Below, in pieces: positions 1 to 64,000 of a stretch of 64,000 nucleotides of DNA. The stretch lies in assembly GCF_024502345.1 (NCBI RefSeq), contig NZ_JALDNN010000001.1. One strand, written 5' to 3'. How positions within the stretch are numbered: position 1 is the stretch's first letter; the number at the start of each line of letters is the position of its first letter. The notes under the pieces are model-generated. The model saw only the letters and a program-made list of their open reading frames with translations. It did not search any database and was not told the DNA's origin. The stretch comes from Escherichia coli (GTDB taxonomy: Bacteria > Pseudomonadota > Gammaproteobacteria > Enterobacterales > Enterobacteriaceae). A program made the position numbers and the translations under genes.

Positions 1-788
1 TTGCACCTGCTGCATCGCCTCTCGCTTCGACCATCGTTCAGACCCCGGACGACGCGATTGTGGCGGGCTTCACCTCTATCCCTTCACAAGGGGATAACAT
101 GCCTGCTTACCATGCCAGACCAAAGCAAAGCGATGGCCCACTGCCAGTGGTCATTGTAGTGCAGGAAATTTTTGGCGTGCATGAACATATCCGCGACATT
201 TGTCGCCGTCTGGCGCTGGAGGGGTATCTGGCTATCGCACCTGAACTTTACTTCCGCGAAGGCGATCCGAATGATTTTGCCGATATCCCCACGTTGCTTA
301 GCGGTCTGGTAGCAAAAGTGCCTGACTCGCAGGTGCTGGCCGATCTCGATCATGTCGCCAGTTGGGCTTCCCGCAACGGCGGCGATGTTCATCGTTTAAT
401 GATCACCGGATTCTGCTGGGGTGGACGTATCACCTGGCTGTATGCCGCGCATAATCCACAGCTAAAAGCCGCAGTGGCGTGGTACGGCAAACTGACGGGC
501 GACAAGTCGTTGAATTCACCGAAACAACCTGTTGATATCGCAACCGATCTTAACGCGCCGGTTCTCGGCTTATATGGCGGTCTGGATAACAGTATTCCGC
601 AGGAGAGCGTTGAAACCATGCGCCAGGCGCTGCGGGCTGCTAATGCGAAAGCAGAGATTATCGTGTACCCGGATGCCGGGCATGCATTCAACGCTGATTA
701 TCGCCCGAGCTATCATGCCGAATCTGCGAAAGATGGCTGGCAGCGTATGCTGGAATGGTTTAAGCAGTATGGTGGGAAGCGGAGTTAG
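1..788 (+). CDS. ysgA: Dienelactone hydrolase family protein, 5' end outside window
   Basis: Open frame runs from window edge (..APAASPLASTIVQTPDDAIVAGFTSIPSQGDN..) to stop at 788; alpha/beta hydrolase with GFCWGG nucleophile elbow; K-12 synteny next to metE. Confidence 0.85.
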   Translation, partial: APAASPLASTIVQTPDDAIVAGFTSIPSQGDNMPAYHARPKQSDGPLPVVIVVQEIFGVHEHIRDICRRLALEGYLAIAPELYFREGDPNDFADIPTLLSGLVAKVPDSQVLADLDHVASWASRNGGDVHRLMITGFCWGGRITWLYAAHNPQLKAAVAWYGKLTGDKSLNSPKQPVDIATDLNAPVLGLYGGLDNSIPQESVETMRQALRAANAKAEIIVYPDAGHAFNADYRPSYHAESAKDGWQRMLEWFKQYGGKRS

Positions 789-1181
789 TTTCCTCTTAGT
801 CTATATTTGAGATGGTGAGTGAACGAGTGCGTTTTGCTGCCATCTCTGTCCCCCAAAAAATAATCAGTATGAATTGATTGGAGATTACGACTCCGCTATT
901 TGACCTTAAAAAAGTCGGCAAGTCATAGTCATAAATGAGTCTCTTCAATGGAAGACACCTTAGAGATTTACCATCAACTCCCATTCACAAACAAACATTA
1001 ATTATTATCAACACATTCACATTAATTATAAATCATCTCAGACCTTCCTGATAAAAAGATATTAAAGTGAAACATTTTGTTTTTCACATTTTAGTTCATC
1101 ACTTTTAGGCGTAAATAAAGGTAAAAAAAACAACAATACTATTTCTCTTTCACAAAAGAATTAACAAAAGGTTTTTCAAGG

Positions 1182-1657
1182 ATGAGTGATATTATTTACC
1201 TGACCATAACCGGAGAACAACAAGGATGTATTTCCTCTCGTTGTGGAACGAGCGCATCAATAGGTAATCGCTGGCAGATTGGCCATGATGATGAAATCTT
1301 CGCGTTCTCGCTCTCTAATAGTATTACGAATACAGGCAAAGGGTCATAATTGCATGGCCTTAGTTTCTGTAAATTGATTGACAAAAGCTCCCCGTTACTT
1401 ATTAACGCTATTAACAATAACGAGCAGTTGTTCATGGAGTTTGACTTCTATCGGATCAATAGGTTTGGTCGATGGGAGAAATATTACAACATTCAACTCC
1501 GCGGCGCGCTCTTATCAGCAATCAATCACCTGTTTACTGAGAACAATCTGGATACAGAAGCCATCACTGTCAGTTATGAATATATACTCTCCAGGCATCT
1601 GATTGCTAATACTGAATTTAGTTATTTGGCATTTCCCGATAACTACAACCGTCTGTT
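1182..1657 (+). pseudogene. hcp: T6SS Hcp-family tube protein gene, disrupted by in-frame TAA (1347-1349) and truncated at 1657 by IS903-like insertion
   Basis: Translation MSDIIYLTITGEQQGCISSRCGTSASIGNRWQIGHDDEIF..GKGS*LHGLSFCKLIDKSSPLLINAINNNEQLFMEFDFYRINRFG.. matches Hcp family signature (KLIDKSSP, FxFYRIN); N- and C-parts are in the same frame separated by TAA. Confidence 0.7.
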
Positions 1658-2714
1658 GGCTTTGTTGAATAAATCGAACTTTTGCTGAGTTGAAGGATCA
1701 GATCACGTATCTTCCCGACAACGCAGACCGTTCCGTGGCAAAGCAAAAGTTCAAAATCACCAACTGGCCCACCTACAATAAAGCCCTCATCAACCGTGGC
1801 TCCATAACTTTCTGGCTGGATGATGAAGCTATTCAGGCCTGGTATGAGTCAGCAACACCTTCTTCACGAGGCAGACCTCAGCGCTATTCTGACCTTGCCA
1901 TCACGACTGTGCTGGTCATTAAACGCGTATTCAGGCTGACCCTGCGCGCTGCGCAGGGCTTTATTGATTCCATTTTTTCTCTGATGAACGTTCCGCTACG
2001 CTGCCCGGATTACAGCTGTGTCAGCAGGCGGGCAAAGTCGGTTAATGTCAGTTTCAAAACGCCCACCCGGGGTGAAATCGCACACCTGGTAATTGATTCC
2101 ACCGGGCTGAAGGTCTTCGGTGAAGGCGAGTGGAAAGTCAAAAAGCATGGCCAGGAACGCCGCCGTATCTGGCGTAAGCTGCATCTCGCCGTTGACAGTA
2201 AAACACATGAAATCATCTGCGCTGACCTGTCGCTGAACAACGTTACGGACTCAGAGGCCTTCCCCGGGTTAATCCGGCAAACCCACCGGAAAATCAGGTC
2301 AGCCGCCGCCGATGGCGCTTACGATACCCGGCTATGTCACGATGAACTGCGGCGTAAGAAAATCAGCGCGCTTATCCCTCCCCGAAAAGGTGCGGGTTAC
2401 TGGCCCGGTGAATATGCAGACCGTAACCGTGCAGTGGCTAATCAGCGAATGACCGGGAGTAATGCGCGGTGGAAATGGACAACAGATTACAACCGTCGCT
2501 CGATAGCGGAAACGGCGATGTACCGGGTAAAACAGCTGTTCGGGGGTTCACTGACACTGCGTGACTACGATGGTCAGGTTGCAGAGGCTATGGCCCTGGT
2601 ACGAGCGCTGAACAAAATGACGAAAGCAGGTATGCCTGAAAGCGTGCGTATTGCCTGAAAACACAACCCGCTACGGGGGAGACTTACCCGAAATCTGATT
2701 TATTCAACAAAGCC
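1658..2714 (+). mobile_element. IS903-family (IS5 family) insertion sequence, 1057 bp, 18-bp terminal inverted repeats, flanked by 9-bp direct target duplication CCGTCTGTT (1649-1657 and 2715-2723)
   Basis: Left end GGCTTTGTTGAATAAATCG at 1658, right end GATTTATTCAACAAAGCC ending 2714; identical 9-mers on both flanks read directly from sequence; single DDE transposase ORF inside. Confidence 0.9.
1735..2658 (+). CDS. IS903-family DDE transposase (307 aa if GTG start at 1735; six-frame ORF extends to 1690)
   Basis: IS5-family transposase motifs (DSTGLKVFGEGEWKVKKHG..RRIWRKLHLAVD); lies inside the inverted-repeat-bounded element. Confidence 0.8.
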   Translation: MAKQKFKITNWPTYNKALINRGSITFWLDDEAIQAWYESATPSSRGRPQRYSDLAITTVLVIKRVFRLTLRAAQGFIDSIFSLMNVPLRCPDYSCVSRRAKSVNVSFKTPTRGEIAHLVIDSTGLKVFGEGEWKVKKHGQERRRIWRKLHLAVDSKTHEIICADLSLNNVTDSEAFPGLIRQTHRKIRSAAADGAYDTRLCHDELRRKKISALIPPRKGAGYWPGEYADRNRAVANQRMTGSNARWKWTTDYNRRSIAETAMYRVKQLFGGSLTLRDYDGQVAEAMALVRALNKMTKAGMPESVRIA

Positions 2715-2852
2715 CCGTCTGTTTATACCACGGCCAAAAACTAAAGCTGGTAATGGTTCAAAACACTTAATAGTAAAGCGGTTGGCAGACTGCTTGCTGC
2801 TGGCGGCATATACAATGGGAATATCGAAGGATTCAGGGAAACAGCAGACAAG

Positions 2853-3395
2853 TTGGGGGGAGATGCACCTGCTGGTTACGATCAATTTATGGATAACAAA
2901 GGGTTACTCATCGCTGGTGCTTCAATAGTTGCTGGAGCAGTTCTGGGGAGAATGAGACTCCCTGATTTGGAATCACTTGAGCATTTCGGAGCCAGAGGAG
3001 CAGTATCAGGAAGACCATTTAATCCCGACCTTGCCGGTGGTCCAATAGAAAATCTGACGACAGATGGCGTAACAATCAACAGGGAAGGTATCGCTATTGT
3101 TGAAAAACACATAGCCAGATTTGGTCATGACCCTGTAAATGAAGTGATGATCAATAGACTGAAAGACATTGAGAAAGGAAAAATCCCCCCAGAACAAGTA
3201 GATCTTAACTTCTATACTCATGAGTGTCGGGAATATCAGCGTTACTGTAATCTTGGTTGGGAAACAGGACAACCTGATGGTGACGCAGGCTATGCACTCT
3301 GGAATCATACGCATACTGCTACTCTAGAAGATTATAAACTTAAGGGAGAACTTAATGACTTATACCACCAGGATGCACTTGACTATGATAACTGA
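2853..3395 (+). CDS. Orphan toxin-like C-terminal domain ORF (possible extension domain of the disrupted Hcp, Hcp-ET type); frame is open back to 2754 without ATG
   Basis: 180-aa ORF with TTG start and no ATG upstream in frame, directly downstream of hcp/IS; overlaps the next small ORF; no catalytic motif recognised by eye. Confidence 0.35.
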   Translation: MGGDAPAGYDQFMDNKGLLIAGASIVAGAVLGRMRLPDLESLEHFGARGAVSGRPFNPDLAGGPIENLTTDGVTINREGIAIVEKHIARFGHDPVNEVMINRLKDIEKGKIPPEQVDLNFYTHECREYQRYCNLGWETGQPDGDAGYALWNHTHTATLEDYKLKGELNDLYHQDALDYDN

Positions 3396-3630
3396 AACTG
3401 AAATTAACGTACTGAAAGTTATGGCTGAGAAAGATATAAACTGGAACTGGATGAATCTCGATCGCACACTATCCATAAGGCAAATTCCAGGATTCGGTAA
3501 TGTTGTTAACATTGTTAACAAATTAGCTAACGAGGGTTTGGTTATTATTGAGGATAGCGGACATAAGTCTATGCCTCACTACCACGTTACTGAAAAGGGA
3601 TACAATTTCGTGAAAAGTGAGAATAAATAA
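3385..3630 (+). CDS. Small ORF in immunity-protein position (81 aa from ATG 3385; alternative start 3355)
   Basis: ATG overlaps the last codons of the upstream ORF (ATGATAACTGA arrangement), typical of translationally coupled toxin-immunity pairs; function not recognisable. Confidence 0.3.
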   Translation: MITETEINVLKVMAEKDINWNWMNLDRTLSIRQIPGFGNVVNIVNKLANEGLVIIEDSGHKSMPHYHVTEKGYNFVKSENK

Positions 3631-3776
3631 CGTAGCGTTGATTACTGAACAAATCGCTCAGGATTATATTTTGCGTAAAAATGATTCGGTTATTTCTGTA
3701 TCTGAACGGGCGCAGATAGCAAAATGGCTTCCGGTGATGGAAGCCATCAGATTATTGGCAAAGTGCGCGTTGTTCA

Positions 3777-3808
3777 TGCCGGATGCGGCGTGAACGCCTT
3801 GTCCGGCC
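3777..3808. repeat. REP (repetitive extragenic palindrome) element
   Basis: GCCGGATGCGGCGTGAACGCCTTGTCCGGCC palindromic unit. Confidence 0.6.
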
Positions 3809-3914
3809 AACAAAACTCAAAAATTCAATAAATTGCATAAATTATGTAGGCCTGGTATCAGGCAGTTTTGCCTCTTTCATCGTACTGCAATTTACAGTGA
3901 CTCGTTAATATTCA

Positions 3915-6176
3915 TCATCCCCGACGCAAATTCTGCGCCGCCTGCACCATGTTCGCCAGTGCCGCGCGGGTTTCTGGCCAGCCGCGCGTTTTCAGGCCAC
4001 AGTCCGGGTTGACCCACAGGCGCTCTGCCGGAATGCGTTTTGCCGCTTTCTTCAGCAAGGCTTCAATCCATTCCACGCTCGGTACGTTTGGCGAGTGAAT
4101 GTCATAGACGCCTGGACCGATTTCATTCGGATAATCAAACTCTTCAAACGACTCCAGCAACTCCATGTCGGAACGCGAGGTTTCGATGGTGATGACGTCT
4201 GCATCCAGTGCCGCAATCGAATCCATGATGTCGTTGAACTCGCAATAACACATGTGAGTGTGGATTTGTGTGTCATCTTTCGCCACGGCGGCGTTGATAC
4301 GGAAGGCCTCCACGCCCCACTGGAGATATGCATCCCAGTCGCTACGACGCAGCGGTAAACCTTCGCGCAGCGCCGGTTCATCAATCTGGATGATGCCAAT
4401 TCCTGCGGCTTCCAGGTCCGCCACTTCATCACGCAGCGCCAGCGCAATTTGTTTGGCGATGGTTTCACGGCTGACATCTTCACGCGGGAACGACCAGCAG
4501 AGAATGGTCACCGGGCCAGTCAGCATCCCTTTCACCGGTTTATCAGTCAGAGATTGCGCATACTTCGCCCACTCCACGGTAATCGGTGCCGGGCGGCTAA
4601 TGTCACCAATGACAATCGGTGGCTTCACGCAGCGGGAACCGTAGCTCTGTACCCAACCGTTTTGCGTAAAGACAAATCCGTCGAGGTGCTCGCCAAAGTA
4701 TTCCACCATGTCATTACGCTCGGCCTCGCCATGTACCAGCACATCCAGTCCCAAACGTTCCTGTTCAACAATGGCCTGCTTGATATGTTCCGCAATGCCC
4801 GTGCGGTAGTTGTTGGCGTCGAGATTACCCTTTTTGAAATCCAGACGCAGGGTACGAATTTCCGTGGTTTGCGGGAAGGAACCAATCGTGGTGGTCGGCC
4901 ACGCTGGCAGTTTAAAACGCGCACGCTGGGCTTCGGCACGCACTTCATAGACATTCGCACGCTGGCTGTCCTGGGCGGTGATCGCCGCCAGACGCTTTTC
5001 TACTGCCGGGTTATGTACACGAGTAGAGTGACGACGCGCCTGAATTGGAGCGCTCCACTCTGCCAGAGCTGCCGTATCACCACTGTTCAGCGCATCTCGC
5101 AGCAGTGCCAGTTCATGACATTTTTGCAGGGCGAAGGCAAACCAGCTTTTCACTTCTGCATCAAGACGCGTTTCCACGCTCAGGTCGATGGGGCTGTGCA
5201 GCAACGAGCAGGAAGATGCCACCCACAAATCACGTTTGCCGACAATGTCCTTAATTTGCGCATATTTCTCAGTAAGATCGGCGCGCCAGACGTTACGACC
5301 ATTGATCAGACCCGCAGACAGCAGCCAGTCAGAAGGCAGGCGCTTGTGCAGTTCAACAACGTCATCTTTACCATGTACAAGGTCCACATGCAGCCCCTGA
5401 ACAGGCAGCGCAGTAATCGTGTCGAGATTTGGCGTTACGCCTTCAAAATAGGTGGTCAGCAGCAGTTTCACCTGTCCCTGGAGCGCGTCGTAAGCGGGTT
5501 TGTATGCGTCCAGCCACGCCTGTGGTAGTTCCAGTACCAGCGCGGGTTCATCAATCTGTACCCACTCGATGCCGCGTTTCGCCAGTTCTGCCAGCACTTG
5601 CTGATAAACCGGCAGAATGTCGTTCAGCAGGCTAAGGCGGTCAAACTGTTCACCTTTCACTTTCCCCAGCCACAGGTAAGTAACCGGCCCCAGCAGCACA
5701 GGCTTAACGTTGTGGCCCAGCGCCAGCGCCTCGTCCACTTCCTCCAGCAGCTGCGTCCAGGTCAGTTTGAACTGTTGGCCTTTAACGAACTCCGGCACCA
5801 TGTAGTGATAGTTGGTGTTAAACCATTTGGTCATTTCCGCTGCCGCCGCAGGTTCGCCAGTCGGCGCACGTCCACGACCAATACGGAACAGGGTGTCGAT
5901 ATCTACCGAACCGTCTTTGTTCTGATGACGTGGCGGAACATTACCCAGCAGCAAACTGGTGGTCAGTACATGATCGTACCAGGCAAAATCGCCCACCGGC
6001 AGCAGGTCGATACCCGCTTGCTTTTGTTGATCCCAGTGACGAGCACGCAGTTCACGCCCTACTGTCAGCAGTTCTTCACGCGTGGAGTTCCCCGCCCAAT
6101 AACTTTCTTGCGCTTTTTTCAGCTCGCGACGCAGGCCAACGCGAGGGAAACCGAGGGTGTGATTCAATATTGTCAT
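3915..6176 (-). CDS. metE: Cobalamin-independent methionine synthase
   Basis: 753-aa ORF, N-terminus [29 protein letters not shown] typical of MetE; divergent from metR as in E. coli. Confidence 0.97.
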
Positions 6177-6411
6177 TTTTCTTCCTCTAATTATATGTAA
6201 ATCCTATGGATTTTGAATTTAGGGAAGGCGGCAAGTTTATTCATCCCCGGGAGCTTACTGAAGTAAGTGACCGGGGTGGAGAAACGCAGCCAACGCACCA
6301 TAAATTTAAAAGACGAAGGATTTTAGCCGTCCAGATGTTTACACATCCATAATTGGCGGTTACTGTATATTCCTCAAGCGCAAATTATTCATGCCGAAGT
6401 GAAGGACTTTC
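6177..6411. promoter_or_regulatory. Divergent metE-metR control region (expected MetR and MetJ operator sites); individual sites not resolved
   Basis: Position between divergently transcribed metE and metR; contains a composite palindrome CCCCGGGAGCTTACTGAAGTAAGTGACCGGGG. Confidence 0.4.
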
Positions 6412-7365
6412 ATGATCGAAGTAAAACACCTGAAAACGCTACAAGCGTTGCGGAACTGCGGCTCTCTCGCAGCCGCTGCGGCGACGTTGCATCAGACGCA
6501 ATCCGCCCTGTCTCACCAGTTTAGCGATCTGGAACAACGCCTTGGCTTCCGGCTATTTGTGCGTAAGAGCCAGCCGCTACGCTTTACACCGCAGGGAGAA
6601 ATCCTGTTGCAACTGGCAAACCAGGTGCTGCCGCAAATCAGCCAGGCACTGCAAGCCTGCAATGAACCGCAGCAGACGCGTCTGCGCATTGCCATTGAGT
6701 GCCATAGCTGTATTCAGTGGCTGACGCCCGCGTTAGAAAATTTCCATAAGAACTGGCCGCAGGTAGAGATGGATTTTAAATCGGGCGTGACGTTTGACCC
6801 GCAGCCCGCGTTGCAACAGGGCGAGCTGGATCTGGTGATGACCTCCGATATCCTGCCGCGCAGTGGCCTGCATTATTCGCCGATGTTCGATTATGAAGTA
6901 CGCCTGGTGTTAGCACCTGACCATCCACTGGCGGCAAAAACGCGTATTACACCGGAAGATCTCGCCAGCGAGACGCTATTAATTTATCCGGTGCAGCGTA
7001 GTCGACTGGATGTCTGGCGGCATTTTCTTCAGCCGGCAGGCGTCAGCCCGTCACTGAAAAGCGTCGATAACACCTTATTGTTGATTCAGATGGTTGCCGC
7101 GCGGATGGGTATTGCCGCGCTACCGCATTGGGTAGTAGAGAGTTTTGAGCGCCAGGGTCTGGTGGTGACCAAAACCCTGGGCGAAGGCTTGTGGAGCCGA
7201 CTGTACGCCGCCGTGCGCGATGGCGAGCAGCGTCAGCCAGTTACGGAAGCGTTTATTCGCTCAGCGCGCAATCACGCCTGCGATCATCTGCCGTTTGTGA
7301 AGAGCGCGGAGCGACCCACTTACGATGCACCCACAGTGAGGCCAGGATCACCAGCGCGCCTGTAA
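6412..7365 (+). CDS. metR: LysR-family transcriptional activator of metE/metH
   Basis: 317-aa ORF with N-terminal LysR helix-turn-helix; divergent from metE. Confidence 0.95.
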
Positions 7366-8152
7366 TAAACGTTGGCCAGTGCGGCTGTTGGTGCCAGATA
7401 GCCAGGTTAACCAGCAGCCCTGCCGGAACGTGCATATTATTCATAATGCCCAGCGTTCCGGCGTCCACCTGCGTCGCGCCGTAGTTCCACATAAAGTAGC
7501 CAATCCCGGAAGCCACCACGCCAAGAAACACCAGAATGCCCCATTGCAACGTGGTTTGCGGCATTTTCTGCGCATTTCCCAGCAAGAACCATGCAATTAC
7601 CGCCACCAGGAACGCGCCAAGATAGAACCACGCAAAGGCGTTATGCTGCGGCATCGGGCGAGTTTCCATCAGGCGTTTGTAACCCACCATGCCGATGGCA
7701 AAAGTGATATTGGAGAGTTGCACCAGCAACAAGCCAGTCCAGAAATGGTCGGTGACCTGATCATAGCGAATAATCCCGGCACCAATCACCGCCAACAAGG
7801 CACTAAAAGCATATCCCCAGCGCAGACGGCGCTTACTCATGATGTCATAAATCAGCGTGATGTAGAGCGGCGTCAGTACGGTGAACAGCAGCAGTTCGGA
7901 AACCGTCAGGTAGAGATAAGCGCGGAAACTCAGCATATACATCACGCCGAGCTGCATCGCGCCCACCAGCATATACAGGCCGACTGTTTTCAGGCTATTG
8001 CCACGGGTACGCAGAAACGGCAGAAAAACGAGTGCCGCCAGGCCAACGCGCACCAGCACCGCAAAATAGCTATCGACGTGCCCCGCAAGGTACTCGCCAT
8101 AAAAGCTAAAGGAGAAGGCCCACAGAATCGTGGTGATGATAAGTAGCGCCAC
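7253..8152 (-). CDS. yigM: EamA/DMT-family inner membrane transporter (biotin transporter YigM)
   Basis: 299-aa polytopic membrane ORF; K-12 synteny; 3' end overlaps the metR 3' end convergently. Confidence 0.85.
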
Positions 8153-8227
8153 AATGGAAAACTCTTTGATTAACGAGTATCCATTGTAGCGAAGTATCAG
8201 GTTGACAACTGACCAAATAAAGAACGA

Positions 8228-9028
8228 TTACGATAAATAGAGTTTACGCAGATAATGCGGCACCGCGTCGTCGGCATTAGTACCAATCACTTCCAGCTCG
8301 GGATGAAGGTCTTTCAGACGCTGGTGCGCACTGCCCATAATGCAGCCTTTCCCCGCCATCGACAGCATTTCGGCATCGTTCATCCCGTCACCAAACGCAA
8401 TACAATCCTTCAGGCTGTAGCCCAGTTTCTTCGCCACCGCTTCCAGCGCATGGCCTTTTGAAACGCCGCCCGCCATCACTTCCAGACAGGTTAAGGTAGA
8501 GAAACTAACGTTGACGCGATCGCCCCAACGAGCGTTAATCGCCTGCTCCAGCGGCAGCAGTTGTTCATGGGAATCGCAGGTGAAGAACACTTTGCTGACG
8601 CCTTCCGGCTCCAGTAATCCAGGCTCATACAGCGCATATTTGAACACCGCTTCTTTAAAAAAGCGCATCTCTTCCGGGCGATGGCGATTCATAAACCATT
8701 CGTCGTCGCGATAAACGTTAGTAATGATGTCCGGATTGTCGTTGACTACGCCAAACAGATCGCTGGCAATGTCGCGATCCAGGTTATGAGCAAAAATCAG
8801 ATTGCCATCCAGATCGTGAACGCGCGCGCCGTTGGAGGTGATCATGTACGACTTGATCTCCAGATTATCGCGAATTTGCCCCACATCAACGTGGTGACGA
8901 CCGGTCGCAAACACAAAGTTGATGCCGCGCGCGGTGAGCAGCTTCAGGGTTTCTTTGGCGTAAGGGGATAACGTATGGTCGGGAGAAAGTAACGTGCCAT
9001 CTAAATCAGACGCAACAACCTGGTACAT
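8228..9028 (-). CDS. yigL: HAD-family Cof-type sugar/pyridoxal phosphate phosphatase
   Basis: Start taken at MYQVVASDLDGTLL (HAD motif I DxDGT); longer six-frame ORF to 9154 rejected; downstream of pldB in same orientation. Confidence 0.85.
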   Translation of the reverse strand: MYQVVASDLDGTLLSPDHTLSPYAKETLKLLTARGINFVFATGRHHVDVGQIRDNLEIKSYMITSNGARVHDLDGNLIFAHNLDRDIASDLFGVVNDNPDIITNVYRDDEWFMNRHRPEEMRFFKEAVFKYALYEPGLLEPEGVSKVFFTCDSHEQLLPLEQAINARWGDRVNVSFSTLTCLEVMAGGVSKGHALEAVAKKLGYSLKDCIAFGDGMNDAEMLSMAGKGCIMGSAHQRLKDLHPELEVIGTNADDAVPHYLRKLYLS

Positions 9029-9035
9029 AAGAAAT

Positions 9036-10058
9036 TTAAACCTCTGTAGAGCGGTTTCCGCTGGGTGAGTTATGCCTGTTGAAAAAATCAACAATGGCGT
9101 GGAGCGCGACTGAGCGCATTGCGTCCTTTTCAAAAAGGATCTCATGGTAAGCACCTTTAATTACCAACGGTCGTCCTCCTTCGACAGGATGGCCCGCGGC
9201 GGTGCGGAGTTCACAAAAACGGTCATGCATGCGGTTATCCACCACGCGTTCCTCTTCAGCCTGCAAGAGAAGCGTTGGCGTGGCGTCATCACCCGCACCG
9301 GCTAACACCTGTTCGCCAGCCAGAATACTTTCGCGTACCCAATGGTAGGTCGGCCCACCGACGCGAATCGTTGGGTCATCAGCATAGAAGCGTAAGTTAC
9401 GTCGATATCGCTGTCTGCTGTGGGTCAGTACGTTGATAGCAAACGGCAACGCGCGCCAGCGCCCGGTGCCTATTGCATAGCCATCACGGAAACGTGGATG
9501 CGCTTCGGCCCAGTTGAGGATCTGCCGTGCCATAAATGACGGCATACGAATCACGATCCCAAACATTGGCGCAGTTAGCGCAATGGCGTCACATACACCT
9601 GGATGGCGTTGCAGAAATAATGTGGAGATCGCACCGCCCATCGAATGTGCCAGTATATAGCGTTTACGCCACGGACCGGGCTGGACCTCCTGTTGCCAGA
9701 ATGCCGCCAGATCATCAACATAATCATTAAAGCGATTAACATGCCCGAGATGCGGATCGGCTAACAGGCGACCGGAACGTCCCTGCCCGCGATGGTCGAT
9801 GATTAAGACATCAAACCCCAAATGGAACAAATCGTAGGCCAGTTCCGCATATTTTACGTAGCTCTCAATACGCCCCGGGCAGATGACTACCACCCGGTCA
9901 TGGTGCTGTGCGCGAAAACGGACAAAGCGCACCGGAATGTCATCCACACCAGTAAACTCTGCTTCATCACGCTGACGCCAGAAATCAGTCAGCGGTCCCA
10001 TGGTAAAAGCAGCAAACGCGTTTTCTCTTGTTTCCCAGTCTTTTTGCTGTTGAAACAT
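9036..10058 (-). CDS. pldB: Lysophospholipase L2
   Basis: 340-aa alpha/beta hydrolase with HSMGG nucleophile motif; synteny. Confidence 0.9.
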   Translation of the reverse strand: MFQQQKDWETRENAFAAFTMGPLTDFWRQRDEAEFTGVDDIPVRFVRFRAQHHDRVVVICPGRIESYVKYAELAYDLFHLGFDVLIIDHRGQGRSGRLLADPHLGHVNRFNDYVDDLAAFWQQEVQPGPWRKRYILAHSMGGAISTLFLQRHPGVCDAIALTAPMFGIVIRMPSFMARQILNWAEAHPRFRDGYAIGTGRWRALPFAINVLTHSRQRYRRNLRFYADDPTIRVGGPTYHWVRESILAGEQVLAGAGDDATPTLLLQAEEERVVDNRMHDRFCELRTAAGHPVEGGRPLVIKGAYHEILFEKDAMRSVALHAIVDFFNRHNSPSGNRSTEV

Positions 10059-10168
10059 CGGGTAATCTGCCTCTTAAACCACGTAAAATCGTTTTTTTTA
10101 GCGTGCCTGACACAACGCTGCGACAGTAGCGTATTGTGGCACAAAAATAGACACACCGGGAGTTCATC

Positions 10169-10798
10169 ATGACCTTAGAATGGTGGTTTGCCTACCTGCT
10201 GACATCGATCATTTTAAGCCTGTCGCCAGGCTCTGGTGCAATCAACACTATGACCACCTCGCTCAACCACGGTTATCGCGGCGCGGTGGCGTCTATTGCT
10301 GGGCTTCAGACCGGACTGGCGATTCATATTGTGCTGGTTGGCGTGGGGTTGGGGACGCTATTTTCCCGCTCAGTGATTGCGTTTGAAGTGTTGAAGTGGG
10401 CAGGCGCGGCTTACTTGATTTGGCTTGGGATCCAGCAATGGCGCGCCGCTGGCGCAATTGATCTTAAATCGCTGGCCTCTACTCAATCGCGTCGACATTT
10501 GTTCCAGCGCGCAGTTTTTGTGAATCTCACCAATCCCAAAAGTATTGTGTTTCTGGCGGCGCTATTTCCGCAATTCATCATGCCGCAACAGCCGCAACAG
10601 CCGCAACTGATGCAGTATATCGTGCTCGGCGTCACCACTATTGTGGTCGATATTATTGTGATGATCGGTTACGCCACCCTTGCTCAACGGATTGCTCTAT
10701 GGATTAAAGGACCAAAGCAGATGAAGGCGCTGAATAAGATTTTCGGCTCGTTGTTTATGCTGGTGGGAGCGCTGTTAGCATCGGCGAGGCATGCGTGA
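10169..10798 (+). CDS. rhtB: LysE/RhtB-family homoserine/homoserine-lactone exporter
   Basis: 209-aa membrane ORF, LysE-family; divergent partner of rhtC as in K-12. Confidence 0.9.
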
Positions 10799-10806
10799 AA
10801 AATAAT

Positions 10807-10836
10807 GTCGGATGCGGCGTAAACGCCTTATCCGAC
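10807..10836. repeat. REP element
   Basis: GTCGGATGCGGCGTAAACGCCTTATCCGAC palindrome between convergent rhtB and rhtC. Confidence 0.6.
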
Positions 10837-10859
10837 TTACTCTGAAGACGCGTCTGGCA

Positions 10860-11480
10860 TCACCGCGAAATAATCAAATGAATGCCAAATCCGGCAAATA
10901 ACGCCCCGGCAAAACCATCAATCCACTTCGCCAGACGTTGATAACCACGGCGCATTTGCGGCAGGGCAAACAGGCTGGCAACGACGGTAAACCACGCCAG
11001 TGTTTCGATAATAATCAACGCGAAAATGCCCCAGCGCTCAGTGGTGCCGACGTTATCGCCGACAAACAGCGAGAATACCGAACCAAAGTAGATAATCGCT
11101 TTCGGATTAGCGAGATTGGTCAGTAAACCTTTCAGGAAACTGCGCCCGCTTTTCGCCAGCTCAATCTGTGGTGCAGGCGCAGATACAGCCTCTTTTTTCA
11201 GTGCACCGCGTAGCATCTGGTAACCCATCCAGCAGAGATACAGGCCACCGCCAACCATAATCAGCGTATGCAGCCAGGCCATTTTTTCGATAATCAAATG
11301 CAGGCCAAGCAACGCAATCCCAGCCCAAACCATTACACCGCAGGTAATGCCCAGCACGCCCATCATCGCTTCTTTACGGGAACGACTGACAGCGGTCTGA
11401 GAGACAAAAAAGAAATCGGGACCGGGGCTCATAAGCGCCACAATATGCACCATGGCGACGGTGAGAAATAACATCAACAT
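10860..11480 (-). CDS. rhtC: LysE/RhtB-family threonine exporter
   Basis: 206-aa membrane ORF paralogous to rhtB; synteny. Confidence 0.9.
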   Translation of the reverse strand: MLMLFLTVAMVHIVALMSPGPDFFFVSQTAVSRSRKEAMMGVLGITCGVMVWAGIALLGLHLIIEKMAWLHTLIMVGGGLYLCWMGYQMLRGALKKEAVSAPAPQIELAKSGRSFLKGLLTNLANPKAIIYFGSVFSLFVGDNVGTTERWGIFALIIIETLAWFTVVASLFALPQMRRGYQRLAKWIDGFAGALFAGFGIHLIISR

Positions 11481-11543
11481 ACATTTGACTCGCGGGGGAA
11501 ACGTTTACGGAGTCTTCATCCTGGCACTTTTTTATGCCGCTGA

Positions 11544-13379
11544 CTACTCTTCGTCGTCGCCGTCGACATGCGCACGAATCAGCGTCATAAACGGTTTGCC
11601 AAAGCGTTCCAGCTTGCGCATCCCAACGCCGTTAACGCTGAGCATTTCGCTGGCGGTGATCGGCATCTGTTCAGCCATCTCAATCAAGGTTGCGTCGTTA
11701 AACACCACGTACGGCGGGACATTGCTTTCATCGGCAATCGATTTACGCAGTTTGCGTAATTTGGCGAACAGTTTGCGATCATAGTTGCCGCCGAACGATT
11801 TCTGCATCGCTTTCGGTTTGAGCGCCACGATACGCGGCACGGCAAGTTGCAAAGAGGATTCGCCGCGCAGCACCGGGCGCGCGGCCTCTGTCAGTTGGAG
11901 GGCAGAATGCTGGGCAATATTTTGCGTCACCAGGCCGAGGTGAATCAGCTGGCGGATCACGCTCACCCAATGTTCATGGCTTTTATCACGGCCCATGCCA
12001 TAGACTTTCAGTTTGTCATGACCATAGTCGCGGATACGCTGGTTATTAGCACCACGAATCACTTCCACCACATAACCCATCCCAAACCGCTGATTCACAC
12101 GACCAATGGTGGAAAGCGCAATCTGTGCATCGGTTGAACCGTCGTACTGTTTCGGCGGATCGAGGCAGATATCGCAGTTTCCGCACGGCTCCTGCCGCCC
12201 TTCGCCAAAGTAGTTCAGCAGTACCAGACGACGGCAAGTTTGCGCTTCGGCAAACGCGCCCATCGCATTGAGTTTGTGGCGCTCGATATCCTGCAACTGC
12301 CCCTGCGGCTTCTCTTCCAGACAACGGCGCAGCCACGCCATATCAGCCGGATCGTAAAACAGCATCGCTTCCGCAGGCAGGCCATCACGCCCGGCGCGAC
12401 CGGTTTCCTGATAATAGGATTCGATATTGCGCGGAATATCAAAGTGGACCACGAAGCGAACGTTTGGTTTATTGATGCCCATGCCGAACGCCACCGTCGC
12501 CACCACAATTTGCAGGTCATCGCGCTGGAATTTCTCCTGCACGTCGGCGCGGACATTATTTTCCAGCCCGGCATGATAGGCCGCCGCGCTAATACCCTTG
12601 CTTTGCAGGCGCGCAGCGGTGTCTTCTACTTTCGCCCGGCTGTTGCAGTAGATAATGCCGGACTTACCGCGCTGTTCCTGCACGTAGCGCATCAACTGAT
12701 CGAGCGGTTTGAATTTCTCCATCAGCATGTAGCGAATATTCGGACGGTCAAAACTGCTGATTTGAATCAGCGGATCGTTCAGCCCCAGCAGGCGCACGAT
12801 ATCCTGGCGCGTGGTGTCGTCGGCTGTGGCGGTCAGCGCCATAAACGGCAGCGTCGGGAACCGCTGGCGCAACTGACCGAGCGCGGCATATTCCGGGCGG
12901 AAATCGTGGCCCCATTGGGAGATACAGTGCGCTTCATCAACGGCTAATAACACCGGATTCCAGTGCGCCAGATGCTCAAGAAAGTTATCCAGCATCAGGC
13001 GTTCCGGGGCGATATAAAGCAGACGAATTTGCCCGGTGCGGCAGCCTGTCATCACTTCAAGTTGCTGTTCGCGGGTTTGCGTCGAGTTAAGGCACGCCGC
13101 CGCCACGCCGTTGGCTTGCAGTTGATCCACCTGATCTTTCATCAACGAAATCAGCGGTGAAACAATCACGGTAAGGCCGTTTAGCAATAAGGCAGGAATT
13201 TGATAGCAAAGGGATTTTCCGCCACCGGTGGGCATGACGACCAGGCAATCGCGACCGGAAAGCACAGTGTCGATAATTTCTTCCTGGCCGGGGCGAAACT
13301 GTTGGTAGCCAAAGGTTTCTTGTAAAACCTGTTTAGCTCCGGACTCCAGATTCAACACTTCCGCCTGCGCCACATTCAC
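11544..13379 (-). CDS. recQ: ATP-dependent DNA helicase RecQ (start may be the GTG at 13373)
   Basis: Walker A PTGGGKS, DEAH box ([15 protein letters not shown]), zinc-binding CGNCDIC, C-terminal HRDC region. Confidence 0.95.
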
Positions 13380-13505
13380 CCCGATTGCCTGAAATAAAAA
13401 CAGGCGCTATTTTCAGCGCCTGCGCGAGAAACTGCAATGCTTTTAGTCTCTGAGAGGGTAATCCTGGATGCTGGATTCCAGATTTGCCAACCACTCAACC
13501 GTTCA

Positions 13506-14375
13506 TCAAAACAAATCGTTTAGCATAACCCCCACACCGACACGGGTCTGGTTGAAGTTATAGTCGATGAGCGATTCGCCATAGCCGCTGTAAACCTGAG
13601 TATAAAGGCGCACATGTTTGGTGATCGGGTAACTTAAGCCTAACTCCGCGCCGCCGTAGCCGGTGTTCCAGTTGTACTGTCCTTTCGCACTGAGCACCGC
13701 ATCACCGAGGTGATAGCCGATTTTAAGCTGGTAGTAACCCATATATTTGGTGATATCCGGGTTATCGTCAGTATTACCCACCACATACCACGGCTTCACT
13801 TCTACCAGCCAGTTACCGTTTTCTGCCATCAGGCGAGTATAAAGGCGGTTCCAGCTGCGGGAGGTCGGGTCTGAACGCCCGTTAGAGTCGTGGTTATACC
13901 CCATCTCCACATCGCGCAGTGTCCAGCCTGCAAAACGGTAATCGGTGGCAAAACCGAGGAACAATTGCGGTTCGTAGTTGGTTTCACGAAACGGTGAAGA
14001 CTCTTCGCTATTGGACAGTTGCCACCAGGATTTTTGCGTATAAGACGCACCCAACACCGAGTTCGGGCCTAAAATCCCACGCCACAGCGGAAATGCCAGG
14101 CTCAACTGAAACTTTACTTCATCCTTACGCGCATTTTCCGCCCAGTCGTAACTGGCAATCGCTTCTTTATTCAGATCGCTGGTTTGTGTGTAGATGAGGT
14201 AGTTGGTGTCATAAGGATAGAGCGTGAACGGATTATCATGCTCCTGCAGCATATTGGCGATAATACTGCCACGCACCGCTGGCGCGTCATGCACCTCTTT
14301 CACCGTTGCCTCTTGTGCATATACTGCCATAGGCAACATAAACACCGGCAACAACCAGCCCTGCAGAGTCCGCAT
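13506..14375 (-). CDS. pldA: Outer membrane phospholipase A
   Basis: 289-aa ORF with signal peptide; beta-barrel phospholipase A family; synteny. Confidence 0.95.
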   Translation of the reverse strand: MRTLQGWLLPVFMLPMAVYAQEATVKEVHDAPAVRGSIIANMLQEHDNPFTLYPYDTNYLIYTQTSDLNKEAIASYDWAENARKDEVKFQLSLAFPLWRGILGPNSVLGASYTQKSWWQLSNSEESSPFRETNYEPQLFLGFATDYRFAGWTLRDVEMGYNHDSNGRSDPTSRSWNRLYTRLMAENGNWLVEVKPWYVVGNTDDNPDITKYMGYYQLKIGYHLGDAVLSAKGQYNWNTGYGGAELGLSYPITKHVRLYTQVYSGYGESLIDYNFNQTRVGVGVMLNDLF

Positions 14376-14539
14376 CGGTCGTGTTCTCCGTAACGAATTA
14401 TTGATAAGGTGAATGTTTTTCTGCGGGCTATTTTACATACTTAACTCCATTGCCGTTAGTTATCCCTTCCTAAAGTAGAAACCAACAACAAAGAAGCATA
14501 AAATCAACATTTCATTAACCAATGAAGTGTAAGGATGAT

Positions 14540-15007
14540 ATGTCTGCCGTACTGACCGCTGAACAAGCCCTGAAATTAGTGGGTGAGATGTTTGTTTATC
14601 ACATGCCATTTAACCGCGCATTGGGGATGGAACTGGAGCGTTACGAAAAAGAGTTCGCACAGCTGGCCTTTAAAAATCAGCCGATGATGGTGGGTAACTG
14701 GGCGCAAAGCATTTTGCACGGCGGAGTCATTGCGTCGGCGCTGGATGTCGCCGCCGGTCTGGTGTGCGTGGGAAGTACCTTAACCCGCCACGAAACCATC
14801 AGTGAAGATGAACTACGCCAGCGGCTATCGCGGATGGGGACCATTGATCTTCGCGTTGATTATCTGCGCCCAGGCAGGGGCGAGCGTTTTACTGCTACCA
14901 GTAGCCTGTTGCGTGCAGGCAATAAAGTCGCCGTCGCCCGCGTTGAATTACACAATGAAGAACAGCTTTATATTGCCAGTGCCACCGCCACCTATATGGT
15001 AGGTTGA
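14540..15007 (+). CDS. yigI: PaaI/hotdog-fold thioesterase
   Basis: Start MSAVLTAEQ.. preceded by AAGGA; hotdog thioesterase family; synteny. Confidence 0.8.
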
Positions 15008-15058
15008 AGACATAAAAGCAGGTAAACTGCTGTTACCAATTAAAAATGAGTATTCCCG

Positions 15059-15946
15059 ATGGATGCAAAACAAACGCGGCAGGGCGTATTACTCGCTCTT
15101 GCCGCTTATTTTATTTGGGGTATTGCGCCAGCATACTTCAAGCTGATTTACTACGTGCCCGCCGATGAAATCCTGACGCATCGCGTGATCTGGTCGTTTT
15201 TCTTTATGGTGGTGCTGATGAGCATTTGCCGCCAGTGGTCCTATTTAAAAACGCTGATTCAGACGCCACAGAAAATTTTTATGCTGGCAGTCTCTGCCGT
15301 GCTGATTGGTGGCAACTGGCTACTGTTTATCTGGGCGGTGAACAATCACCATATGCTGGAAGCGAGCCTTGGTTACTTTATTAACCCGCTGGTGAACATT
15401 GTGCTGGGGATGATTTTCCTCGGCGAGCGATTCCGCCGGATGCAATGGCTGGCGGTGATTCTGGCGATATGTGGCGTGTTAGTCCAGCTGTGGACTTTTG
15501 GTTCGCTACCTATTATCGCGCTGGGACTGGCATTTAGTTTTGCCTTCTACGGTCTGGTACGCAAGAAGATTGCCGTTGAAGCGCAAACCGGCATGTTAAT
15601 TGAAACCATGTGGCTGCTGCCCGTGGCGGCAATTTACCTGTTTGCTATTGCCGACAGCTCAACCAGCCATATGGGGCAAAACCCGATGTCGCTGAATTTA
15701 CTGCTGATCGCCGCCGGTATTGTCACTACCGTACCGCTGTTGTGTTTTACCGCCGCTGCCACGCGCTTGCGTCTCTCAACGTTAGGCTTTTTCCAGTACA
15801 TTGGCCCGACGCTGATGTTCCTGCTGGCTGTGACGTTTTATGGTGAAAAACCGGGTGCCGATAAGATGGTGACTTTCGCCTTTATTTGGGTGGCGCTGGC
15901 AATTTTTGTGATGGATGCGATTTATACGCAGCGTAGAAAAAGTTAA
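15059..15946 (+). CDS. rarD: EamA/DMT-family membrane protein RarD
   Basis: 295-aa polytopic membrane ORF; synteny. Confidence 0.9.
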   Translation: MDAKQTRQGVLLALAAYFIWGIAPAYFKLIYYVPADEILTHRVIWSFFFMVVLMSICRQWSYLKTLIQTPQKIFMLAVSAVLIGGNWLLFIWAVNNHHMLEASLGYFINPLVNIVLGMIFLGERFRRMQWLAVILAICGVLVQLWTFGSLPIIALGLAFSFAFYGLVRKKIAVEAQTGMLIETMWLLPVAAIYLFAIADSSTSHMGQNPMSLNLLLIAAGIVTTVPLLCFTAAATRLRLSTLGFFQYIGPTLMFLLAVTFYGEKPGADKMVTFAFIWVALAIFVMDAIYTQRRKS

Positions 15947-15956
15947 GAATTAACAT

Positions 15957-16005
15957 GGGTAGGCCGTTTAATGAGCCTACCCACTGACTTATTTATCTTT
16001 TTTTG
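15957..16005. terminator. Hairpin GGGTAGGC/GCCTACCC followed by T-rich run; candidate bidirectional terminator after rarD
   Basis: 8-bp perfect stem read from sequence, then TTATTTATCTTTTTTTG. Confidence 0.55.
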
Positions 16006-16337
16006 AAAAAAATTAAGATAAGAAAAAGAACAATATTTGTTACAGGAAGTACCCCCAAAACTCCCCAGTACTTACTCCATCCTAGAGACATCGTATATCT
16101 ACCAAGGATTTGACAAAACCCAAAACTTAACCCTATACCTATACTTCTTAAATTTAATGTCGTAGTCAGGCTTAAAATAAATAGAACAAGGATGGTAATA
16201 GCCCACCACAATAACCATGCCTTAACAAAATCAGATTTTTTGCTGTAAGGTTCTTTACCCAAGAACAACTGCCAAAAGTTACCATTCCCCATATAGAATC
16301 CATTCCCCAAGATATTGTTTATAGAATAAAAATACAT
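15993..16337 (-). CDS. Small hypothetical inner-membrane protein (114 aa, two predicted TM helices), AT-rich
   Basis: ORF with hydrophobic segments AWLLWWAITILVLFILSL and WGVLGVLPVTNIVLFLILIFF; possibly the yigG-position gene; identity not verified. Confidence 0.4.
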   Translation of the reverse strand: MYFYSINNILGNGFYMGNGNFWQLFLGKEPYSKKSDFVKAWLLWWAITILVLFILSLTTTLNLRSIGIGLSFGFCQILGRYTMSLGWSKYWGVLGVLPVTNIVLFLILIFFKKR

Positions 16338-16616
16338 TCCAATTATATTTAATTAAAATATACCCCATCAATAAAAACTTACACACTCTAAATTACTACT
16401 GTATAGTTATCAATGCAAAGACTGCTATATTGCATATATATATGCAAACCTCATAATTCAGGTAATATATATATTCAAAACAATTATATATAAAAAACAA
16501 TGTAAAAAATATTCAAATCATCCATCAGAAATATATTCTACCCATCCAGGCTTGAGCATTTATCACGCTTTCAGTTCATAATCTATACATTAACATCATG
16601 GTCAATATTAATAACT

Positions 16617-16895
16617 TTGAATGATATCAACCTGGCTTTGAGTTTTATTCTGGTTATTAATAATACCTATGTAAATATCAATATTGGAGCAAAAAGAATA
16701 AGAGATACTGGATGTAAGGCAATCTACTTTGTATTGATTTCATTGGGTTTGACACTTTTTTCTATTATCTCTGCAGCAATTGAAGGGGTGAGATGTGAGT
16801 CATTAAGCGTCCAACTCAACGTGGCATGGATATTATTCACAACAATTATGTTATCTGCGATTCCCTCGGCTAAAATGTCGCTGTCAGCACACTAA
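16617..16895 (+). CDS. Small hypothetical membrane ORF (92 aa, TTG start, no ATG in open upstream frame); possibly a 5'-truncated remnant, DUF805-like RIRDTG motif
   Basis: Hydrophobic ORF; in-frame upstream sequence is open to 16506 without a Met codon. Confidence 0.3.
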   Translation: MNDINLALSFILVINNTYVNINIGAKRIRDTGCKAIYFVLISLGLTLFSIISAAIEGVRCESLSVQLNVAWILFTTIMLSAIPSAKMSLSAH

Positions 16896-16919
16896 CTTAC
16901 TCACAGCGACATCGTATAG

Positions 16920-17062
16920 TTACAGCCAGTTCTTGCGCTTAAAGTACAGATACGGTGCCAGGCCCGCGAGGATCATAAAGATAATCGCGCCTGGGTAGCC
17001 GAAACTCCACTTCAGTTCTGGCATAAACTCAAAGTTCATGCCATAGCTGGAGGCAATCGGCG
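16920..17062 (-). pseudogene. Duplicated, diverged 3' fragment of corA (last ~47 codons, about 95 percent identical to 19416-19558)
   Basis: Encodes [48 protein letters not shown], near-identical to the CorA C-terminus; homology ends abruptly near 17062. Confidence 0.85.
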
Positions 17063-17233
17063 TAGGAAAAAGTTTCCTAATCGGTAAATTCAATATTTTG
17101 TTATTAACAATGAGCAAGACCAATCATTAACGACGTTCTCTTCAGAGATGTAATGAAAAAATGTGAAGTGTACTTCTTTTTTAAATATTTTTTTACCCTA
17201 GCATTTGTTCTCAAATTGGGTAATGACTCCAAC

Positions 17234-17737
17234 TTATTGATAGTGTTTTATGTTCAGATAATGCCCGATGACTTTGTCATGCAGCTCCACCGATTTTGAG
17301 AACGACAGCGACTTCCGTCCCAGCCGTGCCAGGTGCTGCCTCAGATTCAGGTTATGCCGCTCAATTCGCTGCGTATATCGCTTGCTGATTACGTGCAGCT
17401 TTCCCTTCAGGCGGGATTCATACAGCGGCCAGCCATCCGTCATCCATATCACCACGTCAAAGGGTGACAGCAGGCTCATAAGACGCCCCAGCGTCGCCAT
17501 AGTGCGTTCACCGAATACGTGCGCAACAACCGTCTTCCGGAGCCTGTCATACGCGTAAAACAGCCAGCGCTGGCGCGATTTAGCCCCGACGTATCCCCAC
17601 TGTTCGTCCATTTCCGCGCAGACGATGACGTCACTGCCCGGCTGTATGCGCGAGGTTACCGACTGCGGCCTGAGTTTTTTAAATGGCGGAAAATCGTGTT
17701 GAGGCCAACGCCCATAATGCGGGCGGTTGCCCGGCAT
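17234..17737 (-). CDS. insB: IS1 InsB (expressed as InsAB' transposase by -1 frameshift)
   Basis: 167-aa ORF typical of IS1 InsB, overlapping insA 3' end. Confidence 0.95.
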
Positions 17738-17931
17738 CCAACGCCATTCATGGCCATATCAATGATTTTCTGGTGCGTACCGGGTTGAGAAGCGGTGTAA
17801 GTGAACTGCAGTTGCCATGTTTTACGGCAGTGAGAGCAGAGATAGCGCTGATGTCCGGCGGTGCTTTTGCCGTTACGCACCACCCCGTCAGTAGCTGAAC
17901 AGGAGGGACAGCTGATAGAAACAGAAGCCAC
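17656..17931 (-). CDS. insA: IS1 InsA
   Basis: 91-aa [46 protein letters not shown].. identical in character to IS1 InsA. Confidence 0.95.
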
Positions 17932-18029
17932 TGGAGCACCTCAAAAACACCATCATACACTAAATCAGTAAGTTGGCAGCATCACCCTCAAATTGATATT
18001 GAGCTTAAATATAACCAAGGAAAATGTAA

Positions 18030-18886
18030 ATGAATAACACATTACTTCCATCAATTAATATTCCCTGTACACTTTTCGAAACTATTAGTTTATTTGATGA
18101 TTATTCTGCTGATGATATGCAATATGGTGATATGGTGATATGGTAGAACAAGATTTTCTCTCACTCGGCCTAAGCGATATCTCAGCAAAAGTTGATCCTT
18201 ACAGACTTATTAAATACCATTTCCCTAGCCCAGGTTCTATTAATGTTGCTTTTAGTGCCTCAAGTTCCGGAACAAAAATATCACAACGTGAATGCACTGA
18301 TATTTTATTTGCAGAAATGAAAGAACTAGCAAAAATGTTTTCCTTTTTTGGACAATATAAAACACTTATCGAAGATCTGATTGAACATTTTAGATATGGA
18401 AATGGCAGCAATTTTCATAGCCAACAATTAAATTTATCTTTTCATGAAAAAATAAATAAATATGGTTATAATAGTCCAATACGAATAATCAAAGAATGTA
18501 TCGAAAATGGCATTAATTCAACTCCCTCGACAGGATACCAACCTCTTATCCTGCAAAGCATTAAAACCAAATTACTTTCATCAAGACTAAATAAATTTAA
18601 TGACTTCGAGGACAGTTTTAATGGCTTAGGAATCAGTGTTCATGATATTTCAGCTCAAAAAATATCTCTTTTAAGTTTTCAAAAATACGCTATAGGATGG
18701 AGTGCAACAATTCATTTTGTAGCACAGGACCACTTCGGTCTTGATGTAACTGATATCAAAAACAAGACTTACAGCAAATATAGATTTTTTCGCATATGGT
18801 TCTTTTTACAACGGCATAAAGACTTTGCTTTCAAACCTTTTTTCACCAATTTTAACACTATCGAAAGAATCGAAAATTATCTATGA
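18030..18886 (+). CDS. Hypothetical protein, first gene of accessory two-gene cassette; currently split: 38-codon leader ORF (18030-18146) plus 248-aa ORF (18140-18886) separated by an 8-bp tandem-repeat frameshift
   Basis: ATG 18030 preceded by AAGGA at 9 nt; removing one 8-bp repeat unit fuses the two ORFs into about 283 aa; AT-rich; no recognisable family motif by eye. Confidence 0.55.
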
Positions 18887-19374
18887 AAAGCAAACTCCAG
18901 AAAATTATATTATGTTTATTTCTTCTATGCTGCATCTATAATTTATGGACATTGCGTCCTGTACAGATTTTGTATACATACTCTGATGCTGGCAATTCAG
19001 TCTTTCTGGTCGTTGATCATCTGCCATGGACTGACAGCGATAAAATAAATTGGTATCTGAAGCATCAGAATGAAATTAAAAATCAACATCCCCTACCAGA
19101 AGGTAGTTGGCATACCTGGTATGTCATTGATATCGGTAATGGCTTCACTGACTATAAAAAATATATCGAAGGGCCGTATGAAGATCTCTACTGTTTCCCG
19201 ACAATTAAGAGCAATGATAATTGCATCGTGAAAAATTACTTAATGGTTATTAATGAATACCCTTATCGTAACACTCATATTGTTATTAACGATTTTACTG
19301 AGTATCAATTAACACAAGAAAATAAAATAGAGCGAGTTTTCAATCCGCATGACTTTAAAAAAGACAATTTTTAG
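18883..19374 (+). CDS. Hypothetical signal-anchored/exported small protein (163 aa), second gene of cassette, translationally coupled (ATGA overlap)
   Basis: N-terminal hydrophobic segment KIILCLFLLCCIYNLW; start overlaps stop of upstream gene; AT-rich. Confidence 0.6.
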   Translation: MKSKLQKIILCLFLLCCIYNLWTLRPVQILYTYSDAGNSVFLVVDHLPWTDSDKINWYLKHQNEIKNQHPLPEGSWHTWYVIDIGNGFTDYKKYIEGPYEDLYCFPTIKSNDNCIVKNYLMVINEYPYRNTHIVINDFTEYQLTQENKIERVFNPHDFKKDNF

Positions 19375-19380
19375 AAATAA

Positions 19381-19408
19381 GCCGGATAAAAAAATAGCTT
19401 TATCCGGC
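19381..19408. terminator. REP-like hairpin GCCGGATAAA/TTTATCCGGC between convergent cassette gene and corA
   Basis: 10-bp perfect inverted repeat with 8-nt loop read from sequence. Confidence 0.5.
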
Positions 19409-19415
19409 ACTCATA

Positions 19416-30663: not shown

Positions 30664-33210
30664 TCACGAAAAATACTGCTGTAATAGCGGCGTATCGTGA
30701 TCCTGATTGGCAGGCGGCATGTTACCGATAGATTTTGTGCGGAACGGAATCACCTGTTCACGACCATCAACCTTCACAATCTGATAGAACTGCGGCAGGT
30801 TGAAGTTGATGAAGCTTGAGCCGTAGGTAAAACGGTCATGCGATGACGAGTAGAAGCGACTGACGTCACGTACCAGCTCCTCTTTGCTGCCTTCGCAGTG
30901 GTGATATACCTCAACCCGGTTGCTTTCGTCGAGAATGTAGATATTAAAGCCATTCTCGTCTTGCGTTTCTTCGAAAAAGAACTGGATGATCCCTTCGCTG
31001 GCAAAGCCGTCCACCACCGCCGGTAATTTGACGTGATTGGTTTCAACCTGCACTGACAGGCCGTGCAGTTTGTTATGCGAAATCGCGCCATAAAACTCGA
31101 TGGCGTTTTCCAGTTTCTGTACCGATACATTCAGGCGTTCGAAGAACACCCCCCAGGTTTGACCAGAAACGCGCAGCGCCTTGAAACGCCCGGTTTCCTG
31201 GCGGGTGCTGGAAAGACGCAATTCAATACACTCAGAAACCAGTTGCTGCACGCGAGTACGGATTAACCCGCGCAGATGCTGACTATAACAGAAGACTTCC
31301 ACGCTATCTGGCGGTGCGGCGTCCTGATGCATTTTGCCGAGAATAGTTTTCAGGGCTTCGATCATCGATTGCTCGCCGTTGAAGTGCAGCGTACGCACTT
31401 CGTTCCACGAGTTGCGGTACAGCAGGTCAACGCTACCTACCAGGCAATTTTGATTCTCGCCAAAGCTGAAGACATCCAGCTTACGGAAATCGAAATGCAC
31501 CACCTGATTGCGGAACGCAGCTGTCGGGTCATATTCCAGGTTAACGATAATCGCCAGATGGCGGATCTCACACGGGCTGTAGAGCGCCTTCGGTGTCGGT
31601 GCAGGTAAGCGCAGCGGGAAATGGTGCGACACGTCGGCGACCATCTCCTGCAACTTAGGCAAATCGACAATGCCGTTACCTTTAATATACAAACGGGTGC
31701 GCGAGGTCAGCAGGCCGTTAAACCATGCCCACGCCACCAGTTTATTCAGGTAACGGTTATATTCCAGCGGCTGATGGCTGATGATCGACTCAATATTTGG
31801 CGCGCGGTTATACAGATACCAACCTGAACGGTTAGCCCGGCCCGGCGGCACATAAATAAAGGTCAGATTCGGTTCCGAGAGATCGGGTGAAATCTGCGGG
31901 TTTACCAGCGTCACTTTACCTGGTAATGCTTCAAACGCGGCATACAGCTTACGCGTCAGCACGCCGATATCCTGCGGACTGGCGGAGACGCTAAGGTTAT
32001 TGCGACGCGCAAAGCGGATCAGATTACGGTAGCTCTGCATCATCGCGTCGAGCAACTCGTTGTGCGCCTCACGCACCTGATCAATCTTCCAGTTAGCGCG
32101 GTTATCGAGCATTGCCAGACGAGCTTCGTCCCAACCCCACTCGCTCACTAACTGGCTCAACACTGCGCGACGCCAGCCTACACAGGCGCGTTCACGGCTG
32201 AGCTTTTCGCACACTTTTAAATAGAAGCAGCGACGTACTAAATCCAGACGGGTGAAATCTTCAATCGCCTTCAGGTATTCAGTAACACGCTCCAGCATCA
32301 TGCAGTATGGATCGAGACCAAACGATACAATCTCGCCGTCGTGCAAACGCTGTTTGATATCTTTCGCCAGCAGACGTGGGTTCGGGTATTCCCAGGAATA
32401 GGCTTCCAGCAGCAGTGTTTTCAGTACCGCTTTGTATGGGGAATCGATACTCTTGTAGAGCTGCCAAAGGCTGGCACCAAAGTACTCTTCAGCAGAAAGC
32501 GAGCTTAAGCCACCGAGATCCAGCCATTCATTTGGCGTCAGCACGCCCTGCGCGTAAAGCGTCATCACATAGTCGTCGTAATGCTCTTCTTCGTCGCACG
32601 GCACCATATTCCACAGAATACGCTTACCGGCGAGACGCACGGCGGTACGATAAAATTCATCAAGCAGCAGTATATGCTGGGTGGAGCCACAATCTTCGCC
32701 CCCCAGGCTGCCGCTTTCATTATGACGGAAGCGGTTTTCATCAATCAGGAAGAAGCTGACTTCCACACCCAGCGAGGCGGCCCAGCTTTCCAGCAGGCTA
32801 CATTTACGTTGTAGCAATTGGCGCTCTTCGCTATCGAGCCAGGATTGATGACAGACCCAGATATCCAGGTCAGAGGAACAACTTTGCCCTACGGACGAGG
32901 TGCTGCCCATGGTGTATACACCAGTAATTGGAAGCTCACCTTTCGGCGGGTCCTGTACTGACATTCCACGATACAGTTCAAGCTCGTTCAGGTAGTGGCG
33001 TTGAGTTTCATCAGGCGTGTAAAGGCAAATGCCTTTGGGAACGTTACCATCAAGGTAACCCGGCATTAGCGGATGGTGATAGTGCAACAATGTCGGCAGT
33101 AGACTGTAGACCTGTTGGAATGCAGGCCCCATAGCAGCAAGCGCGCGATCCACACGCAATTGATTTATGGCATCCAGTCTCTGTTTCAGAGTCTCAATAT
33201 AGAGGTACAA
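30664..33210 (-). CDS. cyaA: Adenylate cyclase (class I), TTG start
   Basis: 848-aa ORF beginning (TTG) [32 protein letters not shown].., the known CyaA N-terminus. Confidence 0.97.
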
Positions 33211-33596
33211 GACGTATCGCCTGATTTGCTACCCGTCATGACTGTGATTCCGCCAACATCAACGGTAACACGCGGCATTCGGGATATTTCGTATGTCAAA
33301 GGTAACCGTTACCACTTTTCGCGCCTGGTTTTTTTAGTTTCACGACGAAAAAATGGTCTAAAACGTGATCAATTTAACACCTTGCTGATTGACCGTAAAG
33401 AAAGATGCGCTACATACAAGTGTAGCACCGTTTATTCTCTGTAAATTCCTTATTACGACGGCGTGAAACGCCTGTCAGGATCCACTGCCAGACCTCATTT
33501 TACGGTTTGCGCAGGCGTCTACGTTTCACCACAACACTGACATCACTCTGGCAAGGATGTTAGGATGGACCACGGATGATAATGACGGTAACAAGC

Positions 33597-34538
33597 ATGT
33601 TAGACAATGTTTTAAGAATTGCCACACGCCAAAGCCCACTTGCACTCTGGCAGGCACACTATGTCAAAGACAAGTTGATGGCGAGCCATCCGGGCCTGGT
33701 CGTTGAACTGGTACCGATGGTGACGCGCGGCGATGTGATTCTTGATACGCCGCTGGCGAAAGTCGGCGGAAAAGGCTTATTTGTAAAAGAGCTGGAAGTC
33801 GCGCTCCTCGAAAATCGCGCCGATATCGCCGTACATTCAATGAAAGATGTGCCGGTTGAATTCCCGCAAGGTCTGGGGCTGGTCACTATTTGCGAGCGTG
33901 AAGATCCTCGCGATGCCTTTGTGTCCAATAACTATGACAGTCTGGATGCGTTACCGGCAGGCAGTATCGTCGGGACGTCCAGTTTACGTCGCCAGTGCCA
34001 ACTGGCTGAACGCCGCCCGGATCTAATTATCCGCTCCCTGCGCGGCAACGTCGGCACTCGCCTGAGCAAACTGGATAACGGCGAATACGATGCCATCATT
34101 CTTGCCGTAGCCGGACTAAAACGTTTAGGTCTGGAGTCCCGCATTCGCGCCGCGTTGCCACCCGAGATTTCTCTACCGGCGGTAGGGCAAGGTGCGGTGG
34201 GTATTGAATGCCGCCTTGATGATACACGCACTCGCAAGCTGCTTGCCGCGCTGAATCACCACGAAACTGCACTGCGCGTTACCGCAGAACGCGCCATGAA
34301 TACCCGTCTCGAAGGCGGATGTCAGGTGCCAATTGGTAGCTACGCCGAGCTTATTGATGGCGAAATCTGGCTGCGTGCGCTGGTCGGCGCGCCGGACGGC
34401 TCGCAGATTATTCGCGGTGAACGCCGCGGTGCGCCGCAAGATGCCGAACAAATGGGGATTTCGCTGGCAGAAGAGCTACTGAATAACGGCGCGCGCGAGA
34501 TCCTCGCTGAAGTCTATAACGGAGACGCCCCGGCATGA
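33597..34538 (+). CDS. hemC: Porphobilinogen deaminase (hydroxymethylbilane synthase)
   Basis: Start [20 protein letters not shown]..; divergent from cyaA; followed by hemD. Confidence 0.95.
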
Positions 34539-35275
34539 GTATCCTGGTCACCCGCCCGTCTCCCGCTGGAGAAGAGTTAGTGAGCCGTCTGCGCACACTG
34601 GGGCAGGTGGCCTGGCATTTTCCGCTGATTGAGTTTTCTCCGGGTCGACAATTACCGCAACTTGCTGATCAACTGGCAGCGCTGGGGGAGAGCGATCTGT
34701 TGTTTGCCCTCTCGCAACACGCGGTTGCTTTTGCCCAATCACAGCTGCATCAGCAAGATCGTAAATGGCCCCGACTACCTACTTATTTCGCCATTGGACG
34801 CACCACCGCACTGGCACTACATACCCTAAGCGGACAGAAGATTCTCTACCCGCAGGATCGGGAAATCAGCGAAGTCTTGCTACAATTACCTGAATTACAA
34901 AATATTGCGGGCAAACGTGCGCTGATATTACGTGGCAATGGCGGTCGTGAACTAATTGGGGATACCCTGACGGCGCGCGGTGCTGAGGTCACTTTTTGTG
35001 AATGTTATCAACGATGCGCAATCCATTACGATGGTGCAGAAGAAGCGATGCGCTGGCAATCCCGCGAGGTGACGACGGTCGTTGTTACCAGCGGTGAAAT
35101 GTTGCAGCAACTCTGGTCGCTGATCCCACAATGGTATCGTGAGCACTGGTTACTACACTGTCGACTATTGGTCGTCAGTGAGCGTTTGGCGAAACTCGCC
35201 CGGGAACTGGGCTGGCAAGACATTAAGGTCGCCGATAACGCTGACAACGATGCGCTTTTACGGGCATTACAATAA
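34535..35275 (+). CDS. hemD: Uroporphyrinogen-III synthase
   Basis: 246-aa ORF overlapping hemC stop by 4 bp; synteny hemCDXY. Confidence 0.95.
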
Positions 35276-35296
35276 CTCTCATAACAGGAAGCCATA

Positions 35297-36502
35297 ATGA
35301 CGGAACAAGAAAAAACCTCCGCCGTGGTTGAAGAGACCAGGGAGGCCGTGGACACCACGTCACAACCTGTCGCAACAGAAAAAAAGAGTAAGAACAATAC
35401 CGCATTGATTCTCAGCGCGGTGGCTATCGCTATTGCTCTGGCGGCGGGCGTCGGTTTGTATGGCTGGGGTAAACAACAGGCCGTCAATCAGACCGCCACC
35501 AGCGATGCCCTGGCTAACCAACTGACGGCATTGCAAAAAGCCCAGGAGAGCCAAAAAGCCGAGCTGGAAGGCATTATTAAGCAACAAGCTGCACAGCTTA
35601 AGCAGGCGAATCGTCAGCAAGAAACGCTGGCAAAACAGTTGGATGAAGTCCAACAAAAGGTCGCCACCATTTCCGGCAGCGATGCTAAAACCTGGCTGCT
35701 GGCTCAGGCCGATTTTCTGGTGAAACTCGCCGGACGGAAGCTGTGGAGCGATCAGGACGTCACGACCGCTGCAGCGTTGCTGAAAAGTGCAGATGCCAGC
35801 CTGGCGGATATGAATGACCCGAGTCTGATTACCGTTCGTCGGGCAATTACCGATGATATCGCCAGCCTTTCTGCAGTTTCGCAGGTGGATTATGACGGCA
35901 TCATCCTTAAGCTTAATCAGCTTTCAAATCAGGTAGATAACCTGCGTCTGGCCGATAATGACAGCGATGGTTCGCCGATGGATTCCGACGGTGAAGAGCT
36001 TTCCAGTTCCATCAGCGAATGGCGTATCAATCTGCAAAAAAGCTGGCAGAACTTTATGGACAACTTCATTACGATTCGCCGTCGTGATGACACCGCCGTA
36101 CCGCTGTTAGCGCCAAATCAGGATATCTATCTGCGCGAAAATATTCGCTCTCGCCTGCTGGTCGCAGCACAAGCTGTACCGCGTCATCAGGAAGAGACTT
36201 ATCGCCAGGCGCTGGAGAACGTCTCCACCTGGGTACGTGCTTACTACGATACTGATGATGCCACCACCAAAGCGTTCCTCGACGAGGTGGACCAGTTAAG
36301 CCAGCAAAATATCTCGATGGATCTTCCGGAAACCCTGCAAAGCCAGGCGATGCTGGAAAAACTGATGCAGACTCGCGTACGTAACCTGCTGGCACAACCG
36401 GCAGCGGGGACAACGGAAGCTAAACCTGCACCTGCACCTGCACCTGCACCTGCACCTGCACCGCAAGGTGATACTCCGGCAGCCGCGCCGCAAGGAGAAT
36501 AA
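35297..36502 (+). CDS. hemX: HemX (uroporphyrinogen-III C-methyltransferase-like membrane protein), contains (AP)n repeat
   Basis: 401-aa ORF with N-terminal TM segment, coiled-coil region and C-terminal [13 protein letters not shown] tract. Confidence 0.9.
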
Positions 36503-36504
36503 CC

Positions 36505-37701
36505 ATGCTAAAAGTGTTATTACTCTTTGTTTTGCTGATTGCGGGGATAGTGGTTGGCCCGATGATTGCCGGTCATCAGGGTTACGTGCTGATCCAGACT
36601 GACAACTACAATATCGAAACCAGCGTCACGGGCCTGGCGATTATTTTGATTCTGGCGATGGTAGTGCTGTTTGCCATTGAGTGGCTACTGCGGCGGATCT
36701 TCCGCACAGGCGCACACACCCGTGGGTGGTTTGTCGGACGTAAGCGTCGTCGTGCCCGTAAGCAGACCGAACAGGCGCTGCTGAAACTGGCGGAAGGCGA
36801 TTATCAGCAAGTTGAAAAGCTGATGGCGAAAAATGCCGATCACGCGGAACAACCGGTGGTGAACTATCTACTGGCTGCCGAAGCCGCGCAACAACGTGGT
36901 GATGAAGCACGCGCCAACCAACATCTGGAACGCGCAGCAGAGCTGGCCGGCAATGACACCATTCCGGTAGAAATCACCCGTGTACGTCTGCAACTGGCCC
37001 GTAATGAAAACCATGCTGCACGCCACGGCGTGGATAAGCTGCTGGAAGTTACGCCACGCCATCCGGAAGTATTACGTCTGGCGGAACAGGCGTATATCCG
37101 CACAGGTGCATGGAGTTCGCTGCTGGATATCATCCCATCAATGGCGAAAGCCCATGTTGGTGATGAAGAACATCGTGCAATGCTGGAACAACAGGCATGG
37201 ATTGGCCTGATGGATCAGGCGCGTGCCGATAACGGTAGTGAAGGTTTGCGTAACTGGTGGAAAAACCAAAGCCGGAAAACGCGTCATCAGGTAGCGTTGC
37301 AGGTGGCAATGGCGGAACATCTTATTGAATGTGACGATCATGATACTGCCCAGCAAATTATCATCGATGGCCTGAAACGCCAGTACGACGATCGCCTACT
37401 GCTGCCGATTCCTCGACTGAAAACAAACAATCCGGAACAGCTGGAAAAAGTGCTGCGCCAGCAAATCAAAAACGTCGGCGATCGCCCGCTGTTGTGGAGC
37501 ACACTGGGCCAGTCACTGATGAAGCACGGAGAATGGCAGGAAGCATCGCTCGCCTTCCGCGCAGCGCTGAAACAACGTCCGGACGCCTACGATTACGCAT
37601 GGCTTGCCGACGCGCTGGACAGACTGCACAAGCCGGAAGAAGCTGCAGCGATGCGTCGCGACGGTTTGATGTTAACGTTGCAGAACAACCCACCACAGTA
37701 G
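36505..37701 (+). CDS. hemY: HemY, TPR-containing inner membrane protein
   Basis: 398-aa ORF with two N-terminal TM helices; synteny. Confidence 0.9.
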   Translation: MLKVLLLFVLLIAGIVVGPMIAGHQGYVLIQTDNYNIETSVTGLAIILILAMVVLFAIEWLLRRIFRTGAHTRGWFVGRKRRRARKQTEQALLKLAEGDYQQVEKLMAKNADHAEQPVVNYLLAAEAAQQRGDEARANQHLERAAELAGNDTIPVEITRVRLQLARNENHAARHGVDKLLEVTPRHPEVLRLAEQAYIRTGAWSSLLDIIPSMAKAHVGDEEHRAMLEQQAWIGLMDQARADNGSEGLRNWWKNQSRKTRHQVALQVAMAEHLIECDDHDTAQQIIIDGLKRQYDDRLLLPIPRLKTNNPEQLEKVLRQQIKNVGDRPLLWSTLGQSLMKHGEWQEASLAFRAALKQRPDAYDYAWLADALDRLHKPEEAAAMRRDGLMLTLQNNPPQ

Positions 37702-37748
37702 TTCCTTCTCACCCGGAGGCAAGCACCTCCGGGGCCTTCCTGATACAT

Positions 37749-37955
37749 AAAAAAACGCCTGCTCTTATTACGGAGCAGGCGTTAAAACAGGTCTGTATGA
37801 CAACAAGTGGGTGCTTCACTCAACGTTGTGTCCATGGTGTCTGATGAGGCATAAGCGACATCTGTCAGTGGACGATAAGCACCGTAAACGGCTCTGCGTC
37901 ATTCCGGAGTTTATGAGGCACTAAGGCGAACATAAGAGATGGAATGAGCATCTAC
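37749..37955 (-). ncRNA. glmZ: Small RNA GlmZ (regulator of glmS translation)
   Basis: About 207 nt on minus strand in the hemY-aslA spacer, ending in a 10-bp stem hairpin (GCCTGCTCCGTAATAAGAGCAGGCG) plus T7 run; sequence recognised from memory of E. coli GlmZ. Confidence 0.75.
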
Positions 37956-38379
37956 TCGTTTATTATGCCACAGAGAATCGGGAAATAACATCCCTTAACA
38001 CTTGTTATGAGATAATTCTGTAATCCTCTTTGCTTCCTGAGTAATAACTTCCTGAGTGAATATTTAACCTGAGCTTGATCCTACACATACTTATTATGAA
38101 TGATAAAATTCATTCAATTAATAACACATATATTAATTGCCGTTAAAACTAAAAACAGCATCAATAATCAACGCGATATAATAAACCTGCCTTACATATC
38201 AACTGTGACAGAGGTAGGATTGAAAATGCTCTCCTGATTTTCTAATTCATTTTCTGGATAAATAAATAATTTATTTTTATCACTATTATTTATGTAATCA
38301 TCCTGTCAGGGAGAGGGATCTCAATTATCAATGCTTAATTACGTCATCATTTTGTTGACATGAAACCGGAGCATTTTGC

Positions 38380-40035
38380 ATGGAATTTTCGTTTTCACCC
38401 AAACTTCTTGTTGTTGCTGTCGCCGCCGCTCTTCCTCTCATGGCCAGCGCAGCAGATACCCCGTCAACTGCCACCGCACGCAAAGGCTTTGCCGGATACG
38501 ATCACCCAAACCAGTATCTGGTTAAACCGGCGACCACTATTGCCGACAACATGATGCCAGTAATGCAGCATCCGGCGCAGGATAAAGAAACCCAGCAGAA
38601 GCTGGCAGAACTTGAGAAAAAAACCGGTAAGAAACCGAATGTGGTTGTTTTCTTGCTGGACGATGTGGGCTGGATGGACGTCGGTTTTAACGGTGGCGGC
38701 GTGGCGGTAGGTAACCCTACACCAGATATCGACGCCGTTGCCAGCCAGGGGCTGATTTTAACTTCGGCGTATTCTCAACCAAGCTCTTCCCCAACCCGCG
38801 CCACTATTCTCACCGGACAATACTCCATCCACCACGGCATTCTGATGCCGCCAATGTATGGGCAACCGGGCGGGCTGCAAGGGTTAACCACGCTGCCGCA
38901 ACTGCTGCACGATCAGGGCTACGTCACCCAGGCCATCGGGAAATGGCATATGGGGGAAAACAAAGAGTCGCAGCCGCAGAACGTTGGCTTTGATGATTTC
39001 CGTGGCTTTAACTCGGTGTCTGATATGTACACCGAATGGCGCGATGTTCACGTAAACCCGGAAGTGGCCCTGAGTCCGGACCGTTCTGAATACATCAAGC
39101 AATTACCATTTAGCAAAGATGACGTTCATGCGGTGCGCGGCGGCGAACAACAGGCCATTGCCGACATTACGCCGAAATATATGGAAGATCTGGATCAACG
39201 CTGGATGGAATATGGCGTTAAGTTCCTCGACAAGATGGCGAAGAGTGATAAGCCTTTCTTCCTCTATTACGGCACTCGCGGCTGTCACTTCGATAACTAC
39301 CCGAACGCCAAATATGCGGGTAGCTCTCCGGCACGCACCTCGTATGGCGACTGCATGGTGGAAATGAACGATGTGTTCGCTAATCTGTATAAAGCACTGG
39401 AGAAAAACGGTCAGCTTGATAACACGCTGATTGTCTTTACCTCCGATAACGGACCGGAAGCCGAAGTACCGCCGCACGGACGCACACCGTTCCGTGGTGC
39501 GAAAGGATCTACCTGGGAAGGCGGCGTTCGCGTTCCGACTTTCGTGTACTGGAAAGGGATGATCCAACCGCGTAAATCTGACGGTATTGTCGATCTGGCA
39601 GATCTCTTCCCTACCGCGCTGGATCTGGCAGGGCATCCTGGCGCGAAAGTGGCGAATTTAGTGCCGAAAACCACCTTTATCGATGGTGTGGACCAGACAT
39701 CTTTCTTCCTGGGAACAAATGGTCAGTCTAACCGTAAGGCCGAGCACTACTTCCTCAACGGTAAACTCGCTGCTGTGCGTATGGATGAATTCAAGTATCA
39801 CGTCCAGATTCAGCAACCTTACGCTTATACCCAGAGCGGATATCAGGGTGGATTCACCGGCACAGTAATGCAAACAGCCGGATCGTCGGTGTTTAACCTC
39901 TACACCGATCCGCAGGAGAGCGACTCTATCGGCGTGCGCCATATTCCGATGGGTGTACCGCTACAGACCGAAATGCACGCGTATATGGAGATCCTGAAAA
40001 AATATCCACCACGCGCGCAGATTAAATCTGATTAA
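38380..40035 (+). CDS. aslA: Arylsulfatase (Ser-type sulfatase)
   Basis: 551-aa ORF with signal peptide and sulfatase signature [11 protein letters not shown] (S-x-P-x-R). Confidence 0.9.
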
Positions 40036-40062
40036 GTCGGCGCTATCGCTGAGATCTGCCTT

Positions 40063-40167
<105 letters not shown>

Positions 40168-40202
40168 AATCAACCGCAGGCGGCCACAAAATGGCCGCTT
40201 TT

Positions 40203-41438
40203 TTACTTACTCACCACCAGCAAATGCGCATGCATAATGTCGCTGGCCGGACGACCGTGTGCCAGCAAATCAGCCATAGCTTTAAGATATGGCGGTAGAT
40301 GGCGGAAATAACGCTGATATCCGGCACACAAATAATTCAGCCCCGGTTTACCGCTGGCATCGAGCATGAAGCGGTGTTTCGGGCAGCCTCCCCAACATAC
40401 TTTTAACACGTTACAACTGCGACACTGCGCCGGTAACTGCTTAAATTTATCTTCACCAAACACCTGCTGTTGCGGGGAATCGATCATTTCTGCAATTGTT
40501 TGCTGGTGCATATTCCCCAGTCGATATTGCGGATAAACATAGTGATCGCAGGCGTAAACATCGCCATTGTGCTCAACAATCACCGAGCGCCCACAGGTTG
40601 GCTGATGATGGCAAACCGCACCCGGCGCACCGACAAAATTGGCAAACGCCCATTCGATATTCATCACGAAAATCTTGCCGACGTCGCGTTTAATCCAGTG
40701 GTCGAATATCGCCACCAGAAATTCACCGAACTCCTCGGGGCGCACCGACCATTCCGTTAGCTCACCCTGAATATCACCAGGCGCATGCAATTTCAGTCCT
40801 TCGCGGGCAGCCGTTTCATCAGCCAGGCGCTCGACCACCGGAATAAACTGGATGAATTCCACTCCCGCATCGCACAAAAAATCATATACCTGCAACGGTT
40901 GCTGCGCGCTGGTGCGATTAACGCAGACCAGCACGTTATAGTCGACATGATGTTTTTGCAGGAACGTCAGGGCACGCATCACCAGCTTATGCGTGGGTCT
41001 GCCACCTTTAGTCACGCGATATTGATTGTGGATCTCAGGCGGGCCATCCAGCGATAAACCAACAAGAAAATGATGCTCCGCGAGAAACGCGCACCATTCG
41101 TCATCCAGCAGCACGCCGTTAGTCTGGAAGCTGTTACTTATCTTCCTGCCAGCACCATATTTCGCCTGTAGCGCTACGGCACGGCGGTAAAACTCCAGCC
41201 CGAGTAGCGTTGGTTCGCCGCCCTGCCAGGTAAAAGCCACTTCGTTTTGCGGTTCGCTGGCAGCGATATAGTGACGGACATACGCTTCCAGCGTGTCATC
41301 GTCCATATGCGTGACTGGCTTTTCGCGGTAAAGGGATTGTTTTTCGAGATAAAAACAGTAGTCACAGTTCAGATTACAATCGGAACCGCTCGGTTTCGCC
41401 ATCACATGAAAAGCACGCGTTGGAACCTGTTGCAGCAT
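40203..41438 (-). CDS. aslB: Anaerobic sulfatase-maturating enzyme (radical SAM)
   Basis: Start MLQQVPTRAFHVMAKPSGSDCNLNCDYC (CxxxCxxC radical-SAM cluster motif); longer six-frame start rejected. Confidence 0.9.
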   Translation of the reverse strand: MLQQVPTRAFHVMAKPSGSDCNLNCDYCFYLEKQSLYREKPVTHMDDDTLEAYVRHYIAASEPQNEVAFTWQGGEPTLLGLEFYRRAVALQAKYGAGRKISNSFQTNGVLLDDEWCAFLAEHHFLVGLSLDGPPEIHNQYRVTKGGRPTHKLVMRALTFLQKHHVDYNVLVCVNRTSAQQPLQVYDFLCDAGVEFIQFIPVVERLADETAAREGLKLHAPGDIQGELTEWSVRPEEFGEFLVAIFDHWIKRDVGKIFVMNIEWAFANFVGAPGAVCHHQPTCGRSVIVEHNGDVYACDHYVYPQYRLGNMHQQTIAEMIDSPQQQVFGEDKFKQLPAQCRSCNVLKVCWGGCPKHRFMLDASGKPGLNYLCAGYQRYFRHLPPYLKAMADLLAHGRPASDIMHAHLLVVSK

Positions 41439-41584
41439 GGTCGCTCCTTGCCTGAAGTCATCCTTCAATACGTTAAGGGCGAAATCATACCGTGTGGCAA
41501 GGAGTTACTACGGGCGTTTATTGCGAAGGGAGAGTGATGGAATGCACAGAAAACAAAAAACCCCGCCGAAGCGGGGTTCAAAAT

Positions 41585-41661
41585 TGGTCGGCGAGAGAGG
41601 ATTCGAACCTCCGACCCACTGGTCCCAAACCAGTTGCGCTACCAAGCTGCGCTACTCGCCG
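41585..41661 (-). tRNA. proM: tRNA-Pro (anticodon UGG)
   Basis: Reverse complement CGGCGAGTAGCGCAGCTTGGTAGCGCAACTGGTTTGGGACCAGTGGGTCGGAGGTTCGAATCCTCTCTCGCCGACCA; cloverleaf with TGG anticodon. Confidence 0.95.
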
Positions 41662-41703
41662 AAATACTGCTTTTTGAATTTTTAGTTCAATTCTTTAAAG
41701 TCG

Positions 41704-41790
41704 TGGTGCGAGGGGGGGGACTTGAACCCCCACGTCCGTAAGGACACTAACACCTGAAGCTAGCGCGTCTACCAATTCCGCCACCTTCGC
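41704..41790 (-). tRNA. leuT: tRNA-Leu (anticodon CAG)
   Basis: 87-nt class II tRNA, reverse complement GCGAAGGTGGCGGAATTGGTAGACGCGCTAGCTTCAGGTG...CACCA. Confidence 0.95.
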
Positions 41791-41800
41791 ATTGTCACAA

Positions 41801-41877
41801 CTTCTAATAATGGGGTGGCTAATGGGATTCGAACCCACGACAACTGGAATCACAATCCAGGGCTCTACCAACTGAGC
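41801..41877 (-). tRNA. hisR: tRNA-His (anticodon GUG)
   Basis: Reverse complement GGTGGCTATAGCTCAGTTGGTAGAGCCCTGGATTGTGATTCCAG...CCACCCCA with extra 5' G. Confidence 0.95.
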
Positions 41878-41944
41878 TATAGCCACCACTACAAATCTTG
41901 TTACGCGGTATTACTACCACCGCAGCTCAAGCGCCGGGACTAAA

Positions 41945-42021
<77 letters not shown>

Positions 42022-42123
42022 TTAGCGCCGTTGCGGGGGTGGATAATACGGACTTCCCACCCCTCTGTCTAGTCCCTTTTTAAATAAATTGCGCGTTTGG
42101 TTACGGTTTGTGCGTTTTGTTGC

Positions 42124-43509
42124 TTATTCCTCCAGTTTATGCGCTTTCCCGTGGCGATTAAGGCCAAAAACTTTATAAATCGCCGTCACCGCCAGCATAA
42201 AGATGATGCCAACAAACAGCGACATACGCGTATCTTCATTAAAGTACATGCCGATCAAAACGCAAATCAGGAATGCCATTGTTACGTAGTTGGCCCACGG
42301 GAACAGGATTGAGCGGAACGGATGGCTGGCAATCGCCGCTTTATGTGCACGCCGAAAACGCAGCTGGCTTATCAATATCACAAACCATGGCACCATCCCC
42401 GGAAGCACGCTGGCACTGTAGACGTAGACAAACACACGCTGCGGATTGGGAATGATGTAGTTCAGGCATGAGCCAATTAGCAGAATAGCAATAGATACTG
42501 CCACACCCGCAACTGGTACGCCGTGACGGGAAACTTTCGCCATCGCCGCCGGTAACTGACGGTTTTTCGCCAGTGCGTAGAGCATACGTCCGCAACTGTA
42601 CATGCCGCTGTTACAGCCAGAGAGCGCAGCCGTCAGCACCACAAAGTTGATAATACCCGCCGCTGCGGTAATACCGATTTTGGCAAAAGTCAGTACGAAC
42701 GGGCTGCCGTTGCTGCCTATTTCATTCCACGGGAAGATGGTGACGATAACGAAAATCGCGCCTACGTAGAAAATCAGGATCCGCCACAGCACTTTGCCTA
42801 CGGCACTGCGCAGCGTCACCTGCGGATTCTTCGCTTCACCGGCAGTAATGCCAATCAGCTCCACGCCCTGGTAGGACGCCACCACAATACACAGCGCGGT
42901 CAGGAACCCTTTCCAGCCACCCGCAAAGAAACCGCCATGCTCTGTGAGATTGCTAAAACCAATCGACTGCCCACCATTGCCAAAGCCAAAGAAAATCACG
43001 CCCAGGCCAATGACAATCATCACGATAATCGTGGTGACTTTGATCATCGCGAACCAGAACTCGATTTCGCCGTACAACCGCACCGCCGCCAGATTCGCCA
43101 ACGCCACCAGCGCCACCGCGATCAATGCGGGTATCCACTGCGCCATCTCCGGGAACCAGAACTGGACATAAACGCCAATGGCGGTGATTTCTGAGATCCC
43201 CACGGCCATCCACATAAACCAGTAAGACCAGGCGGTGAGATAGCCAAAAAACGGGCTCATATAACGATGCGCATAAACGGCGAACGAACCGGTAACCGGT
43301 TCGAGGAACAACATTTCGCCCATTGAACGCATGATGAAAAAGACGAACAGCCCGGCGATGATATAGGCCAACAATACGGATGGCCCGGCCCATTTCAGGG
43401 TACTGGCGGCCCCCATAAACAGGCCGACGCCAATGGTGCCCCCCAGGGCGATGAGTTCGATATGTCGAGCTTCCAGCCCACGCTGTAGCTCTGGTTTGTT
43501 ATCTGCCAT
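42124..43509 (-). CDS. yifK: APC-family amino acid permease
   Basis: 461-aa 12-TM ORF; synteny between tRNA cluster and wecG. Confidence 0.9.
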
Positions 43510-43699
43510 AAATCCTCGTGTTGTGTTTGCATGCTTTCCGGTGTTACCGGTTATCGTTATGGGTACATCGAGTGTTGCGAATGTTTTCGTAATTCAGGAG
43601 AAATGGCAAATAAAGCATTAAAAATTTGAATGCTTTGTGTAATAAAAAAGCAGACAGGCGACGGAGTGACCACTCCGTCGCTTTACAAAGAGAGGAAAA

Positions 43700-44440
43700 T
43701 CAGAGGTTGCCGGTGTAATGCCAGCGTAAATAACGCAGCAAACGAAGCTGACGCTTAATGCGGCTCGGCTGCGAAAGCAGGCGGTAGAGCCACTCCAGCC
43801 CCAGCGTTTGCCAGATTTTCGGTGCGCGTTTTACGTGACCGGTGAAAACATCGTAAGTCCCGCCAACGCCCATATACAGCGCATCTGGATGCACCAGACG
43901 GCAGTCGCGCATGAAGATCTCCTGCTTTGGCGATCCCATCGCAACGGTGACGATTTGCGCTCCGCTGGCATGAATGCGTTCAAACAGCGCCTGACGCTGC
44001 TCGGGTTTAAAATAACCATCCTGACTGCCAACGATATTCACATTCCACTGGTTGCGCAGTTTAGCTTCAGTTTGCGCCAGCACTTCAGGTTTACCGCCCA
44101 CAAGAAATACCGGCGTCCCTTCTTTGCCTGCGCGCGCCATCAGCTCTTCCCAGAGATCGGCACCGGCAACGCGGGAAACCTGCGCCTGCGGGTACTTTTT
44201 ACGTACTGAACGTACAACGCTGATGCCATCCGCATATTTAAATTCGGCAGCGTTAATTAACTCCCTGACCTCGGCGTTATCTTCAATGGTCAGCATTTTT
44301 TCAGCATTAATGGCAACCAGCGTTCCCTGCTTAAGCTGCCCGTCAGCAAACAGATAATCGAGGGTGTGCTGCATATCACGCCAACCAATCAACTGTAAGC
44401 CACGCAGCGTATAGGTCGGTGCCGTGGTGTTGTTATTCAT
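43700..44440 (-). CDS. wecG: UDP-N-acetyl-D-mannosaminuronic acid transferase (ECA)
   Basis: 246-aa ORF, last gene of ECA cluster; synteny. Confidence 0.9.
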
Positions 44441-44442
44441 TG

Positions 44443-45795
44443 TTATCCTTCAACCTGCGTCCGGAGCGATGATTTTGTACGTTTATGAATGAGTCCGGCG
44501 CTTTCAAAAAGCCAGTACAACAGTTTTGCGATCATCAGACATGCGCCGAAGACCACGATAAAAAAGACTACGCGTGAGACAAACGAATCCAGCCCTTCAC
44601 GTGCCAGCACGATCATATTGAAGATCGCCCCAAAGCAGAAACTGTGCAATATCGCAGCCTTATAGCGATTAGGCTCGCGGTTGCCCAGCTCATACAGCCA
44701 GTCGAACCATTTGATGATCAGACCAACCACGATCGCCCCGAGCGGGATGAACAACGCGCCGCCCATCACCACCAGTGAGCCTATAAGCGTAGGCGAGATC
44801 GCCAGTCCGGAGTGGTTATTCAGCACTTCCCAGGTAAAGTAGTTGGCTGAGTTCAGCACCATACTCGGGCGACCCGGCCACAGCCAGGAAGGGATAAAGA
44901 CATAGAAATCGCGGACAATTGGAGCCAGGCCCTGGAAGTCGATGTTGTCGTAGTTCTGCAACAGCAACGCCAGATTCTCCCACGGCGAGAAGGTGTCGCG
45001 AGTGAGATAGAGAAACGTATAGAACGCTTCATCGCCGCTCACATTCATTCCATAGCGTTTTAGCGCCAGCCAGAACATGCCCACAATCCCCAGCACGCCC
45101 GCCGCCGCCAGCATCCACAACGAAATCCAGCCGCGAATAATGCCAATAAACAGGAAGATAGCGAATGCGATGATGATATTGGCGCGAGTGCCGCCGACAA
45201 TCATATAAGTCAGCAAGCCAAAGGCGACCGTGCTGACGAGGAAAAACAGCCACGCTTTGCTATCCTGGCGCAGAAAGTAGACCACCAGCATCGCCGGGAT
45301 GAAAAAGTAAAAGAAGCGTTTTAACGCCACGCCGGAGACTTCACTGGAGAAGATCTGACTGTAGGAGTTAAGCCGGAACAGCAAAAAGCCGTTGTGCATG
45401 AAGAAGATGCCGACGCTTACCAGCGCGATGCCCATCAGGATCACCCACGTAAGATTGGTCTCCACGCGGTTCATGGTAAACAGCGGACGGCGCGGTACAT
45501 CAGCAACGCGTTTGCGTAGGCGGGTTTTGTAGGTGACATAGTAAACCGCGTAGAAGCAGCCCGCAGAAAGCAACGCCTGCAACAAGATTTCTGGCGGCGC
45601 GACACCAACATCAAAGCGAAATACCAGCACGCTGGTCAGCGGGAAGCCGAAGAAAAAGGTGAGCAAAAACAGCAATGAAAAGAAGACATTGAAGTTAAAG
45701 CGCACATGGCGAAACTCAAACCAGGTCAGCGTGGCAATAAACAGCGTGCAGAGCAGCCAGACAACAAACAGGCCACTGAATTGCAGCAGACTCAT
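44443..45795 (-). CDS. wzyE: ECA polymerase
   Basis: 450-aa polytopic membrane ORF; synteny. Confidence 0.9.
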
Positions 45796-46871
45796 GCGAC
45801 CTCCCCGGCGGCAATCGCCAACGCCCGCTGCCAGCCTTGTAGATAGTTAGGGCTAAAGAAGGCAATGGTGTTTTTATCCACCGACGCCAACTGGCGCTGC
45901 GCTTCACGCACAATATCCTCGTTGAGATCGTCGGTAGTAAACAGCACCGGCAAATGCTGTTCCGTCATATCCTGCCAGAACGGATTTTCCCGGTTAAGCA
46001 CACAAGGAATGCCCGCCTGAATCAGTAAGCAAAGCGTACCAATGCCCTGCTGGCGGGCAAAAATAAAGTAACCAAGATCGCACTGACGAAGTAGCGCCAG
46101 ATAGGCGTCAAATTCCAGTTTTTCGCTCAAAATTTGCAGATTTTCTTCGCTGAATAACTCCAGCCCCGCCTGACGAACTTCCTCAATGTACGCTTCGTTA
46201 TTAGGCGGATATCCCATCGGCACCACCACTTTTACCGTATCGCCAAATTGCTGATGAACGGCGCACAAGGCAGCAATATGGTCATTGCTGCGGTCACCGG
46301 AGTTCCCCACCAGAATGGTCATTTTCCCTTCACGTTGCCGATCGTTCGCCATCGTATTGAGAGAAGGGTCCATCCGCGTCGGGAAGTACAGCAGTTCGCC
46401 CCGCACCTTTGGATGCGTTTTGGCAAAAAAGCTCAAATCGCCGCGGGTGGCAAATACACAGCCGACTCGCTTTTGCGCCAGGCGACGTAGTGGGTAAAAA
46501 AGCTTATATCTCAAGCCACTGGAAAGCTCATACAGGTCTGCCCCCCAGATATGCCAGAAAAACTGGCTGGGCTTAATGCCACCACTCAGCAGAGCCAGCC
46601 ACAGTGTGGGATTGAACTGACCGTGGAAGAAAAAACGCTGCTGACGGTTAGCTTTTGCTTTCGCGATGACCGCTTCCGCCAGCGATTTTTTCCCAGGGAA
46701 AAATTGCACAGAAAGCGCCGGACAGCTATCACTTAAGCCGTCGTCCTTGCCAACAACCATAAACTCGCGCGCGTGCTCGCTCGTCGCGGCCAGCGCGTCA
46801 TTGAAAAACCGCAAAACGGTTCGGTTATGGTGAGGGATATCCGATCCCAGTACGTGAATCAGTACAGTCAT
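45792..46871 (-). CDS. wecF: TDP-Fuc4NAc:lipid II Fuc4NAc transferase
   Basis: 359-aa ORF; synteny in ECA cluster. Confidence 0.9.
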
Positions 46872-48118
46872 GCCCGCCTACGCCAGAGTAAAAACACGCC
46901 ACAACAAAGAGAAAAATAGACGATATAAGTTGCCATATATGCCTGCGCCGCGCCCAGTGCACCATGCGCAGGGATTAGCCAGTGGGCAAATACCATCAAT
47001 AAAGTGAACTGGCTGACTTCCGCCAGAATATAAAACCGCAGTGACGCTTTGGCGATCACCAGATAACCAAAGACATAAGCGCCCACTTTTAACACATCAC
47101 CCACTAACTGCCAGGCAAAGAGATCGCGCATAGCGGTAAATTTATTCGACAACAGCAACCAGATAGCAAAATCACGCAGCAACCAGACGGTAAAACTCGC
47201 CGCCGCCACTGCCGGTAAGACGAATTTTAGCGATTTAACCACTTCCCGGGTGATATCGCGCTTTTCCGTTAGCCGCGACAACGTGGGCAGCAAATATACG
47301 CTGAACGATGCCGTAATAAATTGCAGGTAGGCATCGGAAATACTGCTCACCCCTTGCCAGATCCCCACCTCATCCCAGCTATACTGCGCCGCCAGCAGTT
47401 TACGCATCATGATGTAAGCAACAGGCAAGGTCACCGACGTAATCAACGCCATGAGCGTAAATTTGCTCAACTGCCCTGCCAGACCGTTATCCCAGCTGGG
47501 TTTCAGATAGCTTAACGGGATGACACCACGTTTGATCAACATGATGGCGGCAGGGATTACCACCAGCGCGGGAATCAGCGCCAGACCCAGCAACGCCCCT
47601 TCATAACCGCCCAAACGGTAACTGACGTAGTACGCGAGAACGCCAATCAAGCTGCCGACAATCAGCGATAACGCATTACCTGCGGCATCGCGAAAGCCTT
47701 TCATCAGCGCCAGTAACTGGTTGCCCCAGGCGATCCCCATTTGCACCAGCGCCACTAAACGCACCAGCCCCTGATAGTCGGTATTACCAAACAATCCCTG
47801 GCTGATTGGCGCAGCTGCCAGCACAAAAACCAGCGCCATCAGCGTAGAGAAGCCAAGTACCATCGCTGATGAAGTGCCGACCACGCGGCGCAGCTGTTGG
47901 GGATTATCATGGTACTGGGCAACGTATTTGGTTACACCGTTAAAGATGCCAGCCCCGGCAAGCACGCCGAGCACGGTAATCAACTGGCGGAAATTTGCCG
48001 CCAGCCCAAGCCCCGCCGGACCAAATGACACCGCCAGCAACTTACCGACCAGTAACCCGGCACCAATCTTGACCAGTGTACTGGCCGCCGTCCACAAGGA
48101 CGCTTTTGCCAACGACAT
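46868..48118 (-). CDS. wzxE: ECA lipid III flippase
   Basis: 416-aa polytopic membrane ORF; synteny. Confidence 0.9.
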
Positions 48119-48119
48119 A

Positions 48120-49250
48120 TCAGGAGAAGTAGTTCAACAAAGTCGCAATTACCGTACGCTGATTGACGGGCGACAGGTTGTAGAACAGCGGCAGGCGCAG
48201 CAGGCGCTCGCTCTCTTTGGTGGTGTAGCGATCTTCACCGTGGAACTCACCAAAGCGTTCCCCCGCAGGGCAACCGTGCAGCGGAATGTAATGAAACACC
48301 GCCATGATTTCCGCTTCTTTCAGAAAGTTAATCAACGCGCTCCGGTCATCAATATCCCGCAGTTTAATGTAAAACATATGCGCGTTCTGCAAGCAGCCAT
48401 CGGGAATCGACGGCAGCTCGATACGCCCGGCTTTCGCCAGAGGTGCTAACGCATCGTAGTAGTTTTGCCACAGCGCCAGACGTTGCTGGTTGATACGATC
48501 CGCTGCTTCCAGTTGCGCCCACAGGTACGCAGCTTGCAGATCGGACATCAAATAGCTGGAGCCGATATCGCGCCAGGTATATTTATCGACCTGACCACGG
48601 AAGAACTGGCTGCGGTTAGTGCCCTTTTCACGGATGATCTCGGCTCGTTCGATTAACGCTTTATCGTTAATCAGCGTCGCGCCGCCTTCACCACCCGCCG
48701 TGTAGTTTTTGGTTTCATGGAAGCTAAAGCAGCCAATATGACCAATGGTTCCCAGTGCACGCCCTTTGTAAGTGGACATCACGCCCTGAGCGGCATCTTC
48801 TACCACAAACAGATTATGCTTTTTCGCCAACGCCATAATGGTCTCCATTTCGCAGGCCACACCCGCGTAATGGACCGGCACGATAACGCGCGTTTTGTCG
48901 GTGATCGCCGCTTCAATCAGCGTTTCGTCGATGTTCATGGTGTCCGGGCGAACATCCACAAAGACGATTTTCGCGCCACGCAGCACAAAGGCATTGGCGG
49001 TGGAGACAAAGGTGTAGCTCGGCATGATCACTTCATCGCCAGGCTGGATATCGAGCAGCAGCGCCGCCATCTCCAGCGAAGCGGTGCAGGACGGCGTCAG
49101 TAACACTTTGGCGCTGCCAAAACGTTGCTCCAGCCACTGCTGGCAGCGACGGGTAAAACCGCCATCGCCACACAGTTTGCCGCTACCCATTGCCGACTGC
49201 ATATAGTCGAGTTCGGTTCCCACCACCGGCGGTGCGTTAAATGGAATCAT
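48120..49250 (-). CDS. wecE: TDP-4-keto-6-deoxy-D-glucose transaminase (DegT/AHBA family, PLP-dependent)
   Basis: 376-aa aminotransferase-like ORF; synteny. Confidence 0.9.
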   Translation of the reverse strand: MIPFNAPPVVGTELDYMQSAMGSGKLCGDGGFTRRCQQWLEQRFGSAKVLLTPSCTASLEMAALLLDIQPGDEVIMPSYTFVSTANAFVLRGAKIVFVDVRPDTMNIDETLIEAAITDKTRVIVPVHYAGVACEMETIMALAKKHNLFVVEDAAQGVMSTYKGRALGTIGHIGCFSFHETKNYTAGGEGGATLINDKALIERAEIIREKGTNRSQFFRGQVDKYTWRDIGSSYLMSDLQAAYLWAQLEAADRINQQRLALWQNYYDALAPLAKAGRIELPSIPDGCLQNAHMFYIKLRDIDDRSALINFLKEAEIMAVFHYIPLHGCPAGERFGEFHGEDRYTTKESERLLRLPLFYNLSPVNQRTVIATLLNYFS

Positions 49251-49254
49251 GTGA

Positions 49255-49929
49255 TCACCTGTATAACCAGTACGCGGTGCTTTCTACATTCGCACCACTT
49301 TGTATGTATCGTTTAAGCGCGGCGGTGTTGCCCATTTGGGTCGCCACCCGCAAAGTTGTTTTACCGCGAGCATACGCCCAGTTTAGCGCCGTTTGCATCA
49401 GCTCAGCACCTGCACCGCGTCCAGCCAGCAGGCCAATTCGCGCATCTGTCGCATTGAGTTCCCGTAAAGAGACATAACCGCGAATACCGCCGGACGCCGC
49501 ACGTAAAATCAGACATTGATGATCAAAGGTGCCGCGCACGGCATTTTCAATCCACTGTGCATAAAAGCGTCCGCTGGCGTCAGGCGCATACCACGGCGCA
49601 CGAAAACGGCTTTGCGCAAATGCGGCGCTGGCTAACTGACGTAATGCGGGAATATCGGTCTCTTGTGCCACTACAGCACCACTATCACTGACATTGTTCA
49701 CGGGTAGTGCCAAATCAACTTCACCTTCTACCAGGGAGAATCCCAGCTGTTGCAGGGCATCCAGTTCACCCGTATTTGATGCCGCAATTTTGGCCTGCAC
49801 CCGTGACCACGGCGCTAACACGTCTGGCGTCAGGAGCGGTGCTTCAGACGTAATGCGCACGATGGCGCTGTTAACACCAAAGAAGGCGTTTTCCCAGGTT
49901 AGTGGCTCAATACTGGCGCGGACGGGCAC
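49255..49929 (-). CDS. wecD: TDP-fucosamine acetyltransferase (GNAT)
   Basis: 224-aa ORF; synteny between rffH and wecE. Confidence 0.85.
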
Positions 49930-50788
49930 GAAGTAACTCCAGCAGATATTGGCCGTAGCCAGTTTTCGCTAATGAACTGGCAGCACGCTTCACACCCTCG
50001 TCATCGAGCCAGCCGTTACGCCAGGCGATCTCTTCCAGGCAGGCAATCTTAAAGCCCTGGCGTTTTTCTACTGTCTGCACAAAGGTACTGGCTTCAATCA
50101 GGCTGTCGTGAGTGCCAGTGTCCAGCCAGGCAAATCCGCGCCCGAGCAGTTCAACGGTCAGGTTGCCCGCCTCGAGGTACATCTGGTTGATGGAGGTAAT
50201 CTCCAGTTCACCACGCTCCGACGGCTTCACCTGCTTTGCGTACTCCACGACTTTACTGTCGTAGAAATAAAGCCCGGTCACCGCCCAGTTTGACTTCGGC
50301 TGTTTTGGCTTTTCTTCCAGCGAGATAGCGCGGAAATTGTCGTCAAACTCCACCACGCCAAAGCGTTCCGGGTCCATCACCTGATAGCCAAATACCGTCG
50401 CCCCTTCCGTGCGCGCCGCAACATGACGCAGCTTCGGACTGAAGCCCTGACCGAAGAAGATGTTATCGCCCAACACCAGACAAGAAGGTTCACCATTAAG
50501 GAAGGTTTCACCGATGATAAAGGCCTGCGCCAGACCGTCCGGGCTGGGCTGTTCGGCATATTCCAGCTGGATACCGAACTCACTGCCGTCACCCAGCAGG
50601 CGCTGGAAATAACCTTTATCTTCCGGCGTAGTGATGATGAGAATTTCGCGGATACCGGCCAGCATCAGCACCGACAGCGGATAGTAAATCATTGGCTTAT
50701 CGTAAATCGGCAACAGTTGCTTCGATACGCCGCGCGTAATCGGATGCAATCGGGTACCGGAACCGCCCGCCAGGATAATACCTTTCAT
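49907..50788 (-). CDS. rffH: Glucose-1-phosphate thymidylyltransferase
   Basis: 293-aa [40 protein letters not shown], nucleotidyltransferase signature. Confidence 0.95.
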
Positions 50789-50806
50789 GTTTGCCTCCGC
50801 TGAAAA

Positions 50807-51874
50807 TTAGCCTTTCAGACCTAAACGCTCGCCCTGATAGCTGCCGTCCTGCACCTGCTTCCACCAGCTTTCATTAGCCAGATACCACTGAACCGTTTTA
50901 CGCATTCCACTTTCAAAGGTTTCCTGCGGCAGCCAGCCAAGTTCACGGGCAATTTTCGAAGCATCAATGGCATAACGCAGATCATGCCCCGGACGGTCAG
51001 CGACAAAGGTGATCAGGTCACGATAGTGCGCCACGCCGTGCGGCTTGTTCGGAGCCAGTTCTTCCAGCAGCTCGCAAATGGTTTCCACAACATCGAGATT
51101 CTTACGCTCGTTGTGACCACCAATATTATAGGTTTCACCGACTTTCCCGGTGGTCGCCACGCAATACAGCGCGCGGGCGTGATCTTCCACATACAGCCAG
51201 TCACGGATTTGCTGCCCGTTGCCATATACCGGCAGCGGTTTACCCGCCAGCGCGTTGAGGATCATCAGCGGGATCAGTTTTTCCGGAAAGTGGTAAGGAC
51301 CGTAGTTATTCGAGCAGTTGGTGATCAGCGTCGGCAGACCGTAGGTCCGCAGCCAGGCGCGCACCAGATGGTCGCTGCTGGCTTTTGACGCGGAATAAGG
51401 GCTGCTCGGCGCATACGGCGTGGTTTCGGTGAAGAAATCATCCGTCGAGTGCAGGTCACCATATACTTCGTCGGTGGAGATATGATGAAAACGGAACGCT
51501 GATTTTTTATCTTCCGTCAGCGTATTCCAGTAAGCCCGCGCCGCTTCAAGCAATGTATAAGTCCCGACAATGTTGGTTTCAATAAACGCTGCCGGGCCGT
51601 CAATAGAACGGTCAACATGGCTTTCGGCTGCCAGATGCATGACACAGTCTGGCTGATGCTCAGTGAATACGCGTGCCAGTTCTGCCCGATCGCAGATATC
51701 AACTTTCTCAAAGGCAAAGCGCTCGCTTTGCGCGACCGGTGCCAGCGACATCAGGTTTCCGGCGTAGGTCAGCTTATCGACCACCACCACCGCATCACTC
51801 GTTTCGTTGATGATATAACGCACCAGCGCCGAGCCAATAAACCCGGCACCACCTGTTATCAGAATCTTTCTCAT
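50807..51874 (-). CDS. rffG: dTDP-glucose 4,6-dehydratase
   Basis: 355-aa [25 protein letters not shown] with YxxxK catalytic motif. Confidence 0.95.
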
Positions 51875-53136
51875 CAGCGCCAGACTCCTTTGGCATCGAC
51901 GACATACTGCTGATGGACGTTGTCGCCATTGATAACTTTGAACTGACTATGATCGACCAGCATCACCAGCACGTCTGCCGTTGCCAGCGCCTCGTCAAGC
52001 TGCGCCAGAGTACAAAGCCCGGTCAGTTTTTTCGGCAACTGGTGGATGTTAGGCTCAACAACCAGAGTTTCGCCGCTATGCCACTGGGCGATCAGTTCAG
52101 CGATTTCCATCGCCGGGCTTTCGCGCAGGTCATCAATATTCGGTTTAAACGCCAGACCAAAGCAGGCGATTTTCAGTTCACTGGCGCGTTTATCGGTAGC
52201 CGCCAGGCAATCAGCCACCGCCGCTTTCACCTGATCGATAACCCAGAACGGTTTGTGATCGTTCACTTCGCGCGCGGTACGGATAAGCCGCGCCTGCTGG
52301 GGGTTCTGTGCCACGATAAACCACGGATCAACAGCAATGCAGTGACCGCCCACGCCAGGGCCAGGCTGAAGAATATTAACGCGAGGGTGACGATTCGCCA
52401 GGCGAATCAGTTCCCAGACGTTAATCCCCTGATCGGCACAAATCAGCGACAATTCATTAGCAAAAGCGATATTCACATCGCGGAAGCTGTTTTCGGTGAG
52501 CTTACACATTTCCGCCGTCCGCGAGTTAGTGACGACACACTCACCTTCGAGGAAAATTTTGTACAGTTCGCTGGCGCGGGCCGAACAAACCGGCGTCATA
52601 CCACCAATCACGCGATCGTTTTTAATCAGCTCGACCATAACCTGGCCCGGTAACACGCGTTCCGGGCAGTAAGCAATGTTGACGTCCGCCTGCTCGCCCA
52701 CCTGCTGTGGGAAAGTGAGATCTGGACGCATCTCTGCTAACCATTCTGCCATCTTCTCGGTTGACCCCACCGGCGAGGTGGATTCAAGGATCACCAGCGC
52801 GCCTTTTTTCAGCACTGGCGCAATGGAGCGAGCAGCCGATTCAACGTAGGTCATATCTGGCTCATGATCGCCTTTAAACGGCGTGGGCACAGCAATCAGC
52901 CAGGCATCCGCTTCAACTGGCGTCGTGCTCGCTCGTAAAAAACCGCCTTCTACGGCAGTTTTTACTACGCTCGCCAAATCAGGCTCGACGATATGGATTT
53001 CGCCACGATTGATGGTATCAACCGCGTGTTGGTTGATATCGACACCAATCACCTGTTTTTGCCGTGAGGCAAACGCTGCTGCTGTAGGCAGCCCGATGTA
53101 ACCCAGTCCGATAACAGAAATGGTCGCAAAACTCAT
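51874..53136 (-). CDS. wecC: UDP-N-acetyl-D-mannosamine dehydrogenase
   Basis: 420-aa ORF with N-terminal Rossmann motif [10 protein letters not shown]; synteny. Confidence 0.95.
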
Positions 53137-54263
53137 AGTGATATCCGATTATTTTTTAACGCTTCCAGAATGCGAGAGCATGCCTGACCATCACCATACG
53201 GGTTATGGGCGCGGCTCATAGTTTGATATTCGTTTTCGTCTTTTAAAAGACGCGTCACTTCCTCGACAATTCGCTGCTTATCCGTGCCTACCAGACGCAC
53301 CGTACCCGCCGTCACCGCTTCCGGACGCTCAGTGGTATTGCGCATCACCAGCACCGGTTTCCCCAGCGAAGGCGCTTCTTCCTGAATGCCGCCTGAGTCG
53401 GTCAAAATCAGCCAGGCGTGGTTCATCAGCCAGACAAACGGTAAATACTCCTGGGGATCGATCAGAATGACATTTTTCACATGCCCCAGAATGCGATTGA
53501 CCGGCTCTCTGACGTTCGGGTTGAGATGCACCGGATAGACAATCTGGATGTCCTGGTGCGTGGTGGCGATGTCTGCCAGCGCGTGGCAGATTTCTTCAAA
53601 GCCACGACCGAAACTCTCACGCCTGTGACCGGTCACCAGAATCATCTTTTTATCGGGGTCGATAAACGGGTAATTTGCCGCCAGTTCTGAACGCAGCGTG
53701 TCGCTGCTCATCACCTGGTCACGCACCCATAACAGTGCATCAATAACTGTATTACCAGTAATGAAGATTCGGCTATCCGCAACGTTTTCACGCAGCAAGT
53801 TTTGCCGGGAAGTTTCGGTTGGAGAGAAGTGATACATCGCCAGATGCCCGGTCAATGTACGGTTAGCCTCTTCCGGCCACGGCGAATAGAGATCGCCCGT
53901 GCGTAAACCAGCCTCAACGTGACCAACAGGAATACGCTGATAAAACGCCGCCAGGCTGGTTGCCAGCGTCGTCGTTGTGTCGCCGTGAACCAGCACGACG
54001 TCTGGTTTGAACTCGGCAAGAATAGGTTTTAGCCCTTCCAGAATCCGACAGGTTATCTCTGTCAGGCCCTGTCCTGGCTGCATTATGTTGAGATCGTAGT
54101 CAGGTACAATGGAAAAGAGTTTCAGCACCTGATCGAGCATCTCCCGATGCTGCGCAGTGACGCAAACTTTAGCCTCAAAAAAAGGATCTTTTGCCAACGC
54201 ATGCACCAACGGAGCCATCTTGATGGCTTCCGGGCGCGTACCAAATACAGTCAGTACTTTCAC
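53133..54263 (-). CDS. wecB: UDP-N-acetylglucosamine 2-epimerase (GTG start)
   Basis: 376-aa protein from (GTG) [20 protein letters not shown]..; longer six-frame start rejected. Confidence 0.93.
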
Positions 54264-54318
54264 ATCGATTCTCTTCGAATAAGCGGCGAGCGCCTTTGCG
54301 CTCACCGCAGCAGTGTTG

Positions 54319-55368
54319 CTATTTCGAGCAACGGCGGGTTAATGCGACACCAGCCCCGATCAGCCCCCCGACAATGCCCCACATAATCATCAGGAAGGCA
54401 CGACGTGGGCTATCGCGTTTTACCGGTTCTTCCGGCGTACGCAAATAGCGATAGGTCTGAAAACGCGGATCCAGGGTTGGACCAACATTCAGGGTGTTTA
54501 ACATGGCCCGATTCTGATCATAGTCGAGATCAAAGGCCGGACCGACGGCCTGTAAATTTTCCAGTCGAGCCTGGAGCATTGGACGCCCAAGCAGGAACAT
54601 TTCTGAATCAGGTAATTCCTCGGCAGGCACATCTGTCGCACTGCGCGAAATATTATGCTGCTCAGCAATTTTCAGCGCCTGTTCAATACTGTTCATCCGG
54701 CGGTCGTAGATGGCTTTCGCCACCTCTTCCTGACGCTTCACCTGTGCTTTCATCTGGATGGTGCGTGCCGCCCATGCGCCTTTCAGCTCATCATTCAGAT
54801 GGCTGGCTGCACGCTGGCTGGCAAAAGCAACATACTGACGTAACAGGTTATTAGCGTCAGGCGCGGTTTCGGCAATAAGCTTCACGCTGTCATTGACCGC
54901 GCGGGTAAAGTCTCCGGGGATAAACTGGATGTTGTTAATCATTTCATCCAGCAACGCCGCATCGGCTTTGCTGTTGCCCACCATCCGCTGCTTGTAATAG
55001 TCGGTTTGCAGCCAGAACTCTCTGCGGGTATCCCACGAGGCCAGTTGCATAACAAACTCTTTATAGGCTTCGTCCATGACCGATGGTTGGTCGGCAGAAG
55101 CCATGTTTGAACGGGCATCCAGGTTACGCAAAAATTGCTGCTGCGAGTAATATCCCCCCAGCATATTCACCGTTGGACGATCGGTAATCGCCGTCGCGCT
55201 CCACTCTTGTCGAGCAAAAAAAGTATACGCCAGCGCGATTAACGCAAACGCCAGCCCCATGCCAATAATCCATAGCTTCCCAGCCCACAAGGTACGAAAC
55301 AACCCACGAATATCCAGTTCATTTTCAGCGTCTTCGGCCGGTTTCCCAGGCATTGGTTGTGTCATCAC
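54319..55368 (-). CDS. wzzE: ECA polysaccharide chain-length regulator
   Basis: 349-aa ORF with N- and C-terminal TM segments; synteny. Confidence 0.9.
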
Positions 55369-55376
55369 ATCCTCAT

Positions 55377-56480
55377 TTATTTGGTTAAATTGGGGCTGCC
55401 ACCACGATTTCTACGCAGTCTGCGTTTTACGCGCTTAATAAAGCGAGCAACTTTCCAGGCACGCTTAATGCAATATCCATAGAGGAAGAATGCTAGCAAA
55501 AAGAGCACCAGCATGACCCACTCCGGGACAAAATGAGAATATTCTGCCAGCACGCCAATGGAAGCGAGCAGTGCTGCGGCAAGGGTAATCAGCACAAACG
55601 CCTGACGGGAAGTAAACCCGGCACGCATGATCAAATGGTGAATATGCTGACGGTCAGGAGAGAATGGGCTCATGCCTTTACGCAGGCGACGGTACATAAT
55701 CGCCACCATATCCATTAGCGGAATGGCGATTATCCACAAAGCGGTAACCGGGCTGATGGGATGGGTTTTGCCCTGGGTCGTTTCAAGCAGGATCCAGATA
55801 ACGGTAAAACCAATCAGCGTACTGCCCGCATCACCCATAAAGACTTTGTAGCGGCGACCCAGGATACCAAGGTTAAGCATGATGTATGGCAGGATGGCGG
55901 CGATCATCGCAAAGCACCAGATTGCGAGGCTGGTTTGCCCGTCGAACCACAAAATCATACCGATTGCTGCAAACGAGACGCAGGACAACCCGCCCAGCAA
56001 GCCATCAATGCCATCAACCATGTTGAACGCATTAATGGCCGCCCAGACGGCAAATAGCGTCAGGAAGTAACCAAACGGTCCGAGCACCATCTCCCAGGAG
56101 CCAAAGATATAACCCAGGCTACTGAGATAAAGTTTGCCGAACACCATCATAACAATGCCAACAGCGGCCTGTATGGTGGCACGGATTTTTACGCTGATAT
56201 CAAAACGGTCATCCAGCGCGCCAATGAAAACAAGCACACCGGCACAAGCGAGATAGAGAGATGCATGCGGAATATAGTAATCGACAATTCCGAACGTGAA
56301 GCAAATCCCTGCGTAAACCGAAATCCCCCCAACGAGAGGTATCAATCCCTGGTGACGTTTGCGGAAGTTTGGTTTATCCACTAAACCGACTTTTTTTGCC
56401 ACCTTACGGGCAAAAAACAGAAACAGTGTCGTGAATAAAAAAATACTGATGAGATCAGTACTCACTGTCAGTAAATTCAC
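55377..56480 (-). CDS. wecA: UDP-GlcNAc:undecaprenyl-phosphate GlcNAc-1-phosphate transferase
   Basis: 367-aa polytopic membrane ORF; first gene of ECA cluster downstream of rho. Confidence 0.93.
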   Translation of the reverse strand: MNLLTVSTDLISIFLFTTLFLFFARKVAKKVGLVDKPNFRKRHQGLIPLVGGISVYAGICFTFGIVDYYIPHASLYLACAGVLVFIGALDDRFDISVKIRATIQAAVGIVMMVFGKLYLSSLGYIFGSWEMVLGPFGYFLTLFAVWAAINAFNMVDGIDGLLGGLSCVSFAAIGMILWFDGQTSLAIWCFAMIAAILPYIMLNLGILGRRYKVFMGDAGSTLIGFTVIWILLETTQGKTHPISPVTALWIIAIPLMDMVAIMYRRLRKGMSPFSPDRQHIHHLIMRAGFTSRQAFVLITLAAALLASIGVLAEYSHFVPEWVMLVLFLLAFFLYGYCIKRAWKVARFIKRVKRRLRRNRGGSPNLTK

Positions 56481-56719
56481 AATGCATGCTCTCAGAGAAA
56501 ATTATTAGCAGAAGTATAACCACGAAGACCTTTATTCAGAAGGGAAAGTCCGTTCCGAACCCACCAGTCCTGTGCAAAAATTAACCATTTGATATGCAAA
56601 TTGCATAACATGCCAGCAAATTCCAGGAATTTTCCTAACATCGCCAGCGCGGCATTAAGATTACAGATATAAAAGCAAAACGCCACGTAAACACGTGGCG
56701 TTTTTGGCATAAGACAAAT

Positions 56720-57979
56720 TTATGAGCGTTTCATCATTTCGAAGAAATCGTCATTGGTCTTGGTCATGGCCAGTTTATTAATGAGGAATTCCATTGCATC
56801 GATTTCGCCCATCGGGTGAATGATTTTGCGCAGGATCCACATTTTCTGCAGTTCTTCCTGAGTCGTGAGCAGCTCTTCTTTACGGGTACCGGAACGGTTG
56901 TAGTCGATAGCCGGGAAGACGCGTTTTTCAGCGATCTTACGAGAGAGGTGCAGTTCCATGTTGCCTGTACCTTTAAACTCTTCGTAAATAACTTCGTCCA
57001 TTTTAGAACCGGTATCGATAAGCGCCGTCGCGATAATGGTCAGGCTGCCGCCCTCTTCCACGTTACGCGCCGCACCGAAGAAGCGTTTCGGACGATGAAG
57101 GGCATTGGCGTCCACACCACCGGTCAACACTTTACCTGACGCCGGAACAACAGTGTTGTAAGCGCGCGCCAGACGAGTGATGGAGTCGAGCAGAATGATA
57201 ACGTCTTTCTTGTGCTCAACCAGGCGTTTGGCCTTCTCGATCACCATTTCCGCAACCTGAACGTGGCGAGATGCGGGTTCGTCAAAGGTAGAAGCAACAA
57301 CTTCACCTTTTACCAGACGCTGCATCTCGGTTACTTCTTCCGGACGTTCGTCGATCAGCAGAACCATCAGCACACAATCCGGGTGGTTGTAAGCAATGCT
57401 CTGAGCAATGTTCTGCAGCAGCATAGTTTTACCGGCTTTCGGCGGTGCCACAATCAGACCACGCTGACCACGACCGATAGGTGATGCCAGATCCAGTACG
57501 CGAGCAGTTAAATCTTCAGTAGAACCGTTACCACGTTCCATACGCAGACGAGAGTTTGCGTGCAGCGGGGTTAAGTTCTCAAAGAGGATTTTGTTGCGGG
57601 CGTTTTCAGGTTTGTCGAAGTTAACTTCGTTAACTTTCAGCAGCGCAAAATAGCGTTCACCTTCTTTCGGCGGGCGAATCTTACCAGAGATGGTATCACC
57701 AGTGCGGAGGTTGAAACGGCGGATTTGGCTAGGGGAAACGTAGATGTCATCAGGACCGGCGAGGTAGGAGCTGTCTGCGGAACGGAGGAAACCAAATCCA
57801 TCCTGCAATATCTCTAGTACGCCATCACCAAAGATATCTTCGCCACTCTTTGCGTGCTGCTTCAGGATGGCAAAAATAATGTCCTGCTTACGCATACGAG
57901 CCAGGTTTTCCAGCCCCATATTTTCGCCGAGAGTGATCAGCTCAGAAACCGGCGTATTCTTTAATTCGGTAAGATTCAT
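56720..57979 (-). CDS. rho: Transcription termination factor Rho
   Basis: 419-aa protein from [39 protein letters not shown]..; Walker A PPKAGKT; longer six-frame start rejected. Confidence 0.98.
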
Positions 57980-58063
57980 AGTGGTGTGAGTTCTTAAACT
58001 TGGGGTAAATCTCGAACTTAATGTTGTGAATGGTATGGCAGGATCATCCATGCCTGTTTACGG

Positions 58064-58165
58064 TCATCGACTCATGTCTTTTCGCTGCCTGGTCACAGGA
58101 GAGTACGCAGAACTGAAACGACAAGACGGATTGAGTGACGAGCCAGAAATCTGTTCACTTCGCAT
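58064..58165 (-). CDS. rhoL: rho operon leader peptide
   Basis: 33-codon ORF MRSEQISGSSLNPSCRFSSAYSPVTRQRKDMSR upstream of rho on same strand. Confidence 0.7.
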   Translation of the reverse strand: MRSEQISGSSLNPSCRFSSAYSPVTRQRKDMSR

Positions 58166-58305
58166 TTAAGATAAAACGGGAAGCGTTGGAAATTACAAGA
58201 TTCAAACTTAATAAGGTATGTTTAATACGAAGTCAACACTAAGTTAGCATGACTCACGCCGGGCGTCCAGTTTTTAGCGACGGGGCACCCGAACATGAAA
58301 TTCCC

Positions 58306-58635
58306 TTACGCCAGGTTAGCGTCGAGGAACTCTTTCAACTGACCTTTAGACAGTGCACCCACTTTGGTTGCCGCCACTTCACCGTTTTTGAACAGCAGCA
58401 GAGTCGGGATACCACGGATGCCATATTTCGGCGCAGTGCCAGGGTTTTGATCGATGTTCAGTTTTGCAACGGTCAGTTTGCCCTGATATTCGTCAGCGAT
58501 TTCATCCAGAATCGGGGCGATCATTTTGCACGGACCGCACCACTCTGCCCAGAAATCGACGAGGATCGCCCCGTCCGCTTTGAGTACATCCGTGTCAAAA
58601 CTGTCGTCAGTCAGGTGAATAATTTTATCGCTCAT
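58306..58635 (-). CDS. trxA: Thioredoxin 1
   Basis: 109-aa protein [41 protein letters not shown] (WCGPC active site). Confidence 0.98.
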
Positions 58636-58765
58636 ATATAACTCCACAGGAATAAGCCTGGCGTGTTGGTTTCGTTGTTGGTGTAACATTAACCAACTAA
58701 AGGTTGACTTTATTTCACCGGATACGCTTTCGTAAAGCAATAGTAAGCTGATATTCTACCACACT

Positions 58766-60031
58766 ATGAGCAAAACACATTTAACAGAACAGAAGTTTTC
58801 CGACTTCGCCCTGCATCCGAAGGTTGTAGAAGCCCTTGAAAAAAAAGGGTTTCATAACTGTACGCCCATTCAGGCACTGGCCCTTCCGCTGACGCTGGCG
58901 GGTCGTGACGTAGCCGGGCAGGCGCAAACCGGTACCGGGAAAACGATGGCGTTTCTTACGTCAACGTTTCATTATCTTCTCTCTCATCCTGCGATTGCCG
59001 ATCGCAAGGTGAATCAACCACGTGCCTTAATTATGGCACCGACGCGTGAACTTGCCGTGCAGATCCATGCCGACGCAGAACCGCTGGCGGAAGCTACCGG
59101 CCTGAAGCTGGGTCTGGCTTACGGTGGTGATGGCTACGACAAACAGCTGAAAGTGCTGGAAAGCGGCGTTGACATTCTGATTGGCACTACGGGGCGTTTA
59201 ATTGACTACGCCAAGCAGAACCACATTAACCTCGGTGCCATTCAGGTGGTGGTACTGGACGAAGCCGATCGCATGTACGATCTGGGCTTTATTAAAGATA
59301 TCCGCTGGCTGTTCCGCCGTATGCCGCCTGCAAACCAGCGCCTCAACATGCTGTTCTCCGCCACGCTTTCGTACCGGGTACGTGAACTGGCGTTCGAGCA
59401 GATGAACAATGCCGAATATATTGAAGTGGAACCGGAACAGAAAACGGGCCACCGTATTAAAGAAGAGCTTTTCTACCCTTCTAACGAAGAAAAAATGCGT
59501 TTGCTGCAAACGCTGATCGAAGAAGAGTGGCCAGACAGAGCGATTATTTTCGCCAATACCAAACACCGTTGTGAAGAGATCTGGGGCCACCTGGCGGCAG
59601 ATGGTCATCGTGTCGGTTTGTTGACAGGCGATGTCGCGCAGAAAAAACGTCTGCGTATTCTTGATGAATTTACCCGTGGCGATCTGGATATTCTGGTTGC
59701 CACCGACGTTGCCGCGCGTGGTTTGCATATTCCGGCAGTGACGCACGTCTTTAACTACGATTTACCCGATGACTGTGAAGATTACGTTCACCGTATTGGT
59801 CGTACAGGTCGCGCAGGCGCAAGCGGTCACTCTATCAGCCTGGCGTGTGAAGAGTATGCATTGAATTTGCCTGCTATTGAGACCTATATTGGTCACTCAA
59901 TTCCGGTAAGCAAATACAATCCGGACGCATTGATGACCGATCTGCCAAAACCGCTGCGCCTCACGCGCCCGCGCACAGGCAATGGTCCGCGTCGTACTGG
60001 CGCTCCGCGTAATCGTCGTCGTTCAGGTTAA
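58766..60031 (+). CDS. rhlB: ATP-dependent RNA helicase RhlB (DEAD-box)
   Basis: 421-aa ORF with Q motif, Walker [13 protein letters not shown] box (VLDEAD), Arg-rich C-terminus. Confidence 0.95.
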
Positions 60032-60166
60032 ATAAAAAATGTCATACTCAAAATCATTCAAACTGTATCAAGATGGCAAGAGAATGAATCCCGATGAGCT
60101 TACTGTAGTAAGTGATTCAGGTGAAAGAATGCAGCCAACACAGAGACAGATTGAAGGATGAAGAGT

Positions 60167-61651
60167 ATGGGTTCCACCTCGTCGCTGTATGCAGCCATTG
60201 ATCTCGGTTCGAATAGTTTTCATATGCTGGTTGTGCGCGAGGTGGCTGGAAGCATCCAGACGCTGACGCGAATAAAACGCAAAGTGCGTCTGGCTGCTGG
60301 CCTGAATAGCGAAAATGCCCTCTCCAATGAAGCAATGGAGCGCGGTTGGCAATGTTTGCGCCTGTTTGCTGAACGTCTGCAAGATATTCCTCCCTCGCAA
60401 ATTCGCGTTGTCGCTACGGCGACGTTACGCCTTGCCGTCAATGCGGGTGATTTTATTGCCAAAGCGCAGGAAATTCTCGGTTGTCCGGTACAGGTGATCA
60501 GCGGTGAAGAGGAAGCACGTCTGATTTATCAGGGCGTTGCTCACACCACTGGTGGTGCCGATCAGCGCCTGGTGGTGGATATAGGCGGAGCCAGTACTGA
60601 ACTGGTAACCGGCACGGGTGCACAAACCACCTCGTTGTTTAGCCTGTCGATGGGCTGCGTCACCTGGCTGGAACGCTATTTTGCCGATCGTAATCTGGGG
60701 CAGGAAAATTTTGATGCTGCAGAAAAAGCGGCACGCGAAGTGTTACGTCCGGTTGCCGATGAATTACGGTATCACGGCTGGAAAGTGTGCGTTGGTGCTT
60801 CCGGCACCGTGCAGGCGTTACAGGAAATCATGATGGCACAGGGGATGGATGAACGCATTACCCTGGAAAAGTTGCAGCAATTGAAACAACGCGCCATTCA
60901 TTGCGGTCGGCTGGAGGAACTGGAGATTGACGGGCTGACGCTGGAACGTGCGTTAGTGTTCCCGAGTGGTCTGGCGATCCTGATCGCCATTTTTACCGAA
61001 CTGAATATTCAGTGTATGACCCTGGCGGGCGGTGCGCTGCGTGAAGGCCTGGTCTACGGCATGTTGCATCTGGCCGTCGAGCAGGATATTCGCAGCCGTA
61101 CGCTGCGTAATATTCAACGCCGCTTTATGATCGATATTGATCAGGCACAGCGCGTAGCCAAAGTTGCGGCTAACTTCTTCGATCAGGTGGAAAACGAATG
61201 GCATCTTGAAGCAATAAGCCGCGATTTGCTCATCAGCGCCTGTCAGCTTCATGAAATCGGCCTGAGCGTTGACTTCAAACAAGCGCCGCAACACGCTGCT
61301 TATCTGGTGCGTAATCTGGATCTTCCCGGTTTTACCCCCGCACAGAAAAAATTGCTGGCGACGCTACTGCTCAACCAGACTAATCTGGTCGATCTCTCAT
61401 CGCTGCATCAGCAAAATGCCGTACCGCCGCGCGTCGCAGAACAACTCTGCCGTTTACTACGCCTGGCCATCATTTTTGCCAGCCGTCGCCGTGACGATCT
61501 CGTGCCAGAGATGACATTACAGGCTAACCATGAGCTGTTGACCTTGACGCTTCCGCAAGGTTGGCTAACCCAACATCCGCTGGGTAAAGAGATTATTGCT
61601 CAGGAAAGCCAGTGGCAGAGCTATGTCCACTGGCCGCTGGAAGTGCATTAA
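60167..61651 (+). CDS. gppA: Guanosine pentaphosphate phosphohydrolase / exopolyphosphatase
   Basis: 494-aa protein from [23 protein letters not shown] (Ppx/GppA family). Confidence 0.95.
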
Positions 61652-61659
61652 TGAGTAAG

Positions 61660-61693
61660 TGCCGGATGCGATGCTGACGCATCTTTTCCGGCC
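61660..61693. repeat. REP element between convergent gppA and rep
   Basis: GTGCCGGATGCGATGCTGACGCATCTTTTCCGGCC. Confidence 0.6.
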
Positions 61694-61697
61694 TTGA

Positions 61698-63719
61698 TTA
61701 TTTCCCTCGTTTTGCCGCCATCATCGCTTTCAGATTCGCCAGATGGCTTTGCCCTTTCTGCATCCGTTCTTCGGCGCTGACCACTTTGCGCTCCTGTTCC
61801 CAAATCAGATCATCCTGCGGCAGCTCCAGCAAAAATCGGCTCGGCTCCGGGCGCACCAGTTCGCCGTACTGACGGCGTTCTTTACACAGCGTAAAGGTCA
61901 ATTCCTTCTGGGCGCGGGTAATGCCGACATAGGCCAGCCGCCGCTCCTCATCGATATTATCTTCATCGATGCTGCTCTGGTGCGGCAAAAACCCTTCTTC
62001 CATACCGACCATGTAGACATAAGGAAACTCCAGCCCTTTCGACGCGTGGAGAGTCATCAGTTGCACCTGATCCAGCTCTTCTTCACTCTCACCACGCTCC
62101 ATCATGTCGCGCAAAGTAAAGCGCGTCACCACCTGGGTGAGCGTCATCGGCTCATCCAGTTCACTGCCTTCCAGCATCTCCGTCATCCAGCTAAACAGTT
62201 GGTTGACGTTCTTCATGCGCATTTCGGCGGCTTTCGGGCTGGGCGATGTTTCGTACAGCCAGGATTCATAATCCATGCCATGGATCAGATCACGCACCGC
62301 AGCAATCGGCTCCCGCTCCGCCAGGCGCTGGATTTCTGCCAACCAGTGAGTGAAGCGGGTCAATGCTTCATAACCACGTCCGCTAAGCGTCTGACTCAGG
62401 CCCATATCAAAGCTGGCGGTAAACATGCTTTTATTGCGCGTCATCGCCCACTCACCCAGCTTTTTCAGCGTCGCAGGGCCAATCTCTCGCTTCGGCGTGT
62501 TAACGATACACAGAAATGCGCTGTCATCGTCCGGGTTAGTCAGCACGCGCAGATAAGCCAGCAAGTCCTTGATTTCAGGACGAGAGAAAAACGACGTACC
62601 ACCGGATATTTTGTACGGGATGCGGTTTTGCATCAGGAATTTTTCAAATACCCGCGACTGATGGTTGCCGCGATAAAGAATGGCATAATCTTTGTACTGC
62701 GTTTTATTGACGAAGTGATGGGCGATCAGCTCGCCAGTAACGCGCTCGGCTTCATGTTCCTCGTTATTCGCGCTTAAAACTTTTAGCTCTGTGCCGTAAC
62801 CCAGTTCGGAGAACAGACGCTTTTCAAAGACGTGCGGGTTATTGGCGATCAGGATGTTCGCCGCTTTCAGAATACGCCCGGAAGAGCGATAGTTCTGCTC
62901 AAGCTTAATCACCTTCAGCGCCGGAAAATCCTGACTCAGCAGCACCAGGTTTTGCGGACGTGCACCGCGCCAGGAGTAGATCGACTGGTCATCGTCACCC
63001 ACCACGGTAAAGCGCGCGCGGCTGCCCACCAGCAGTTTCACCAGCTCATACTGGCTGGTGTTGGTGTCCTGATACTCATCCACCAGCAGATAGCGAATTT
63101 TGTTCTGCCAGCGCTCGCGGACTTCTTCATTGCGTTGCAGCAGCAACGTCGGCAATAAAATCAGATCATCGAAGTCGAGAACGTTACAGGCTTTCAGGTG
63201 TGCATCATACAGCCCATAACAATGGGCAAAAATACGATCCCGCTCGCCCTTTGCCTCTGCCGCCGCCTGCGCCGGAGTTTTGAGATCGTTCTTCCAGTTA
63301 GAGATGGTCGAAATCAGTTGTTGCAGGAGAACTTTGTCATCTTCAATCAGCCCCTCGGTCAACTCTTTAAGCAAAGCAAGCTGATCGGTATCGTCAAACA
63401 ACGAGAAGTTCGCTTTCATCCCAAGCGCCGCATACTCGCGTTTGATGATATCCAGCCCCAACGTGTGGAAGGTGGAGATCATCAGCCCACGCGCCTCTTT
63501 GCGCCCCAGCGTCTGCCCGACACGCTCTTTCATCTCGCGCGCCGCCTTATTGGTAAAGGTCACTGCCGCGATATGTCGCGCCTGATAACCGCAACCGCGG
63601 ATCAGATGGGCGATTTTATTGGTGATAACACGAGTTTTACCGGAACCCGCGCCCGCCAGCACCAGGCAGGGGCCGGTAACGAATTCGACAGCTTGTTGTT
63701 GGCCGGGGTTTAGACGCAT
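61698..63719 (-). CDS. rep: ATP-dependent DNA helicase Rep
   Basis: 673-aa protein from [31 protein letters not shown] (Walker A); SF1 helicase; longer six-frame start rejected. Confidence 0.97.
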
Positions 63720-63925
63720 AGGTGTATTGCTCAATCTTCGAACGGGGGGAGGATTGTAGCAGAATCGCATTTGAATGTGACCGCGTGTAAGCCGCTAACC
63801 GGTTGGCTGCGGATGTTTAAATCAGAGAGAGAAGACCGAAATCGGAGTTCATCGTGAATCCATTAGACTTAGAAAATATCGGGTCGTAACGTTGTGTTAT
63901 TACTTTTTCAGAGTTTACTAAGGAG

Positions 63926-64000
63926 AGGTTTACTCGTGGCGATTAATTTCAGCCCTAAGGTTGGTGAAATACTGGAATGCAACTTTGGTAACTATCCTGT
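63926..64000 (+). CDS. 5' end of an ORF continuing beyond the window (GTG start, AINFSPKVGEILECNFGNYP..); identity not determined
   Basis: Open frame preceded by GGAGAGG Shine-Dalgarno-like sequence; too short to classify. Confidence 0.25.

Follow-up and report, generated by a model that had tools for sequence, protein, structure and literature searches.

Hcp-ET proteins are Hcp proteins carrying a toxin as a C-terminal extension (Ma et al. 2017, reviewed in PMC6730261), and one of them, Hcp-ET1, is a characterised HNH DNase. For DUF3289 proteins, which are encoded together with DUF943 immunity proteins, a colicin M-like effector function has been described, secretion of the published homologue by the T6SS being putative (PMC11148199). 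More generally, in polymorphic-toxin loci (T6SS, CDI, Rhs, colicins), a degraded toxin next to an intact immunity gene is found recurrently across strains, as it is in the locus described here. A further feature of this locus, the inactivation of genes by IS1 insertion together with point lesions, is shared with Shigella and host-restricted enterobacteria; in Shigella, genes of the backbone are broken too.

The window, by which we mean the whole stretch of 64,000 nucleotides analysed, corresponds to the E. coli region ysgA-metE…corA…cyaA…wec/rff…rep. Compared with K-12 by blastn, it contains exactly three islets (780-3918, 15939-19415 and 27616-30182). No further accessory segment was found, the remainder of the window being covered at 100% by thousands of E. 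coli genomes. The earlier note had described three islets with inactivating lesions, two of them with an IS, in a backbone left whole, and every element of this description was found in the sequence. Its nonsense codon, IS903 and frameshift of islet 1 were all located, as a change of Gln56 to TAA, an IS903B copy and a 1-bp deletion; its 8-bp repeat frameshift of islet 2 is a third repeat unit at 18122-18145; its in-frame TGA of islet 3 lies at 27858-27860. The features are as follows.

780-3918: islet 1, between ysgA and metE, not in K-12 (blastn)
1182-3395, plus strand: orphan Hcp-ET pseudogene, Hcp (TssD) domain followed by a putative C-terminal toxin; the intact form has 382 aa
1347-1349, plus strand: nonsense codon TAA, CAA (Gln56) in intact alleles; C to T change at 1347, from alignment
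1649-1657 and 2715-2723: 9-bp target duplication of IS903B, CCGTCTGTT, single copy in the IS-free reference
1658-2714, plus strand: IS903B (IS5 family), 1057 bp, 100% identical to annotated IS903B copies
2757-2758, plus strand: 1-bp deletion frameshifting Hcp-ET, from DNA alignment; intact ws5-3 reads GGT CTC AAA
2760-3395, plus strand: out-of-frame C-terminal toxin part of Hcp-ET, 100% identical to a reference CDS of 150 aa
3385-3630, plus strand: putative immunity gene of 81 aa, intact, which overlaps the 3' end of the toxin gene; 100% identical to a reference CDS
15939-19415: islet 2, between rarD and corA, where K-12 has yigG/yigF
16920-17066, minus strand: duplicated 3' corA fragment within islet 2 (tblastn 93.8% to corA residues 269-316; blastn 92-93%)
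17210-17218 and 17987-17995: 9-bp duplication CTCAAATTG flanking IS1
17219-17986, minus strand: IS1, 768 bp, with intact insA (17931-17656) and insB' (17737-17234) ORFs
18030-18886, plus strand: DUF3289 / YPO3983-family pseudogene, predicted colicin M-like T6SS effector; the intact form has 282 aa
18122-18145, plus strand: 8-bp tract ATATGGTG-ATATGGTG-ATATGGTA, three units versus two, with a stop at 18144-18146
18883-19374, plus strand: DUF943 immunity gene, intact (Pfam DUF943 1.5e-26), 99.4% identical to the reference, full length
27616-30182: islet 3 segment, gone from K-12, where a fusion scar is left
27459-28937, plus strand: first DKNYY-family paralogue, a gene of 492 codons with a signal peptide; TGA at 27858-27860 replaces TGG (Trp134)
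28934-30256, plus strand: second DKNYY-family paralogue, intact and 440 aa long; its allele is rare

A homologue of islet 1 is present in 848 of 5426 complete E. coli genomes. The conceptually repaired Hcp-ET ORF has an Hcp/TssD domain at its N-terminus (Pfam T6SS_HCP, 1.8e-13), and an intact allele matches TIGR03344 at 1.6e-36. Full-length homologues have 377-382 aa, and intact alleles are found in E. coli ws5-3 and MLI121. The extension (some 200 aa) is conserved; in other Enterobacterales it is also joined to non-Hcp N-termini, marked by PF26362. Sequence searches with this toxin domain gave no match in Pfam, NCBIfam or PDB, and its AlphaFold model, built on an alignment of 32 sequences, reached a pLDDT of 49, too low for use. 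PGAP names the tail of the toxin part 'colicin'. As to the frameshift, a G6 run near 2855 was also considered, and ruled out by alignment with intact homologues. The immunity gene could use an alternative start at 3355, giving 91 aa; its exact protein product is encoded on at least 1000 contigs. In the AR_0372-type allele, two immunity-like genes are found in tandem.

The element inserted in Hcp-ET is IS903B, by its length, its target duplication, its perfect 18-bp inverted repeats and its intact transposase ORF (1735-2658, 307 aa) with DDE_Tnp_1 domains. It was found at this site in none of the 5426 complete genomes, the best coverage being 92%. The two other Hcp-ET lesions are common to strains devoid of the IS, so that IS903B hit an already dead gene.

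Islet 2 is present in 2632 of the 5426 complete genomes, and in other strains its corA fragment carries the PGAP annotation of a partial pseudogene. Once the additional 8 bp are removed, DUF3289 matches its Pfam family at 2.8e-85, and the intact allele matches TIGR03034 at 5.6e-132; the DUF943 gene overlaps its stop by 4 bp (18883-18886). The element upstream is IS1, as its 768 bp, its insA/insB' frames and its target duplication indicate, and 43 bp separate it from the DUF3289 start codon (ATG, 18030). The earlier note had placed this IS1 in the promoter region. The proximity was confirmed; a consensus scan found no plus-strand sigma-70 promoter in the IS-free sequence upstream of DUF3289, and the promoter status therefore stays positional. 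We infer that expression of DUF3289 would have been lost through IS1. None of the 5426 complete genomes has IS1 at this site, nor does L029, which is 99.99% identical to the window. As L029 has the additional 8 bp and the TGA without IS1, the insertion is later than the frameshift. Contigs of ccpm3961 and GCA_050022275.1 reach 57-76 bp into IS1 before they end, and these two genomes therefore probably have it too.

Downstream of the frameshift, an ORF of 248 aa restarts at ATG 18140 (Met35), and this remainder is identical to the intact allele, with no secondary lesion. DUF3289 may have been inactivated very recently, or may still be expressed from Met35. Public sequences contain four alleles of the tract: an intact one with two units, a frameshifted one with three, and a CAA to TGA variant that exists with two units and with three. 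Two contigs sampled from one islet haplotype differ in copy number. Each OFF allele keeps the 248-aa ORF from Met35, preceded by GGTGAT Shine-Dalgarno-like repeats, so that the OFF state could yield an N-terminally truncated, perhaps non-secreted toxin. The grouping of lesions in one 24-bp tract could go beyond neutral decay. That the tract would be a slipped-strand ON/OFF switch of DUF3289, rather than the site of a one-off lesion, appears highly improbable to us.

Islet 3 is present in full in 1394 of 5426 complete genomes, and absent from about 74%, where the flanks alone match. The exact paralogue 2 was found on 13 contigs, and all those that cover the paralogue 1 site have the split version of it. 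Recoding of the UGA at 27858, as selenocysteine or otherwise, was ruled out. The ancestral codon is TGG and TGA occurs only in a rare lineage, which makes it a plain nonsense mutation, possibly a slightly leaky one.

The core genes of the window had been reported free of premature stops and frameshifts, and about 55 proteins were indeed found full length. All 51 reference proteins aligned end to end, without stop or frameshift, and rhtC, uvrD and thrP are full-length ORFs. The RNA features (four tRNAs, GlmZ and the trxA thermometer) are whole. Exact look-ups showed the rhtB-209 and metE alleles to be widespread. In the IS-free window the islets account for about 12% of the sequence, and all six independent lesions fall inside them (p ~3e-6 under uniform placement). 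This clustering is real, yet purifying selection on core genes predicts just that: these would look clean because selection removes lesions there.

Single-base deletions and changes in 8-bp repeats are error types of some sequencing platforms, and the earlier note had itself envisaged that the lesions might be sequencing errors. Each of them was, however, seen again in independent assemblies or sequencing runs. Among the 5426 complete genomes, 66 have the 1-bp deletion junction and 15 have Q56* as an exact 55-mer; the 55-aa product of the latter is encoded on at least 1000 contigs, some of them named S. sonnei or S. boydii. The three-copy tract was found in 2 of 1702 complete genomes, and its 248-aa product on 61 contigs. 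For islet 3, the TGA 55-mer was absent from all 5426 complete genomes, and the split products were found on 69 (133 aa) and 98 (325 aa) contigs. The Hcp::IS903B junction is present in sequencing run SRR33906014, and clean 9-bp target duplications flank both IS elements. These independent occurrences refute sequencing or assembly error for practical purposes, and we give it a virtually nil probability. The same note had read the lesions as Shigella-like or host-restricted decay. On such a reading, the window would be a local sample of genome-wide IS expansion and pervasive pseudogenisation. Two IS in 64 kb exceed the average density of a K-12-like genome, proteins assigned by name to S. sonnei, S. 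boydii and S. flexneri also contain the Q56* Hcp fragment, and complete RefSeq E. coli genomes come no closer to the window than 98.6-99.4%. However, the nearest sequences are draft E. coli genomes, with 99.96-99.99% identity over 21 kb; all have the TGA, and those covering the tract site have the additional 8 bp there too. The one of these identified in the literature, the commensal ccpm3961 (99.96%), is a faecal isolate from a healthy preschooler, placed by the tree of its paper between phylogroups B1 and E, apart from Shigella. Gut-metagenome contigs are among the carriers of the rarer lesion alleles, and several lesions are common to ordinary STEC, livestock and commensal strains. Pseudogene rates in Shigella-like genomes are about 6-10%, so that 3-5 broken genes would be expected among the ~55 of the backbone, and none was found. 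The lesions are of mixed age, four of the six being older than the IS insertions and two of those four common to ordinary E. coli, and IS903B is not known as a typical Shigella expansion element. Judged on the 64 kb of the window and on these relatives, reductive evolution of the Shigella kind is very unlikely here, and that reading was not upheld.

Positive selection for loss, by which costly or self-harmful toxin genes would be knocked out and immunity genes kept, had been put forward as an alternative, and its premise stands in part: islets 1 and 2, two of the three, are toxin-immunity modules, the toxin domain of islet 1 being putative, and every in-gene lesion in them lies in the toxin. 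The islet 1 immunity gene is intact in 12 of 12 genomes inspected (the window and 11 others), versus 5 of 12 for Hcp-ET. Across lineages, Hcp-ET has at least six independent lesions and DUF3289 at least three. Unrelated, ordinary E. coli have broken these toxin genes independently: ATCC 25922 and BEN2908 have W98*, OkiPb01711 has a 22-bp deletion, and the pig isolate HCP4S3_I4 has the same 22-bp deletion together with an IS3 insertion; for DUF3289, an IS1B insertion inside the gene in strain EC14 and the CAA to TGA change in metagenome contigs. Against this, 1697 of the 1702 complete genomes probed keep the two-copy tract length and lack the additional 8 bp of the window. E. coli B and O157:H7 are among them, each with a span of 1406 bp that agrees with the intact reference. 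Moreover, the toxin is a target 4.7 times the size of the immunity gene, and seven events would all fall in the toxin with p ~0.25 (0.82^7) from target size alone; the asymmetry of lesions was therefore dropped, as underpowered evidence of selection. The secondary hits, IS903B and IS1, fell in or beside already dead genes and carry no information on selection, and islet 3 is not a known toxic module. We hence consider selection for loss unlikely.

Rather, the window probably belongs to an ordinary gut-commensal lineage, in which dispensable islet cargo decays stepwise under relaxed purifying selection, this relaxation being the presumed cause of decay. The independent breakages listed above and the reduction of islet 3 to a scar in K-12 are in keeping with it. 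The cargo would consist of an exported DKNYY pair and of two orphan type VI toxin-immunity pairs, one formed by Hcp-ET and its downstream immunity gene, the other by DUF3289 and DUF943. Loss of the T6SS, if it has occurred in this strain, would account for relaxed selection on the two effectors. Graded allele counts (66, 15, 2 and 0) suggest an order of events. One base would first have been deleted from Hcp-ET, and the nonsense codon would then have arisen in the same gene. Much later, and in this lineage, slippage would have added the third 8-bp unit to DUF3289, and the TGG of DKNYY-1 would have changed to TGA. IS1 and IS903B would have come last, landing beside or within dead genes because insertion there costs nothing. 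Immunity genes may be kept by protecting against toxins of neighbours, as we infer, or may merely be small targets. The overall pattern is already known biology.

Broken accessory genes and IS found together in one region are not evidence of Shigella-like reduction, since lesion ages can differ by decades to millennia and IS persist where they are harmless. Across E. coli, genes have decayed repeatedly in the ysgA-metE and rarD-corA intervals, which are orphan T6SS effector loci, and in lptM-cyaY, with its DKNYY genes. The use of these observations lies in correct annotation, in pangenome and pseudogene curation, and in the study of immunity genes that outlive their toxins; beyond this they are of little importance.

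How far, then, does the locus resemble the systems already described? With the Hcp-ET effectors reviewed in PMC6730261, islet 1 shares the N-terminal Hcp/TssD domain, the small putative immunity gene directly downstream, and the orphan position outside any T6SS cluster; its C-terminal extension, some 200 aa long, would be a swappable toxin module like theirs. Unlike those effectors, its Hcp-ET gene has been inactivated three times over, and the database labels 'colicin' and 'HNH endonuclease' given to its toxin are putative only, unlike the DNase assignment of Hcp-ET1. Islet 2 resembles the DUF3289/DUF943 pair of PMC11148199 in its strong Pfam and TIGR03034 matches, its 4-bp gene overlap and its orphan location. 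It differs from that pair by the 8-bp frameshift, by the IS1 that cuts the gene off from upstream DNA, and by the 248-aa ORF left from Met35. As for the retention of orphan immunity genes in polymorphic-toxin loci, the small size of the immunity target explains the asymmetry in the window equally well. Finally, unlike Shigella, the window has only dispensable accessory genes broken, by lesions of very different ages, and its relative identified in the literature is a commensal.

A megablast comparison with 5,426 complete E. coli genomes shows that the window is a chromosomal region running from ysgA/metE through recQ, corA, uvrD, xerC, dapF, cyaA, hemCDXY and aslAB, after which come four tRNAs, the wec/rff (ECA) cluster, and finally rho, trxA, rhlB, gppA and rep. 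The best complete-genome identity was only 98.6-99.4%, and the first 22 kb were covered to at most 92% by any of these genomes. Alignment to K-12 MG1655 left exactly three non-K-12 segments, called islets 1 to 3. As the earlier note had claimed, all three carry lesions and two carry IS elements.

Features of the three islets, in window coordinates
780-3918, islet 1 (ysgA-metE gap), absent from K-12 MG1655
1347, C to T in the Hcp-ET gene, Gln56 to TAA (Q56*)
1658-2714, IS903B in the Hcp-ET gene, with CCGTCTGTT duplication
2757/2758, 1-bp deletion in the Hcp-ET gene
15939-19415, islet 2 (rarD-corA gap), non-K-12 segment, with the next five features in this order
99-aa ORF, minus strand
16920-17066, 147-bp copy of the corA 3' end
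17219-17986, IS1, with CTCAAATTG duplication
18030-18886, DUF3289 / YPO3983-family gene
18883-19374, DUF943 gene, overlapping DUF3289
27616-30182, islet 3 (lptM-cyaY gap), non-K-12 segment
27858-27860, TGA in DKNYY paralogue 1, TGG in other strains

The backbone was indeed intact, as also claimed. When 51 reference proteins from three annotated genomes were compared with the window by tblastn, each of the 51 matched over its entire length (98.6-100% identity), and no stop or frameshift was found in them. The rhtC, uvrD and thrP ORFs have the expected lengths; the four tRNAs, GlmZ and the trxA thermometer are intact. The sole length differences are in-frame, in rhtB and hemX. The rhtB allele (+9 bp at 10582-10590, 209 aa versus 206 aa) is common in public assemblies and missing from the otherwise 99.99% identical draft L029. 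In hemX, a repeat-length change (-6 bp at 36423) gives 401 aa, versus 403 aa in the near-identical L012 and L013. In the pig isolate HCP4S3_I4 (L051, 36296-37666), aslA is cut to a fragment adjoining an IS200C copy, so that other strains lose even genes counted here as “backbone”.

In islet 1, the gene starting at 1182 encodes an Hcp/TssD domain (Pfam 1.8e-13) and has the Hcp-ET architecture, Hcp fused to a putative C-terminal toxin (reviewed in PMC6730261). Intact Hcp-ET, of 382 aa, is found in E. coli ws5-3 (99.4% nucleotide identity) and MLI121, and alignment of these alleles to the window located the three lesions listed. The IS903B is 100% identical to annotated copies elsewhere. The toxin gene's end is overlapped by an intact 81-aa gene, the putative immunity gene.

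As to islet 2, a DUF3289 protein was shown in a 2024 study (PMC11148199) to act in the periplasm as a colicin M-like toxin that its DUF943 partner neutralises. Within the islet, the corA 3'-end copy matches the genuine corA terminus (19416-19562) at 92-93% identity; its presence suggests that the DUF3289/DUF943 module arrived through recombination at corA. At 18122-18145 the window has three ATATGGTG-type units versus two in intact alleles, causing a stop at 18144-18146. A 248-aa ORF starting anew at 18140 matches DUF3289 residues 35-282 exactly. Between IS1 and the DUF3289 start codon lie 43 bp; no promoter was identified upstream of DUF3289, and IS1 may affect its expression.

Islet 3 holds two DKNYY-family paralogues (36% mutual identity, both with signal peptides), of which the second is intact. 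The K-12 lptM-cyaY spacer (yzcX region), compared with window 27459-27615 and 30183-30256, is a scar in which N-terminal codons of paralogue 1 run straight into C-terminal codons of paralogue 2; the pair was thus deleted in K-12, rather than gained by the window. Only 1,394 of the 5,426 genomes have the complete islet. Those without it match by the flanks alone, and its absence outside K-12 would be consistent with a similar loss.

Lesions were counted with short probes seeding on the mutant allele only. Among the 5,426 complete genomes, the Hcp-ET deletion was found in 66, Q56* in 15, and the DKNYY TGA, like IS903B or IS1 at the window's sites, in none; of the 1,702 genomes carrying this allele family, 2 had the DUF3289 +8 bp. 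In a collection of 15 billion proteins, at least 1,000 contigs encode the 55-aa Hcp-ET nonsense product, with S. sonnei, S. boydii and E. coli among the names given to these proteins; the 248-aa DUF3289 product occurs on 61 contigs, and the DKNYY paralogue 1 fragments on 69 and 98. The Hcp::IS903B junction was found in one independent run. Recurring thus in independent genomes, contigs and a run, the lesions are real and not sequencing errors. Their graded counts point to stepwise acquisition: they would have been gained successively across a long time span, the IS903B and IS1 insertions probably being the youngest events, in or beside already dead genes.

The earlier note had read the pattern as Shigella-like or host-restricted decay. 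Such genome reduction is very improbable, being contradicted by the clean backbone, the graded lesion ages and the identity of the relatives. Over 21 kb, two NCBI drafts match the window at 99.96-99.97% identity. One of them, LLYC01, comes from a healthy preschooler (E. coli ccpm3961); in its authors' tree it branches between phylogroups B1 and E, away from the isolate that groups with Shigella. Contigs of both end 57-76 bp inside IS1, as expected if, as is likely, both share the insertion. L029 carries the +8 bp and the TGA without IS1. The window's DKNYY-2 allele is rare (13 contigs), and paralogue 1 is split in every such contig that covers the site. Human gut metagenome contigs are further carriers of the window's rarer lesion alleles.

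The same genes are broken elsewhere. Among 12 genomes inspected at islet 1, Hcp-ET is dead in 7 and the immunity gene is annotated intact in all. The lesions, at least partly independent, comprise the -1 deletion (alone or together with Q56*), a 22-bp deletion, an IS3 insertion, and W98*, which ATCC 25922 and BEN2908 have in their B2-type allele. At islet 2, DUF3289 is interrupted by IS1B in strain EC14, and metagenome contigs, some with two units and some with three, have CAA to TGA in the 24-bp tract at 18122-18145. In HCP4S3_I4 the full set recurs independently: Hcp-ET is dead, DUF3289 frameshifted, the immunity genes intact and DKNYY reduced to a scar. The other proposal, toxic modules selected for loss, rightly foresaw toxins in two islets. 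Selection for their loss is nevertheless unlikely, and went unsupported because 1,697 of 1,702 genomes probed keep the two-copy tract length and not the window's +8 bp, the bias of lesions towards toxin over immunity genes is that predicted from a 4.7-fold target-size difference, and the IS hits are secondary.

The pattern of broken accessory genes and IS elements is real but ordinary: lesions and insertions would persist where selection fails to purge them, and once a gene is dead further hits would be cost-free. The 8-bp tract, at the 5' end of DUF3289, is the one feature that might conceal something beyond ordinary decay. The public data hold at least four alleles of it: CA with two units (intact), CA with three (the window), and TG with two or three, both with the CAA to TGA nonsense change, in metagenome contigs. 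Unit number is the only difference between two contigs of one islet haplotype, and all defective alleles keep the 248-aa ORF from Met35. It is unlikely that the tract acts as a slippage switch.

The C-terminal extension of Hcp-ET had no match in Pfam, NCBIfam or PDB, and its AlphaFold model was of too low quality for use. Database labels are inconsistent (“colicin” or “HNH endonuclease”). A 377-aa allele class (AR_0372, AREA_492, elppa5) has two small genes after the toxin, of 85 aa and 81 aa, which may be a cognate and an orphan immunity gene. The C-terminal domain (window 2760-3395, about 180 aa) recurs at 60-77% identity on unrelated, non-Hcp N-termini, in proteins of 348-381 aa from Pantoea, Klebsiella, Cronobacter and Atlantibacter. 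It is a putative, uncharacterised polymorphic toxin domain, joined to differing N-termini as such domains are.

What the first reader, a model, noticed from the sequence alone, without database searches (positions are those of the whole stretch)
1182..3630. Degraded orphan T6SS Hcp locus (possible Hcp with C-terminal toxin extension plus immunity gene) between ysgA and metE
An Hcp-family tube-protein gene is recognisable by conserved segments (MSDIIYLTI.., KLIDKSSPLL.., FxFYRIN), but carries an in-frame TAA at codon 56 and is cut near its 3' end by an IS903-family element. Downstream of the IS, an open frame without an ATG (from 2754) continues into a 180-aa ORF followed by an overlapping 81-91-aa ORF. 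This is the layout of Hcp-ET type effectors (Hcp domain fused to a toxin domain) followed by a cognate immunity gene. The Hcp frame and the downstream ORF are out of register by one nucleotide, so at least three lesions (nonsense, IS, frameshift) separate this locus from a functional effector. No other T6SS structural genes are in the window, so it would be an orphan effector island.
Basis: partly seen in the sequence, partly recalled or inferred. Interest (0 to 1): 0.65.

Follow-up and report, generated by a model that had tools for sequence, protein, structure and literature searches.

The report
Dead Hcp-toxin gene, immunity gene kept
This is a broken copy of an E. coli gene that fuses a type VI secretion tube protein to an antibacterial toxin, next to a still-intact antidote gene. 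The gene decay is ordinary, but the toxin domain is widespread and has no recognised family, and the copy here is non-functional.

Summary

**The islet.** A 2.06-kb, low-GC islet sits between ysgA and metE. E. coli K-12 has only 39 bp there. It once encoded a 382-aa protein made of an Hcp domain, a linker and a C-terminal toxin, followed by an overlapping 81-aa immunity gene.

**Three lesions disable the gene in this window:**
- CAA→TAA at 1347-1349.
- Loss of one T at 2757-2758.
- An intact IS903B at 1658-2714, flanked by a 9-bp target duplication.

With the IS removed in silico, the locus is identical to strain FDAARGOS_943, which has no IS903B at this site. The IS therefore landed in a gene that was already dead.

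**Intact orthologues.** Some strains carry an intact gene at the same site, for example O145:H28 RM13516 and PCN033, where it matches the published "hcp3". In all, 848 of 5,426 complete E. coli genomes carry the locus.

**The toxin domain is not the HNH domain of Hcp-ET1:**
- It has no Pfam, NCBIfam or PDB match.
- Its confident all-helical model resembles no solved fold.
- It sits at the C-terminus of Hcp, PAAR, Rhs, WXG100 and S-type-pyocin carriers in more than 200 species.
- A co-varying gene of 70-100 aa usually follows it.

**Mechanism and rating.** The biochemical target is unknown. The domain probably acts in the cytoplasm and is possibly the pyocin G/carocin D type. This is a new member of a known kind, of modest interest.

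The parts
780..3918 (.). Islet inserted between the 3' ends of ysgA and metE. It is 2.06 kb without the IS903B and its target duplication.
   Evidence: Homology to K-12 ends at window 779 and resumes at 3919. In K-12 the two stop codons are 39 bp apart. GC is 32-45% in the islet windows free of the IS, against 54-56% in the flanking genes.
1182..1657 (+). 5' part of the Hcp-toxin pseudogene, covering codons 1-158 and the first two bases of codon 159. It holds the whole Hcp domain.
   Evidence: TIGR03344 scores 124.8 bits (cut-off 58.9) over residues 1-147.
1347..1349 (+). Nonsense codon TAA. The ancestral codon is CAA, Gln56.
   Evidence: The intact O145:H28 and PCN033 alleles have C at 1347. 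The same stop is present in O103 ML775 and FDAARGOS_943.
1649..1657 (.). Left copy of the 9-bp target-site duplication, CCGTCTGTT.
   Evidence: It is identical to 2715-2723. Alleles without the IS have a single copy.
1658..2714 (+). IS903B (IS5 family), 1,057 bp, with 18-bp perfect terminal inverted repeats. It is inserted at the junction between the Hcp domain and the linker.
   Evidence: 100% identical to copies annotated IS903B. None of 5,426 complete E. coli genomes matched across the IS at this site: no place covered 80% or more of the query.
1735..2658 (+). IS903B transposase ORF, 307 aa with a GTG start. It appears intact.
   Evidence: NF033579 scores 357.6 bits against a cut-off of 140.
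2715..2723 (.). Right copy of the target-site duplication.
2724..3395 (+). 3' part of the Hcp-toxin pseudogene: the linker, a hydrophobic Gly/Ala-rich segment, and the toxin domain. The stop codon is TGA at 3393-3395.
   Evidence: Joined to 1182-1657 it is colinear with the intact 1,149-bp genes.
2757..2758 (+). Site of the -1 frameshift: TT here where intact alleles have TTT (GGTTTC).
2946..3392 (+). Toxin domain, residues 237-382 of the ancestral protein. It is still an open frame. RefSeq annotates a 150-aa "colicin" ORF here in related strains.
   Evidence: 473 clusters at 50% identity match at E ≤ 1e-3. The domain ends within 25 aa of the C-terminus in 221 of 228 hits. The AF2 model has pLDDT 93.3. 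There is no Pfam or PDB match.
3385..3630 (+). Predicted cognate immunity gene, 81 aa and intact. An alternative ATG at 3355 would give 91 aa. It overlaps the toxin stop by 11 nt.
   Evidence: The locus DNA is identical to FDAARGOS_943, where this ORF is WP_000627421.1, and toxin-proficient O145:H28 strains are annotated with that same accession. Homologues sit directly downstream of the toxin domain in E. coli, Citrobacter, Pantoea, a PAAR locus and an Rhs locus. A profile finds 51 of 75 downstream ORFs and 0 of 1,648 decoys.
60..788 (+). ysgA (dienelactone hydrolase family), the left flank.
3915..6176 (-). metE, the right flank.

Best explanation
The locus is the decayed remnant of a specialised type VI secretion effector with its immunity gene.

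**Ancestral gene (shown).** It encoded one 382-aa protein:
- an N-terminal Hcp tube-protein domain, about residues 1-158;
- a basic linker of about 75 residues, shared with Hcp-ET1, that ends in a hydrophobic Gly/Ala-rich helix;
- a 146-residue acidic, all-helical toxin domain.

**How intact alleles would work (inferred from what is known of Hcp-ET effectors).** The fusion would be built into or carried by the Hcp tube of a T6SS encoded elsewhere in the genome and fired into neighbouring bacteria. The toxin domain would then act in the target cytoplasm. The producer is protected by the 81-aa protein encoded by the overlapping downstream gene, which presumably binds the toxin.

**State of the gene in this window (shown).**
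- The gene is dead. It carries a Gln56 nonsense codon and a 1-nt deletion, and later received an IS903B at the Hcp-linker junction.
- The immunity gene is intact.

**Why the immunity gene may persist (inferred).** It would protect against relatives that still fire the toxin.

**The toxin's chemistry (not shown).**
- My best guess is a hydrolase acting on nucleic acid or on the transcription-translation machinery. It would use the invariant residues His288, Asp319, His325, Glu326, Glu329, Arg332 and His356.
For: **One gene, not several**
- Intact 1,149-bp genes lie at the identical site in O145:H28 RM13516, TUM14759 and PCN033.
- The window differs from the O145 allele at only 8 of 1,384 positions, including the two point lesions.
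- The Hcp domain scores well above the curated threshold.

**Order of events**
- With the IS removed, the window matches FDAARGOS_943 at 1,383 of 1,383 nt. That strain has both point lesions and no IS903B at this site.

**Polymorphic-toxin behaviour**
- The domain sits at the extreme C-terminus in 221 of 228 homologues.
- Carriers include Hcp, PAAR, RHS, WXG100, LysM and, in 18 of 60 scanned, Pyocin_S bacteriocins.
- 205 relatives were found among species-representative genomes.

**Immunity**
- 75 of 79 loci have a small ORF, mostly 70-99 aa, starting at or near the toxin stop.
- 51 of those 75 match a profile seeded from the enterobacterial ORFs. None of 1,648 decoy ORFs match.
- E. coli allele B diverges from allele A only after about residue 288. 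It has its own 85-aa immunity gene, 59-60% identical, followed by an orphan A-type immunity gene.

**Cytoplasmic action**
- The domain is fused to Pyocin_S in bacteriocins. That domain is reported to be required for inner-membrane import of pyocin G and to be confined to cytoplasm-acting bacteriocins (PMC9040868).

**Pyocin G / carocin link (circumstantial)**
- That domain type is described as having no similarity to known structures and an immunity protein of 87-90 aa (PMC10422930, PMC7322526, PMC7461348).
- Carocin S3I is reported to resemble a Yersinia pestis immunity protein, and a Y. pestis "colicin (partial)" carries this domain.
- A Pectobacterium carotovorum bacteriocin locus holds a remnant of this domain.
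Against: - **Nothing here is experimental.** No toxicity, secretion or immunity assay exists for this allele.
- **The one published mutant does not support it.** In PCN033, Δhcp3 showed no marked loss of competition against W3110, while Δhcp2 did. The authors linked hcp3 to host-cell invasion instead (PMC4882540).
- **The charge is atypical.** The toxin domain is acidic, with pI 4.85; the family median is 5.0 and 87% of members are below 7. As I recall, classical nuclease colicin domains are basic.
- **Reported activities conflict.** For the pyocin G/carocin type, DNase activity is reported for carocins D and S3. Pyocin SX2 shows no DNase activity but inhibits transcription-translation (PMC10422930).
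- **The link to those bacteriocins is untested.** I could not obtain their sequences, so equivalence with this domain rests on indirect evidence.
- **No T6SS core genes are in the window.** Whether this strain has a T6SS is unknown.
Confidence: 0.85

Rival explanations
1. The locus is a copy of the published Hcp-ET1 (YhhZ-type), an HNH DNase effector. This is what the NCBI names "HNH endonuclease" and "colicin" on some fragments imply.
For: - The Hcp domain and linker are 74% identical to Hcp-ET1 of O104:H4 C227-11 over residues 1-228.
- Some database fragments of the C-terminal part are named HNH endonuclease or colicin.
Against: - Hcp-ET1 lies at a different locus, yhhY-yrhA.
- There is no similarity beyond residue 228.
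- No HNH or Colicin-DNase Pfam match reaches significance in any of 50 family members. The best is HNH_4 at E = 0.087 in one member.
- The confident model is all-helical where the invariant His and Glu residues lie, not a beta-beta-alpha-metal finger.
Confidence: 0.03
2. The leftover toxin ORF and the immunity gene still work as a self-contained toxin-antitoxin or addiction pair. The ORF could start at the TTG at 2853 or the ATG at 2943. This, rather than protection from neighbours, would explain why both frames remain open.
For: - The whole toxin domain (2946-3392) and the immunity gene are uninterrupted.
- RefSeq annotates a 150-aa "colicin" CDS plus the immunity gene in FDAARGOS_943.
- In Pantoea the domain sits on a 348-aa non-Hcp protein beside restriction-enzyme and reverse-transcriptase genes, with no T6SS gene among the neighbours shown.
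Against: - No convincing promoter was found upstream. The consensus scan found 9 sites against 5.6 ± 2.7 expected, and none lies on the + strand between the IS and the toxin domain.
- By my reading of the sequence, the GGAG motif before the ATG at 2943 is only 1 nt from the start codon.
- PADLOC has no match.
- The frameshift may be recent, since this allele is only 8 nt from an intact one. Open frames may simply not have decayed yet.
Confidence: 0.08
3. The intact protein is mainly a host-interaction factor rather than an antibacterial effector, as proposed for Hcp3 of PCN033. The small downstream gene would then not be an immunity gene.
For: Peng et al. 2016 (PMC4882540) report the following.
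- Δhcp3 reduced invasion of PK-15 cells and replication in macrophages.
- Competition with W3110 depended mainly on hcp2.
Against: - The domain is the killing module of many S-type pyocin and colicin-like bacteriocins, and of PAAR, Rhs and WXG100 toxins. Many come from free-living bacteria, cyanobacteria included.
- It is followed by a co-varying small gene in 51 of 75 loci.
- E. coli shows allele replacement with orphan immunity genes.
- A single prey strain and assay condition cannot exclude antibacterial activity.
Confidence: 0.07
4. The downstream ORFs are independent genes that merely lie next to a truncated Hcp gene.
For: In this window they are annotatable as separate ORFs.
Against: - Intact single 382-aa ORFs span both parts at the same locus in E. 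coli, and homologous Hcp fusions of 377-383 aa occur in Citrobacter and Salmonella.
- The in-silico repair needs only the IS excision, one base and one substitution.
Confidence: 0.01

Closest known systems
Hcp-ET effectors (Ma et al. 2017), in particular Hcp-ET1/YhhZ of E. coli O104:H4 and 55989
   Same: - The architecture is the same: an Hcp domain fused to a C-terminal toxin, followed by an immunity gene, in an orphan locus away from T6SS clusters.
- The Hcp domain and linker are 74% identical over residues 1-228.
- In Citrobacter, the gene carrying this toxin sits at the yhhY-ggt locus, the region that holds Hcp-ET1 in E. coli.
   Different: - The chromosomal site differs: ysgA-metE rather than yhhY-yrhA.
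- The toxin domain is unrelated to the HNH domain of ET1.
[quoted passage not shown]
- The copy here is a pseudogene.
Hcp3 of porcine ExPEC strain PCN033 (Peng et al. 2016)
   Same: - It matches the intact orthologue of this locus. PCN033 has a 1,149-bp tssD between ysgA and metE that is 98.3% identical to the intact O145:H28 allele.
- The paper describes hcp3 as a 1,149-bp ORF far from the T6SS cluster, whose second half has no homology (PMC4882540).
   Different: - The paper treats it as an Hcp paralogue involved in host-cell invasion. It does not recognise a toxin-immunity pair.
- The PCN033 gene is intact and the window copy is not.
Cytotoxic domain of pyocin G, pyocin SX2, carocin D and carocin S3
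   Same: - That domain is a C-terminal killing domain placed after a Pyocin_S (inner-membrane translocation) domain.
- Its immunity protein is 87-90 aa, encoded by an overlapping gene.
- Its predicted fold is unlike any known bacteriocin domain (PMC10422930, PMC7322526, PMC7461348).
- Homologues of the window's domain show the same three properties.
   Different: - Equivalence was not shown, because the reference sequences could not be retrieved.
- Here the carrier is Hcp (contact-dependent T6SS delivery), not a diffusible bacteriocin.
Rhs and CdiA polymorphic toxin loci with orphan immunity genes
   Same: - The C-terminal toxin tips are variable, with a cognate immunity gene immediately downstream.
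- One toxin-immunity pair can displace another and leave an orphan immunity gene, as in E. coli allele B loci.
- The same toxin domain also occurs on Rhs and PAAR carriers.
   Different: - The carrier is the small Hcp tube protein rather than an Rhs shell or CdiA filament.
- The recombination breakpoint lies inside the toxin domain, at about residue 288.
Usp / Hcp-ET3-4 of uropathogenic E. coli
   Same: It is also an Hcp-like N-terminus fused to a bacteriocin-type killing module, followed by immunity genes (PMC6730261, PMC5536347).
   Different: - Usp carries a Pyocin_S domain plus an HNH Colicin-DNase domain, with three immunity genes.
- The protein here has neither of those Pfam domains.

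Membership tests
Hcp/TssD, the T6SS tube protein | The sequence matches the Hcp profile above the curated threshold. | tested here: met
Hcp/TssD, the T6SS tube protein | The reading frame is intact and translatable. | tested here: not met
   There is a TAA at codon 56, an IS903B after codon 158, and a -1 frameshift at 2757-2758.
Hcp/TssD, the T6SS tube protein | A T6SS core apparatus is present to use it. | not testable with these tools
   No other T6SS gene was seen in the 64-kb window. The rest of the genome is not available.
Hcp-ET specialised effectors (Ma et al. 2017) | [quoted passage not shown] | tested here: met
   This holds for the reconstructed ancestor and for intact orthologues of 382 and 377 aa. 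It does not hold for the window copy as it stands.
Hcp-ET specialised effectors (Ma et al. 2017) | [quoted passage not shown] | tested here: not met
   No Pfam family matches the extension or 50 of its relatives. There is no similarity to the Hcp-ET1 C-terminus.
Hcp-ET specialised effectors (Ma et al. 2017) | A cognate immunity gene lies directly downstream. | tested here: met
   Adjacency is conserved and the gene co-varies with the toxin. Neutralisation itself was not tested.
Hcp-ET specialised effectors (Ma et al. 2017) | The protein is delivered by a T6SS and kills bacteria. | not testable with these tools
   The only published mutant of the orthologue, PCN033 Δhcp3, showed no marked loss of competition against W3110 (PMC4882540).
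Polymorphic toxin systems | The same toxin domain sits at the extreme C-terminus of unrelated N-terminal delivery modules. | tested here: met
   221 of 228 domains end within 25 aa of the C-terminus. Carriers include Hcp, PAAR, RHS, WXG100, LysM, Pyocin_S, Cloacin and ColA_N.
Polymorphic toxin systems | Alleles are replaced, leaving orphan immunity genes or toxin remnants. | tested here: met
   E. coli allele B loci carry a second, orphan A-type immunity gene. A Pectobacterium locus has a displaced toxin-immunity remnant.
HNH / His-Me finger endonucleases (the NCBI name on some fragments) | A beta-beta-alpha-metal core with the HNH motif is present. | tested here: not met
Pyocin G / carocin D-type cytotoxic domain | The sequence is directly similar to PyoG (ETV05907.1), CaroDK (ADH95192.1) or pyocin SX2 (EHF11209.1). 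| not tested
   The sequences could not be retrieved. Motif searches of the papers and their supplements found nothing.
Pyocin G / carocin D-type cytotoxic domain | The domain follows a Pyocin_S domain, has an immunity protein of about 10 kDa, and has a fold unlike solved structures. | tested here: met
   18 of 60 carriers scanned have Pyocin_S. Downstream ORFs are 79-91 aa. There is no structural match.
IS903B (IS5 family) | The element is 1,057 bp with 18-bp terminal inverted repeats, a 9-bp target duplication and a 307-aa DDE transposase. | tested here: met
   100% identity to copies annotated IS903B.

The most novel reading that the evidence does not exclude
The C-terminal domain may be a new enzymatic toxin fold that is not a nuclease.

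- **Proposal.** It would be an acidic, all-helical His/Asp/Glu catalytic module that blocks gene expression through some other cytoplasmic target, such as a component of transcription or translation.
- **Reach.** The domain is shared by T6SS (Hcp, PAAR, Rhs), T7SS (WXG100) and diffusible bacteriocins in Proteobacteria, Cyanobacteria, Planctomycetes and Bacteroidota.
- **Immunity.** It is paired with a dedicated family of immunity proteins of about 85 aa that show weak winged-helix hints.
- **Use of this locus.** The E. coli ysgA-metE alleles A and B would be a convenient natural pair for mapping the toxin-immunity specificity surface.
Probability: 0.25. Interest if true: 0.6.

Novelty: new member of a known kind. 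Interest (0 to 1): 0.3.

Why it matters
**For this genome it matters little.** The locus is a dead effector gene. The decay is ordinary: two point lesions, then an IS903B.

**Three points reach beyond the window:**
1. **Annotation is wrong or inconsistent.** Public records call pieces of this locus "colicin", "HNH endonuclease", "tssD" or "hypothetical protein". The evidence here says it is one Hcp-toxin gene plus an immunity gene, and that the toxin is not HNH.
2. **The toxin domain is large, widespread and unnamed.** It has 473 clusters at 50% identity and relatives in more than 200 species representatives. It has no Pfam family and no structural relative. The only biochemical reports on what is probably the same domain disagree: DNase for carocins, but inhibition of protein synthesis without DNase activity for pyocin SX2. 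E. coli offers intact alleles, two natural specificity variants and many natural knock-outs for settling this.
3. **The locus illustrates how effector arsenals erode.**
   - The toxin gene has been interrupted independently by IS903B here and by IS3 in O145:H28 RM12581.
   - An IS1 orfB-toxin fusion protein from Shigella sonnei suggests a third IS hit.
   - Point lesions have also hit the gene (a second stop codon in O103 ML775, for example).
   - The immunity gene stays intact throughout.

It also suggests re-reading the published "Hcp3" virulence phenotypes of strain PCN033 as those of a toxin-immunity module.

Tried and rejected
**Identifying the toxin domain**
- Pfam, NCBIfam and PADLOC gave no family for the toxin domain or for 50 relatives.
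- PDB sequence searches with the single sequence and with a profile gave only chance-level hits.
- The full-length AF2 model of the 382-aa protein was poor (pLDDT 48.5), so nothing can be said about how the toxin packs against Hcp.

**Candidates ruled out**
- Hcp-ET1 was considered and rejected: different locus, HNH C-terminus.
- T6EC4 of Geller et al. 2024 is an Hcp with an unannotated toxin from Citrobacter koseri. It was rejected because it is reported as Tox-REase-5-like, while this domain is all-helical.
- The four RefSeq accessions (three alleles of this locus and Hcp-ET1) do not occur in that paper's supplements.

**Attempts to tie the domain to pyocin G, pyocin SX2 or carocin D**
- Motif searches of the full-text library and of two papers' supplements found nothing.
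- Cluster look-ups of 20 bacteriocin-sized homologues gave no matching accession.
- A protein search seeded from a Pseudomonas member listed only proteins of 256 aa or fewer, and none from P. aeruginosa.
- The carocin D paper and the Ma 2017 paper are not held.
- The species-representative genome scan returned no Pectobacterium or P. aeruginosa among its best 80 loci.

**Immunity protein fold**
- Only weak winged-helix hints were found, with E between 0.02 and 0.16. They are not significant.

**Promoters**
- The promoter scan was uninformative.

Full report
**What is in the sequence**

The window is E. coli chromosome.
- ysgA (60-788, + strand) and metE (3915-6176, - strand) converge on a 3.1-kb stretch.
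- In K-12 the same two stop codons are 39 bp apart. The interval from about 780 to 3918 is therefore an inserted islet.
- In the islet windows free of the IS, GC is 32-45%, against 54-56% in the flanking genes.

- An ORF starting at 1182 reads MSDIIYLTITGEQQG....
- An in-frame TAA sits at 1347-1349.
- A 1,057-bp insertion sequence occupies 1658-2714. It has 18-bp perfect terminal inverted repeats and a 9-bp direct duplication of the target, CCGTCTGTT (1649-1657 and 2715-2723).
- A frame is open from 2754 to the TGA at 3393-3395.
- A small ORF at 3355/3385-3630 overlaps that stop codon.
- The insertion sequence is IS903B. It is 100% identical over its full length to copies so annotated on many plasmids. 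Its 307-aa transposase scores 357.6 bits on the IS5-family model NF033579.

**The pieces are one gene**

Deleting the IS and one copy of the target duplication joins the Hcp frame to the downstream sequence. The downstream toxin frame is then one nucleotide out of register.

Alignment with IS-free relatives locates the fault. The window has GGTTC at 2755-2759 where intact alleles have GGTTTC. The TAA at 1347 is CAA in intact alleles.

Megablast against 5,426 complete E. coli genomes gave these results.
- 848 genomes carry the locus, always on the chromosome.
- No genome matched across the IS at this site: no place covered 80% or more of the query.
- O145:H28 RM13516, TUM14759 and PCN033 carry an uninterrupted 1,149-bp gene (382 aa) between ysgA and metE. 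A 246-bp gene follows it and overlaps it by 11 nt.
- With the IS removed, the window locus is identical at all 1,383 positions to strain FDAARGOS_943. That strain has the stop codon and the frameshift but no IS903B at this site.
- The window differs from the intact O145:H28 allele at 8 positions.

The order of events was therefore nonsense and frameshift first, with the IS903B insertion last.

Other lineages damaged the same gene in other ways.
- O145:H28 RM12581 has an IS3 inside it.
- O103 ML775 has a second stop codon.
- A Shigella sonnei protein cluster is an IS1 orfB-toxin fusion.

**The N-terminal part is Hcp**

The repaired protein scores 124.8 bits on TIGR03344 (curated cut-off 58.9) over residues 1-147. 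It matches Pfam T6SS_HCP at E = 3.8e-13.

The IS sits after codon 158. That is the junction between the Hcp domain and the extension, not inside the toxin.

**It is an Hcp-ET-type effector, but not a described one**

Ma et al. 2017 defined Hcp-ET effectors in five toxin clans. I could reach that work only through reviews (PMC6730261, PMC6099711).

I located the published Hcp-ET1 (AAF13_24945) in O104:H4 C227-11.
- It lies between yhhY and yrhA, which is the yhhZ locus.
- It ends in a canonical HNH motif.
- It is 74% identical to the ysgA-metE protein over residues 1-228, covering Hcp and a linker (KTLNSKA.GRLLAAGG.YNGNIEGFR.TA.KLGGDA, then a hydrophobic Gly/Ala-rich segment).
- It is unrelated after that point.

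No Pfam or NCBIfam model matches the extension of the window protein.

The intact orthologue matches the gene published as "hcp3" of porcine ExPEC PCN033.
- That paper describes a 1,149-bp ORF far from the T6SS cluster, whose second half has no homology.
- Its deletion affected cell invasion more than competition with W3110 (PMC4882540).

**The C-terminal 146 residues are a widespread polymorphic-toxin domain without a name**

*Distribution*
- A search of 1.84 billion representative proteins found 473 clusters at E ≤ 1e-3.
- In 221 of 228 domain hits, the domain ends within 25 residues of the protein's C-terminus.
- Carriers range from about 150 aa to more than 5,000 aa.
- Among 60 carriers scanned against Pfam, 18 have Pyocin_S, 3 PAAR, 2 Cloacin, 2 LysM and 2 WXG100. 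RHS, Hcp, ColA_N and others appear once each. NCBIfam adds YD-repeat/RHS core and PAAR matches.
- AFDB relatives include proteins annotated as S-type pyocins, "colicin", "klebicin D activity protein" and a ferredoxin-domain bacteriocin of Pectobacterium.
- A scan of one genome per species found 205 relatives. They come from Proteobacteria, many Cyanobacteria, Planctomycetes, Bacteroidota and Acidobacteria.

*Sequence and structure*
- Fourteen positions are invariant in a 50-member alignment. In full-length numbering they include R256, H288, D319, Y323, H325, E326, E329, R332, W352 and H356.
- AlphaFold2 gives a confident model (pLDDT 93.3, pTM 0.86) built of four main helices.
- The invariant His and Glu residues lie in helices. 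The "HNH endonuclease" label on some database fragments is therefore not supported.

**The small downstream gene behaves as the cognate immunity gene**

*Conserved adjacency*
- Homologues 51-88% identical directly follow the toxin in both E. coli alleles, in Citrobacter (Hcp carrier, yhhY-ggt locus) and in Pantoea (a 348-aa non-Hcp carrier).
- ORFs of 79-91 aa follow a PAAR toxin in a VgrG-DcrB-PAAR module, an Rhs toxin and a pyocin-like protein.
- A profile built from the enterobacterial ORFs detects the PAAR-linked ORF (E = 5e-10) and the Rhs-linked ORF (E = 9e-4). It does not detect the pyocin-linked one.

*Species-representative loci*
- Across 79 loci, the toxin domain ends a median of 3 residues before the stop codon.
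- 75 loci have a small ORF starting near that stop, mostly 70-99 aa.
- 51 of those 75 join the immunity profile after two iterations. None of 1,648 decoy ORFs do.

*E. coli alleles*
- Allele B (377 aa) is nearly identical to allele A up to about residue 288 and then diverges.
- It is followed by its own 85-aa gene (59-60% identical to the A type) and then by an orphan A-type gene.
- That is the classic footprint of toxin-tip and immunity replacement.

In the window, the locus DNA is identical to FDAARGOS_943, where the immunity ORF is annotated WP_000627421.1. Toxin-proficient O145:H28 strains carry the same accession.

**How it most likely works**

*Shown*
- The domain architecture.
- The three lesions and their order.
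- The polymorphic-toxin distribution.
- The coupling between toxin and immunity genes.

*Inferred from established knowledge of Hcp-ET and Hcp-cargo effectors*
- In intact strains the fusion travels with the Hcp tube of a T6SS encoded elsewhere.
- A 16.6-kDa domain is small enough for the Hcp lumen.
- The immunity protein protects the producer and its kin by binding the toxin.

*Inferred from fusion partners*
- The toxin acts in the cytoplasm.
- Pyocin_S is reported to be the inner-membrane translocation domain of cytoplasm-acting bacteriocins (PMC9040868).
- The hydrophobic segment before the toxin (Kyte-Doolittle 19-residue maximum 1.6) may help it cross the membrane.

*Unknown: the chemistry*

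The best lead is the cytotoxic domain shared by pyocin G, pyocin SX2 and carocins D and S3.
- That domain has no Pfam family.
- Its predicted fold is unlike known bacteriocin domains.
- Its immunity proteins are 87-90 aa (PMC7322526, PMC10422930, PMC7461348).

Carocins D and S3 were reported as DNases. Pyocin SX2 showed no DNase activity but inhibited in vitro transcription-translation.

I could not obtain those sequences, so the equivalence is circumstantial. I put it at about 0.65.

The domain is acidic, with pI 4.85; the family median is 5.0. As I recall, classical nuclease colicin domains are basic. This keeps a non-nuclease mechanism open.

**Rest of the window**

- Positions 3,538-57,441 are colinear at 98.5-99.3% identity with the FDAARGOS_943 core genes from metE to rho.
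- The window has three extra segments: an IS1, intact DKNYY-family genes and an intact aslA.
- Beyond 57.4 kb, the listed ORFs have the sizes and order expected for rho, trxA, rhlB, gppA and rep. That is my inference from size and order only.
- No other T6SS gene was seen. Whether this strain has a T6SS cannot be told from the window.

**Verdict**

The locus is a decayed orphan Hcp-toxin effector with a retained immunity gene.

It is a new member of a known kind. The gene decay is ordinary. The residual interest lies in the unnamed, structurally unassigned toxin-immunity family that the locus exposes, and in correcting the inconsistent public annotation.

Noticed in passing
window 17218-17987: An IS1 copy (InsA/InsB ORFs at 17234-17931) is present here. 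It is absent from the otherwise colinear closest complete genome, FDAARGOS_943. In that genome the insertion point lies just upstream of a small islet with YPO3983-family and DUF943 genes, next to a corA fragment.
   Followed up: partly
window 27429-30256: Three ORFs of 143, 325 and 440 aa lie here. They correspond to a DKNYY-family gene that is only a frameshifted remnant in FDAARGOS_943. The gene set looks intact in this strain.
   Followed up: partly
window 38380-40035: A 551-aa ORF lies where FDAARGOS_943 has only a truncated arylsulfatase pseudogene next to aslB, so it is presumably an intact aslA.
   Followed up: partly
window 3617-3793: A 58-aa ORF overlaps the end of the immunity gene. 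RefSeq annotates it as hypothetical (WP_001222305.1), and other strains have a 40-aa version instead. It has no family match. REP-like palindromes follow at about 3770-3865.
   Followed up: partly
L001 1763-2460, L003 3604-4818, protein P0113: Related strains carry IS elements at or near the locus.
- An IS3 lies inside the Hcp-toxin gene in O145:H28 RM12581.
- An IS1A lies between ysgA and the islet in FDAARGOS_943, outside the gene.
- A Shigella sonnei protein cluster is an IS1 orfB-toxin fusion.
   Followed up: partly
L012 and L013, 1108-5399: Citrobacter carries two tandem Hcp-toxin genes of 384 and 382 aa, with several small immunity-like ORFs between them, one of them Imm35. They lie next to ggt and, as L011 shows for the same gene, downstream of an acetyltransferase homologous to yhhY. 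That is the region that holds Hcp-ET1/yhhZ in E. coli, which suggests a conserved hotspot for Hcp-toxin cassettes.
   Followed up: no
L021 2502-5590: A Pectobacterium carotovorum bacteriocin locus has an HNH-type killer gene plus a Colicin_Pyocin immunity gene. A displaced remnant follows: a Pyocin_S fragment, 108 aa of this toxin domain, and an 87-aa immunity-like ORF.
   Followed up: partly
L014 and L015, 1-9047: In Pantoea the toxin domain sits on a 348-aa protein with no recognisable delivery domain. It lies beside a type I restriction HsdR gene and a reverse-transcriptase gene, with no T6SS gene among the neighbours shown. Other enterobacteria fuse the domain to DUF8093 (PF26362). How these versions are delivered is unknown.
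   Followed up: no
L044-L092 (many loci): A large share of the species-representative hits are filamentous cyanobacteria, such as Microcoleus, Nostoc, Fischerella and Tychonema. Planctomycetes also appear. The toxin-immunity family therefore reaches far beyond T6SS-bearing Proteobacteria.
   Followed up: no

Follow-up and report, generated by a model that had tools for sequence, protein, structure and literature searches.

The gene described here lies near the left end of a stretch of 64,000 nucleotides of Escherichia coli DNA, referred to below as the window. It occupies a small islet between ysgA and metE, the islet being AT-rich, with a GC content of 0.32-0.45 against 0.54-0.56 in the flanks. 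The start of the gene is the ATG at 1182, and the 5' end of ysgA is positioned at or before the start of the window. The features of the islet and its borders, in window coordinates, are as follows:

60..788, plus strand: ysgA (dienelactone hydrolase family), the left flank of the islet, recognised as an ORF and from the orthologous loci, which are annotated ysgA
1182..1346, plus strand: codons 1-55 of the putative hcp-toxin (hcp-ET) pseudogene, N-terminal part of the Hcp domain, from translation; 100% identical to the tssD pseudogene of strain FDAARGOS_943
1347..1349, plus strand: premature ochre stop TAA (Gln56 to stop), by C-to-T at 1347; context TAAT
1350..1657, plus strand: codons 57-158 of the same pseudogene, remainder of the Hcp domain, in the frame of 1182-1346 and ending at the insertion sequence
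1649..1657, no strand: left copy of a 9-bp target-site duplication, CCGTCTGTT, a direct repeat with a spacing of 1066
1658..2714, plus strand: IS903B (IS5 family, IS903 group), 1057 bp, with 100% identity to elements annotated 'IS5-like element IS903B'
2715..2723, no strand: right copy of the duplication, CCGTCTGTT, the same direct repeat
2724..2756, plus strand: linker codons resuming after the insertion sequence, in the original frame once the element and the duplication are removed; they match the intact protein as far as ...KTKAGNG
2757..2758, plus strand: 1-nt deletion, the third inactivating lesion; TTT in intact alleles, TT here, the gap falling after 2756
2759..3395, plus strand: remainder of the linker, hydrophobic segment and predicted C-terminal toxin domain; the ORF 2853-3395 is open but has lost its connection to the Hcp part
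3385..3630, plus strand: intact immunity-like ORF of 81 aa, identical to WP_000627421.1 and overlapping the stop codon of the toxin frame by 11 nt
3915..6176, minus strand: metE, the right flank of the islet, recognised as an ORF and from annotation

The first-pass annotation had read the two segments before the insertion sequence as halves of one hcp-like gene, sharing a frame and parted by nothing but a TAA at codon 56. This is borne out by the translation of 1182-1657, which yields in a single frame 55 residues, a stop and 102 further residues. Its view that the N-terminal segment is Hcp-like holds as well, the profile TIGR03344 (TssD/Hcp1 of NCBIfam) matching 1182-1346 over profile positions 1-51 (E 1.7e-14) and 1350-1657 over positions 68-161 (E 3.4e-20). 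Since each half matches the Hcp profile alone and the two matches are collinear, they can be regarded as two parts of one Hcp domain. In an intact orthologue, the same profile scores 125.8 bits (cut-off 58.9) over residues 1-147, and PF05638 (T6SS_HCP) scores 52.7 bits (cut-off 23.5) over residues 6-135, thus spanning codon 56; among solved structures, the Hcp proteins 6a2v and 3he1 are matched with E-values of 1e-14 and 1e-12, respectively. The copy in the window offers no uninterrupted frame for a complete Hcp protomer, being broken by the TAA at codon 56, by IS903B after codon 158 and by a frameshift at 2757-2758. Judged from these matches and interruptions, it appears to be a pseudogene of the Hcp/TssD family and not a working member of it.

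The designation 'hcp-like gene' was right with regard to the Hcp domain, but the gene does not look like a plain hcp; it is better described as a predicted Hcp-toxin fusion followed by an immunity-like gene. Intact orthologues in E. coli are 377-382 aa long, the length being 382 aa in WP_025380640.1, for example, and continue for about 230 aa past the Hcp domain, comprising there a linker that is conserved across many Hcp fusions of enterobacteria, a hydrophobic stretch and a C-terminal module. In Pantoea and Atlantibacter the latter is joined to unrelated N-termini, which would be expected of a polymorphic toxin module. The C-terminal domain gave no Pfam match at E<=10 and no sequence match in the PDB, while PGAP (the RefSeq annotation) names its 150-161-aa remnant 'colicin'. 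The region 1101-1657 is present in 846 of the 5,426 complete E. coli genomes, always on the chromosome, in a single copy and annotated tssD. Besides the 15 genomes with the TAA, some 45 reach 99% identity or more with the window over this region.

The Hcp-ETs of Enterobacteriaceae, as the work of Ma et al. (2017) is summarised in two reviews (PMC6730261, PMC6099711), consist of Hcp with a C-terminal extension toxin, accompanied by an immunity gene. The intact orthologues resemble them in that an Hcp/TssD domain at the N-terminus is followed by a long C-terminal extension, with a small ORF overlapping the gene at its downstream end. Nothing recognisable as a T6SS cluster turned up among those ORFs and annotated genes of the 64-kb window that were inspected, and the gene is in this respect, too, like other orphan Hcp-ETs, which lie outside any such cluster. 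It differs from them in that three lesions have made a pseudogene of the copy in the window. The Hcp part is also about 74-75% identical to that of P0086, a very common Hcp fusion of E. coli with 392 aa, whose C-terminus, HNH-like by eye, is different from the one found here. In terms of its domain arrangement, the gene is best classified as a putative orphan type VI secretion effector of the Hcp-toxin fusion (Hcp-ET) type.

Concerning the 81-aa ORF, it is annotated as a CDS at every orthologous locus inspected, with the same 11-nt overlap of the toxin stop each time. There is no variable column in 3172-3630 among nine aligned alleles, so that the ORF is invariant even though the toxin gene next to it is broken. 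In CFT073 the immunity-like ORF co-varies with the type of toxin. Its position points to the cognate immunity gene as its probable identity. CFT073 also carries two paralogous immunity-like copies (5137-5394 and 5469-5714 in the extracted locus), of which the second resembles the type present in the window.

The origin of the stop at codon 56 was followed in an alignment of the window, with the insertion sequence and one copy of the duplication removed, with eight other alleles. At position 1347 the window shares a T with the eight aligned genomes that carry the TAA; the intact allele has a C. Elsewhere in E. coli codon 56 is CAA, or CAT in one allele, and a Q or an H is encoded there by the homologues from Citrobacter and Salmonella. 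With CAA (Gln) at codon 56 of the intact orthologues, the lesion amounts to a single C-to-T transition at 1347; CAA had been suggested as the ancestral codon in the first-pass annotation, and the alignment with homologues agrees.

The two alleles were counted by megablast in the 5,426 complete E. coli genomes with a 55-mer in which the variant base is central, so that every possible 28-base seed contains that base. The T allele (TAA) was found in 15 genomes and the C allele (CAA) in 825. The former include nine O121 or O121:H19 STEC, an O103 strain, NCTC9064, a horse isolate and two FDA-ARGOS strains; base-by-base inspection covered eight of the 15. A single-base substitution is just the kind of difference that an error of sequencing or assembly could produce, the true codon being CAA. 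The identical T stands, however, in a perfectly matching 55-mer in 15 complete genomes assembled independently, which excludes a sequencing error for practical purposes, and over about 4.1 kb surrounding the TAA the window and FDAARGOS_943 do not differ; the probability left to such an error is negligible. Two haplotypes, told apart by 7 shared sites in 1.4 kb, carry the TAA allele, for which a single origin would be the parsimonious assumption. A weak terminator-like hairpin with a T-rich tail, at 1340-1361, overlaps the TAA and gains one base pair (T1347-A1354) in the T allele as compared with the C allele; the overlap is probably incidental.

The element interrupting the Hcp domain after codon 158 has all the features of IS903B, namely a length of about 1057 bp, terminal inverted repeats (1658-1690 and 2682-2714), an IS5-family DDE transposase and a 9-bp target duplication. 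The transposase ORF at 1690-2658 matches the IS5-family transposase profile NF033579 with 357 bits (E 6e-107). A 56-mer covering the hcp/IS junction had no match in the 5,426 complete E. coli genomes. Downstream of the element, the one T missing at 2757-2758 throws the toxin domain out of the reading frame of the Hcp part. This deletion is a third lesion, in addition to the stop and the insertion described in the first-pass annotation. It is common to the window and four of the eight TAA genomes examined, among them FDAARGOS_943, FDAARGOS_944 and LR536431, and it is absent from O121 RM8352, NCTC9064, O103 ML775 and A30. The alignment of alleles thus distinguishes the following combinations:

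TAA only: O121 RM8352, NCTC9064 and O103 ML775
TAA and the T deletion: FDAARGOS_943, FDAARGOS_944 and LR536431
TAA and a different deletion, of a G at 2855: A30
TAA, the T deletion and IS903B: the window only

It had been proposed that the TAA is an inactivating event independent of the insertion sequence, and this is what the distribution of the alleles indicates: the hcp/IS junction is missing from all 15 genomes with the T allele, so that the nonsense mutation and the insertion are separate events, the former being the older one. Since the sets of lesions are nested, the simplest history would run from the nonsense mutation through the frameshift to IS903B. The reverse, with IS903B arriving first and the nonsense mutation arising later in a gene already disrupted, would leave the same sequence in the window as the order preferred here. 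It would, however, need a precise excision of the element in every other carrier of the TAA, given that none of the 15 has the junction and that the junction is present in no complete genome, and we consider it barely credible. Under the nonsense-first order, Q56* would be the first lesion of the lineage, and the loss of the T at 2757-2758, followed by IS903B with its 9-bp duplication, would have accumulated in a gene that was already dead. The nested later lesions fit a neutral decay of such a gene, and neutral decay after Q56* is presumably what took place.

As to the consequences of the stop, translation would end after residue 55, which sits just before the conserved 'G-x-R-x-H' strand of the Hcp homologues. 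The truncated product would contain nothing of the toxin and would be missing profile positions 52-167, the greater part of the Hcp domain. With neither a complete Hcp fold nor a toxin, Q56* is expected to have abolished the function of the gene. The stop might nevertheless be survived, through readthrough or through a restart at the TTG at 1350, in the genomes that carry the TAA as the only lesion (such as O121:H19), where a truncated Hcp-toxin would then be produced. The TTG adjoins the TAA and has an AAGGG stretch 6 nt upstream, and the frame of the toxin domain is still open and nearly unchanged in the TAA-only alleles. Against readthrough stands the base after the stop: UAAU terminates translation efficiently in E. 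coli, and the T at this position therefore makes readthrough unlikely. A product of restart would be deprived of the first 56 residues, which align with conserved N-terminal residues of 6a2v and 3he1. Moreover, the TAA alleles later gained frameshifts twice independently, as well as the insertion sequence, as expected of a dead gene, and in the window itself the element and the frameshift make both restart and readthrough moot. A residual function of this kind is accordingly rated as very improbable. Taking all the above together, it seems highly probable that an inherited Q56* came first, followed by the loss of the T and then by IS903B, in an orphan effector gene.

It should be pointed out that this is an ordinary pseudogene and one already known, because RefSeq (PGAP) labels identical alleles 'internal stop'. 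The tssD pseudogenes I6H00_RS27655 (FDAARGOS_943) and I3S_RS30100 (O121 RM8352) represent the same gene at the same locus and with the same TAA, the one from FDAARGOS_943 being 100% identical to that of the window, with the T deletion included. None of the ysgA-metE tssD pseudogenes of RefSeq/PGAP carries the IS903B insertion.

The gene has been inactivated independently in other lineages of E. coli, too. The nonsense mutation W98* (TGG to TAG) is carried by 285 complete genomes, among them those of CFT073, Nissle 1917 and the type strain ATCC 11775, with the null allele of CFT073 at 4007-5140 of the extracted locus. Another one, E133* (GAA to TAA), is found in MFDS1019527 (1879-3027 of the extracted locus), the copy of O145 RM9873 has an IS3-family insertion (4081-6015 of the extracted locus), and elsewhere in the species a further frameshift also inactivates the gene. 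From the counts of the nonsense alleles it follows that at least 300 of the 846 carriers have a premature stop, resulting from three independent nonsense mutations. In comparison with the allele of the window, these lineages have lost the function of the same locus by different events, at different positions and on different variants of the toxin or the immunity ORF; the CFT073 type, for example, combines an allele of 377 aa with two immunity-like paralogues. Intact copies are present in several lineages of E. coli. One may tentatively ask whether the orphan hcp-toxin gene is lost under selection, and not by drift alone, with the immunity ORF being kept ('keep the shield, drop the sword'), although we regard this as doubtful.

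For general biology, one more decayed accessory gene carries little weight. The nested Q56*, T deletion and IS903B nevertheless make up a small ordered set of lineage markers that is useful for annotation and strain typing, and the recurrent inactivation of an Hcp-toxin locus with the immunity-like gene persisting bears on the gain and loss of contact-dependent weapons in E. coli.

The comparison with FDAARGOS_943 also informs on how the dead allele may travel. The two sequences are identical over 1-5225, except for one SNP (at 757) and the respective insertion sequences, and diverge by about 1.2% from 5226, inside metE, onward. The change in SNP density at about 5226 suggests the edge of a recombination event, the segment from ysgA through hcp to the 3' part of metE having a history different from that of the remainder of the window. 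With the identical dead allele present on a backbone that is about 1.2% divergent, spread by homologous recombination may also take place.

In FDAARGOS_943 an IS1A element is located at the 3' end of ysgA and in the ysgA-hcp spacer (2962-3659 of the extracted locus), and ysgA has 783 nt instead of 813. This represents a further independent insertion event at the same islet, in the closest relative of the allele of the window.

With regard to the remaining parts of the window, the best matches of 14000-38000 among complete E. coli genomes are about 98.1-98.7% identical (mean over joined pieces). Two segments are absent from FDAARGOS_943: 27616-30182, with ORFs at 27960-28937 and 28934-30256, in place of which that genome has the remnant of a DKNYY-family pseudogene, and 38519-40097, with an ORF at 38380-40035, where it has a truncated arylsulfatase. 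Between rarD and corA there is a copy of IS1 on the minus strand (17219-17987). It is adjoined by a 136-bp duplicate of the region at the 3' end of corA (16916-17051 and 19413-19547, with 94% identity) and by an insert of two genes (18140-19374), the counterparts of which in FDAARGOS_943 are annotated as a YPO3983-family protein and a DUF943 protein.

Follow-up and report, generated by a model that had tools for sequence, protein, structure and literature searches.

A complete IS903B copy in an apparently already inactive hcp-toxin fusion gene between ysgA and metE of Escherichia coli

For a stretch of Escherichia coli DNA of 64,000 nucleotides (hereafter the window), a preliminary description had reported an IS903-family element of 1057 bp, inserted into the 3' end of hcp. 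This raises the questions which element is present, how it reached its position and whether a functional gene was lost by its arrival. By direct reading of the window the insertion sequence occupies positions 1658-2714. Its length of 1057 bp is in agreement with the ~1.05 kb of the IS903 group. The transposase gene is read from left to right, hence the complete element is assigned to the plus strand with its IRL end at 1658. A repeat search identified IRL (GGCTTTGTTGAATAAATC, 18 bp, 1658-1675, plus strand) and its perfect complement IRR (18 bp, 2697-2714, minus strand). Even with up to three mismatches tolerated, GGCTTTGTTGAATAAATC occurs in the window at exactly these two places, and none of 100 shuffled windows contained two matches. 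The inverted repeats described before are therefore present and perfect, but one base shorter: the 19th left base, G1676, is unpaired, since the right end carries an A. The true length of 18 bp corresponds to the ~18 bp of the IS903 group. Directly adjoining both ends, the 9-bp sequence CCGTCTGTT was found as an exact repeat at 1649-1657 (left copy) and 2715-2723 (right copy), as had been claimed, with no further copies in the window. Two specified 9-mers are identical by chance with a probability of 4^-9 = 3.8e-6. The empty-site allele described below contains CCGTCTGTT once, which is the pattern of a 9-bp target-site duplication of the IS903 group. For this group ~1050 bp, ~18-bp inverted repeats (15-27 bp in the group listing) and a 9-bp direct repeat are reported (PMC3281130). 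IS903B is described as a member of the IS5 family with 1057 bp and 9-bp direct repeats (PMC10513040; PMC9769513).

The 1057 bp are identical over the full length (100%) to many plasmid copies in Citrobacter, Salmonella, Escherichia and Klebsiella and also to chromosomal copies of E. coli. All of these plasmid and chromosomal copies are annotated as "IS5-like element IS903B family transposase". The internal sequence, which the preliminary description had named as a point to be compared, thus matches the IS903 group without a single difference from IS903B-annotated copies. PGAP applies the IS903B label down to ~97% identity and names lower matches "IS5 family transposase"; copies of the IS903 family in E. 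coli show about 87% to 100% identity to the window copy. According to the ISfinder rule, isoforms share >95% nucleotide identity. By its sequence the element is assigned to the isoform IS903B of the IS5 family, IS903 group, a call based on the PGAP and RefSeq names of identical copies and not on the ISfinder reference entry. It is an already known element and no new kind. IS903B is a common isoform on plasmids and chromosomes of Enterobacteriaceae and known for the disruption of mgrB, wcaJ and wbaZ in Klebsiella.

The transposase gene (1735-2658, plus strand) has a GTG start and encodes 307 amino acids followed by a stop codon; the frame is open further upstream as far as a TTG at 1690 (322 aa). 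For the IS903/IS602 copies in pSNC3-Kan, 1057 bp and a TTG-start ORF of 969 nt were reported (PMC9282650). The protein matches the Pfam families DDE_Tnp_1_5 (PF13737, 2.9e-40) and DDE_Tnp_1 (PF01609, 5.9e-33) and reaches 357.6 bits with the IS5-family equivalog NF033579 (transpos_IS5_2) of NCBIfam, the cut-off being 140. It is a single-ORF DDE transposase of the DDE_Tnp_1 type, as characteristic of the IS5 family. Exactly this 307-aa protein is recorded as "MULTISPECIES: IS5-like element IS903B family transposase" from at least 1000 contigs. Residues 121, 193 and 259 (307-aa numbering) are D, D and E; from the mutational literature we take D121, D193 and E259 to be the catalytic triad of the IS903 transposase. 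Going by the intact ORF and the inverted repeats, the window copy is complete and apparently functional.

The insertion can be examined with an allele without the element. Removal of 1658-2723, i.e. the IS and one copy of the repeat, leaves 2059 bp, and these are an exact substring of the genome of E. coli FDAARGOS_943. Because the element-deleted sequence exists in this form, the event was a clean simple insertion; direct repeats together with an exact empty site are what a simple insertion predicts. IS903 is reported to form mainly simple insertions and, in the minority, replicative cointegrates, and IS903B was discussed in this sense by He et al. (PMC4471558).

The preliminary description had regarded hcp as the target. 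This is true for the Hcp core domain, the 3' end of which is hit, but not for the gene as a whole. The uninterrupted allele of FDAARGOS_943 is annotated by PGAP as a tssD pseudogene of 1148 nt ('frameshifted; internal stop'), and the IS lies after nt 476 of these 1148, at codon 159 of ~382, about 41% into the gene. Hence, a plain hcp is replaced as target by a fusion of hcp (tssD) with a toxin, here called hcp-ET, and this fusion was already a pseudogene. The 5' part of the pseudogene (1182-1657, plus strand) encodes the Hcp core domain, as supported by Pfam T6SS_HCP, TIGR03344, PGAP and alignments. Alignments also delimit the 3' part (2724-3395, plus strand) with a linker, a hydrophobic stretch and a C-terminal toxin domain of ~146 aa; PGAP names this fragment 'colicin'. 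At codon 159 the Hcp core ends and the toxin extension begins. Howard et al. 2021 (PMC8262886) give ~160 aa as the length of an Hcp core domain. With the repaired translation, intact full-length relatives, 377-382 aa long, were detected in Citrobacter, in Salmonella and in metagenome contigs of E. coli type. They are alignable with it end to end, from the Hcp core over the linker (LKTLNSKAVGRLLAAGGIYNGN...GGDAPAGY) and the hydrophobic stretch to the toxin domain. An Hcp core and an extension of >60 aa in one frame are thus found as the ancestral state only, as the window copy contains a stop codon, a frameshift and the IS.

Both point lesions were mapped against a near-intact allele from the Logan data set ERR3405511 (L006). 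A C->T exchange at 1347 converts CAA into the nonsense codon TAA (1347-1349) at the position of Gln56 of the intact relatives, and a deletion of 1 nt between 2757 and 2758 causes a frameshift. The exact empty-site allele of FDAARGOS_943 carries both. Because the two lesions are present in this otherwise identical, uninterrupted allele, the gene was, as read from the alleles, a pseudogene before IS903B arrived. Therefore, the IS was not the inactivator and caused no further loss of function; the insertion was probably neutral.

In the mechanism that we infer, the DDE transposase would bind both 18-bp terminal inverted repeats, as established for the family, and the 3' ends of the element would be joined to target DNA cut with a stagger of 9 bp. 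Repair of the gaps would give the direct repeat CCGTCTGTT. The event was a simple insertion into codon 159 of hcp-ET in the low-GC island between ysgA and metE, most likely neutral, recent and lineage-specific, with the gene previously killed by the stop at Gln56 and the 1-nt deletion.

This island (789-3914) is located between ysgA (60-788) and metE (3915-6176, minus strand) and measures 2.06 kb without the IS. Its GC content is 39.6%, compared to 51.2% for the window. It contains the orphan 'specialized Hcp' pseudogene and two small ORFs, and no T6SS cluster was found beside it in the window. Of 5,426 complete E. coli genomes, 845 carry the island; it is missing in K-12 MG1655, which has a ysgA-metE spacer of 39 bp, and in strain AR_0128. 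A list of the variable genomic regions of ExPEC includes the interval metE..ysgA (PMC12928451); beyond this entry, nothing on the island was found in the literature.

An intact ORF of 81 aa (3385-3630, plus strand) shares 11 nt with the end of the toxin sequence, including its stop codon. The product equals WP_000627421.1, which is recorded from at least 1000 contigs, and by its position only the ORF is proposed as the putative cognate immunity gene. It is probably an orphan that outlasted the decay of the toxin. The ORF has a weak winged-helix similarity and bears the name 'MarR family' in some sources. The second ORF (58 aa, 3617-3793) gave no matches; the protein is named mainly from records of Shigella sonnei and S. 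boydii. Further insertion sequences were observed in the same island of other strains. In O145:H28 strains and L006 (ERR3405511) the toxin-coding part contains an IS3-family element at a point corresponding to window position ~3271, and FDAARGOS_943 has an IS1A directly after ysgA. In other lineages, different IS elements have thus reached the island independently. Thus, the ysgA-metE island presents itself as a decaying orphan effector locus, affected by point mutation, indel and, depending on the lineage, different IS, while the immunity-like gene is intact.

With respect to the age and distribution of the insertion, a query comprising both junctions was covered to at least 80% in none of the 5,426 complete E. 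coli genomes; coverage was limited to the IS itself. Window 750-1686 is matched without a difference by a Logan contig of 937 bp from read set SRR33906014, which spans the left junction and ends 29 bp inside the IS. The same contig was the one retrieved with the 84-aa, ATG-start version of the IS-specific fusion ORF (...NRLLALLNKSNFC); for the 112-aa, TTG-start version no record was obtained in the look-up. Because the insertion is absent from the 5,426 complete genomes and present in one read set, it is real and lineage-specific. A relatively recent insertion, as assumed in the preliminary description, is supported by the identity of the element to many copies, the exact empty site and the missing junction in the complete genomes. 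We likewise infer a recent event from zero divergence and narrow distribution, which set no clock. The remark that IS903 is not resident in K-12 is in line with the IS inventory published for K-12. It tells little about the strain, because near full-length copies were found in ~28% of the complete E. coli genomes, where a single genome can have up to 47 matching places.

Taken together, we regard it as very likely that a complete IS903B made a simple and recent insertion into an already dead hcp-ET gene, most likely without effect on fitness. The readings that compete with it are all improbable to different degrees. The highest chance, though still a small one, is left to an adaptive insertion, in which the immunity ORF at 3385-3630 is transcribed from the IS, either by an outward promoter at IRR or by transcription running on from the transposase gene, and shields the strain from neighbours with the same Hcp-toxin. 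Outward promoters have been shown in the terminal parts of IS903-group elements (PMC3281130), so the neutrality of the insertion can be questioned at this point. The copy points towards the toxin remnant and the immunity ORF, in the orientation of the island genes, and this ORF is intact and widely conserved (at least 1000 contigs). However, a simple sigma-70 scan detected nothing like a promoter at the IRR end; in the promoter and terminator scan of 800-3950 the counts were near the shuffle values. Moreover, ~670 bp of frameshifted coding sequence separate IRR from the immunity ORF, and hundreds of genomes have kept the island with no IS in it. Less credible is the inactivation of a functional hcp or hcp-toxin gene by IS903B. 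Such an effect could be expected from the interruption of the frame at codon 159, by which a short IS-encoded tail (...NRLLALLNKSNFC*) is added, but both the TAA at codon 56 and the frameshift are found in the base-for-base identical allele of FDAARGOS_943, which is uninterrupted. Precise excision, by which such an allele could also arise, is very rare for IS903.

The two remaining readings concern the context of the element and the assembly, and we give hardly any weight to either. The element could be suspected to form one arm of a composite transposon like Tn903 or Tn602, both of which carry aph(3')-I between IS903 copies (PMC9282650), or to belong to a larger cargo-bearing mobile unit; a composite transposon made with IS903B is also on record (PMC9769513). 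The search for a second copy, which had been proposed for this reason, yielded one copy in the 64-kb window and zero partial copies, both by inverted-repeat search with three mismatches and by blastn. Furthermore, the 9-bp duplication directly flanks the single element, and its excision restores a known sequence exactly. A composite transposon is ruled out within the 64-kb window, as two copies bracketing a cargo were not found. Junctions produced by the assembly, through the collapse of a repeat or its wrong placement at the locus, have to be considered because IS copies are classic sites of misassembly and the contig of SRR33906014 ends 29 bp into the IS. On the other hand, a perfect 9-bp target duplication is not expected of misassembly, the left junction is identical in an independent read set, and the flanks are contiguous in the empty allele. 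The simple insertion into the dead gene consequently remains our preferred reading.

The event can be seen as routine genome flux, one more copy of an IS that ranks among the commonest of the Enterobacteriaceae, in a target gene that was already dead, and places IS903B at a new but inconsequential position. The junction is unique with regard to the 5,426 complete genomes, occurs in one public read set and is therefore usable as a lineage marker. In addition, the insertion indicates past exposure of the strain to the typically plasmid-borne IS903B.

Some further observations were made in the window. The 24-kb core at 3900-28000 reaches only ~98.5% identity with its best match among the complete RefSeq E. 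coli genomes, whereas the hcp-ET island agrees with FDAARGOS_943 to 100%. The window may come from a lineage outside the E. coli collection, possibly Shigella. A complete IS1 copy at 17219-17987 shows 100% identity to the IS1B of AR_0128, but a 743-bp segment lies on its opposite flank compared with this strain; near rarD/corA, either the insertion sites of the two strains differ or the DNA was rearranged locally. Two segments are missing in AR_0128. One is 27620-30182, between lptM and cyaY; at this place AR_0128 has no more than a pseudogene remnant of the DKNYY family. The other is 38519-40097 at aslA, which is truncated in AR_0128.

The toxin domain, inactive in the window, is the only part of the locus that may be novel. 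It matched no family in Pfam or NCBIfam and no PDB sequence, either with phmmer or with a 56-sequence profile. At E<=1e-3, 473 representative clusters contain the domain at the C-termini of proteins of up to 5,214 aa, with the invariant residues H52, D83, Y87, H89, E90, E93, W116 and H120. The linker (window 2756-2960) is kept in relatives from LKTLNSKAVGRLLAAGGIYNGN to GGDAPAGY, and beyond it either this toxin or unrelated C-terminal domains follow (P0064, P0070, P0115, P0097, P0119). The module of linker and toxin was also observed after non-Hcp N-termini in Pantoea, Cronobacter and Atlantibacter. Judged by these sequences, the pattern corresponds to the modular swapping typical of polymorphic toxins.

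In comparison with known systems, the ancestral gene resembles Hcp-ET or 'specialized Hcp', as far as it is covered by the summary of Ma et al. 2017 in PMC6730261 and by PMC8262886. It shares the core of ~160 aa, the C-terminal toxin extension of >60 aa and a small ORF that follows downstream, placed like an immunity gene. The toxin domain of the window matches none of the five toxin types described for Hcp-ET in these accounts (HNH-DNase, DUF2235, pyocin S3, colicin DNase and papain-like), and the window copy, unlike the Hcp-ET effectors, is a pseudogene. With IS903B the element has in common 1057 bp, 18-bp inverted repeats, the 9-bp duplication, the 307-aa DDE transposase and 100% of the nucleotides; in the element itself there is no difference, and the insertion site alone is new. 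IS903 (arms of Tn903), IS602 (Tn602) and IS102 have the end structure and the duplication size of IS903B and differ from it by a few percent of the nucleotides. They are also equal in length, copies of IS903 and IS602 having 1057 bp (PMC9282650). In Tn903 and Tn602 the arms are paired around aph(3')-I, whereas the window copy is solitary.

Follow-up and report, generated by a model that had tools for sequence, protein, structure and literature searches.

What is the open reading frame that begins without a clear start between ysgA and metE in this Escherichia coli genome, and does a run of six guanines near its 5′-end explain how it came to be there? The window (the whole stretch of 64,000 nucleotides analysed here) has ysgA (60–788), metE (3915–6176, minus strand) and metR flanking the region, which is therefore the ysgA–metE interval of E. 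coli and Shigella. The gap holds an Hcp-like frame from 1182, a 1057-bp element at 1658–2714 and a pair of overlapping ORFs. The toxin-side frame of this pair (frame 0) has a TAA at 2751–2753, is open from 2754 and ends at a TGA at 3393–3395, its earliest start codon being a TTG at 2853 that yields 180 aa; the small ORF runs from an ATG at 3385 to 3630 (81 aa) and overlaps the larger one by 11 nt. An initial annotation had placed the opening, the TTG and the overlap exactly where we find them, had read the pair as the C-terminal domain of a toxin followed by its immunity gene, and had asked whether a G6 tract, which is indeed present at 2855–2860, marks an inactivating frameshift or is there by chance. 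Our answer, to which we assign a probability of roughly 0.88, is that the region covers the last two-thirds of a decayed Hcp-ET gene (an orphan Hcp/TssD with a linker-borne toxin) together with the cognate immunity gene. On this reading the features are as follows.

1182–1657, plus strand: 5′ portion of the Hcp-ET pseudogene, comprising its Hcp (TssD) domain as far as the point where IS903 inserted, from base-for-base alignment to the tssD of strain RM12761.
1347–1349, plus strand: lesion 1, an in-frame stop (CAG to TAG, Gln56 of the intact allele), C to T at 1347 relative to the intact allele.
1649–1657, no strand: left 9-bp target-site duplication, CCGTCTGTT, one of two identical 9-mers flanking the insertion.
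1658–2714, plus strand: lesion 2, an IS903B-type insertion of 1057 bp with perfect 18-bp terminal inverted repeats, from sequence and megablast.
2715–2723, no strand: right 9-bp target-site duplication, CCGTCTGTT, the other of the identical 9-mers.
2724–2987, plus strand: Hcp-to-toxin linker module, from alignment to the intact allele, in the Hcp frame as far as 2756 and, from 2757, in that of the toxin.
2757–2758, plus strand: lesion 3, a 1-nt deletion in a T run (GGTTTC to GGTTC), the sole indel relative to the intact allele.
2855–2860, plus strand: G6 tract within the codons TTG GGG GGA of the peptide K-L-G-G-D, identical in the intact RM12761 allele.
2988–3395, plus strand: putative C-terminal toxin domain, 135 aa plus stop, from relatives, conservation and an AlphaFold2 model.
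3385–3630, plus strand: predicted immunity gene, 81 aa, intact, winged-helix-like, identical to WP_000627421.1.

The architecture of the gene is plain from strains in which it is unbroken. At the same site, the O145:H28 strain RM12761 carries an intact 1149-bp tssD (382 aa) followed, with an 11-nt overlap, by a 246-bp gene; strain F9792 has the same arrangement, and across other E. coli the ysgA–metE site holds intact alleles of 382 and 377 aa. The 180-aa ORF is accordingly the C-terminal portion of a toxin, one that intact homologues carry in fusion with Hcp, which bears out the toxin half of the earlier reading. A megablast search with positions 2724–3700 recovered the locus from 848 of 5,426 complete E. 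coli genomes, on the chromosome every time, such that ~16% of complete genomes of the species have the toxin domain. In some genomes it is intact, O145:H28 and ST131-type strains among them. A variant toxin allele is found in B2 strains such as CFT073; an internal stop interrupts it in CFT073 and APEC O1, and in some strains it is unbroken. DNA for this Hcp N-terminal domain occurs in 846 genomes, as against 848 for the toxin part, so that this Hcp and this toxin family form a fixed combination in E. coli, in two allelic forms.

The copy in the window is dead three times over: by a stop codon, by IS903B and by a 1-nt deletion. With the insertion sequence and one copy of its target duplication deleted in silico, the restored gene differs from the intact RM12761 allele by seven substitutions and a single indel over 1384 bp. 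First, the C to T change that creates the stop recurs in FDAARGOS_943, whose record is annotated ‘internal stop’. Second, the element is 94–97% identical to copies annotated ‘IS5-like element IS903B family transposase’ (megablast), its transposase ORF spanning 1690–2658; in size, 18-bp repeats, 9-bp duplication and transposase it agrees with IS903/IS903B of the IS5 family, and nothing about it is unusual. Its junction with Hcp is absent from all 5,426 complete E. coli genomes searched. Third, the deletion in the T run is the real frameshift that parts the Hcp-derived frame from that of the 180-aa ORF; it is also found in FDAARGOS_943 and USMARC-49610, both annotated ‘frameshifted’, and because these strains have it in common we regard it as real and inherited. 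FDAARGOS_943 shares all eight differences between the window and the intact allele and is free of the insertion sequence, while USMARC-49610 combines the T deletion with a separate deletion of 22 bp. On this comparison of alleles, decay went on independently after the T deletion.

The intact 382-aa protein consists of an Hcp (TssD) domain, a conserved linker and the 135-aa C-terminal domain. Residues 1–147 are Hcp/TssD (TIGR03344, E 1.6e-36; PDB Hcp structure 6a2v, E 1e-14), and in the window the Pfam T6SS_HCP profile still matches positions 1350–1655 (E 2e-11). The linker corresponds to residues ~169–236 of the intact protein and has two glycine-rich hydrophobic stretches, AVGRLLAAGGIYNG and GLLIAGASIVAGAVLG; the hydrophobic segment in the window linker reads LLIAGASIVAGAVLGRM. 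In a PHROGs scan it matches phrog_31266 and phrog_14497 (E ~1e-14). The same linker and the same Hcp type carry other toxins elsewhere. For example, in Salmonella houtenae they are joined to a papain-fold glutamine deamidase followed by Imm35, a protein that fits the published ‘papain-like’ Hcp-ET5 type. A word-indexed search with the linker returned mostly fragments, and tblastn against plasmids was more useful, the linker turning up in 453 plasmids (432 conjugative). An IncHI2 plasmid joins a ~140-aa N-terminal domain to the linker and a true Pfam HNH domain, with a YrhA-family gene downstream; in pAF18_1, this N-terminal domain and linker are joined instead to the toxin domain of the window, and a 90-aa homologue of the small ORF follows.

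Position and co-variation argue for the small ORF as the immunity gene. The ORF is identical to WP_000627421.1, the RefSeq product encoded downstream of intact alleles. An alternative ATG at 3355 with a good Shine–Dalgarno sequence would give 91 aa; the extension is not conserved in homologues, and conservation thus favours the start at 3385. In all six of the other carriers examined (two pyocin-like, two Rhs, one PAAR and one Tc-like), an ORF of 79–95 aa lies within a few bases of the toxin stop. A hidden Markov model built from the enterobacterial small ORFs matches the PAAR-linked ORF (E 6e-10) and, weakly, the Rhs-linked one (0.007), and has no match to the downstream ORFs linked to pyocin and Tc carriers. 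The small ORF varies together with the toxin allele: behind the variant toxin in CFT073 come two small ORFs, first its own, ~55% identical to that of the window, and then one that is ~90% identical, an order that reads as the classic arrangement of a cognate and an orphan immunity gene. In a single-chain model of toxin and immunity protein joined by (GGGS)8, both parts are confident (pTM 0.78) and the 30-residue linker between them is disordered; such a pTM suggests, if indirectly, a defined toxin–immunity complex. The small-ORF part of this model has the order helix–helix–helix–strand–strand–helix, a winged-helix topology, at a pLDDT of 85–96. These observations support the 81-aa ORF as the cognate immunity gene of the toxin, with neutralization as its predicted function, and the immunity half of the earlier reading stands with it, since an ORF of this size trails the toxin domain across carriers and changes with its alleles.

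An improbable alternative is that the small ORF encodes a MarR-type transcriptional regulator instead of an immunity protein. NCBI names some of its homologues ‘MarR family transcriptional regulator’, there are winged-helix matches below threshold at E values of about 0.03–0.1 (HTH_45, 0.04; Lrs14, 0.026), and the model has the topology just described. However, at 81 aa the product is about half the size of a MarR protein (about 140 aa), and no Pfam or NCBIfam profile reaches its cut-off. Further, the ORF lies directly 3′ of the toxin domain on every carrier, with an overlap or almost no gap, diverges with the toxin allele, exists as a displaced orphan copy in CFT073 and is modelled with the toxin at the pTM given above. 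The MarR name reflects a resemblance at the level of the fold only, and we retain the reading as an immunity gene.

The toxin domain itself, the last 135 aa of the intact protein (window 2988–3392), belongs to a widely distributed family. In HMMER searches that covered 1.84 billion cluster representatives exhaustively, 472 relatives passed E ≤ 1e-3, of which 345 passed E ≤ 1e-10, and in nearly all relatives the domain sits at the extreme C-terminus. Its N-terminal partners include Hcp, PAAR, Rhs, SpvB/TcdB (Tc-like), Cloacin plus Pyocin_S, Pyocin_S alone and LysM/He_PIG, so that the search for fused homologues suggested by the initial annotation found the domain joined to Hcp, PAAR, Rhs and other carriers. 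The representatives are spread over Proteobacteria, Bacteroidota and an Rhs protein of cyanobacterium type, and the organisms include Salmonella, Citrobacter, Massilia and Kordia. The profile searches suggested alongside yielded no known family above threshold for the domain or for the small ORF; for the domain, neither Pfam nor NCBIfam gave a family when the query and 50 diverse relatives were scanned. PADLOC and PHROGs scans likewise returned nothing for the domain, the PHROGs matches being confined to the linker, and the PDB, searched by sequence with the protein alone and with a profile of 50 sequences, yielded only Hcp structures or noise. No account of the domain came up in the literature under protein accessions or the locus, and no homologue of known activity was found. 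T6EC4, an Hcp with an unannotated C-terminus (Geller et al., 2024), was considered as a possible instance of the same domain; it is Tox-REase-5-like and therefore different.

Conservation and modelling suggest what kind of protein this may be. The alignment has eleven invariant residues (R9, G34, H41, F45, D72, Y76, H78, E79, E82, W105 and H109, in domain numbering), and the AlphaFold2 model is highly confident (pLDDT 97.3, pTM 0.91); it consists almost wholly of helices and matches no solved fold. Helices 3 and 4 bear the invariant histidine and acidic residues, which resemble a metal site. In three relatives (P0122, P0173 and P0035), the domain lies directly C-terminal to PF06958 (Pyocin_S/IMT), with a predicted immunity gene downstream. 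Given this position after PF06958, the presence of HNH toxins on the same linker and the residues resembling a metal site, the domain probably acts in the cytoplasm and is probably a metal-dependent enzyme of nuclease type, a proposal that we make with modest confidence. A cytoplasmic target is suggested also by the immunity protein, because its model is a compact, soluble winged-helix fold and it has, by eye, no obvious N-terminal signal sequence.

An HNH endonuclease or a colicin-type DNase, as the NCBI names imply, is very unlikely. Source records of the family do bear the names ‘HNH endonuclease’ and ‘colicin’, and one of the 50 family members has a marginal match to HNH_4 (E 0.018). Against this, the query has no HNH or Colicin-DNase Pfam match, none is consistent over the 50 members, the HNH beta-beta-alpha metal motif was detected neither by profile nor by fold in the domain, and the confident all-helical model has no counterpart among solved folds, those of HNH structures among them. 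The names can be traced to common modules, namely the linker on the IncHI2 HNH toxins and the occurrence of the domain in Pyocin_S/Cloacin bacteriocins. Specifically, some fragments of the window-type protein are labelled ‘HNH endonuclease’ by NCBI because their linker is common to true HNH toxins.

A similarly small chance attaches to the 180-aa ORF being a standalone ‘colicin’ gene that has its own start and is still expressed. The NCBI pipeline (PGAP) calls ‘colicin’ proteins of 150–180 aa here in strains with the broken gene, and an in-frame ATG is available at 2889. Each such call falls in a locus whose tssD carries a frameshift or internal-stop flag, however, and in strains without those lesions the same codons form the interior of one 382-aa protein. 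The called fragments start at different positions from record to record, and no sigma-70-like promoter was found upstream of the ORF, the count being below the shuffled expectation. The ORF is better regarded as the downstream remnant of the Hcp-fused gene.

The parallel frames around the G6 tract remain to be accounted for. Once IS903 and one copy of the duplication are taken out, the Hcp-derived frame is open to 2928, in parallel with the toxin frame that opens at 2754, as the initial annotation had described; since both are open over 2754–2928, one added base anywhere in that interval would fuse them. That the G6 tract in particular was the point of inactivation, or is a slippery or phase-variable site able to rejoin the Hcp and toxin frames, can be set aside with near certainty: although a single added G would make the two frames continuous over it and runs of at least six G are scarce (three in the 64-kb window), the intact allele carries the same tract, the sole indel is the T lost ~100 nt upstream, no allele compared differs from the intact one at the tract, the tract encodes the conserved peptide LGGD, and a slip there would repair neither the upstream stop codon nor the IS903 insertion and would leave ~34 residues scrambled. 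It is at the T run that the frame changes, and the length of the G6 tract is invariant, so the signature of homopolymer slippage is missing from the compared alleles. K-L-G-G-D belongs to the linker conserved in Hcp-ET proteins bearing other toxins, and the peptide LGGDAPAGY is kept in other Hcp-ET and plasmid toxins. Of the two options that had been offered for the tract, the answer is chance: it encodes a conserved linker peptide, and the two parallel open frames around it are a coincidence.

In a strain with the intact gene, the Hcp domain would put the 382-aa protein into the T6SS tube, the two glycine-rich hydrophobic segments of the linker would aid entry of the toxin into the target cytoplasm, and the 135-aa all-helical toxin would damage a cytoplasmic target, probably acting through its invariant H78/E79/E82/H109 cluster as a metal-dependent enzyme of nuclease type. 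The 81-aa winged-helix-like protein would bind and neutralize it. What the sequences show is the gene architecture, the three lesions, the modular spread of the domain and its linkage to the small ORF; that the domain is toxic, that its target is cytoplasmic, that it is a nuclease and that the linker has such a role is inferred. A bolder proposal, which we put somewhat short of even odds, is that the toxin is an enzyme with a fold and mechanism outside those of solved structures, with a helix-borne cluster of D72/Y76/H78/E79/E82 and H109 as its active site; that it is used in T6SS effectors (Hcp, PAAR, Rhs), Tc-like toxins, bacteriocins of colicin and pyocin type and plasmid proteins; that a miniature winged-helix protein gives immunity to it; and that the linker is a module for entry into the cytoplasm.

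Among known systems, the closest are the Hcp-ET effectors defined in Enterobacteriaceae by Ma and colleagues (Ma et al., 2017, Virulence 8:1189, as summarized in PMC6730261 and PMC6099711). The types given in those two summaries are ET1 (HNH-DNase), ET2 (DUF2235/Tle1), ET3 (Pyocin S3), ET4 (Colicin-DNase) and ET5 (papain-like). The locus resembles them in its N-terminal Hcp, its toxin as a C-terminal extension, the gene directly downstream and its orphan position outside a T6SS cluster, and it shares its Hcp-plus-linker scaffold with the ET5-type protein of S. houtenae. Hcp is part of the same polypeptide in the intact allele, and the window keeps the domain in broken form; the C-terminal extension, whose toxicity is predicted, recurs on other delivery modules (PAAR, Rhs, Tc-like, pyocin/colicin-like and plasmid); and the 81-aa ORF adjoins it downstream as the cognate immunity gene, again with predicted neutralization. 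By Pfam scans and by the review descriptions cited, however, its toxin is none of the five types, as neither the domain nor its 50 relatives have an HNH, DUF2235, Pyocin_S3, Colicin-DNase or papain-fold Pfam match. Unlike Hcp-ET proteins generally, the E. coli form of this Hcp is found with essentially only this one toxin family.

Similar likenesses extend to two broader classes. First, as in polymorphic toxins (Rhs, CdiA, PAAR, bacteriocin), one domain occurs on many delivery modules with an immunity gene immediately 3′, toxin and immunity alleles diverge jointly, and CFT073 has a displaced orphan immunity gene; in contrast to those systems, the junction is a ~70-aa linker common to a plasmid carrier, and not a short VENN or DPXGL motif. 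Second, in the nuclease bacteriocins (colicins E2–E9 and D, and S-type pyocins), the cytotoxic domain lies downstream of the PF06958 inner-membrane translocation domain (PMC9040868). In like manner, the present domain follows Cloacin plus Pyocin_S in Salmonella and others, with a small gene downstream, and in one locus it adjoins a Colicin_D/Colicin_immun pair. By analogy, this association with the bacteriocin position would point to a nuclease activity, although the domain has no similarity in sequence or fold to the HNH, pyocin S3, E3, E5 or D cytotoxic domains.

Locally, then, this is an ordinary decayed polymorphic-toxin locus that retains its immunity gene. As the toxin gene is dead and the immunity gene intact, it is at most an orphan immunity locus. 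For the window, the outcome is mostly a tidying of annotation, in that the ‘colicin’ or ‘toxin-like’ ORF is a fragment of an Hcp-ET pseudogene and the G6 tract has no role. More generally, the database names ‘colicin’, ‘HNH endonuclease’ and ‘MarR family regulator’ are misleading for these proteins, and the toxin family is common and confidently folded, with no Pfam family, activity or structural relative on record. Characterizing the toxin domain would add a sixth type to the Hcp-ET effectors, and possibly a new toxin mechanism.

The Hcp-ET locus appears to gather IS elements independently in different strains, and the features that bear on this, together with the stop codon in the Hcp domain, are as follows.

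Window 1347-1349: in-frame TAG, read as CAG in intact alleles
Window 1658-2714: complete IS903B-type element inside the Hcp-ET gene, with a 9-bp target duplication
FDAARGOS_943 (L002) 1405-2102: IS1A element in the interval from ysgA to the broken tssD

A search of 5,426 complete E. coli genomes found the exact IS903B insertion of the window in none of them, so Shigella or some other lineage rich in IS elements may be the origin of the window. The FDAARGOS_943 allele is, apart from its IS content, identical to that of the window. The TAG, which is common to FDAARGOS_943/944-type alleles, cuts the Hcp domain into ORFs of 55 aa (1182-1349) and 112 aa (1350-1688). Database fragments of the locus come from Shigella sonnei, S. 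boydii and S. dysenteriae.

Further features lie within the toxin domain or at and beyond the 3′ end of the immunity gene.

Window 3185-3190: C6 run within the toxin domain, in codons for I-P-P-E
Window 3617-3793: 58-aa ORF that overlaps the last bases of the immunity gene, a RefSeq ‘hypothetical protein’
Window 3850-3863: terminator-like hairpin, after a REP-like palindrome

The C6 run, one of eight runs of six or more C in the window, is unchanged in the intact allele. RefSeq records disagree on the 58-aa ORF, giving it two different lengths. The GC-rich palindrome GCCGGATGCGGCGTGAACGCCTTGTCCGGCC, at about 3740-3830, looks like a REP element.

B2-type strains (CFT073, Nissle 1917, LF82, APEC O1 and ST131-like strains; 1025-2732 of the CFT073 locus L004, and L010-L012) carry a second toxin allele, with a DNA identity of about 86%, which has an immunity gene of its own; an orphan copy of the window-type one is present as well. 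This B2-type toxin is intact in some strains (WP5-S18-ESBL-07 and MCJCHV-1); in CFT073 and APEC O1 an internal stop interrupts it.

In Salmonella (L005 5871-7750), the window's toxin domain is borne by a colicin-like bacteriocin, 3′ of which lie a second Pyocin_S plus Colicin_D fragment together with two Colicin_immun genes. With phage GPA and antiterminator Q genes adjoining it, this locus looks like a stacked bacteriocin/immunity array within a prophage-like region.

The Hcp-to-toxin linker (window 2757-2960; see also the plasmid loci L014 3078-4139 and L015 2575-3899) is a separate conserved module. Of the 453 plasmids that carry it, 432 are conjugative. In IncHI2 plasmids an unassigned N-terminal domain of about 140 aa (MLHHCQAKSLDDIYLEDI...) is followed by the linker and an HNH toxin, with a YrhA-family gene after the toxin gene; lytic-transglycosylase/HAD genes lie to one side of this locus and traG to the other. 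On pAF18_1 the same N-terminal domain is attached to the window's toxin family, and an immunity homologue is present. The plasmid N-terminal domain, linker and toxin may together constitute a toxin delivery module tied to plasmids or conjugation.

Follow-up and report, generated by a model that had tools for sequence, protein, structure and literature searches.

The genes metR and yigM of Escherichia coli converge and run past each other at their 3' ends, which raises the question whether the segment they share is an error of annotation, a stretch encoding two functional protein ends, a regulatory device or a structural by-product. In the window analysed here, a stretch of 64,000 nucleotides of E. 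coli DNA in which the gene order is metE, metR, yigM (bioP) and yigL, metR occupies positions 6412-7365 of the plus strand (317 amino acids, ATG start) and encodes the LysR-type regulator of metE and metH. On the minus strand, yigM, also named bioP, occupies positions 7253-8152 (299 amino acids, GTG start) and encodes an EamA/DMT biotin transporter; both assignments are based on the ORF list, Pfam and RefSeq. The tail-to-tail overlap spans 7253-7365 on both strands and comprises MetR residues 281-317 and YigM residues 263-299, each with its stop codon. The metR stop is TAA at 7363-7365, and the yigM stop is read as TTA, the complement of TAA, at 7253-7255. An earlier note on this DNA had put the overlap at about 113 bp; the ORF list, the sequence and RefSeq all give 113 nt, so that the figure was correct to the base. 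The two frames lie in an antisense phase in which the first codon positions of metR and yigM face each other, metR position 2 faces yigM position 3, and metR position 3 faces yigM position 2. RefSeq records the same overlap geometry in the closest E. coli genome (L001; metR 1613-2566, bioP 2454-3353), and in K-12 MG1655, with bioP at 4011076-4011975 and metR at 4011863-4012816, the overlap is again 113 nt.

Both metR and yigM are genuine functional genes, and they are mutually unrelated. MetR carries an HTH_1 domain at residues 5-63 (E=4.3e-18) and a LysR_substrate domain at residues 86-288 (E=3.4e-48), as a LysR-type regulator should, and the structure PDB 5fo5 is identical to its N-terminal domain, residues 1-92. 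YigM carries two EamA domains, the second ending at residue 275, and its AF2 model consists of 10 helices (mean pLDDT 91.6, pTM 0.87), in agreement with an EamA/DMT transporter. The RefSeq product name is 'bioP: biotin transporter', and YigM is established as such (PMC5120140, PMC4049904). The overlap is real, ordinary, already annotated and noted in the literature, and neither a new kind of element nor a new question arises from it. In fact, it was noted by Côté et al. 2016 (PMC5120140), where the Keio metR deletion was found to disrupt yigM, which renders the strain sensitive to a BioA inhibitor and makes the deletion synthetically lethal with bioA. The locus of that study is identical to the present one, to which our analysis adds the conservation of the overlap and the division of constraint along it.

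The overlap is conserved far beyond E. coli. Of 5,426 complete E. coli genomes, 5,423 carry the 2-kb region with an identity of at least 95%. A MetR-based genome scan listed 80 species-level loci, all from Enterobacteriaceae and with MetR identities of about 90% or higher. In 76 of these 80 listed species the overlap measures 113 nt with both stops at identical positions, while YigM identity goes down to about 81%. The exceptions are Citrobacter gillenii (L022), with an overlap of 98 nt and a MetR of 312 amino acids, two loci with 116 nt (L035 and L078), and Enterobacteriaceae bacterium MGYG-HGUT-00110 (L063), with 68 nt and a YigM of 284 amino acids. The last belongs to a set of natural YigM variants of 284-285 amino acids (L063/P0075, P0072 and P0076) that are without the last 14-15 residues; the cluster P0076 represents 66 Salmonella sequences, serovar Gaminara being named, and another cluster of short YigM represents 42. 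One further listed locus, L053 (CACSKA010000013.1), is titled 'Chryseobacterium sp. 18061' and contains a typical enterobacterial metE-metR-yigM locus with a MetR 92% identical to that of E. coli; this assembly is probably mislabelled or contaminated.

Beyond the Enterobacteriaceae, the overlap was likewise found to be 113 nt in Yersinia, 95 nt in Pectobacterium and Rahnella, and 98 nt in Dickeya. A distance of 841 nt separates the metR start from the yigM stop in E. coli, in the same 76 of 80 Enterobacteriaceae, and in Yersinia, Rahnella, Pectobacterium and Dickeya. This conservation of geometry exceeds chance, unlike the length of the overlap, which is taken up below. The YigM homologue search from E. 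coli reached matches of at least 82% identity, and the outgroups came from a search of cluster representatives. One such representative, P0123 at locus L082 ('57% identical' YigM), was considered as a distant outgroup and rejected, as it is a Dickeya sequence with apparent assembly frameshifts. In this Dickeya-like Logan assembly (SRR11696187), an internal stretch of the product of yigM, at L082 556-1455, reads as an out-of-frame translation and resembles the alternative-frame ORF at window positions 7437-7631. A compensating pair of frameshifts, probably assembly errors, would explain the odd stretch; these frameshifts lowered the apparent identity to 57% and hence produced a separate 50% cluster representative.

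In other lineages the two genes are separated. They remain convergent in two Serratia lineages, with gaps of 32 and 45 nt, a MetR of 316 and a YigM of 286-287 amino acids, and in Mixta, with a 476-nt spacer, a MetR of 307 and a YigM of 282 amino acids. In Pantoea a DUF1456 gene stands between metR and yigM (MetR 313, YigM 287 amino acids). The spacer has thus expanded in Erwiniaceae to 476-640 nt: in Mixta calida (L093 3425-3900, 476 nt) it contains an extra small ORF of 82 amino acids, and in Pantoea sp. B65 (L095 3443-4082, 640 nt) it contains the DUF1456 gene. In Vibrio and Microbulbifer the YigM homologue does not adjoin metR. The two Serratia gaps hold GC-rich hairpins located exactly between the metR and yigM stops. 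That of the Serratia liquefaciens type (L092 3452-3483) reads GGGCAGC...GCTGCCC followed by a T-run, a terminator-like element with a 10-bp stem; the other (L096 3452-3496) reads CCCCGG...CCGGGG with a flanking A-run.

The simplest reading of this distribution, which was drawn from nine loci outside Enterobacteriaceae, would be that a single origin of the overlap predates the split of Enterobacteriaceae, Yersiniaceae and Pectobacteriaceae, Serratia and Erwiniaceae having subsequently lost it. The Serratia MetR tail (RPNAAPPVAKPLAPQP) is still like the overlapped-type tails of Enterobacter (RPNGDAPTAKPGSPFPQ), a likeness that hints at a parting of the genes by duplication of the shared segment. 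On examination, the two Serratia copies were found to align mutually no better than shuffles (P=0.1-0.6), which gives this route no backing at the nucleotide level; each copy does align to the single Rahnella segment. The duplication route is accordingly tentative and draws on the resemblance of the protein tails only.

How the shared nucleotides are used was approached by an ungapped alignment of 78 loci (1,741 nt), in which per-site entropy was calculated by codon position. Outside the overlap the mean entropy is 0.18, 0.08 and 0.92 at metR codon positions 1, 2 and 3, and 0.31, 0.13 and about 1.03-1.04 at those of yigM. Within the overlap the variation pattern changes from the metR type to the yigM type, with a frozen zone of 13 nt between. 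The first zone, 7253-7305, evolves as metR: it encodes MetR 281-298, the end of the LysR effector domain, opposite the YigM tail 283-299 and stop, and its variation is almost confined to metR position 3 (equal to yigM position 2), with an entropy of 0.63 vs 0.09 at metR position 2. The last zone, 7319-7365, evolves as yigM: it encodes TM10 and the HR(K/R)W motif, YigM 263-278, opposite the MetR tail 303-317 and stop, and it varies at yigM position 3, with an entropy of 0.98 vs 0.23 at yigM position 2. Between them, about 13 nt at 7306-7318 are frozen in both frames, encoding MetR A299-E-R-P302 and YigM W279-V-A-P282. Only one of these 13 sites is variable, which puts the zone in the top 0.17% of the alignment's 13-nt windows by conservation. 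The only other 13-nt stretch as invariant lies at window positions 6520-6533, in the HTH-coding part of metR. Over the whole overlap, variability is slightly below that of the flanks (0.346 vs 0.392 and 0.488).

A synonymous-site test, limited to codons with an invariant amino acid, gave a consistent division. Opposite the MetR tail, synonymous sites of yigM vary as freely as they do elsewhere (1.25 vs 1.35, P=0.25), and the metR four-fold sites opposite the YigM tail are also free (1.22 vs 1.12). The metR two-fold sites opposite the YigM tail are depressed, at 0.38 vs 0.66 elsewhere (P=0.005, n=7), and with the frozen zone included the synonymous sites of both frames are depressed (P=0.0075 and 0.0009). 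Because of these results, the MetR tail 303-317 is considered to impose no measurable constraint and dual coding to extend over about 13 nt; the YigM tail 283-299 may impose a weak constraint at most. Purifying selection on both frames was thus looked for throughout the 113 nt and found only at 7306-7318. The earlier note had proposed that the shared 3' sequence constrains both genes, which holds for these 13 nt or so and fails for the remainder of the 113.

The protein tails are in keeping with this division. Both are hypervariable, and their few fixed residues are those set by codon positions 1 and 2 of the partner. The alignment shows that the tail sequences are dictated mainly by the partner's codons, with near-free evolution at the protein level. 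The effector-domain structure of Neisseria meningitidis MetR (4ab5) can be aligned with residues 87-296 of the E. coli protein and stops some six residues further on. Distant YigM homologues (35-50% identity) align only to residues 275-285 or so, and beyond helix 10 their tails, 4-30 residues long, cannot be aligned. The constrained part of MetR therefore appears to reach residue 302 or so and that of YigM residue 282 or so, the tails beyond being dispensable-looking. The AF2 model gives a pLDDT of about 70 over YigM residues 281-299 and shows this tail as a continuation of helix 10 and not as obvious disorder, which counts against the view of a free tail. Furthermore, a Pro-rich MetR tail of 10-20 residues persists even in non-overlapped taxa, and given this retention the tail may carry a function. 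The earlier note had also supposed that one of the stops might lie beyond the functional C-terminus. The conserved cores do end early, but the stops themselves are genuine and conserved. A comparison of ortholog C-termini revealed proteins ending before the overlap only outside the overlap-bearing clade, and within the clade both full lengths are conserved.

Why the stops have stayed in place can be read from the codons opposite them. Opposite the yigM stop lie the second and third bases of MetR Phe281 together with the first of Ile282, and both Phe codons, TTT and TTC, yield a stop there, either TAA or TGA. The metR stop (TAA or TGA) in turn pairs with YigM Ile/Leu263 (NTY) and the opening base of codon 264. 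The stops thus stay in place because they are embedded in conserved codons of the partner, through purifying selection on that partner. The invariant metR third positions 7254 and 7257 were considered as a sign of selection for the yigM stop, a candidate that was rejected since either Phe codon gives a stop and since TTT is also retained in the non-overlapping genes of Serratia and Mixta. Based on 37 long ORFs of the window, stops occur in this antisense phase at 0.044 per codon. A stop-free run of 37 codons then has a probability of about 0.17-0.19, and tails of 15-17 codons have one of about 0.45-0.5, so that the overlap length is unremarkable once the genes interpenetrate.

Transcription of the two genes must end within this compact arrangement. 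No sigma-70-like promoter or intrinsic terminator pattern was found in 7000-7700 or near the overlap in a scan of 6100-9300, whose sole weak terminator match falls within yigL (8543-8560). When both strands of 7253-7365 and its flanks were folded as RNA, the z scores ranged from -0.61 to +0.61 vs shuffled sequences, a range without a structure signal. A hidden bidirectional hairpin terminator in the overlap was therefore dropped as a candidate, its folding being no more stable than that of the shuffles. With no room for a terminator in the overlap, both transcripts must extend into the partner gene and end there. For the bioP sense strand, a Rho termination region with its peak at K-12 position 4011704 (plus strand) was recorded by Adams et al. 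2021 (PMC7815308, supplementary file 2); mapped via the MG1655 gene coordinates, this peak falls at about 7524 on the minus strand of the window. Its Rho score is 5.07 (p=1.3e-12), and coverage downstream/upstream amounts to 326/300 under bicyclomycin and to 21/98 in its absence (PMC7815308). The region, located some 270 nt before the yigM stop, was classed as 'internal' to that gene (PMC7815308); its resolution of about 800 nt covers the bioP 3' end and the metR antisense, a span over which action inside the ORF and action after the stop look alike. Neither metR nor yigM figures in the curated Term-seq table of 3' ends of the same study (PMC7815308). Given the coding overlap, the missing terminator and the Rho termination on the bioP strand, the two mRNAs must share a complementary stretch of 113 nt or more. 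Antisense or transcriptional interference, which the earlier note had allowed for, is physically possible at metR/bioP. In the literature on mutual effects of metR and bioP on expression, only the deletion-polarity observation was found.

These data bear on several explanations of the overlap. [quoted passage not shown] 2008, PMC2478687). At this locus the stops are unambiguous, the ORFs recur across dozens of genera and in nearly every complete E. coli genome, each protein matches its family over the whole length, and the metR deletion phenocopies loss of yigM (PMC5120140), so that an artefact is effectively refuted. A more substantial proposal is that all 113 nt are dual-coding and both tails functional, the Pro-rich MetR tail making protein contacts, for instance, and the Arg-rich YigM tail serving membrane topology or turnover, with purifying selection on both. 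The constancy of the lengths 317 and 299 in 76 of 80 species speaks for it, as do the depressed two-fold metR sites, the somewhat lowered variability of the overlap and the Pro-rich MetR tail of taxa without overlap. However, the tails differ at most positions between genera, their fixed residues coincide with the partner's codon positions 1 and 2, the yigM synonymous sites opposite the MetR tail are unconstrained, natural truncated variants persist, and the constancy of length follows from the embedding of the stops in the partner's conserved codons. Functional coding by both frames throughout is for these reasons held to be improbable.

Hardly more credit, though slightly more, is given to the proposal that the overlap was selected as a regulatory coupling, in which polymerase collision, or complementary mRNA ends cleaved by RNase III as in an excludon, would tune metR and bioP reciprocally. 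In its favour, the transcripts are complementary over at least 113 nt with no terminator between the stops, Rho limits bioP read-through into metR antisense, the convergent metR-yigM adjacency has been kept across Enterobacterales and the overlap is old, and collision-driven termination at convergent E. coli pairs has been documented in general (10.1101/2022.10.23.513370). Coupling is nevertheless dispensable, for in two Serratia species, Mixta and Pantoea the genes are separated, with a terminator-like hairpin or an inserted gene. Furthermore, no sequence constraint beyond that of both proteins was detected, the synonymous sites of 7253-7305 and 7319-7365 being largely free, and there is no conserved RNA structure; the same preprint names neither metR nor yigM (10.1101/2022.10.23.513370), and a search of the literature found no link between their expression. 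A bolder form of this proposal starts from the persistence of the overlap over hundreds of millions of years in three families, and supposes that convergent transcription or complementary 3' ends couple MetR, and with it methionine and SAM, reciprocally to BioP. Biotin synthesis consumes SAM. If the supposition were true, SAM-consuming biotin synthesis would be linked to biotin uptake, and Serratia and Erwiniaceae would have swapped the coupling for an ordinary terminator; we regard this as quite improbable, about on a par with functional coding of the whole segment by both frames.

An ancient and genuine overlap that is largely a structural by-product rather than a device is our preferred explanation, to which we assign a probability of about 0.8. 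In this by-product model, the ancestor of Enterobacteriaceae, Yersiniaceae and Pectobacteriaceae would have lost the spacer between convergent metR and yigM, a loss that would have set the conserved C-terminal cores of MetR and YigM side by side. Each frame would then have extended antisense to the partner's coding sequence up to the first in-frame stop. The metR-strand transcript would presumably also be ended inside the partner gene by Rho, and any antisense effect would probably be a tolerated side effect.

Comparable arrangements have been described. A survey of 338 genomes by Pallejà, Harrington & Bork 2008 (PMC2478687) concluded that only convergent overlaps could be real among those longer than 60 bp, and of 178 such overlaps it kept 54 as candidates, the majority of which were confined to very close species, and put the others down to 3'-extension errors. 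Real overlaps of this sort are believed to form when a stop or spacer is lost and the gene lengthens at its 3' end (PMC2478687). By the features on which Pallejà 2008 and Rogozin 2002 relied, the metR/bioP pair shares 3' nucleotides, consists of genuine genes with ortholog-consistent lengths, and occurs in more than two genomes. Like the cases of Pallejà 2008 and of Rogozin et al. 2002, the latter as cited by the former, it joins bona fide opposite-strand genes with shared 3' ends of more than 60 bp and lengths that agree among orthologs; unlike most cases of Pallejà 2008, it spans at least three families of Enterobacterales. It therefore belongs to the class of real overlaps and is unusually widely conserved. 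In the supplements of Pallejà 2008 (PMC2478687), the pair was not found under metR, yigM, b3827 or b3828.

Complementary RNAs from convergent neighbours have been assigned a function elsewhere. In the Listeria excludons, convergent neighbours produce complementary RNAs with an experimentally shown regulatory effect. In E. coli, arfA/mscL (PMC10070815) likewise consists of convergent neighbours whose complementary RNAs permit antisense regulation, as metR/bioP does; the regulatory effect of arfA/mscL was shown experimentally, whereas metR/bioP is known here from its sequence and is uncoupled in several lineages. Bidirectional terminators of Ju et al. 2019, as outlined by Wang et al. 2022 (10.1101/2022.10.23.513370), resemble the locus in being convergent pairs with 3'-overlapping transcripts and no canonical intrinsic terminator. 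According to the same outline, those sites lie between genes with a pausing hairpin in a short overlap region, whereas the metR/bioP overlap is coding and its hairpin z score is about 0. Neither strand of 7253-7365 or its flanks yielded such a hairpin in the region of transcript overlap. Termination independent of Rho would be expected of a member of this class; the bioP strand is recorded as Rho-dependent.

The overlap matters for genetic work on either gene. A mutation that removes or inserts sequence in the 3' portion of either one affects both, and by the same geometry a yigM deletion must take out the last 30 or so codons of MetR, reaching into the effector domain. Since the 3' ends are shared, phenotypes attributed to metR or yigM alone need checking. 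Apart from this, metR/bioP offers a clean and well-sampled case of a long convergent overlap that persists cheaply, nearly all of its DNA working for a single protein at any one place and its stops being fixed by the partner, and that some lineages have undone. Next to yigM, and outside the overlap finding, the yigL ORF on the minus strand (window 8228-9154) was read from a GTG start as 308 amino acids, compared with 266 amino acids (801 nt) in RefSeq; the longer ORF merely reflects a candidate in-frame start further upstream.

Follow-up and report, generated by a model that had tools for sequence, protein, structure and literature searches.

The interval between rarD and corA in this Escherichia coli genome is occupied by a small AT-rich module. 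The gene pair at this place probably exists as two alleles that exclude each other and are equally AT-rich, the module being one of them. The module spans positions 15939-16919 of the window, that is, of the whole 64,000-nucleotide stretch of contig NZ_JALDNN010000001.1 that was analysed, and consists of two divergent genes, here termed orf99 and yigG-like. The gene order around it is recQ(-), pldA(-), yigI(+), rarD(+, 15059-15946), the module, a corA 3' fragment, IS1, DUF3289, DUF943 and an intact corA(-, 19416-20366). The features concerned are as follows.

15939..16919, no strand: whole variable module, 32% GC, which takes the place of K-12 yigG-yigF.
15955..15984, no strand: GC-rich hairpin of 11 pairs that separates the stop codons of rarD and orf99, which are convergent, with a plus-strand T-run after it.
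15993..16337, minus strand: orf99, a gene for a small membrane protein; the maximal ORF has 114 aa, the probable product 99 aa from the ATG at 16292.
16293..16508, no strand: divergent intergenic spacer, 216 bp, 22% GC, with (AT)n tracts.
16509..16895, plus strand: yigG-like gene, 128 aa if intact, with about 4 TM helices; ATA stands in place of ATG here.
16875..16912, no strand: short inverted repeat with 13-nt arms, 92% complementary, which spans the yigG-like stop codon.
16920..17066, minus strand: corA 3' remnant, the last ~147 nt of the gene; it forms the module's right border and is repeated directly where the intact corA ends (19416-).

The allelic nature of the segment is seen when positions 15900-17000 are compared with complete E. 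coli genomes by megablast. The full segment is present in 1430 of 5426 genomes (~26%) at 98-100% identity, with O157:H7 among the carriers of the orf99/yigG-like module, and in non-carrier E. coli only the first ~39 nt (the rarD end) and the last ~81 nt (the corA end) match. Homology to the K-12 type ends at window position 15938 and returns at 16920; one module breakpoint falls within the final codons of rarD (~15939), the other at the stop codon of corA (16920). Between these points K-12-type genomes have an interval of almost equal length holding yigG and yigF, both in the forward direction, and a sensitive blastn with a word size of 7 detects no DNA similarity between this interval and the module. 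Flanks that match around an interior that does not thus identify the segment as an alternative allele of the yigG-yigF interval. The yigG-yigF pair has been replaced by orf99 and yigG-like, and the AT-rich allele has been swapped as a unit via the conserved rarD and corA flanks. In composition the two are much alike, with K-12 yigG-yigF, at 35% GC, being about as AT-rich as the module (0.32, against 0.51 window-wide).

The initial annotation had proposed that the two ORFs might occupy the K-12 yigG/yigF positions, and had regarded clear identity to those genes as the mark of ordinary backbone. The position is indeed the same and the plus-strand ORF shows distant YigG homology; the minus-strand ORF is unrelated to YigF and lies on the opposite strand. 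Direct identity to K-12 yigG and yigF was rejected, given the lack of a DNA match and a protein homology that is distant for one ORF and absent for the other. The segment is ordinary backbone of the accessory, variable kind. It is also taxonomically narrow, since a scan of 100,044 species representatives for the orf99 motif returned just 4 matches, namely one Escherichia sp. and three E. coli contigs mis-binned in MAGs. These three contigs (L026, L027 and L028), 98-99% identical to the E. coli locus, are found in MAGs named Clostridium sp., Alistipes sp. and Collinsella sp., and are most likely binning contamination.

Are the two reading frames genes, or is the segment non-functional, with frames that are pseudogenes in decay or have arisen by chance in AT-rich sequence? 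Consistent with the latter are the loss of the yigG-like start codon here and in an estimated 349 genomes, the fact that PGAP leaves the yigG-like ORF unannotated even if intact, and the lack of any curated family match for orf99. Such a reading is nevertheless quite improbable in view of the constraint on both frames. With reference to a divergent Escherichia lineage (L008, which resembles Escherichia sp. MOD1-EC7003) that has the same layout and flanking genes 89-96% identical, dN/dS is 0.19 for orf99 against 0.30-3.5 for off-frame controls, a comparison based on 16 substitutions only, and 0.17 for yigG-like against 0.45-3.0 for its controls, which shows purifying selection on both. Moreover, both ORFs are intact in the same arrangement in other genera at 46-61% protein identity. 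Pseudocitrobacter corydidari and Salmonella enterica have a divergent pair between rarD and corA, made up of orf98 and a 127-aa YigG-like gene, the product of the latter being 46% identical to E. coli yigG-like and the orf99 relatives, in the same position, 59-61% identical. Further orf99 relatives of ~105 aa, ~30% identical, occur on metagenomic contigs with unrelated neighbours, and AlphaFold gives a confident, all-helical model for orf99 (pLDDT 81). Taken together, the dN/dS values and the syntenic orthologous pair in other genera indicate that orf99 and yigG-like are real, conserved genes.

The plus-strand gene is one whose start has been lost by a point mutation. The initial annotation had described a 92-aa ORF with a TTG start and an open, Met-less upstream frame, both of which are seen: the ORF lies at 16617-16895 and represents the 3' part of the yigG-like gene, and the frame is open from 16506, directly behind a TAA at 16503-16505; its 129 codons include no ATG, GTG or TTG upstream of 16617. 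The suggestion that the ORF is 5'-truncated is contradicted by DNA alignment with strains that keep the ATG, which shows no deletion but a G to A change at 16511 that converts ATG to ATA (16509-16511). The ATA is found in the window and in Res13 (L001), the ATG in Eco_23-2667, DEC9B and 147 (L004-6), and the exact ATA-bearing 60-mer in 349 of 1382 carrier genomes. The usual form among database relatives has 128 aa and begins MFKSSIRN; intact forms are P0030-32, with P0030 standing for 648 member sequences. The rest of the frame is intact in the window. No Shine-Dalgarno is present in the sequence upstream of the TTG at 16617, and the protein is probably untranslated or only very weakly translated in this strain. 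Weak initiation could take place at the ATA, the frame being otherwise intact and the variant being carried by hundreds of genomes. The CDS is without PGAP annotation in every RefSeq locus examined, even with the ATG (L004 at 4604-4990, L005, L006, L013 and L014, including O157:H7 EC4115). At the same locus in PEC41 (L012 1686-2066) the K-12-type yigG is a pseudogene with an internal stop, an observation which suggests that yigG-family genes at the rarD-corA locus are dispensable in some lineages.

With regard to ancestry, the 129-codon frame of the window matches the YigG profile NF008474 at E=1.2e-5 and 25.4 bits over profile positions 15-133 of 138, and the intact P0030 and P0032 score 24-33 bits, with E down to 5e-8. 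The equivalog cutoff of 217 bits is not reached by the yigG-like ORF, whereas K-12 YigG itself scores 255.6, and by these profile scores the ORF is a YigG homolog and not an equivalog. In BLASTP the ORF and K-12 YigG are 29% identical across 72 aa (E=6e-5). What YigG (NF008474 / PRK11371, an inner membrane protein of 126 aa) and the yigG-like protein have in common is the same rarD-corA locus, the same strand relative to rarD, similar length (126 vs 128 aa), about 4 predicted TM helices, an identity of 25-29%, low GC and the motif I-N-x4-R-x-R-D-x-G, in which I57, N58, R63, R65, D66 and G68 (P0030 numbering) are invariant and which represents a conserved cytoplasmic-loop motif of the yigG-like protein. 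Kyte-Doolittle analysis of the plus-strand ORF gives three to four TM helices; the AlphaFold model has a pLDDT of only 66. The two differ in that yigG-like is far under the equivalog cutoff (25-33 vs 217 bits) and has no DNA similarity, and in their setting, as K-12 yigG adjoins rarD and is partnered by yigF whereas yigG-like adjoins corA, is partnered by orf99 and has lost its functional ATG here.

The DUF805-like motif reported in the initial annotation is present, but membership of the family falls below threshold, with PF05656 matching the plus-strand ORF at E=0.019 and 15.8 bits (13.6-16.1 bits over the different forms) against a cutoff of 25.7. K-12 YigG, too, matches Pfam DUF805 only below threshold. 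Likeness to DUF805 proteins, such as E. coli YhaH and YhaI, extends to a small multi-TM architecture, a basic N-terminal 'SRxxF/Y' and, ahead of the final helices, an R-x-x-D/x-x-G loop; the difference is that no member of the yigG-like or orf99 families reaches the gathering score. For both ORFs the evidence for DUF805 membership is below threshold throughout.

On the minus strand, a 114-aa ORF with two TM helices had been noted, and the ORF at 15993-16337 bears this out, with Kyte-Doolittle analysis giving two strong helices, residues 37-55 and 93-111. In Res13 (L001, as WP_000526434, with DNA 100% identical to the window's) and in L004-6 the product called by PGAP has 99 aa. A TTGATG-18-TATAAT promoter-like site, a match to consensus only, spans 16371..16342 and ends 5 nt short of the first ATG (16337); a transcript from this site would begin at or just downstream of that ATG, which favours the shorter form, and the probable start is the ATG at 16292. 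As delimited by an exhaustive phmmer and profile search, orf99 belongs to an unnamed family of ~100 aa with 2-3 helices and the core G-F-x-Q-I...L-G-x-(S/N)-K...N-x-x-L-F. No Pfam, NCBIfam, PHROG or PADLOC family was found for it, and a Foldseek search of its model against the PDB gave 0 matches. As the other small membrane protein of the rarD-corA interval, K-12 YigF (DUF2628) is the positional counterpart of orf99, but the two are unlike in sequence and in profile (BLASTP E>5) and differ in strand and length. The idea that orf99 is an inverted YigF/DUF2628 gene is ruled out by Pfam (no PF10947 match at E<=10), BLASTP (E=5.3) and hhalign (probability 0.4%).

No relationship was detected between orf99 and K-12 YigG, and the proposal that orf99 and yigG-like are mutual paralogs is unsupported, with an hhalign probability of 2%. 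Matches to DUF805 below threshold are found in 7 of 13 orf99 family members, the best at E=6e-5 and 22.8 bits vs the cutoff of 25.7, and the window's own protein has no DUF805 match. Comparison with YhaH and YhaI by hhalign pairs the motifs that would be expected, but yields E=0.013 and 0.0046 at a probability of just 3-8%; for orf99 it aligns RYTMSLGWSKYW with RRLHDTDRSAWW at 3% probability. A relationship between orf99 and DUF805 is on these profile comparisons possible, and the protein would be at most weakly DUF805-like. P0046, an apparent 42% 'homolog' from a rarD-corA locus like that of E. coli, was set aside, its sequence having the look of homopolymer assembly errors.

The two genes are separated by the very AT-rich spacer with TATATA tracts to which the initial annotation had drawn attention, and which has 22% GC and (AT)n tracts; GC dips to 0.23-0.28 across 16300-16700. 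DNA alignment reveals AT- and A-run indels between strains, the lengths of the (AT)n and A-run tracts at window 16430-16500 varying by indels of 2-3 nt, and such variation could change promoter spacing. Promoter-like sites in the spacer are not commoner than in shuffled sequence, and no non-coding RNA is recognised there by Rfam at E<=1. The hairpin at 15955..15984 is a probable bidirectional terminator, and the inverted repeat at 16875..16912 may act as one between yigG-like and corA', which converge there. Apart from these two terminator-like hairpins, a search of the module for structured repeats and att-like sites found just short AT-rich chance repeats.

To the right of the module lies a DUF3289 gene (TIGR03034, YPO3983 family) followed by a DUF943 gene. 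The first encodes a published T6SS effector resembling colicin M, the second the protein that confers immunity to it (PMC11148199). Could the small ORFs be accessory parts of this cassette, either as extra immunity, as a holin-like release factor or as remnants of an older cassette? The module is the immediate neighbour of the DUF3289/DUF943 pair, shares its low GC (32% in the module) and the same rarD-corA hotspot, and of the 1430 genomes with the left module 1407 have the module and cassette composite. The pair is, however, a separate unit which lies between the corA 3' direct repeats and assorts independently. Five rarD-corA architectures are found in E. coli.

K-12 type: yigG-yigF alone.
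PEC41: yigG-yigF plus cassette.
NZRM3614: orf99/yigG-like alone.
The window and O157:H7: orf99/yigG-like plus cassette.
Rb-3: cassette alone.

The module is thus found without the cassette in NZRM3614, and also in Salmonella and Pseudocitrobacter, and PEC41 and Rb-3 have the cassette but lack the module, so that there is no obligate linkage of orf99/yigG-like to the DUF3289 effector and each occurs without the other. This independent assortment argues that the small ORFs are not cassette parts, immunity factors or holins, and the earlier suggestions of cassette-associated remnants and of immunity or holin-like factors are not borne out. Additionally, the corA' remnant stands between module and cassette, the cognate immunity role is demonstrated for DUF943, and the module has no PHROG or PADLOC matches (no PHROG below E=0.15), on which ground a phage or defence origin was rejected. 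With respect to a phage holin, there is no holin-family match, and the surrounding genes, rarD, corA', IS1 and DUF3289/DUF943, include none for lysis and none of phage type. That the small ORFs are accessory parts of the cassette is consequently very improbable, and the preferred reading is of a module that is an allele of yigG-yigF in its own right.

The corA 3' end (~147 nt) occurs twice, as direct repeats at 16920-17066 and 19416-19562 that flank the DUF3289/DUF943 cassette. In the window the initial ~130 nt of the two copies are ~93% identical, and in related loci (L001, L004-6, L008/9) identity is 88-94%; PGAP labels the remnant a partial CorA pseudogene in Res13/L001 and L004-6. The arrangement resembles what would be left behind by an insertion that entered corA at its 3' end and restored the gene. 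A complete 768-bp IS1 at 17219-17986, with a 9-bp target duplication CTCAAATTG (17210-17218 and 17987-17995), is inserted 44 bp ahead of the codon at which DUF3289 starts (18030) and is absent in strains such as Res13. The DUF3289 gene (18030-18886) contains an 8-bp tandem duplication, GGTGATAT x2, at 18126-18141, which causes a frameshift with a TAG after 38 codons; the 248-aa ORF that restarts at 18140 is missing the N-terminus. Since DUF943 (18883-19374), the immunity gene, remains intact, the strain has probably kept immunity and lost the toxin.

If two alleles segregate at one locus, what keeps them there? One answer is a balanced trans-species polymorphism in which the proteins face a variable outside partner, for instance a phage, bacteriocin or effector. 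In E. coli the two alleles are both segregating (~26% vs the rest), as they apparently are also in S. enterica, where K-12-type yigG is reported from Typhimurium, Saintpaul and Typhi and as lacking in Enteritidis (PMC3579871) and where contigs L023 and L024 carry the orf98 and YigG-like pair, which suggests that Salmonella is also dimorphic at the locus. In addition, yigG-like has a dS of 0.61 in the comparison of Escherichia lineages, where the genes on either side have 0.20-0.27, lower by a factor of two to three. The patchy distribution would, though, be produced equally by occasional homologous replacement via the rarD and corA flanks, and only one Escherichia sp. among the 100,044 species representatives matches the orf99 motif. 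Balancing selection of this type is therefore unlikely, and the same low standing attaches, if at a shade more credence, to the more specific idea of two ancient, non-alignable haplotypes, possibly driven by phages, bacteriocins or contact-dependent effectors. Were the haplotypes ancient and balanced, orf99 and yigG-like would be a functional pair and not filler.

As to how the alternative allele might work, orf99 and yigG-like would be transcribed divergently from the 216-bp, 22% GC spacer, and both products would be small helical inner-membrane proteins, with the plus-strand protein a putative, very divergent member of a YigG lineage that is itself weakly DUF805-like. In K-12, the yigF/yigG region is a listed 'promoter island' (PMC3661553) and yigG has been treated as an H-NS-silenced gene with intragenic promoters (PMC7229825), and by analogy the module, like K-12 yigG-yigF, may be an AT-rich locus of low expression subject to H-NS-type silencing. 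Only orf99 is likely to be made in this strain. Deletion of yigG in Salmonella alters attachment and chlorine tolerance (PMC3579871), from which the module proteins may modulate envelope or surface properties; this role is offered tentatively, being extrapolated from one Salmonella study of a K-12-type yigG that is ~25-29% identical.

The significance of these observations is slight beyond annotation hygiene, and in evolutionary terms a locus that is dimorphic in more than one species is a small curiosity. Within those bounds, a common E. coli locus, found in about a quarter of complete genomes, holds a constrained 128-aa YigG-like gene that RefSeq annotation omits in the loci examined, and the separateness of the module from DUF3289/DUF943 guards against the mis-assignment of the small ORFs as immunity or holin genes. 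The neighbouring 'hypothetical protein', orf99, represents a small unnamed family that extends across Escherichia, Salmonella and Pseudocitrobacter.

Follow-up and report, generated by a model that had tools for sequence, protein, structure and literature searches.

Origin of a displaced corA 3' end beside a DUF3289/DUF943 module in Escherichia coli

The window analyzed here, a stretch of 64,000 nucleotides from an Escherichia coli contig (NZ_JALDNN010000001.1), contains the 3' end of corA twice in the same orientation, once at the end of the intact gene and once as a displaced fragment, with an IS1 and a small gene cassette in between. A displaced gene end at one boundary and an intact gene at the other can be read as the footprint of site-specific integration into the 3' end of a gene, and the original prediction, made from this stretch alone, had proposed a decayed or trans-mobilised integrative element that uses corA as its attachment site. 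We therefore ask whether the locus harbors such an element, or whether the repeat is the product of another kind of recombination.

The repeat and the module that it encloses

The predicted same-orientation duplication of about 143 bp (16920-17062 and 19416-19558) is real and extends to 147 nt. An independent repeat search, with which pairwise alignment agrees, returned direct repeats at 16920-17066 and 19416-19562 that share 92% identity and lie 2496 bp apart, with BLAST E-values of ~1e-60; over these 147 nt and at 92%, the similarity is neither shorter nor weaker than it had been read by eye. The right copy (19416..19562, minus strand) is the terminal 147 nt of the intact corA (19416-20366, minus strand), which encodes a full CorA family member. 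The left copy (16920..17066, minus strand), referred to as the corA' fragment, is a pseudogene comprising the final 147 nt of corA with its stop codon. The open reading frame of the fragment scores 79.8 bits against the NCBIfam CorA model (TIGR00383), below the family cut-off of 200.75 bits, and matches only profile positions 273-320 of 320, which marks it as a C-terminal gene fragment. On a homologous stretch, RefSeq carries the label 'CorA family ... incomplete', denoting a partial CorA pseudogene.

Over the last 130 nt, where about seven mismatches had been predicted, exactly seven separate the fragment from its own intact corA (-124, -121, -109, -97, -96, -16 and -6 in coding sense). All seven are synonymous, a run with a probability of ~1e-5 to 8e-5 given that 20-26% of random single changes in those codons are synonymous. 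The decay of identity further inward was also borne out: positions -147 to -133 match patchily (10/15, P ~8e-4 to 4e-3), and inward of -147 the agreement is at chance level (14/40 matches). The encoded peptides differ at PTPI versus PTLV, as had been read. All seven window differences also segregate, as synonymous polymorphisms, among the intact corA genes of E. coli, so the synonymous pattern reflects two functional alleles. The original prediction that the fragment derives from a functional corA of another lineage thus stands as far as a functional allele is concerned, but the source is another E. coli allele and not another species. Across the population, intact corA copies differ only synonymously, with one exception, and the CorA protein WP_000947159.1 is identical across every architecture, one strain excepted. 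In other strains, the fragment has acquired private amino acid changes (Y>D within the YGMN motif, S>G, A>T), indicating that the fragment is drifting as a pseudogene.

With IS1 set aside, the interval between the repeats is made up of a 187-bp AT-rich leader (27% GC), a DUF3289 gene, a DUF943 gene and a hairpin terminator. The corA homology stops at junction J1 between fragment and leader (17066/17067); it is lost within ~15 nt (17052-17066) and is at chance level past that, while the opposite side of the module merges seamlessly into corA. The first part of the leader (17067..17218, plus strand), likewise AT-rich, opens at J1, and the remainder (17996..18029, plus strand), as aligned with IS1-free genomes, reaches the effector start codon. 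The DUF3289/YPO3983 gene (18030..18886, plus strand; Pfam PF11692, E 9.6e-73) encodes an orphan predicted T6SS effector, the intact allele of which scores 439.2 bits against TIGR03034 (cut-off 156.45); a weak match (E 9e-6) was also obtained with PDB entries titled 'DUF3289 family protein'. Next comes the DUF943 gene (18883..19374, plus strand; Pfam PF06092, E 1.8e-26), which is intact here, overlaps the effector stop by 4 nt and encodes the predicted cognate immunity protein. The pairing of DUF3289 with a following DUF943 is kept in all ~20 loci examined. A terminator scan placed the hairpin terminator (19381..19408, minus strand) between DUF943 and corA, where it forms the module-linked downstream flank of the live corA and is unlike the flank that follows the fragment. 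In published work, DUF3289 is an antibacterial toxin of colicin M-like type that acts in the periplasm, and DUF943 provides immunity to it (PMC11148199); furthermore, an Aeromonas DUF3289 effector is delivered in a T6SS-dependent manner (PMC12135965). The window genes share the effector-then-immunity order and the family matches of the published T6SS pairs, but the window copy is an orphan, far from T6SS genes within the stretch examined.

In the window strain, the effector gene is frameshifted by an extra 8-bp tandem unit ATATGGTG (18122-18129) and runs into a stop after 38 codons. More specifically, three tandem 8-bp units (ATATGGTG ATATGGTG ATATGGTA) occupy 18122-18145, compared with two in other strains. 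Furthermore, an IS1 of 768 bp (17219..17986, minus strand) interrupts the leader 43 bp before the start codon of the effector gene and separates this gene from its native upstream region. The strain is therefore in an 'immunity-only' state, with the effector frameshifted and parted from its leader and DUF943 intact. The IS1 carries insA/insB reading frames and terminal inverted repeats (17219-17241 and 17964-17986), is 99-100% identical to IS1 copies in many records, and is bordered by a 9-bp target duplication, CTCAAATTG, at 17210-17218 and 17987-17995; inverted repeats and target duplication on both sides identify it as a simple insertion. Strain HCP4S3_I4, the closest complete genome, has the same effector frameshift without IS1, so the insertion is the most recent event. 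IS1 had been taken as part of the repeat-bracketed structure; with its own target duplication and its absence from HCP4S3_I4, it is instead a later, unrelated insertion.

Other strains show further changes in this interval. In strain AR_0128, whose two repeat copies differ at 11 sites, an IS1 lies elsewhere in the same locus (2100-2797 of the extracted locus), indicating that the AT-rich interval has been struck by IS1 more than once. Strain BS-04 (1958-2720 of its locus) has lost most of the effector gene, and its DUF943 gene is frameshifted with an internal stop. A recurrent 8-bp frameshift was suspected and ruled out, as the frameshift of strain AF57 lies elsewhere in the effector gene.

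Architectures of the locus in E. coli and other enterobacteria

The module is present in ~2630-2760 of 5426 complete E. coli genomes, and the fragment together with the leader junction in 1707 of them, with one junction common to all 1707. The fragment occurs only together with the module, and is thus neither a general feature of E. coli nor one of cassette-less strains. In architecture A, represented by K-12, the gene order is rarD-yigG-yigF-corA, and in architecture B it is rarD-yigG-yigF-corA'-module-corA. Architecture C, the type of the window, has an unrelated AT-rich segment in place of yigG-yigF, and in a fourth architecture, typical of phylogroup-B2-like strains such as E2348/69, rarD is followed by the module and there is no fragment.

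Pairwise mapping describes type B as K-12 plus a 1574-bp insertion located 137-147 bp short of the stop codon of corA. From rarD-yigG-yigF into the fragment, type B follows K-12 without a break (97.4% over 1098 bp), and the homology resumes in corA. Of yigG, the B2-type locus retains an internal piece of 51 bp; everything from there to a point 18 bp inside the leader is missing, which identifies the locus as a deletion derivative of B and not as an independent insertion. In type C, the left flank (15947..16919, 32% GC) replaces yigG-yigF, is unrelated to YigF and YigG, and ends at the stop codon of the corA' fragment. This flank is present in 1429-1463 of the 5426 complete genomes, is joined straight to an intact corA in 24-25, and is best explained by a homologous exchange with the fragment as one arm. 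Its reading frame at 15993-16292 (minus strand) encodes a 99-residue hypothetical membrane protein with no family match, and an unannotated 92-codon frame (16617-16895) shows a weak NCBIfam PRK11371 match (E 1e-4) far below the cut-off. Contigs binned as 'uncultured Alistipes sp.' and 'uncultured Clostridium sp.' carry rarD-corA'-module-corA at 98-100% protein identity and are almost certainly mis-binned E. coli.

The flanks and allelic states of the two copies point to their separate histories. The fragment carries the K-12 states TAT GGC, most module-linked live copies have TAC GGG, and in type B the K-12 corA-yigF spacer follows the fragment and the module's own terminator follows the live copy. 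The locus anatomy, the single junction shared among strains and these allelic affinities are direct observations. Judging from them, the fragment is the corA end of the yigG-yigF (K-12-type) haplotype, and the functional end would have come with the module. Donor identification via corA polymorphisms proved uninformative, since all of the variants are polymorphic within E. coli itself and the states seen in Salmonella are simply the ancestral ones.

Both neighborhoods of corA are found separately in other taxa. The yigF-corA adjacency occurs in Salmonella enterica subsp. enterica and in E. albertii. In S. enterica subsp. arizonae, diarizonae and salamae, as well as in one further enterobacterium, the module lies between rarD and corA without yigG-yigF; close homologs are likewise recorded under S. 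enterica subsp. houtenae. Architecture B thus recombines both old haplotypes, joined at corA -147. A single 1742-bp alignment between S. arizonae and E. coli, at 71%, runs through DUF3289, DUF943, the spacer and corA, and this continuity from effector into corA indicates that the linkage of module and corA is old. No corA fragment was found beside the module in subsp. arizonae, diarizonae or salamae or in the further enterobacterium. In Salmonella and the further enterobacterium, the leader is homologous to that of E. coli for ~20-100 bp upstream of the effector start, and the donor state, a leader running leftwards past J1, was found in no genome, so that the illegitimate or ligated joint is not reconstructable.

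The locus also provides a record of module loss. A synthetic 'excised' query (left flank plus corA) gave a contiguous match in 24-25 genomes, at least seven of them O157:H7; most O157:H7 carry the module. Complete O157:H7 genomes that lack the module owing to a scarless deletion between the repeats include Z1835, Z1836, AC-3, AC-5, NZRM3614, CV261 and 7784. When compared with the module-bearing O157:H7 strain MB9-1, Z1835 is free of mismatches over 1860 bp of left flank and 1885 bp of right flank. Its corA end (locus 1921-2070) is chimeric, with live-copy markers at -133, -124 and -121, fragment markers at -16 and -6, and the fragment's downstream flank. The markers place the crossover no finer than a 104-bp identical block between -121 and -16, with which a fixed crossover point is also compatible; a crossover inside this block is what general homologous recombination is expected to produce. 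By these markers, Z1835 represents a precise deletion of the module via crossover between the repeats, with the CorA protein unchanged, and the repeats remain substrates for recombination. The derivatives that followed the original join comprise the left-flank swap of type C, the B2-type deletion, IS1, the frameshift and the repeat-mediated loss in O157:H7.

Members of the same module family lie at a second site, between fadH and the convergent lsrK, in Enterobacter, Lelliottia, Huaxiibacter and Trabulsiella. In Trabulsiella guamensis, a 58-91-bp lsrK 3' fragment is situated just before the leader of the lsrK-proximal module, a topology as at corA, and in Enterobacter asburiae a remnant of a foreign lsrK allele (7401-7591) lies between the module and the resident lsrK. 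No lsrK fragments were present in the five other lsrK-locus samples; with fragments in two of seven, the scar is occasional and not a rule. Neighbor-gene scars are thus a recurrent by-product of module acquisition and not a constant part of the module. No similarity was detected in a search for a motif common to the corA-type and lsrK-type leaders.

In Trabulsiella, Huaxiibacter and Enterobacter-like genomes, the fadH-lsrK interval holds arrays of these modules with truncated effector C-terminal pieces and extra, diverged DUF943 genes (5989-10568, 6001-8095 and 5001-7562 of the extracted loci), a layout similar to that of the arrays of orphan toxin tips and immunity genes at Rhs, CDI and Vibrio T6SS loci. 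In E. asburiae, repeats with a 68-bp period (5556-5834 and 7586-7728) flank the module and enter the lsrK 3' end, where the predicted protein is ~16 residues longer. An apparent upstream lsrK' copy in the same genome (5786-5880) was discounted, as it consists largely of this 68-bp intergenic repeat family overlapping the extended lsrK end.

A probable recombination scar and alternative explanations

As the original prediction had noted, no integrase is present: the reading frames between the repeats are IS1 insA/insB, DUF3289 and DUF943. Neither the RefSeq annotation of 12 E. coli loci nor gene calls in other species contain a recombinase or integrase at the locus, and the search for elements at the corA 3' end with an associated recombinase in other enterobacteria gave no integrase in any architecture or species examined. 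The nearest recombinase gene is the core gene xerC, ~5 kb off and beyond uvrD and yigB. Searching the whole window for the 28-bp E. coli dif with up to 3 mismatches returned no site, the repeat-bounded segment has no terminal inverted repeats, and a synthetic query for a circle or tandem-array junction matched 0 of 5426 genomes. One cargo type and one junction were seen across the 1707 fragment-bearing genomes.

Carriage on plasmids was considered and rejected. Only two records labeled as plasmids contain the junction, both megabase-sized and chromosome-like, and the other matches are full-length plasmid-borne corA. Such full-length corA genes occur on ~59 large plasmids, most of them conjugative, from Salmonella, E. 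coli, Citrobacter and Enterobacter (e.g., NZ_CP016838.1 and NZ_AP027687.1), and their 3' ends are 92-94% identical to the chromosomal E. coli corA.

With no recombinase, dif-like site, terminal inverted repeats, plasmid, circle or tandem array, and with a single junction, a dedicated site-specific system is not supported. Only leader, effector gene, immunity gene, terminator and the later IS1 lie between the repeats, and the proposal of a decayed or trans-mobilised element finds no support. What survives of the footprint argument is that the insert brought its own corA 3' end; the site-specific integration that was read into it does not. The corA'/corA repeat is an ordinary recombination scar and not a new mobile element.

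We consider it likely that the scar goes back to one ancient homology-anchored join by host recombination, which merged two trans-specific versions of the rarD-corA interval. Version 1, found in K-12, E. albertii and S. enterica subsp. enterica, would be rarD-yigG-yigF-corA; in version 2, found in Salmonella subsp. arizonae, diarizonae and salamae, a DUF3289 and DUF943 module would follow immediately downstream of corA. A piece of ~1.72 kb, made up of the corA end from -147 to the stop codon, the terminator, DUF943, DUF3289 and the complete 187-bp leader, would have entered a yigF-type chromosome, with homology in the highly conserved 3' end of corA as its anchor. The incoming end would then have become the working corA end, and the resident last 147 bp, displaced to the far side, would have decayed into a pseudogene. 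The join may have taken place by a RecA single crossover of a circularised fragment or, alternatively, by a homologous crossover combined with one illegitimate join.

Homology is continuous on one side of the insert, the joint on the other side is abrupt and non-homologous, and the anchor is present twice, features of a homology-anchored insertion, a process that we infer from its product. A direct duplication of the anchor with one abrupt joint is the product predicted for the single crossover, and the second route gives the same product; either route may have operated, and either haplotype may have been the donor. For incoming DNA that has homology on one side only, E. coli has been shown to use both routes (PMC3240628). 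In the first of them, linear DNA entering with one homologous region is reportedly circularised and then integrated by a recA-dependent single crossover (PMC3240628). The innermost 15 nt of the fragment, of which 5/15 are mismatched, are explained simply by neither route, and this counts against the proposed join. So do the donor state that was found in no genome, the uninformative corA polymorphisms, the coarse placement of the O157:H7 crossover and the occasional nature of the lsrK scars.

Several other explanations were weighed against these data. A site-specific integrative element, with the corA 3' end as attB, the replacement end as attP and the integrase lost or supplied in trans, would have a topology identical to that of e14 at icd (PMC6379469); precise excision restoring corA does occur, and a degenerate arm could account for the patchy similarity at the fragment's inner edge. 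We nevertheless regard it as very unlikely. Beyond the lack of an integrase or excisionase in the architectures and species examined, of a dif-like site and terminal inverted repeats, and of a circle or tandem junction in 5426 genomes, the insert is only 1.6 kb long, holds two genes of known non-recombinase families, and has a single junction and a single cargo. The module moreover adjoins corA without a fragment in Salmonella subspecies, and the B2-type locus is a deletion derivative and not an independent integration. An actively cycling, recombinase-free cassette, leaving as a 1.7-kb circle via RecA and re-entering naive corA genes in many integrations, fares somewhat better and is still unlikely. 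It draws on the documented precise loss, on the known recA-dependent single-crossover integration of circularised DNA in E. coli, and on scars of similar topology at lsrK; since re-integration regenerates the same junction, the shared junction does not count events. However, the circle or tandem junction is seen in 0/5426 genomes, it is not evident how a 1.7-kb circle that does not replicate would be transferred in E. coli, fragments accompany only 2/7 lsrK loci, and the spread of the module is equally explained by ordinary flanking-homology transfer.

The two remaining alternatives concern the fragment itself. That a local tandem duplication of the corA 3' end came first and the module was inserted between the copies later appears highly improbable. 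Repeats of such size can arise by duplication and the copies are nearly identical, but two events would be needed where one suffices, and no genome with two adjacent corA ends and no module was seen in the E. coli complete-genome queries. In addition, the copies differ in allelic markers and downstream flanks, and the flank of the live copy is, together with the module, syntenic and alignable with the module-corA arrangement of Salmonella, so that they arrived as a unit. Retention of the fragment for a function is extremely unlikely, for example as a small membrane protein that interferes with CorA and is encoded by a 67-codon frame (16920-17123, minus strand). This frame exists and would hold the GMN motif and the second transmembrane helix, and its corA-shared part in the window differs only synonymously from the live gene. 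The synonymous differences are, however, inherited allelic polymorphisms, and the fragments of the population have acquired the private nonsynonymous changes described above, including Y>D in YGMN. Furthermore, the frame starts with TTG and has no promoter-like signal above background, and the fragment is absent from the B2-type locus and the deletion derivatives.

A broader reading of the two loci is possible though unlikely, namely that orphan DUF3289/DUF943 modules spread as recombinase-free 'borrowed-homology' cassettes, in which a portable 3' gene end serves for Campbell-type entry by RecA and for precise exit. On this reading, the corA'/corA repeat would still function in attachment and would not be a dead scar, and the arm would be the 3' end of a housekeeping gene that is convergent and highly conserved, corA in Escherichia and lsrK in Trabulsiella and Enterobacter.

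Implications and comparison with known systems

The ancient join by host recombination would account for the partial-CorA pseudogene annotated in roughly one third of complete E. coli genomes. It shows an interbacterial-competition module fixed beside an essential-type housekeeping gene that remains undisrupted. The 147-bp repeats make the module cleanly losable, as documented in O157:H7, so a single scarless recombination is enough for strains of the same lineage to differ in a toxin/immunity pair. The locus also illustrates, in nature, the recombination products that laboratory work with one-sided homology in E. coli predicts, and it cautions that a displaced gene end is not always evidence of an integrase-driven element.

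In its anatomy, the locus resembles e14 and phage 21 at icd (icd'/icdC in K-12). At e14, the 3' end of icd is displaced, the gene is restored by the incoming DNA, and excision restores a functional gene (PMC6379469). In both cases the original end is left behind as a direct-repeat pseudogene, of 163 bp for icd and 147 bp for corA. In contrast, e14 and phage 21 are prophages with an integrase and a defined att core, whereas the corA insert is 1.6 kb long, recombinase-free and without signs of repeated site-specific use.

With respect to mechanism, laboratory single-crossover (Campbell-type) integration and homology-facilitated illegitimate recombination in E. coli likewise place foreign DNA beside a homologous anchor, and the circularised single crossover duplicates that anchor (PMC3240628). 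These are laboratory plasmid observations, while the corA case is inferred from a natural and ancient product. For the displacement of T6SS effector-immunity genes in Vibrio cholerae, the mechanism proposed is homology-facilitated illegitimate recombination (PMC5361080). As in the corA case, these displacements and those of Rhs and CDI C-termini combine homology on one side with a non-homologous join on the other, and the older sequence is pushed aside. The anchor in V. cholerae, Rhs and CDI is a conserved part of an effector or T6SS gene and the displaced piece is the old toxin tip or immunity gene, whereas at corA an unrelated housekeeping gene takes this part. In form, the closest known counterpart of the corA locus is e14 at icd, and in mechanism it is the homology-anchored effector-immunity displacements.
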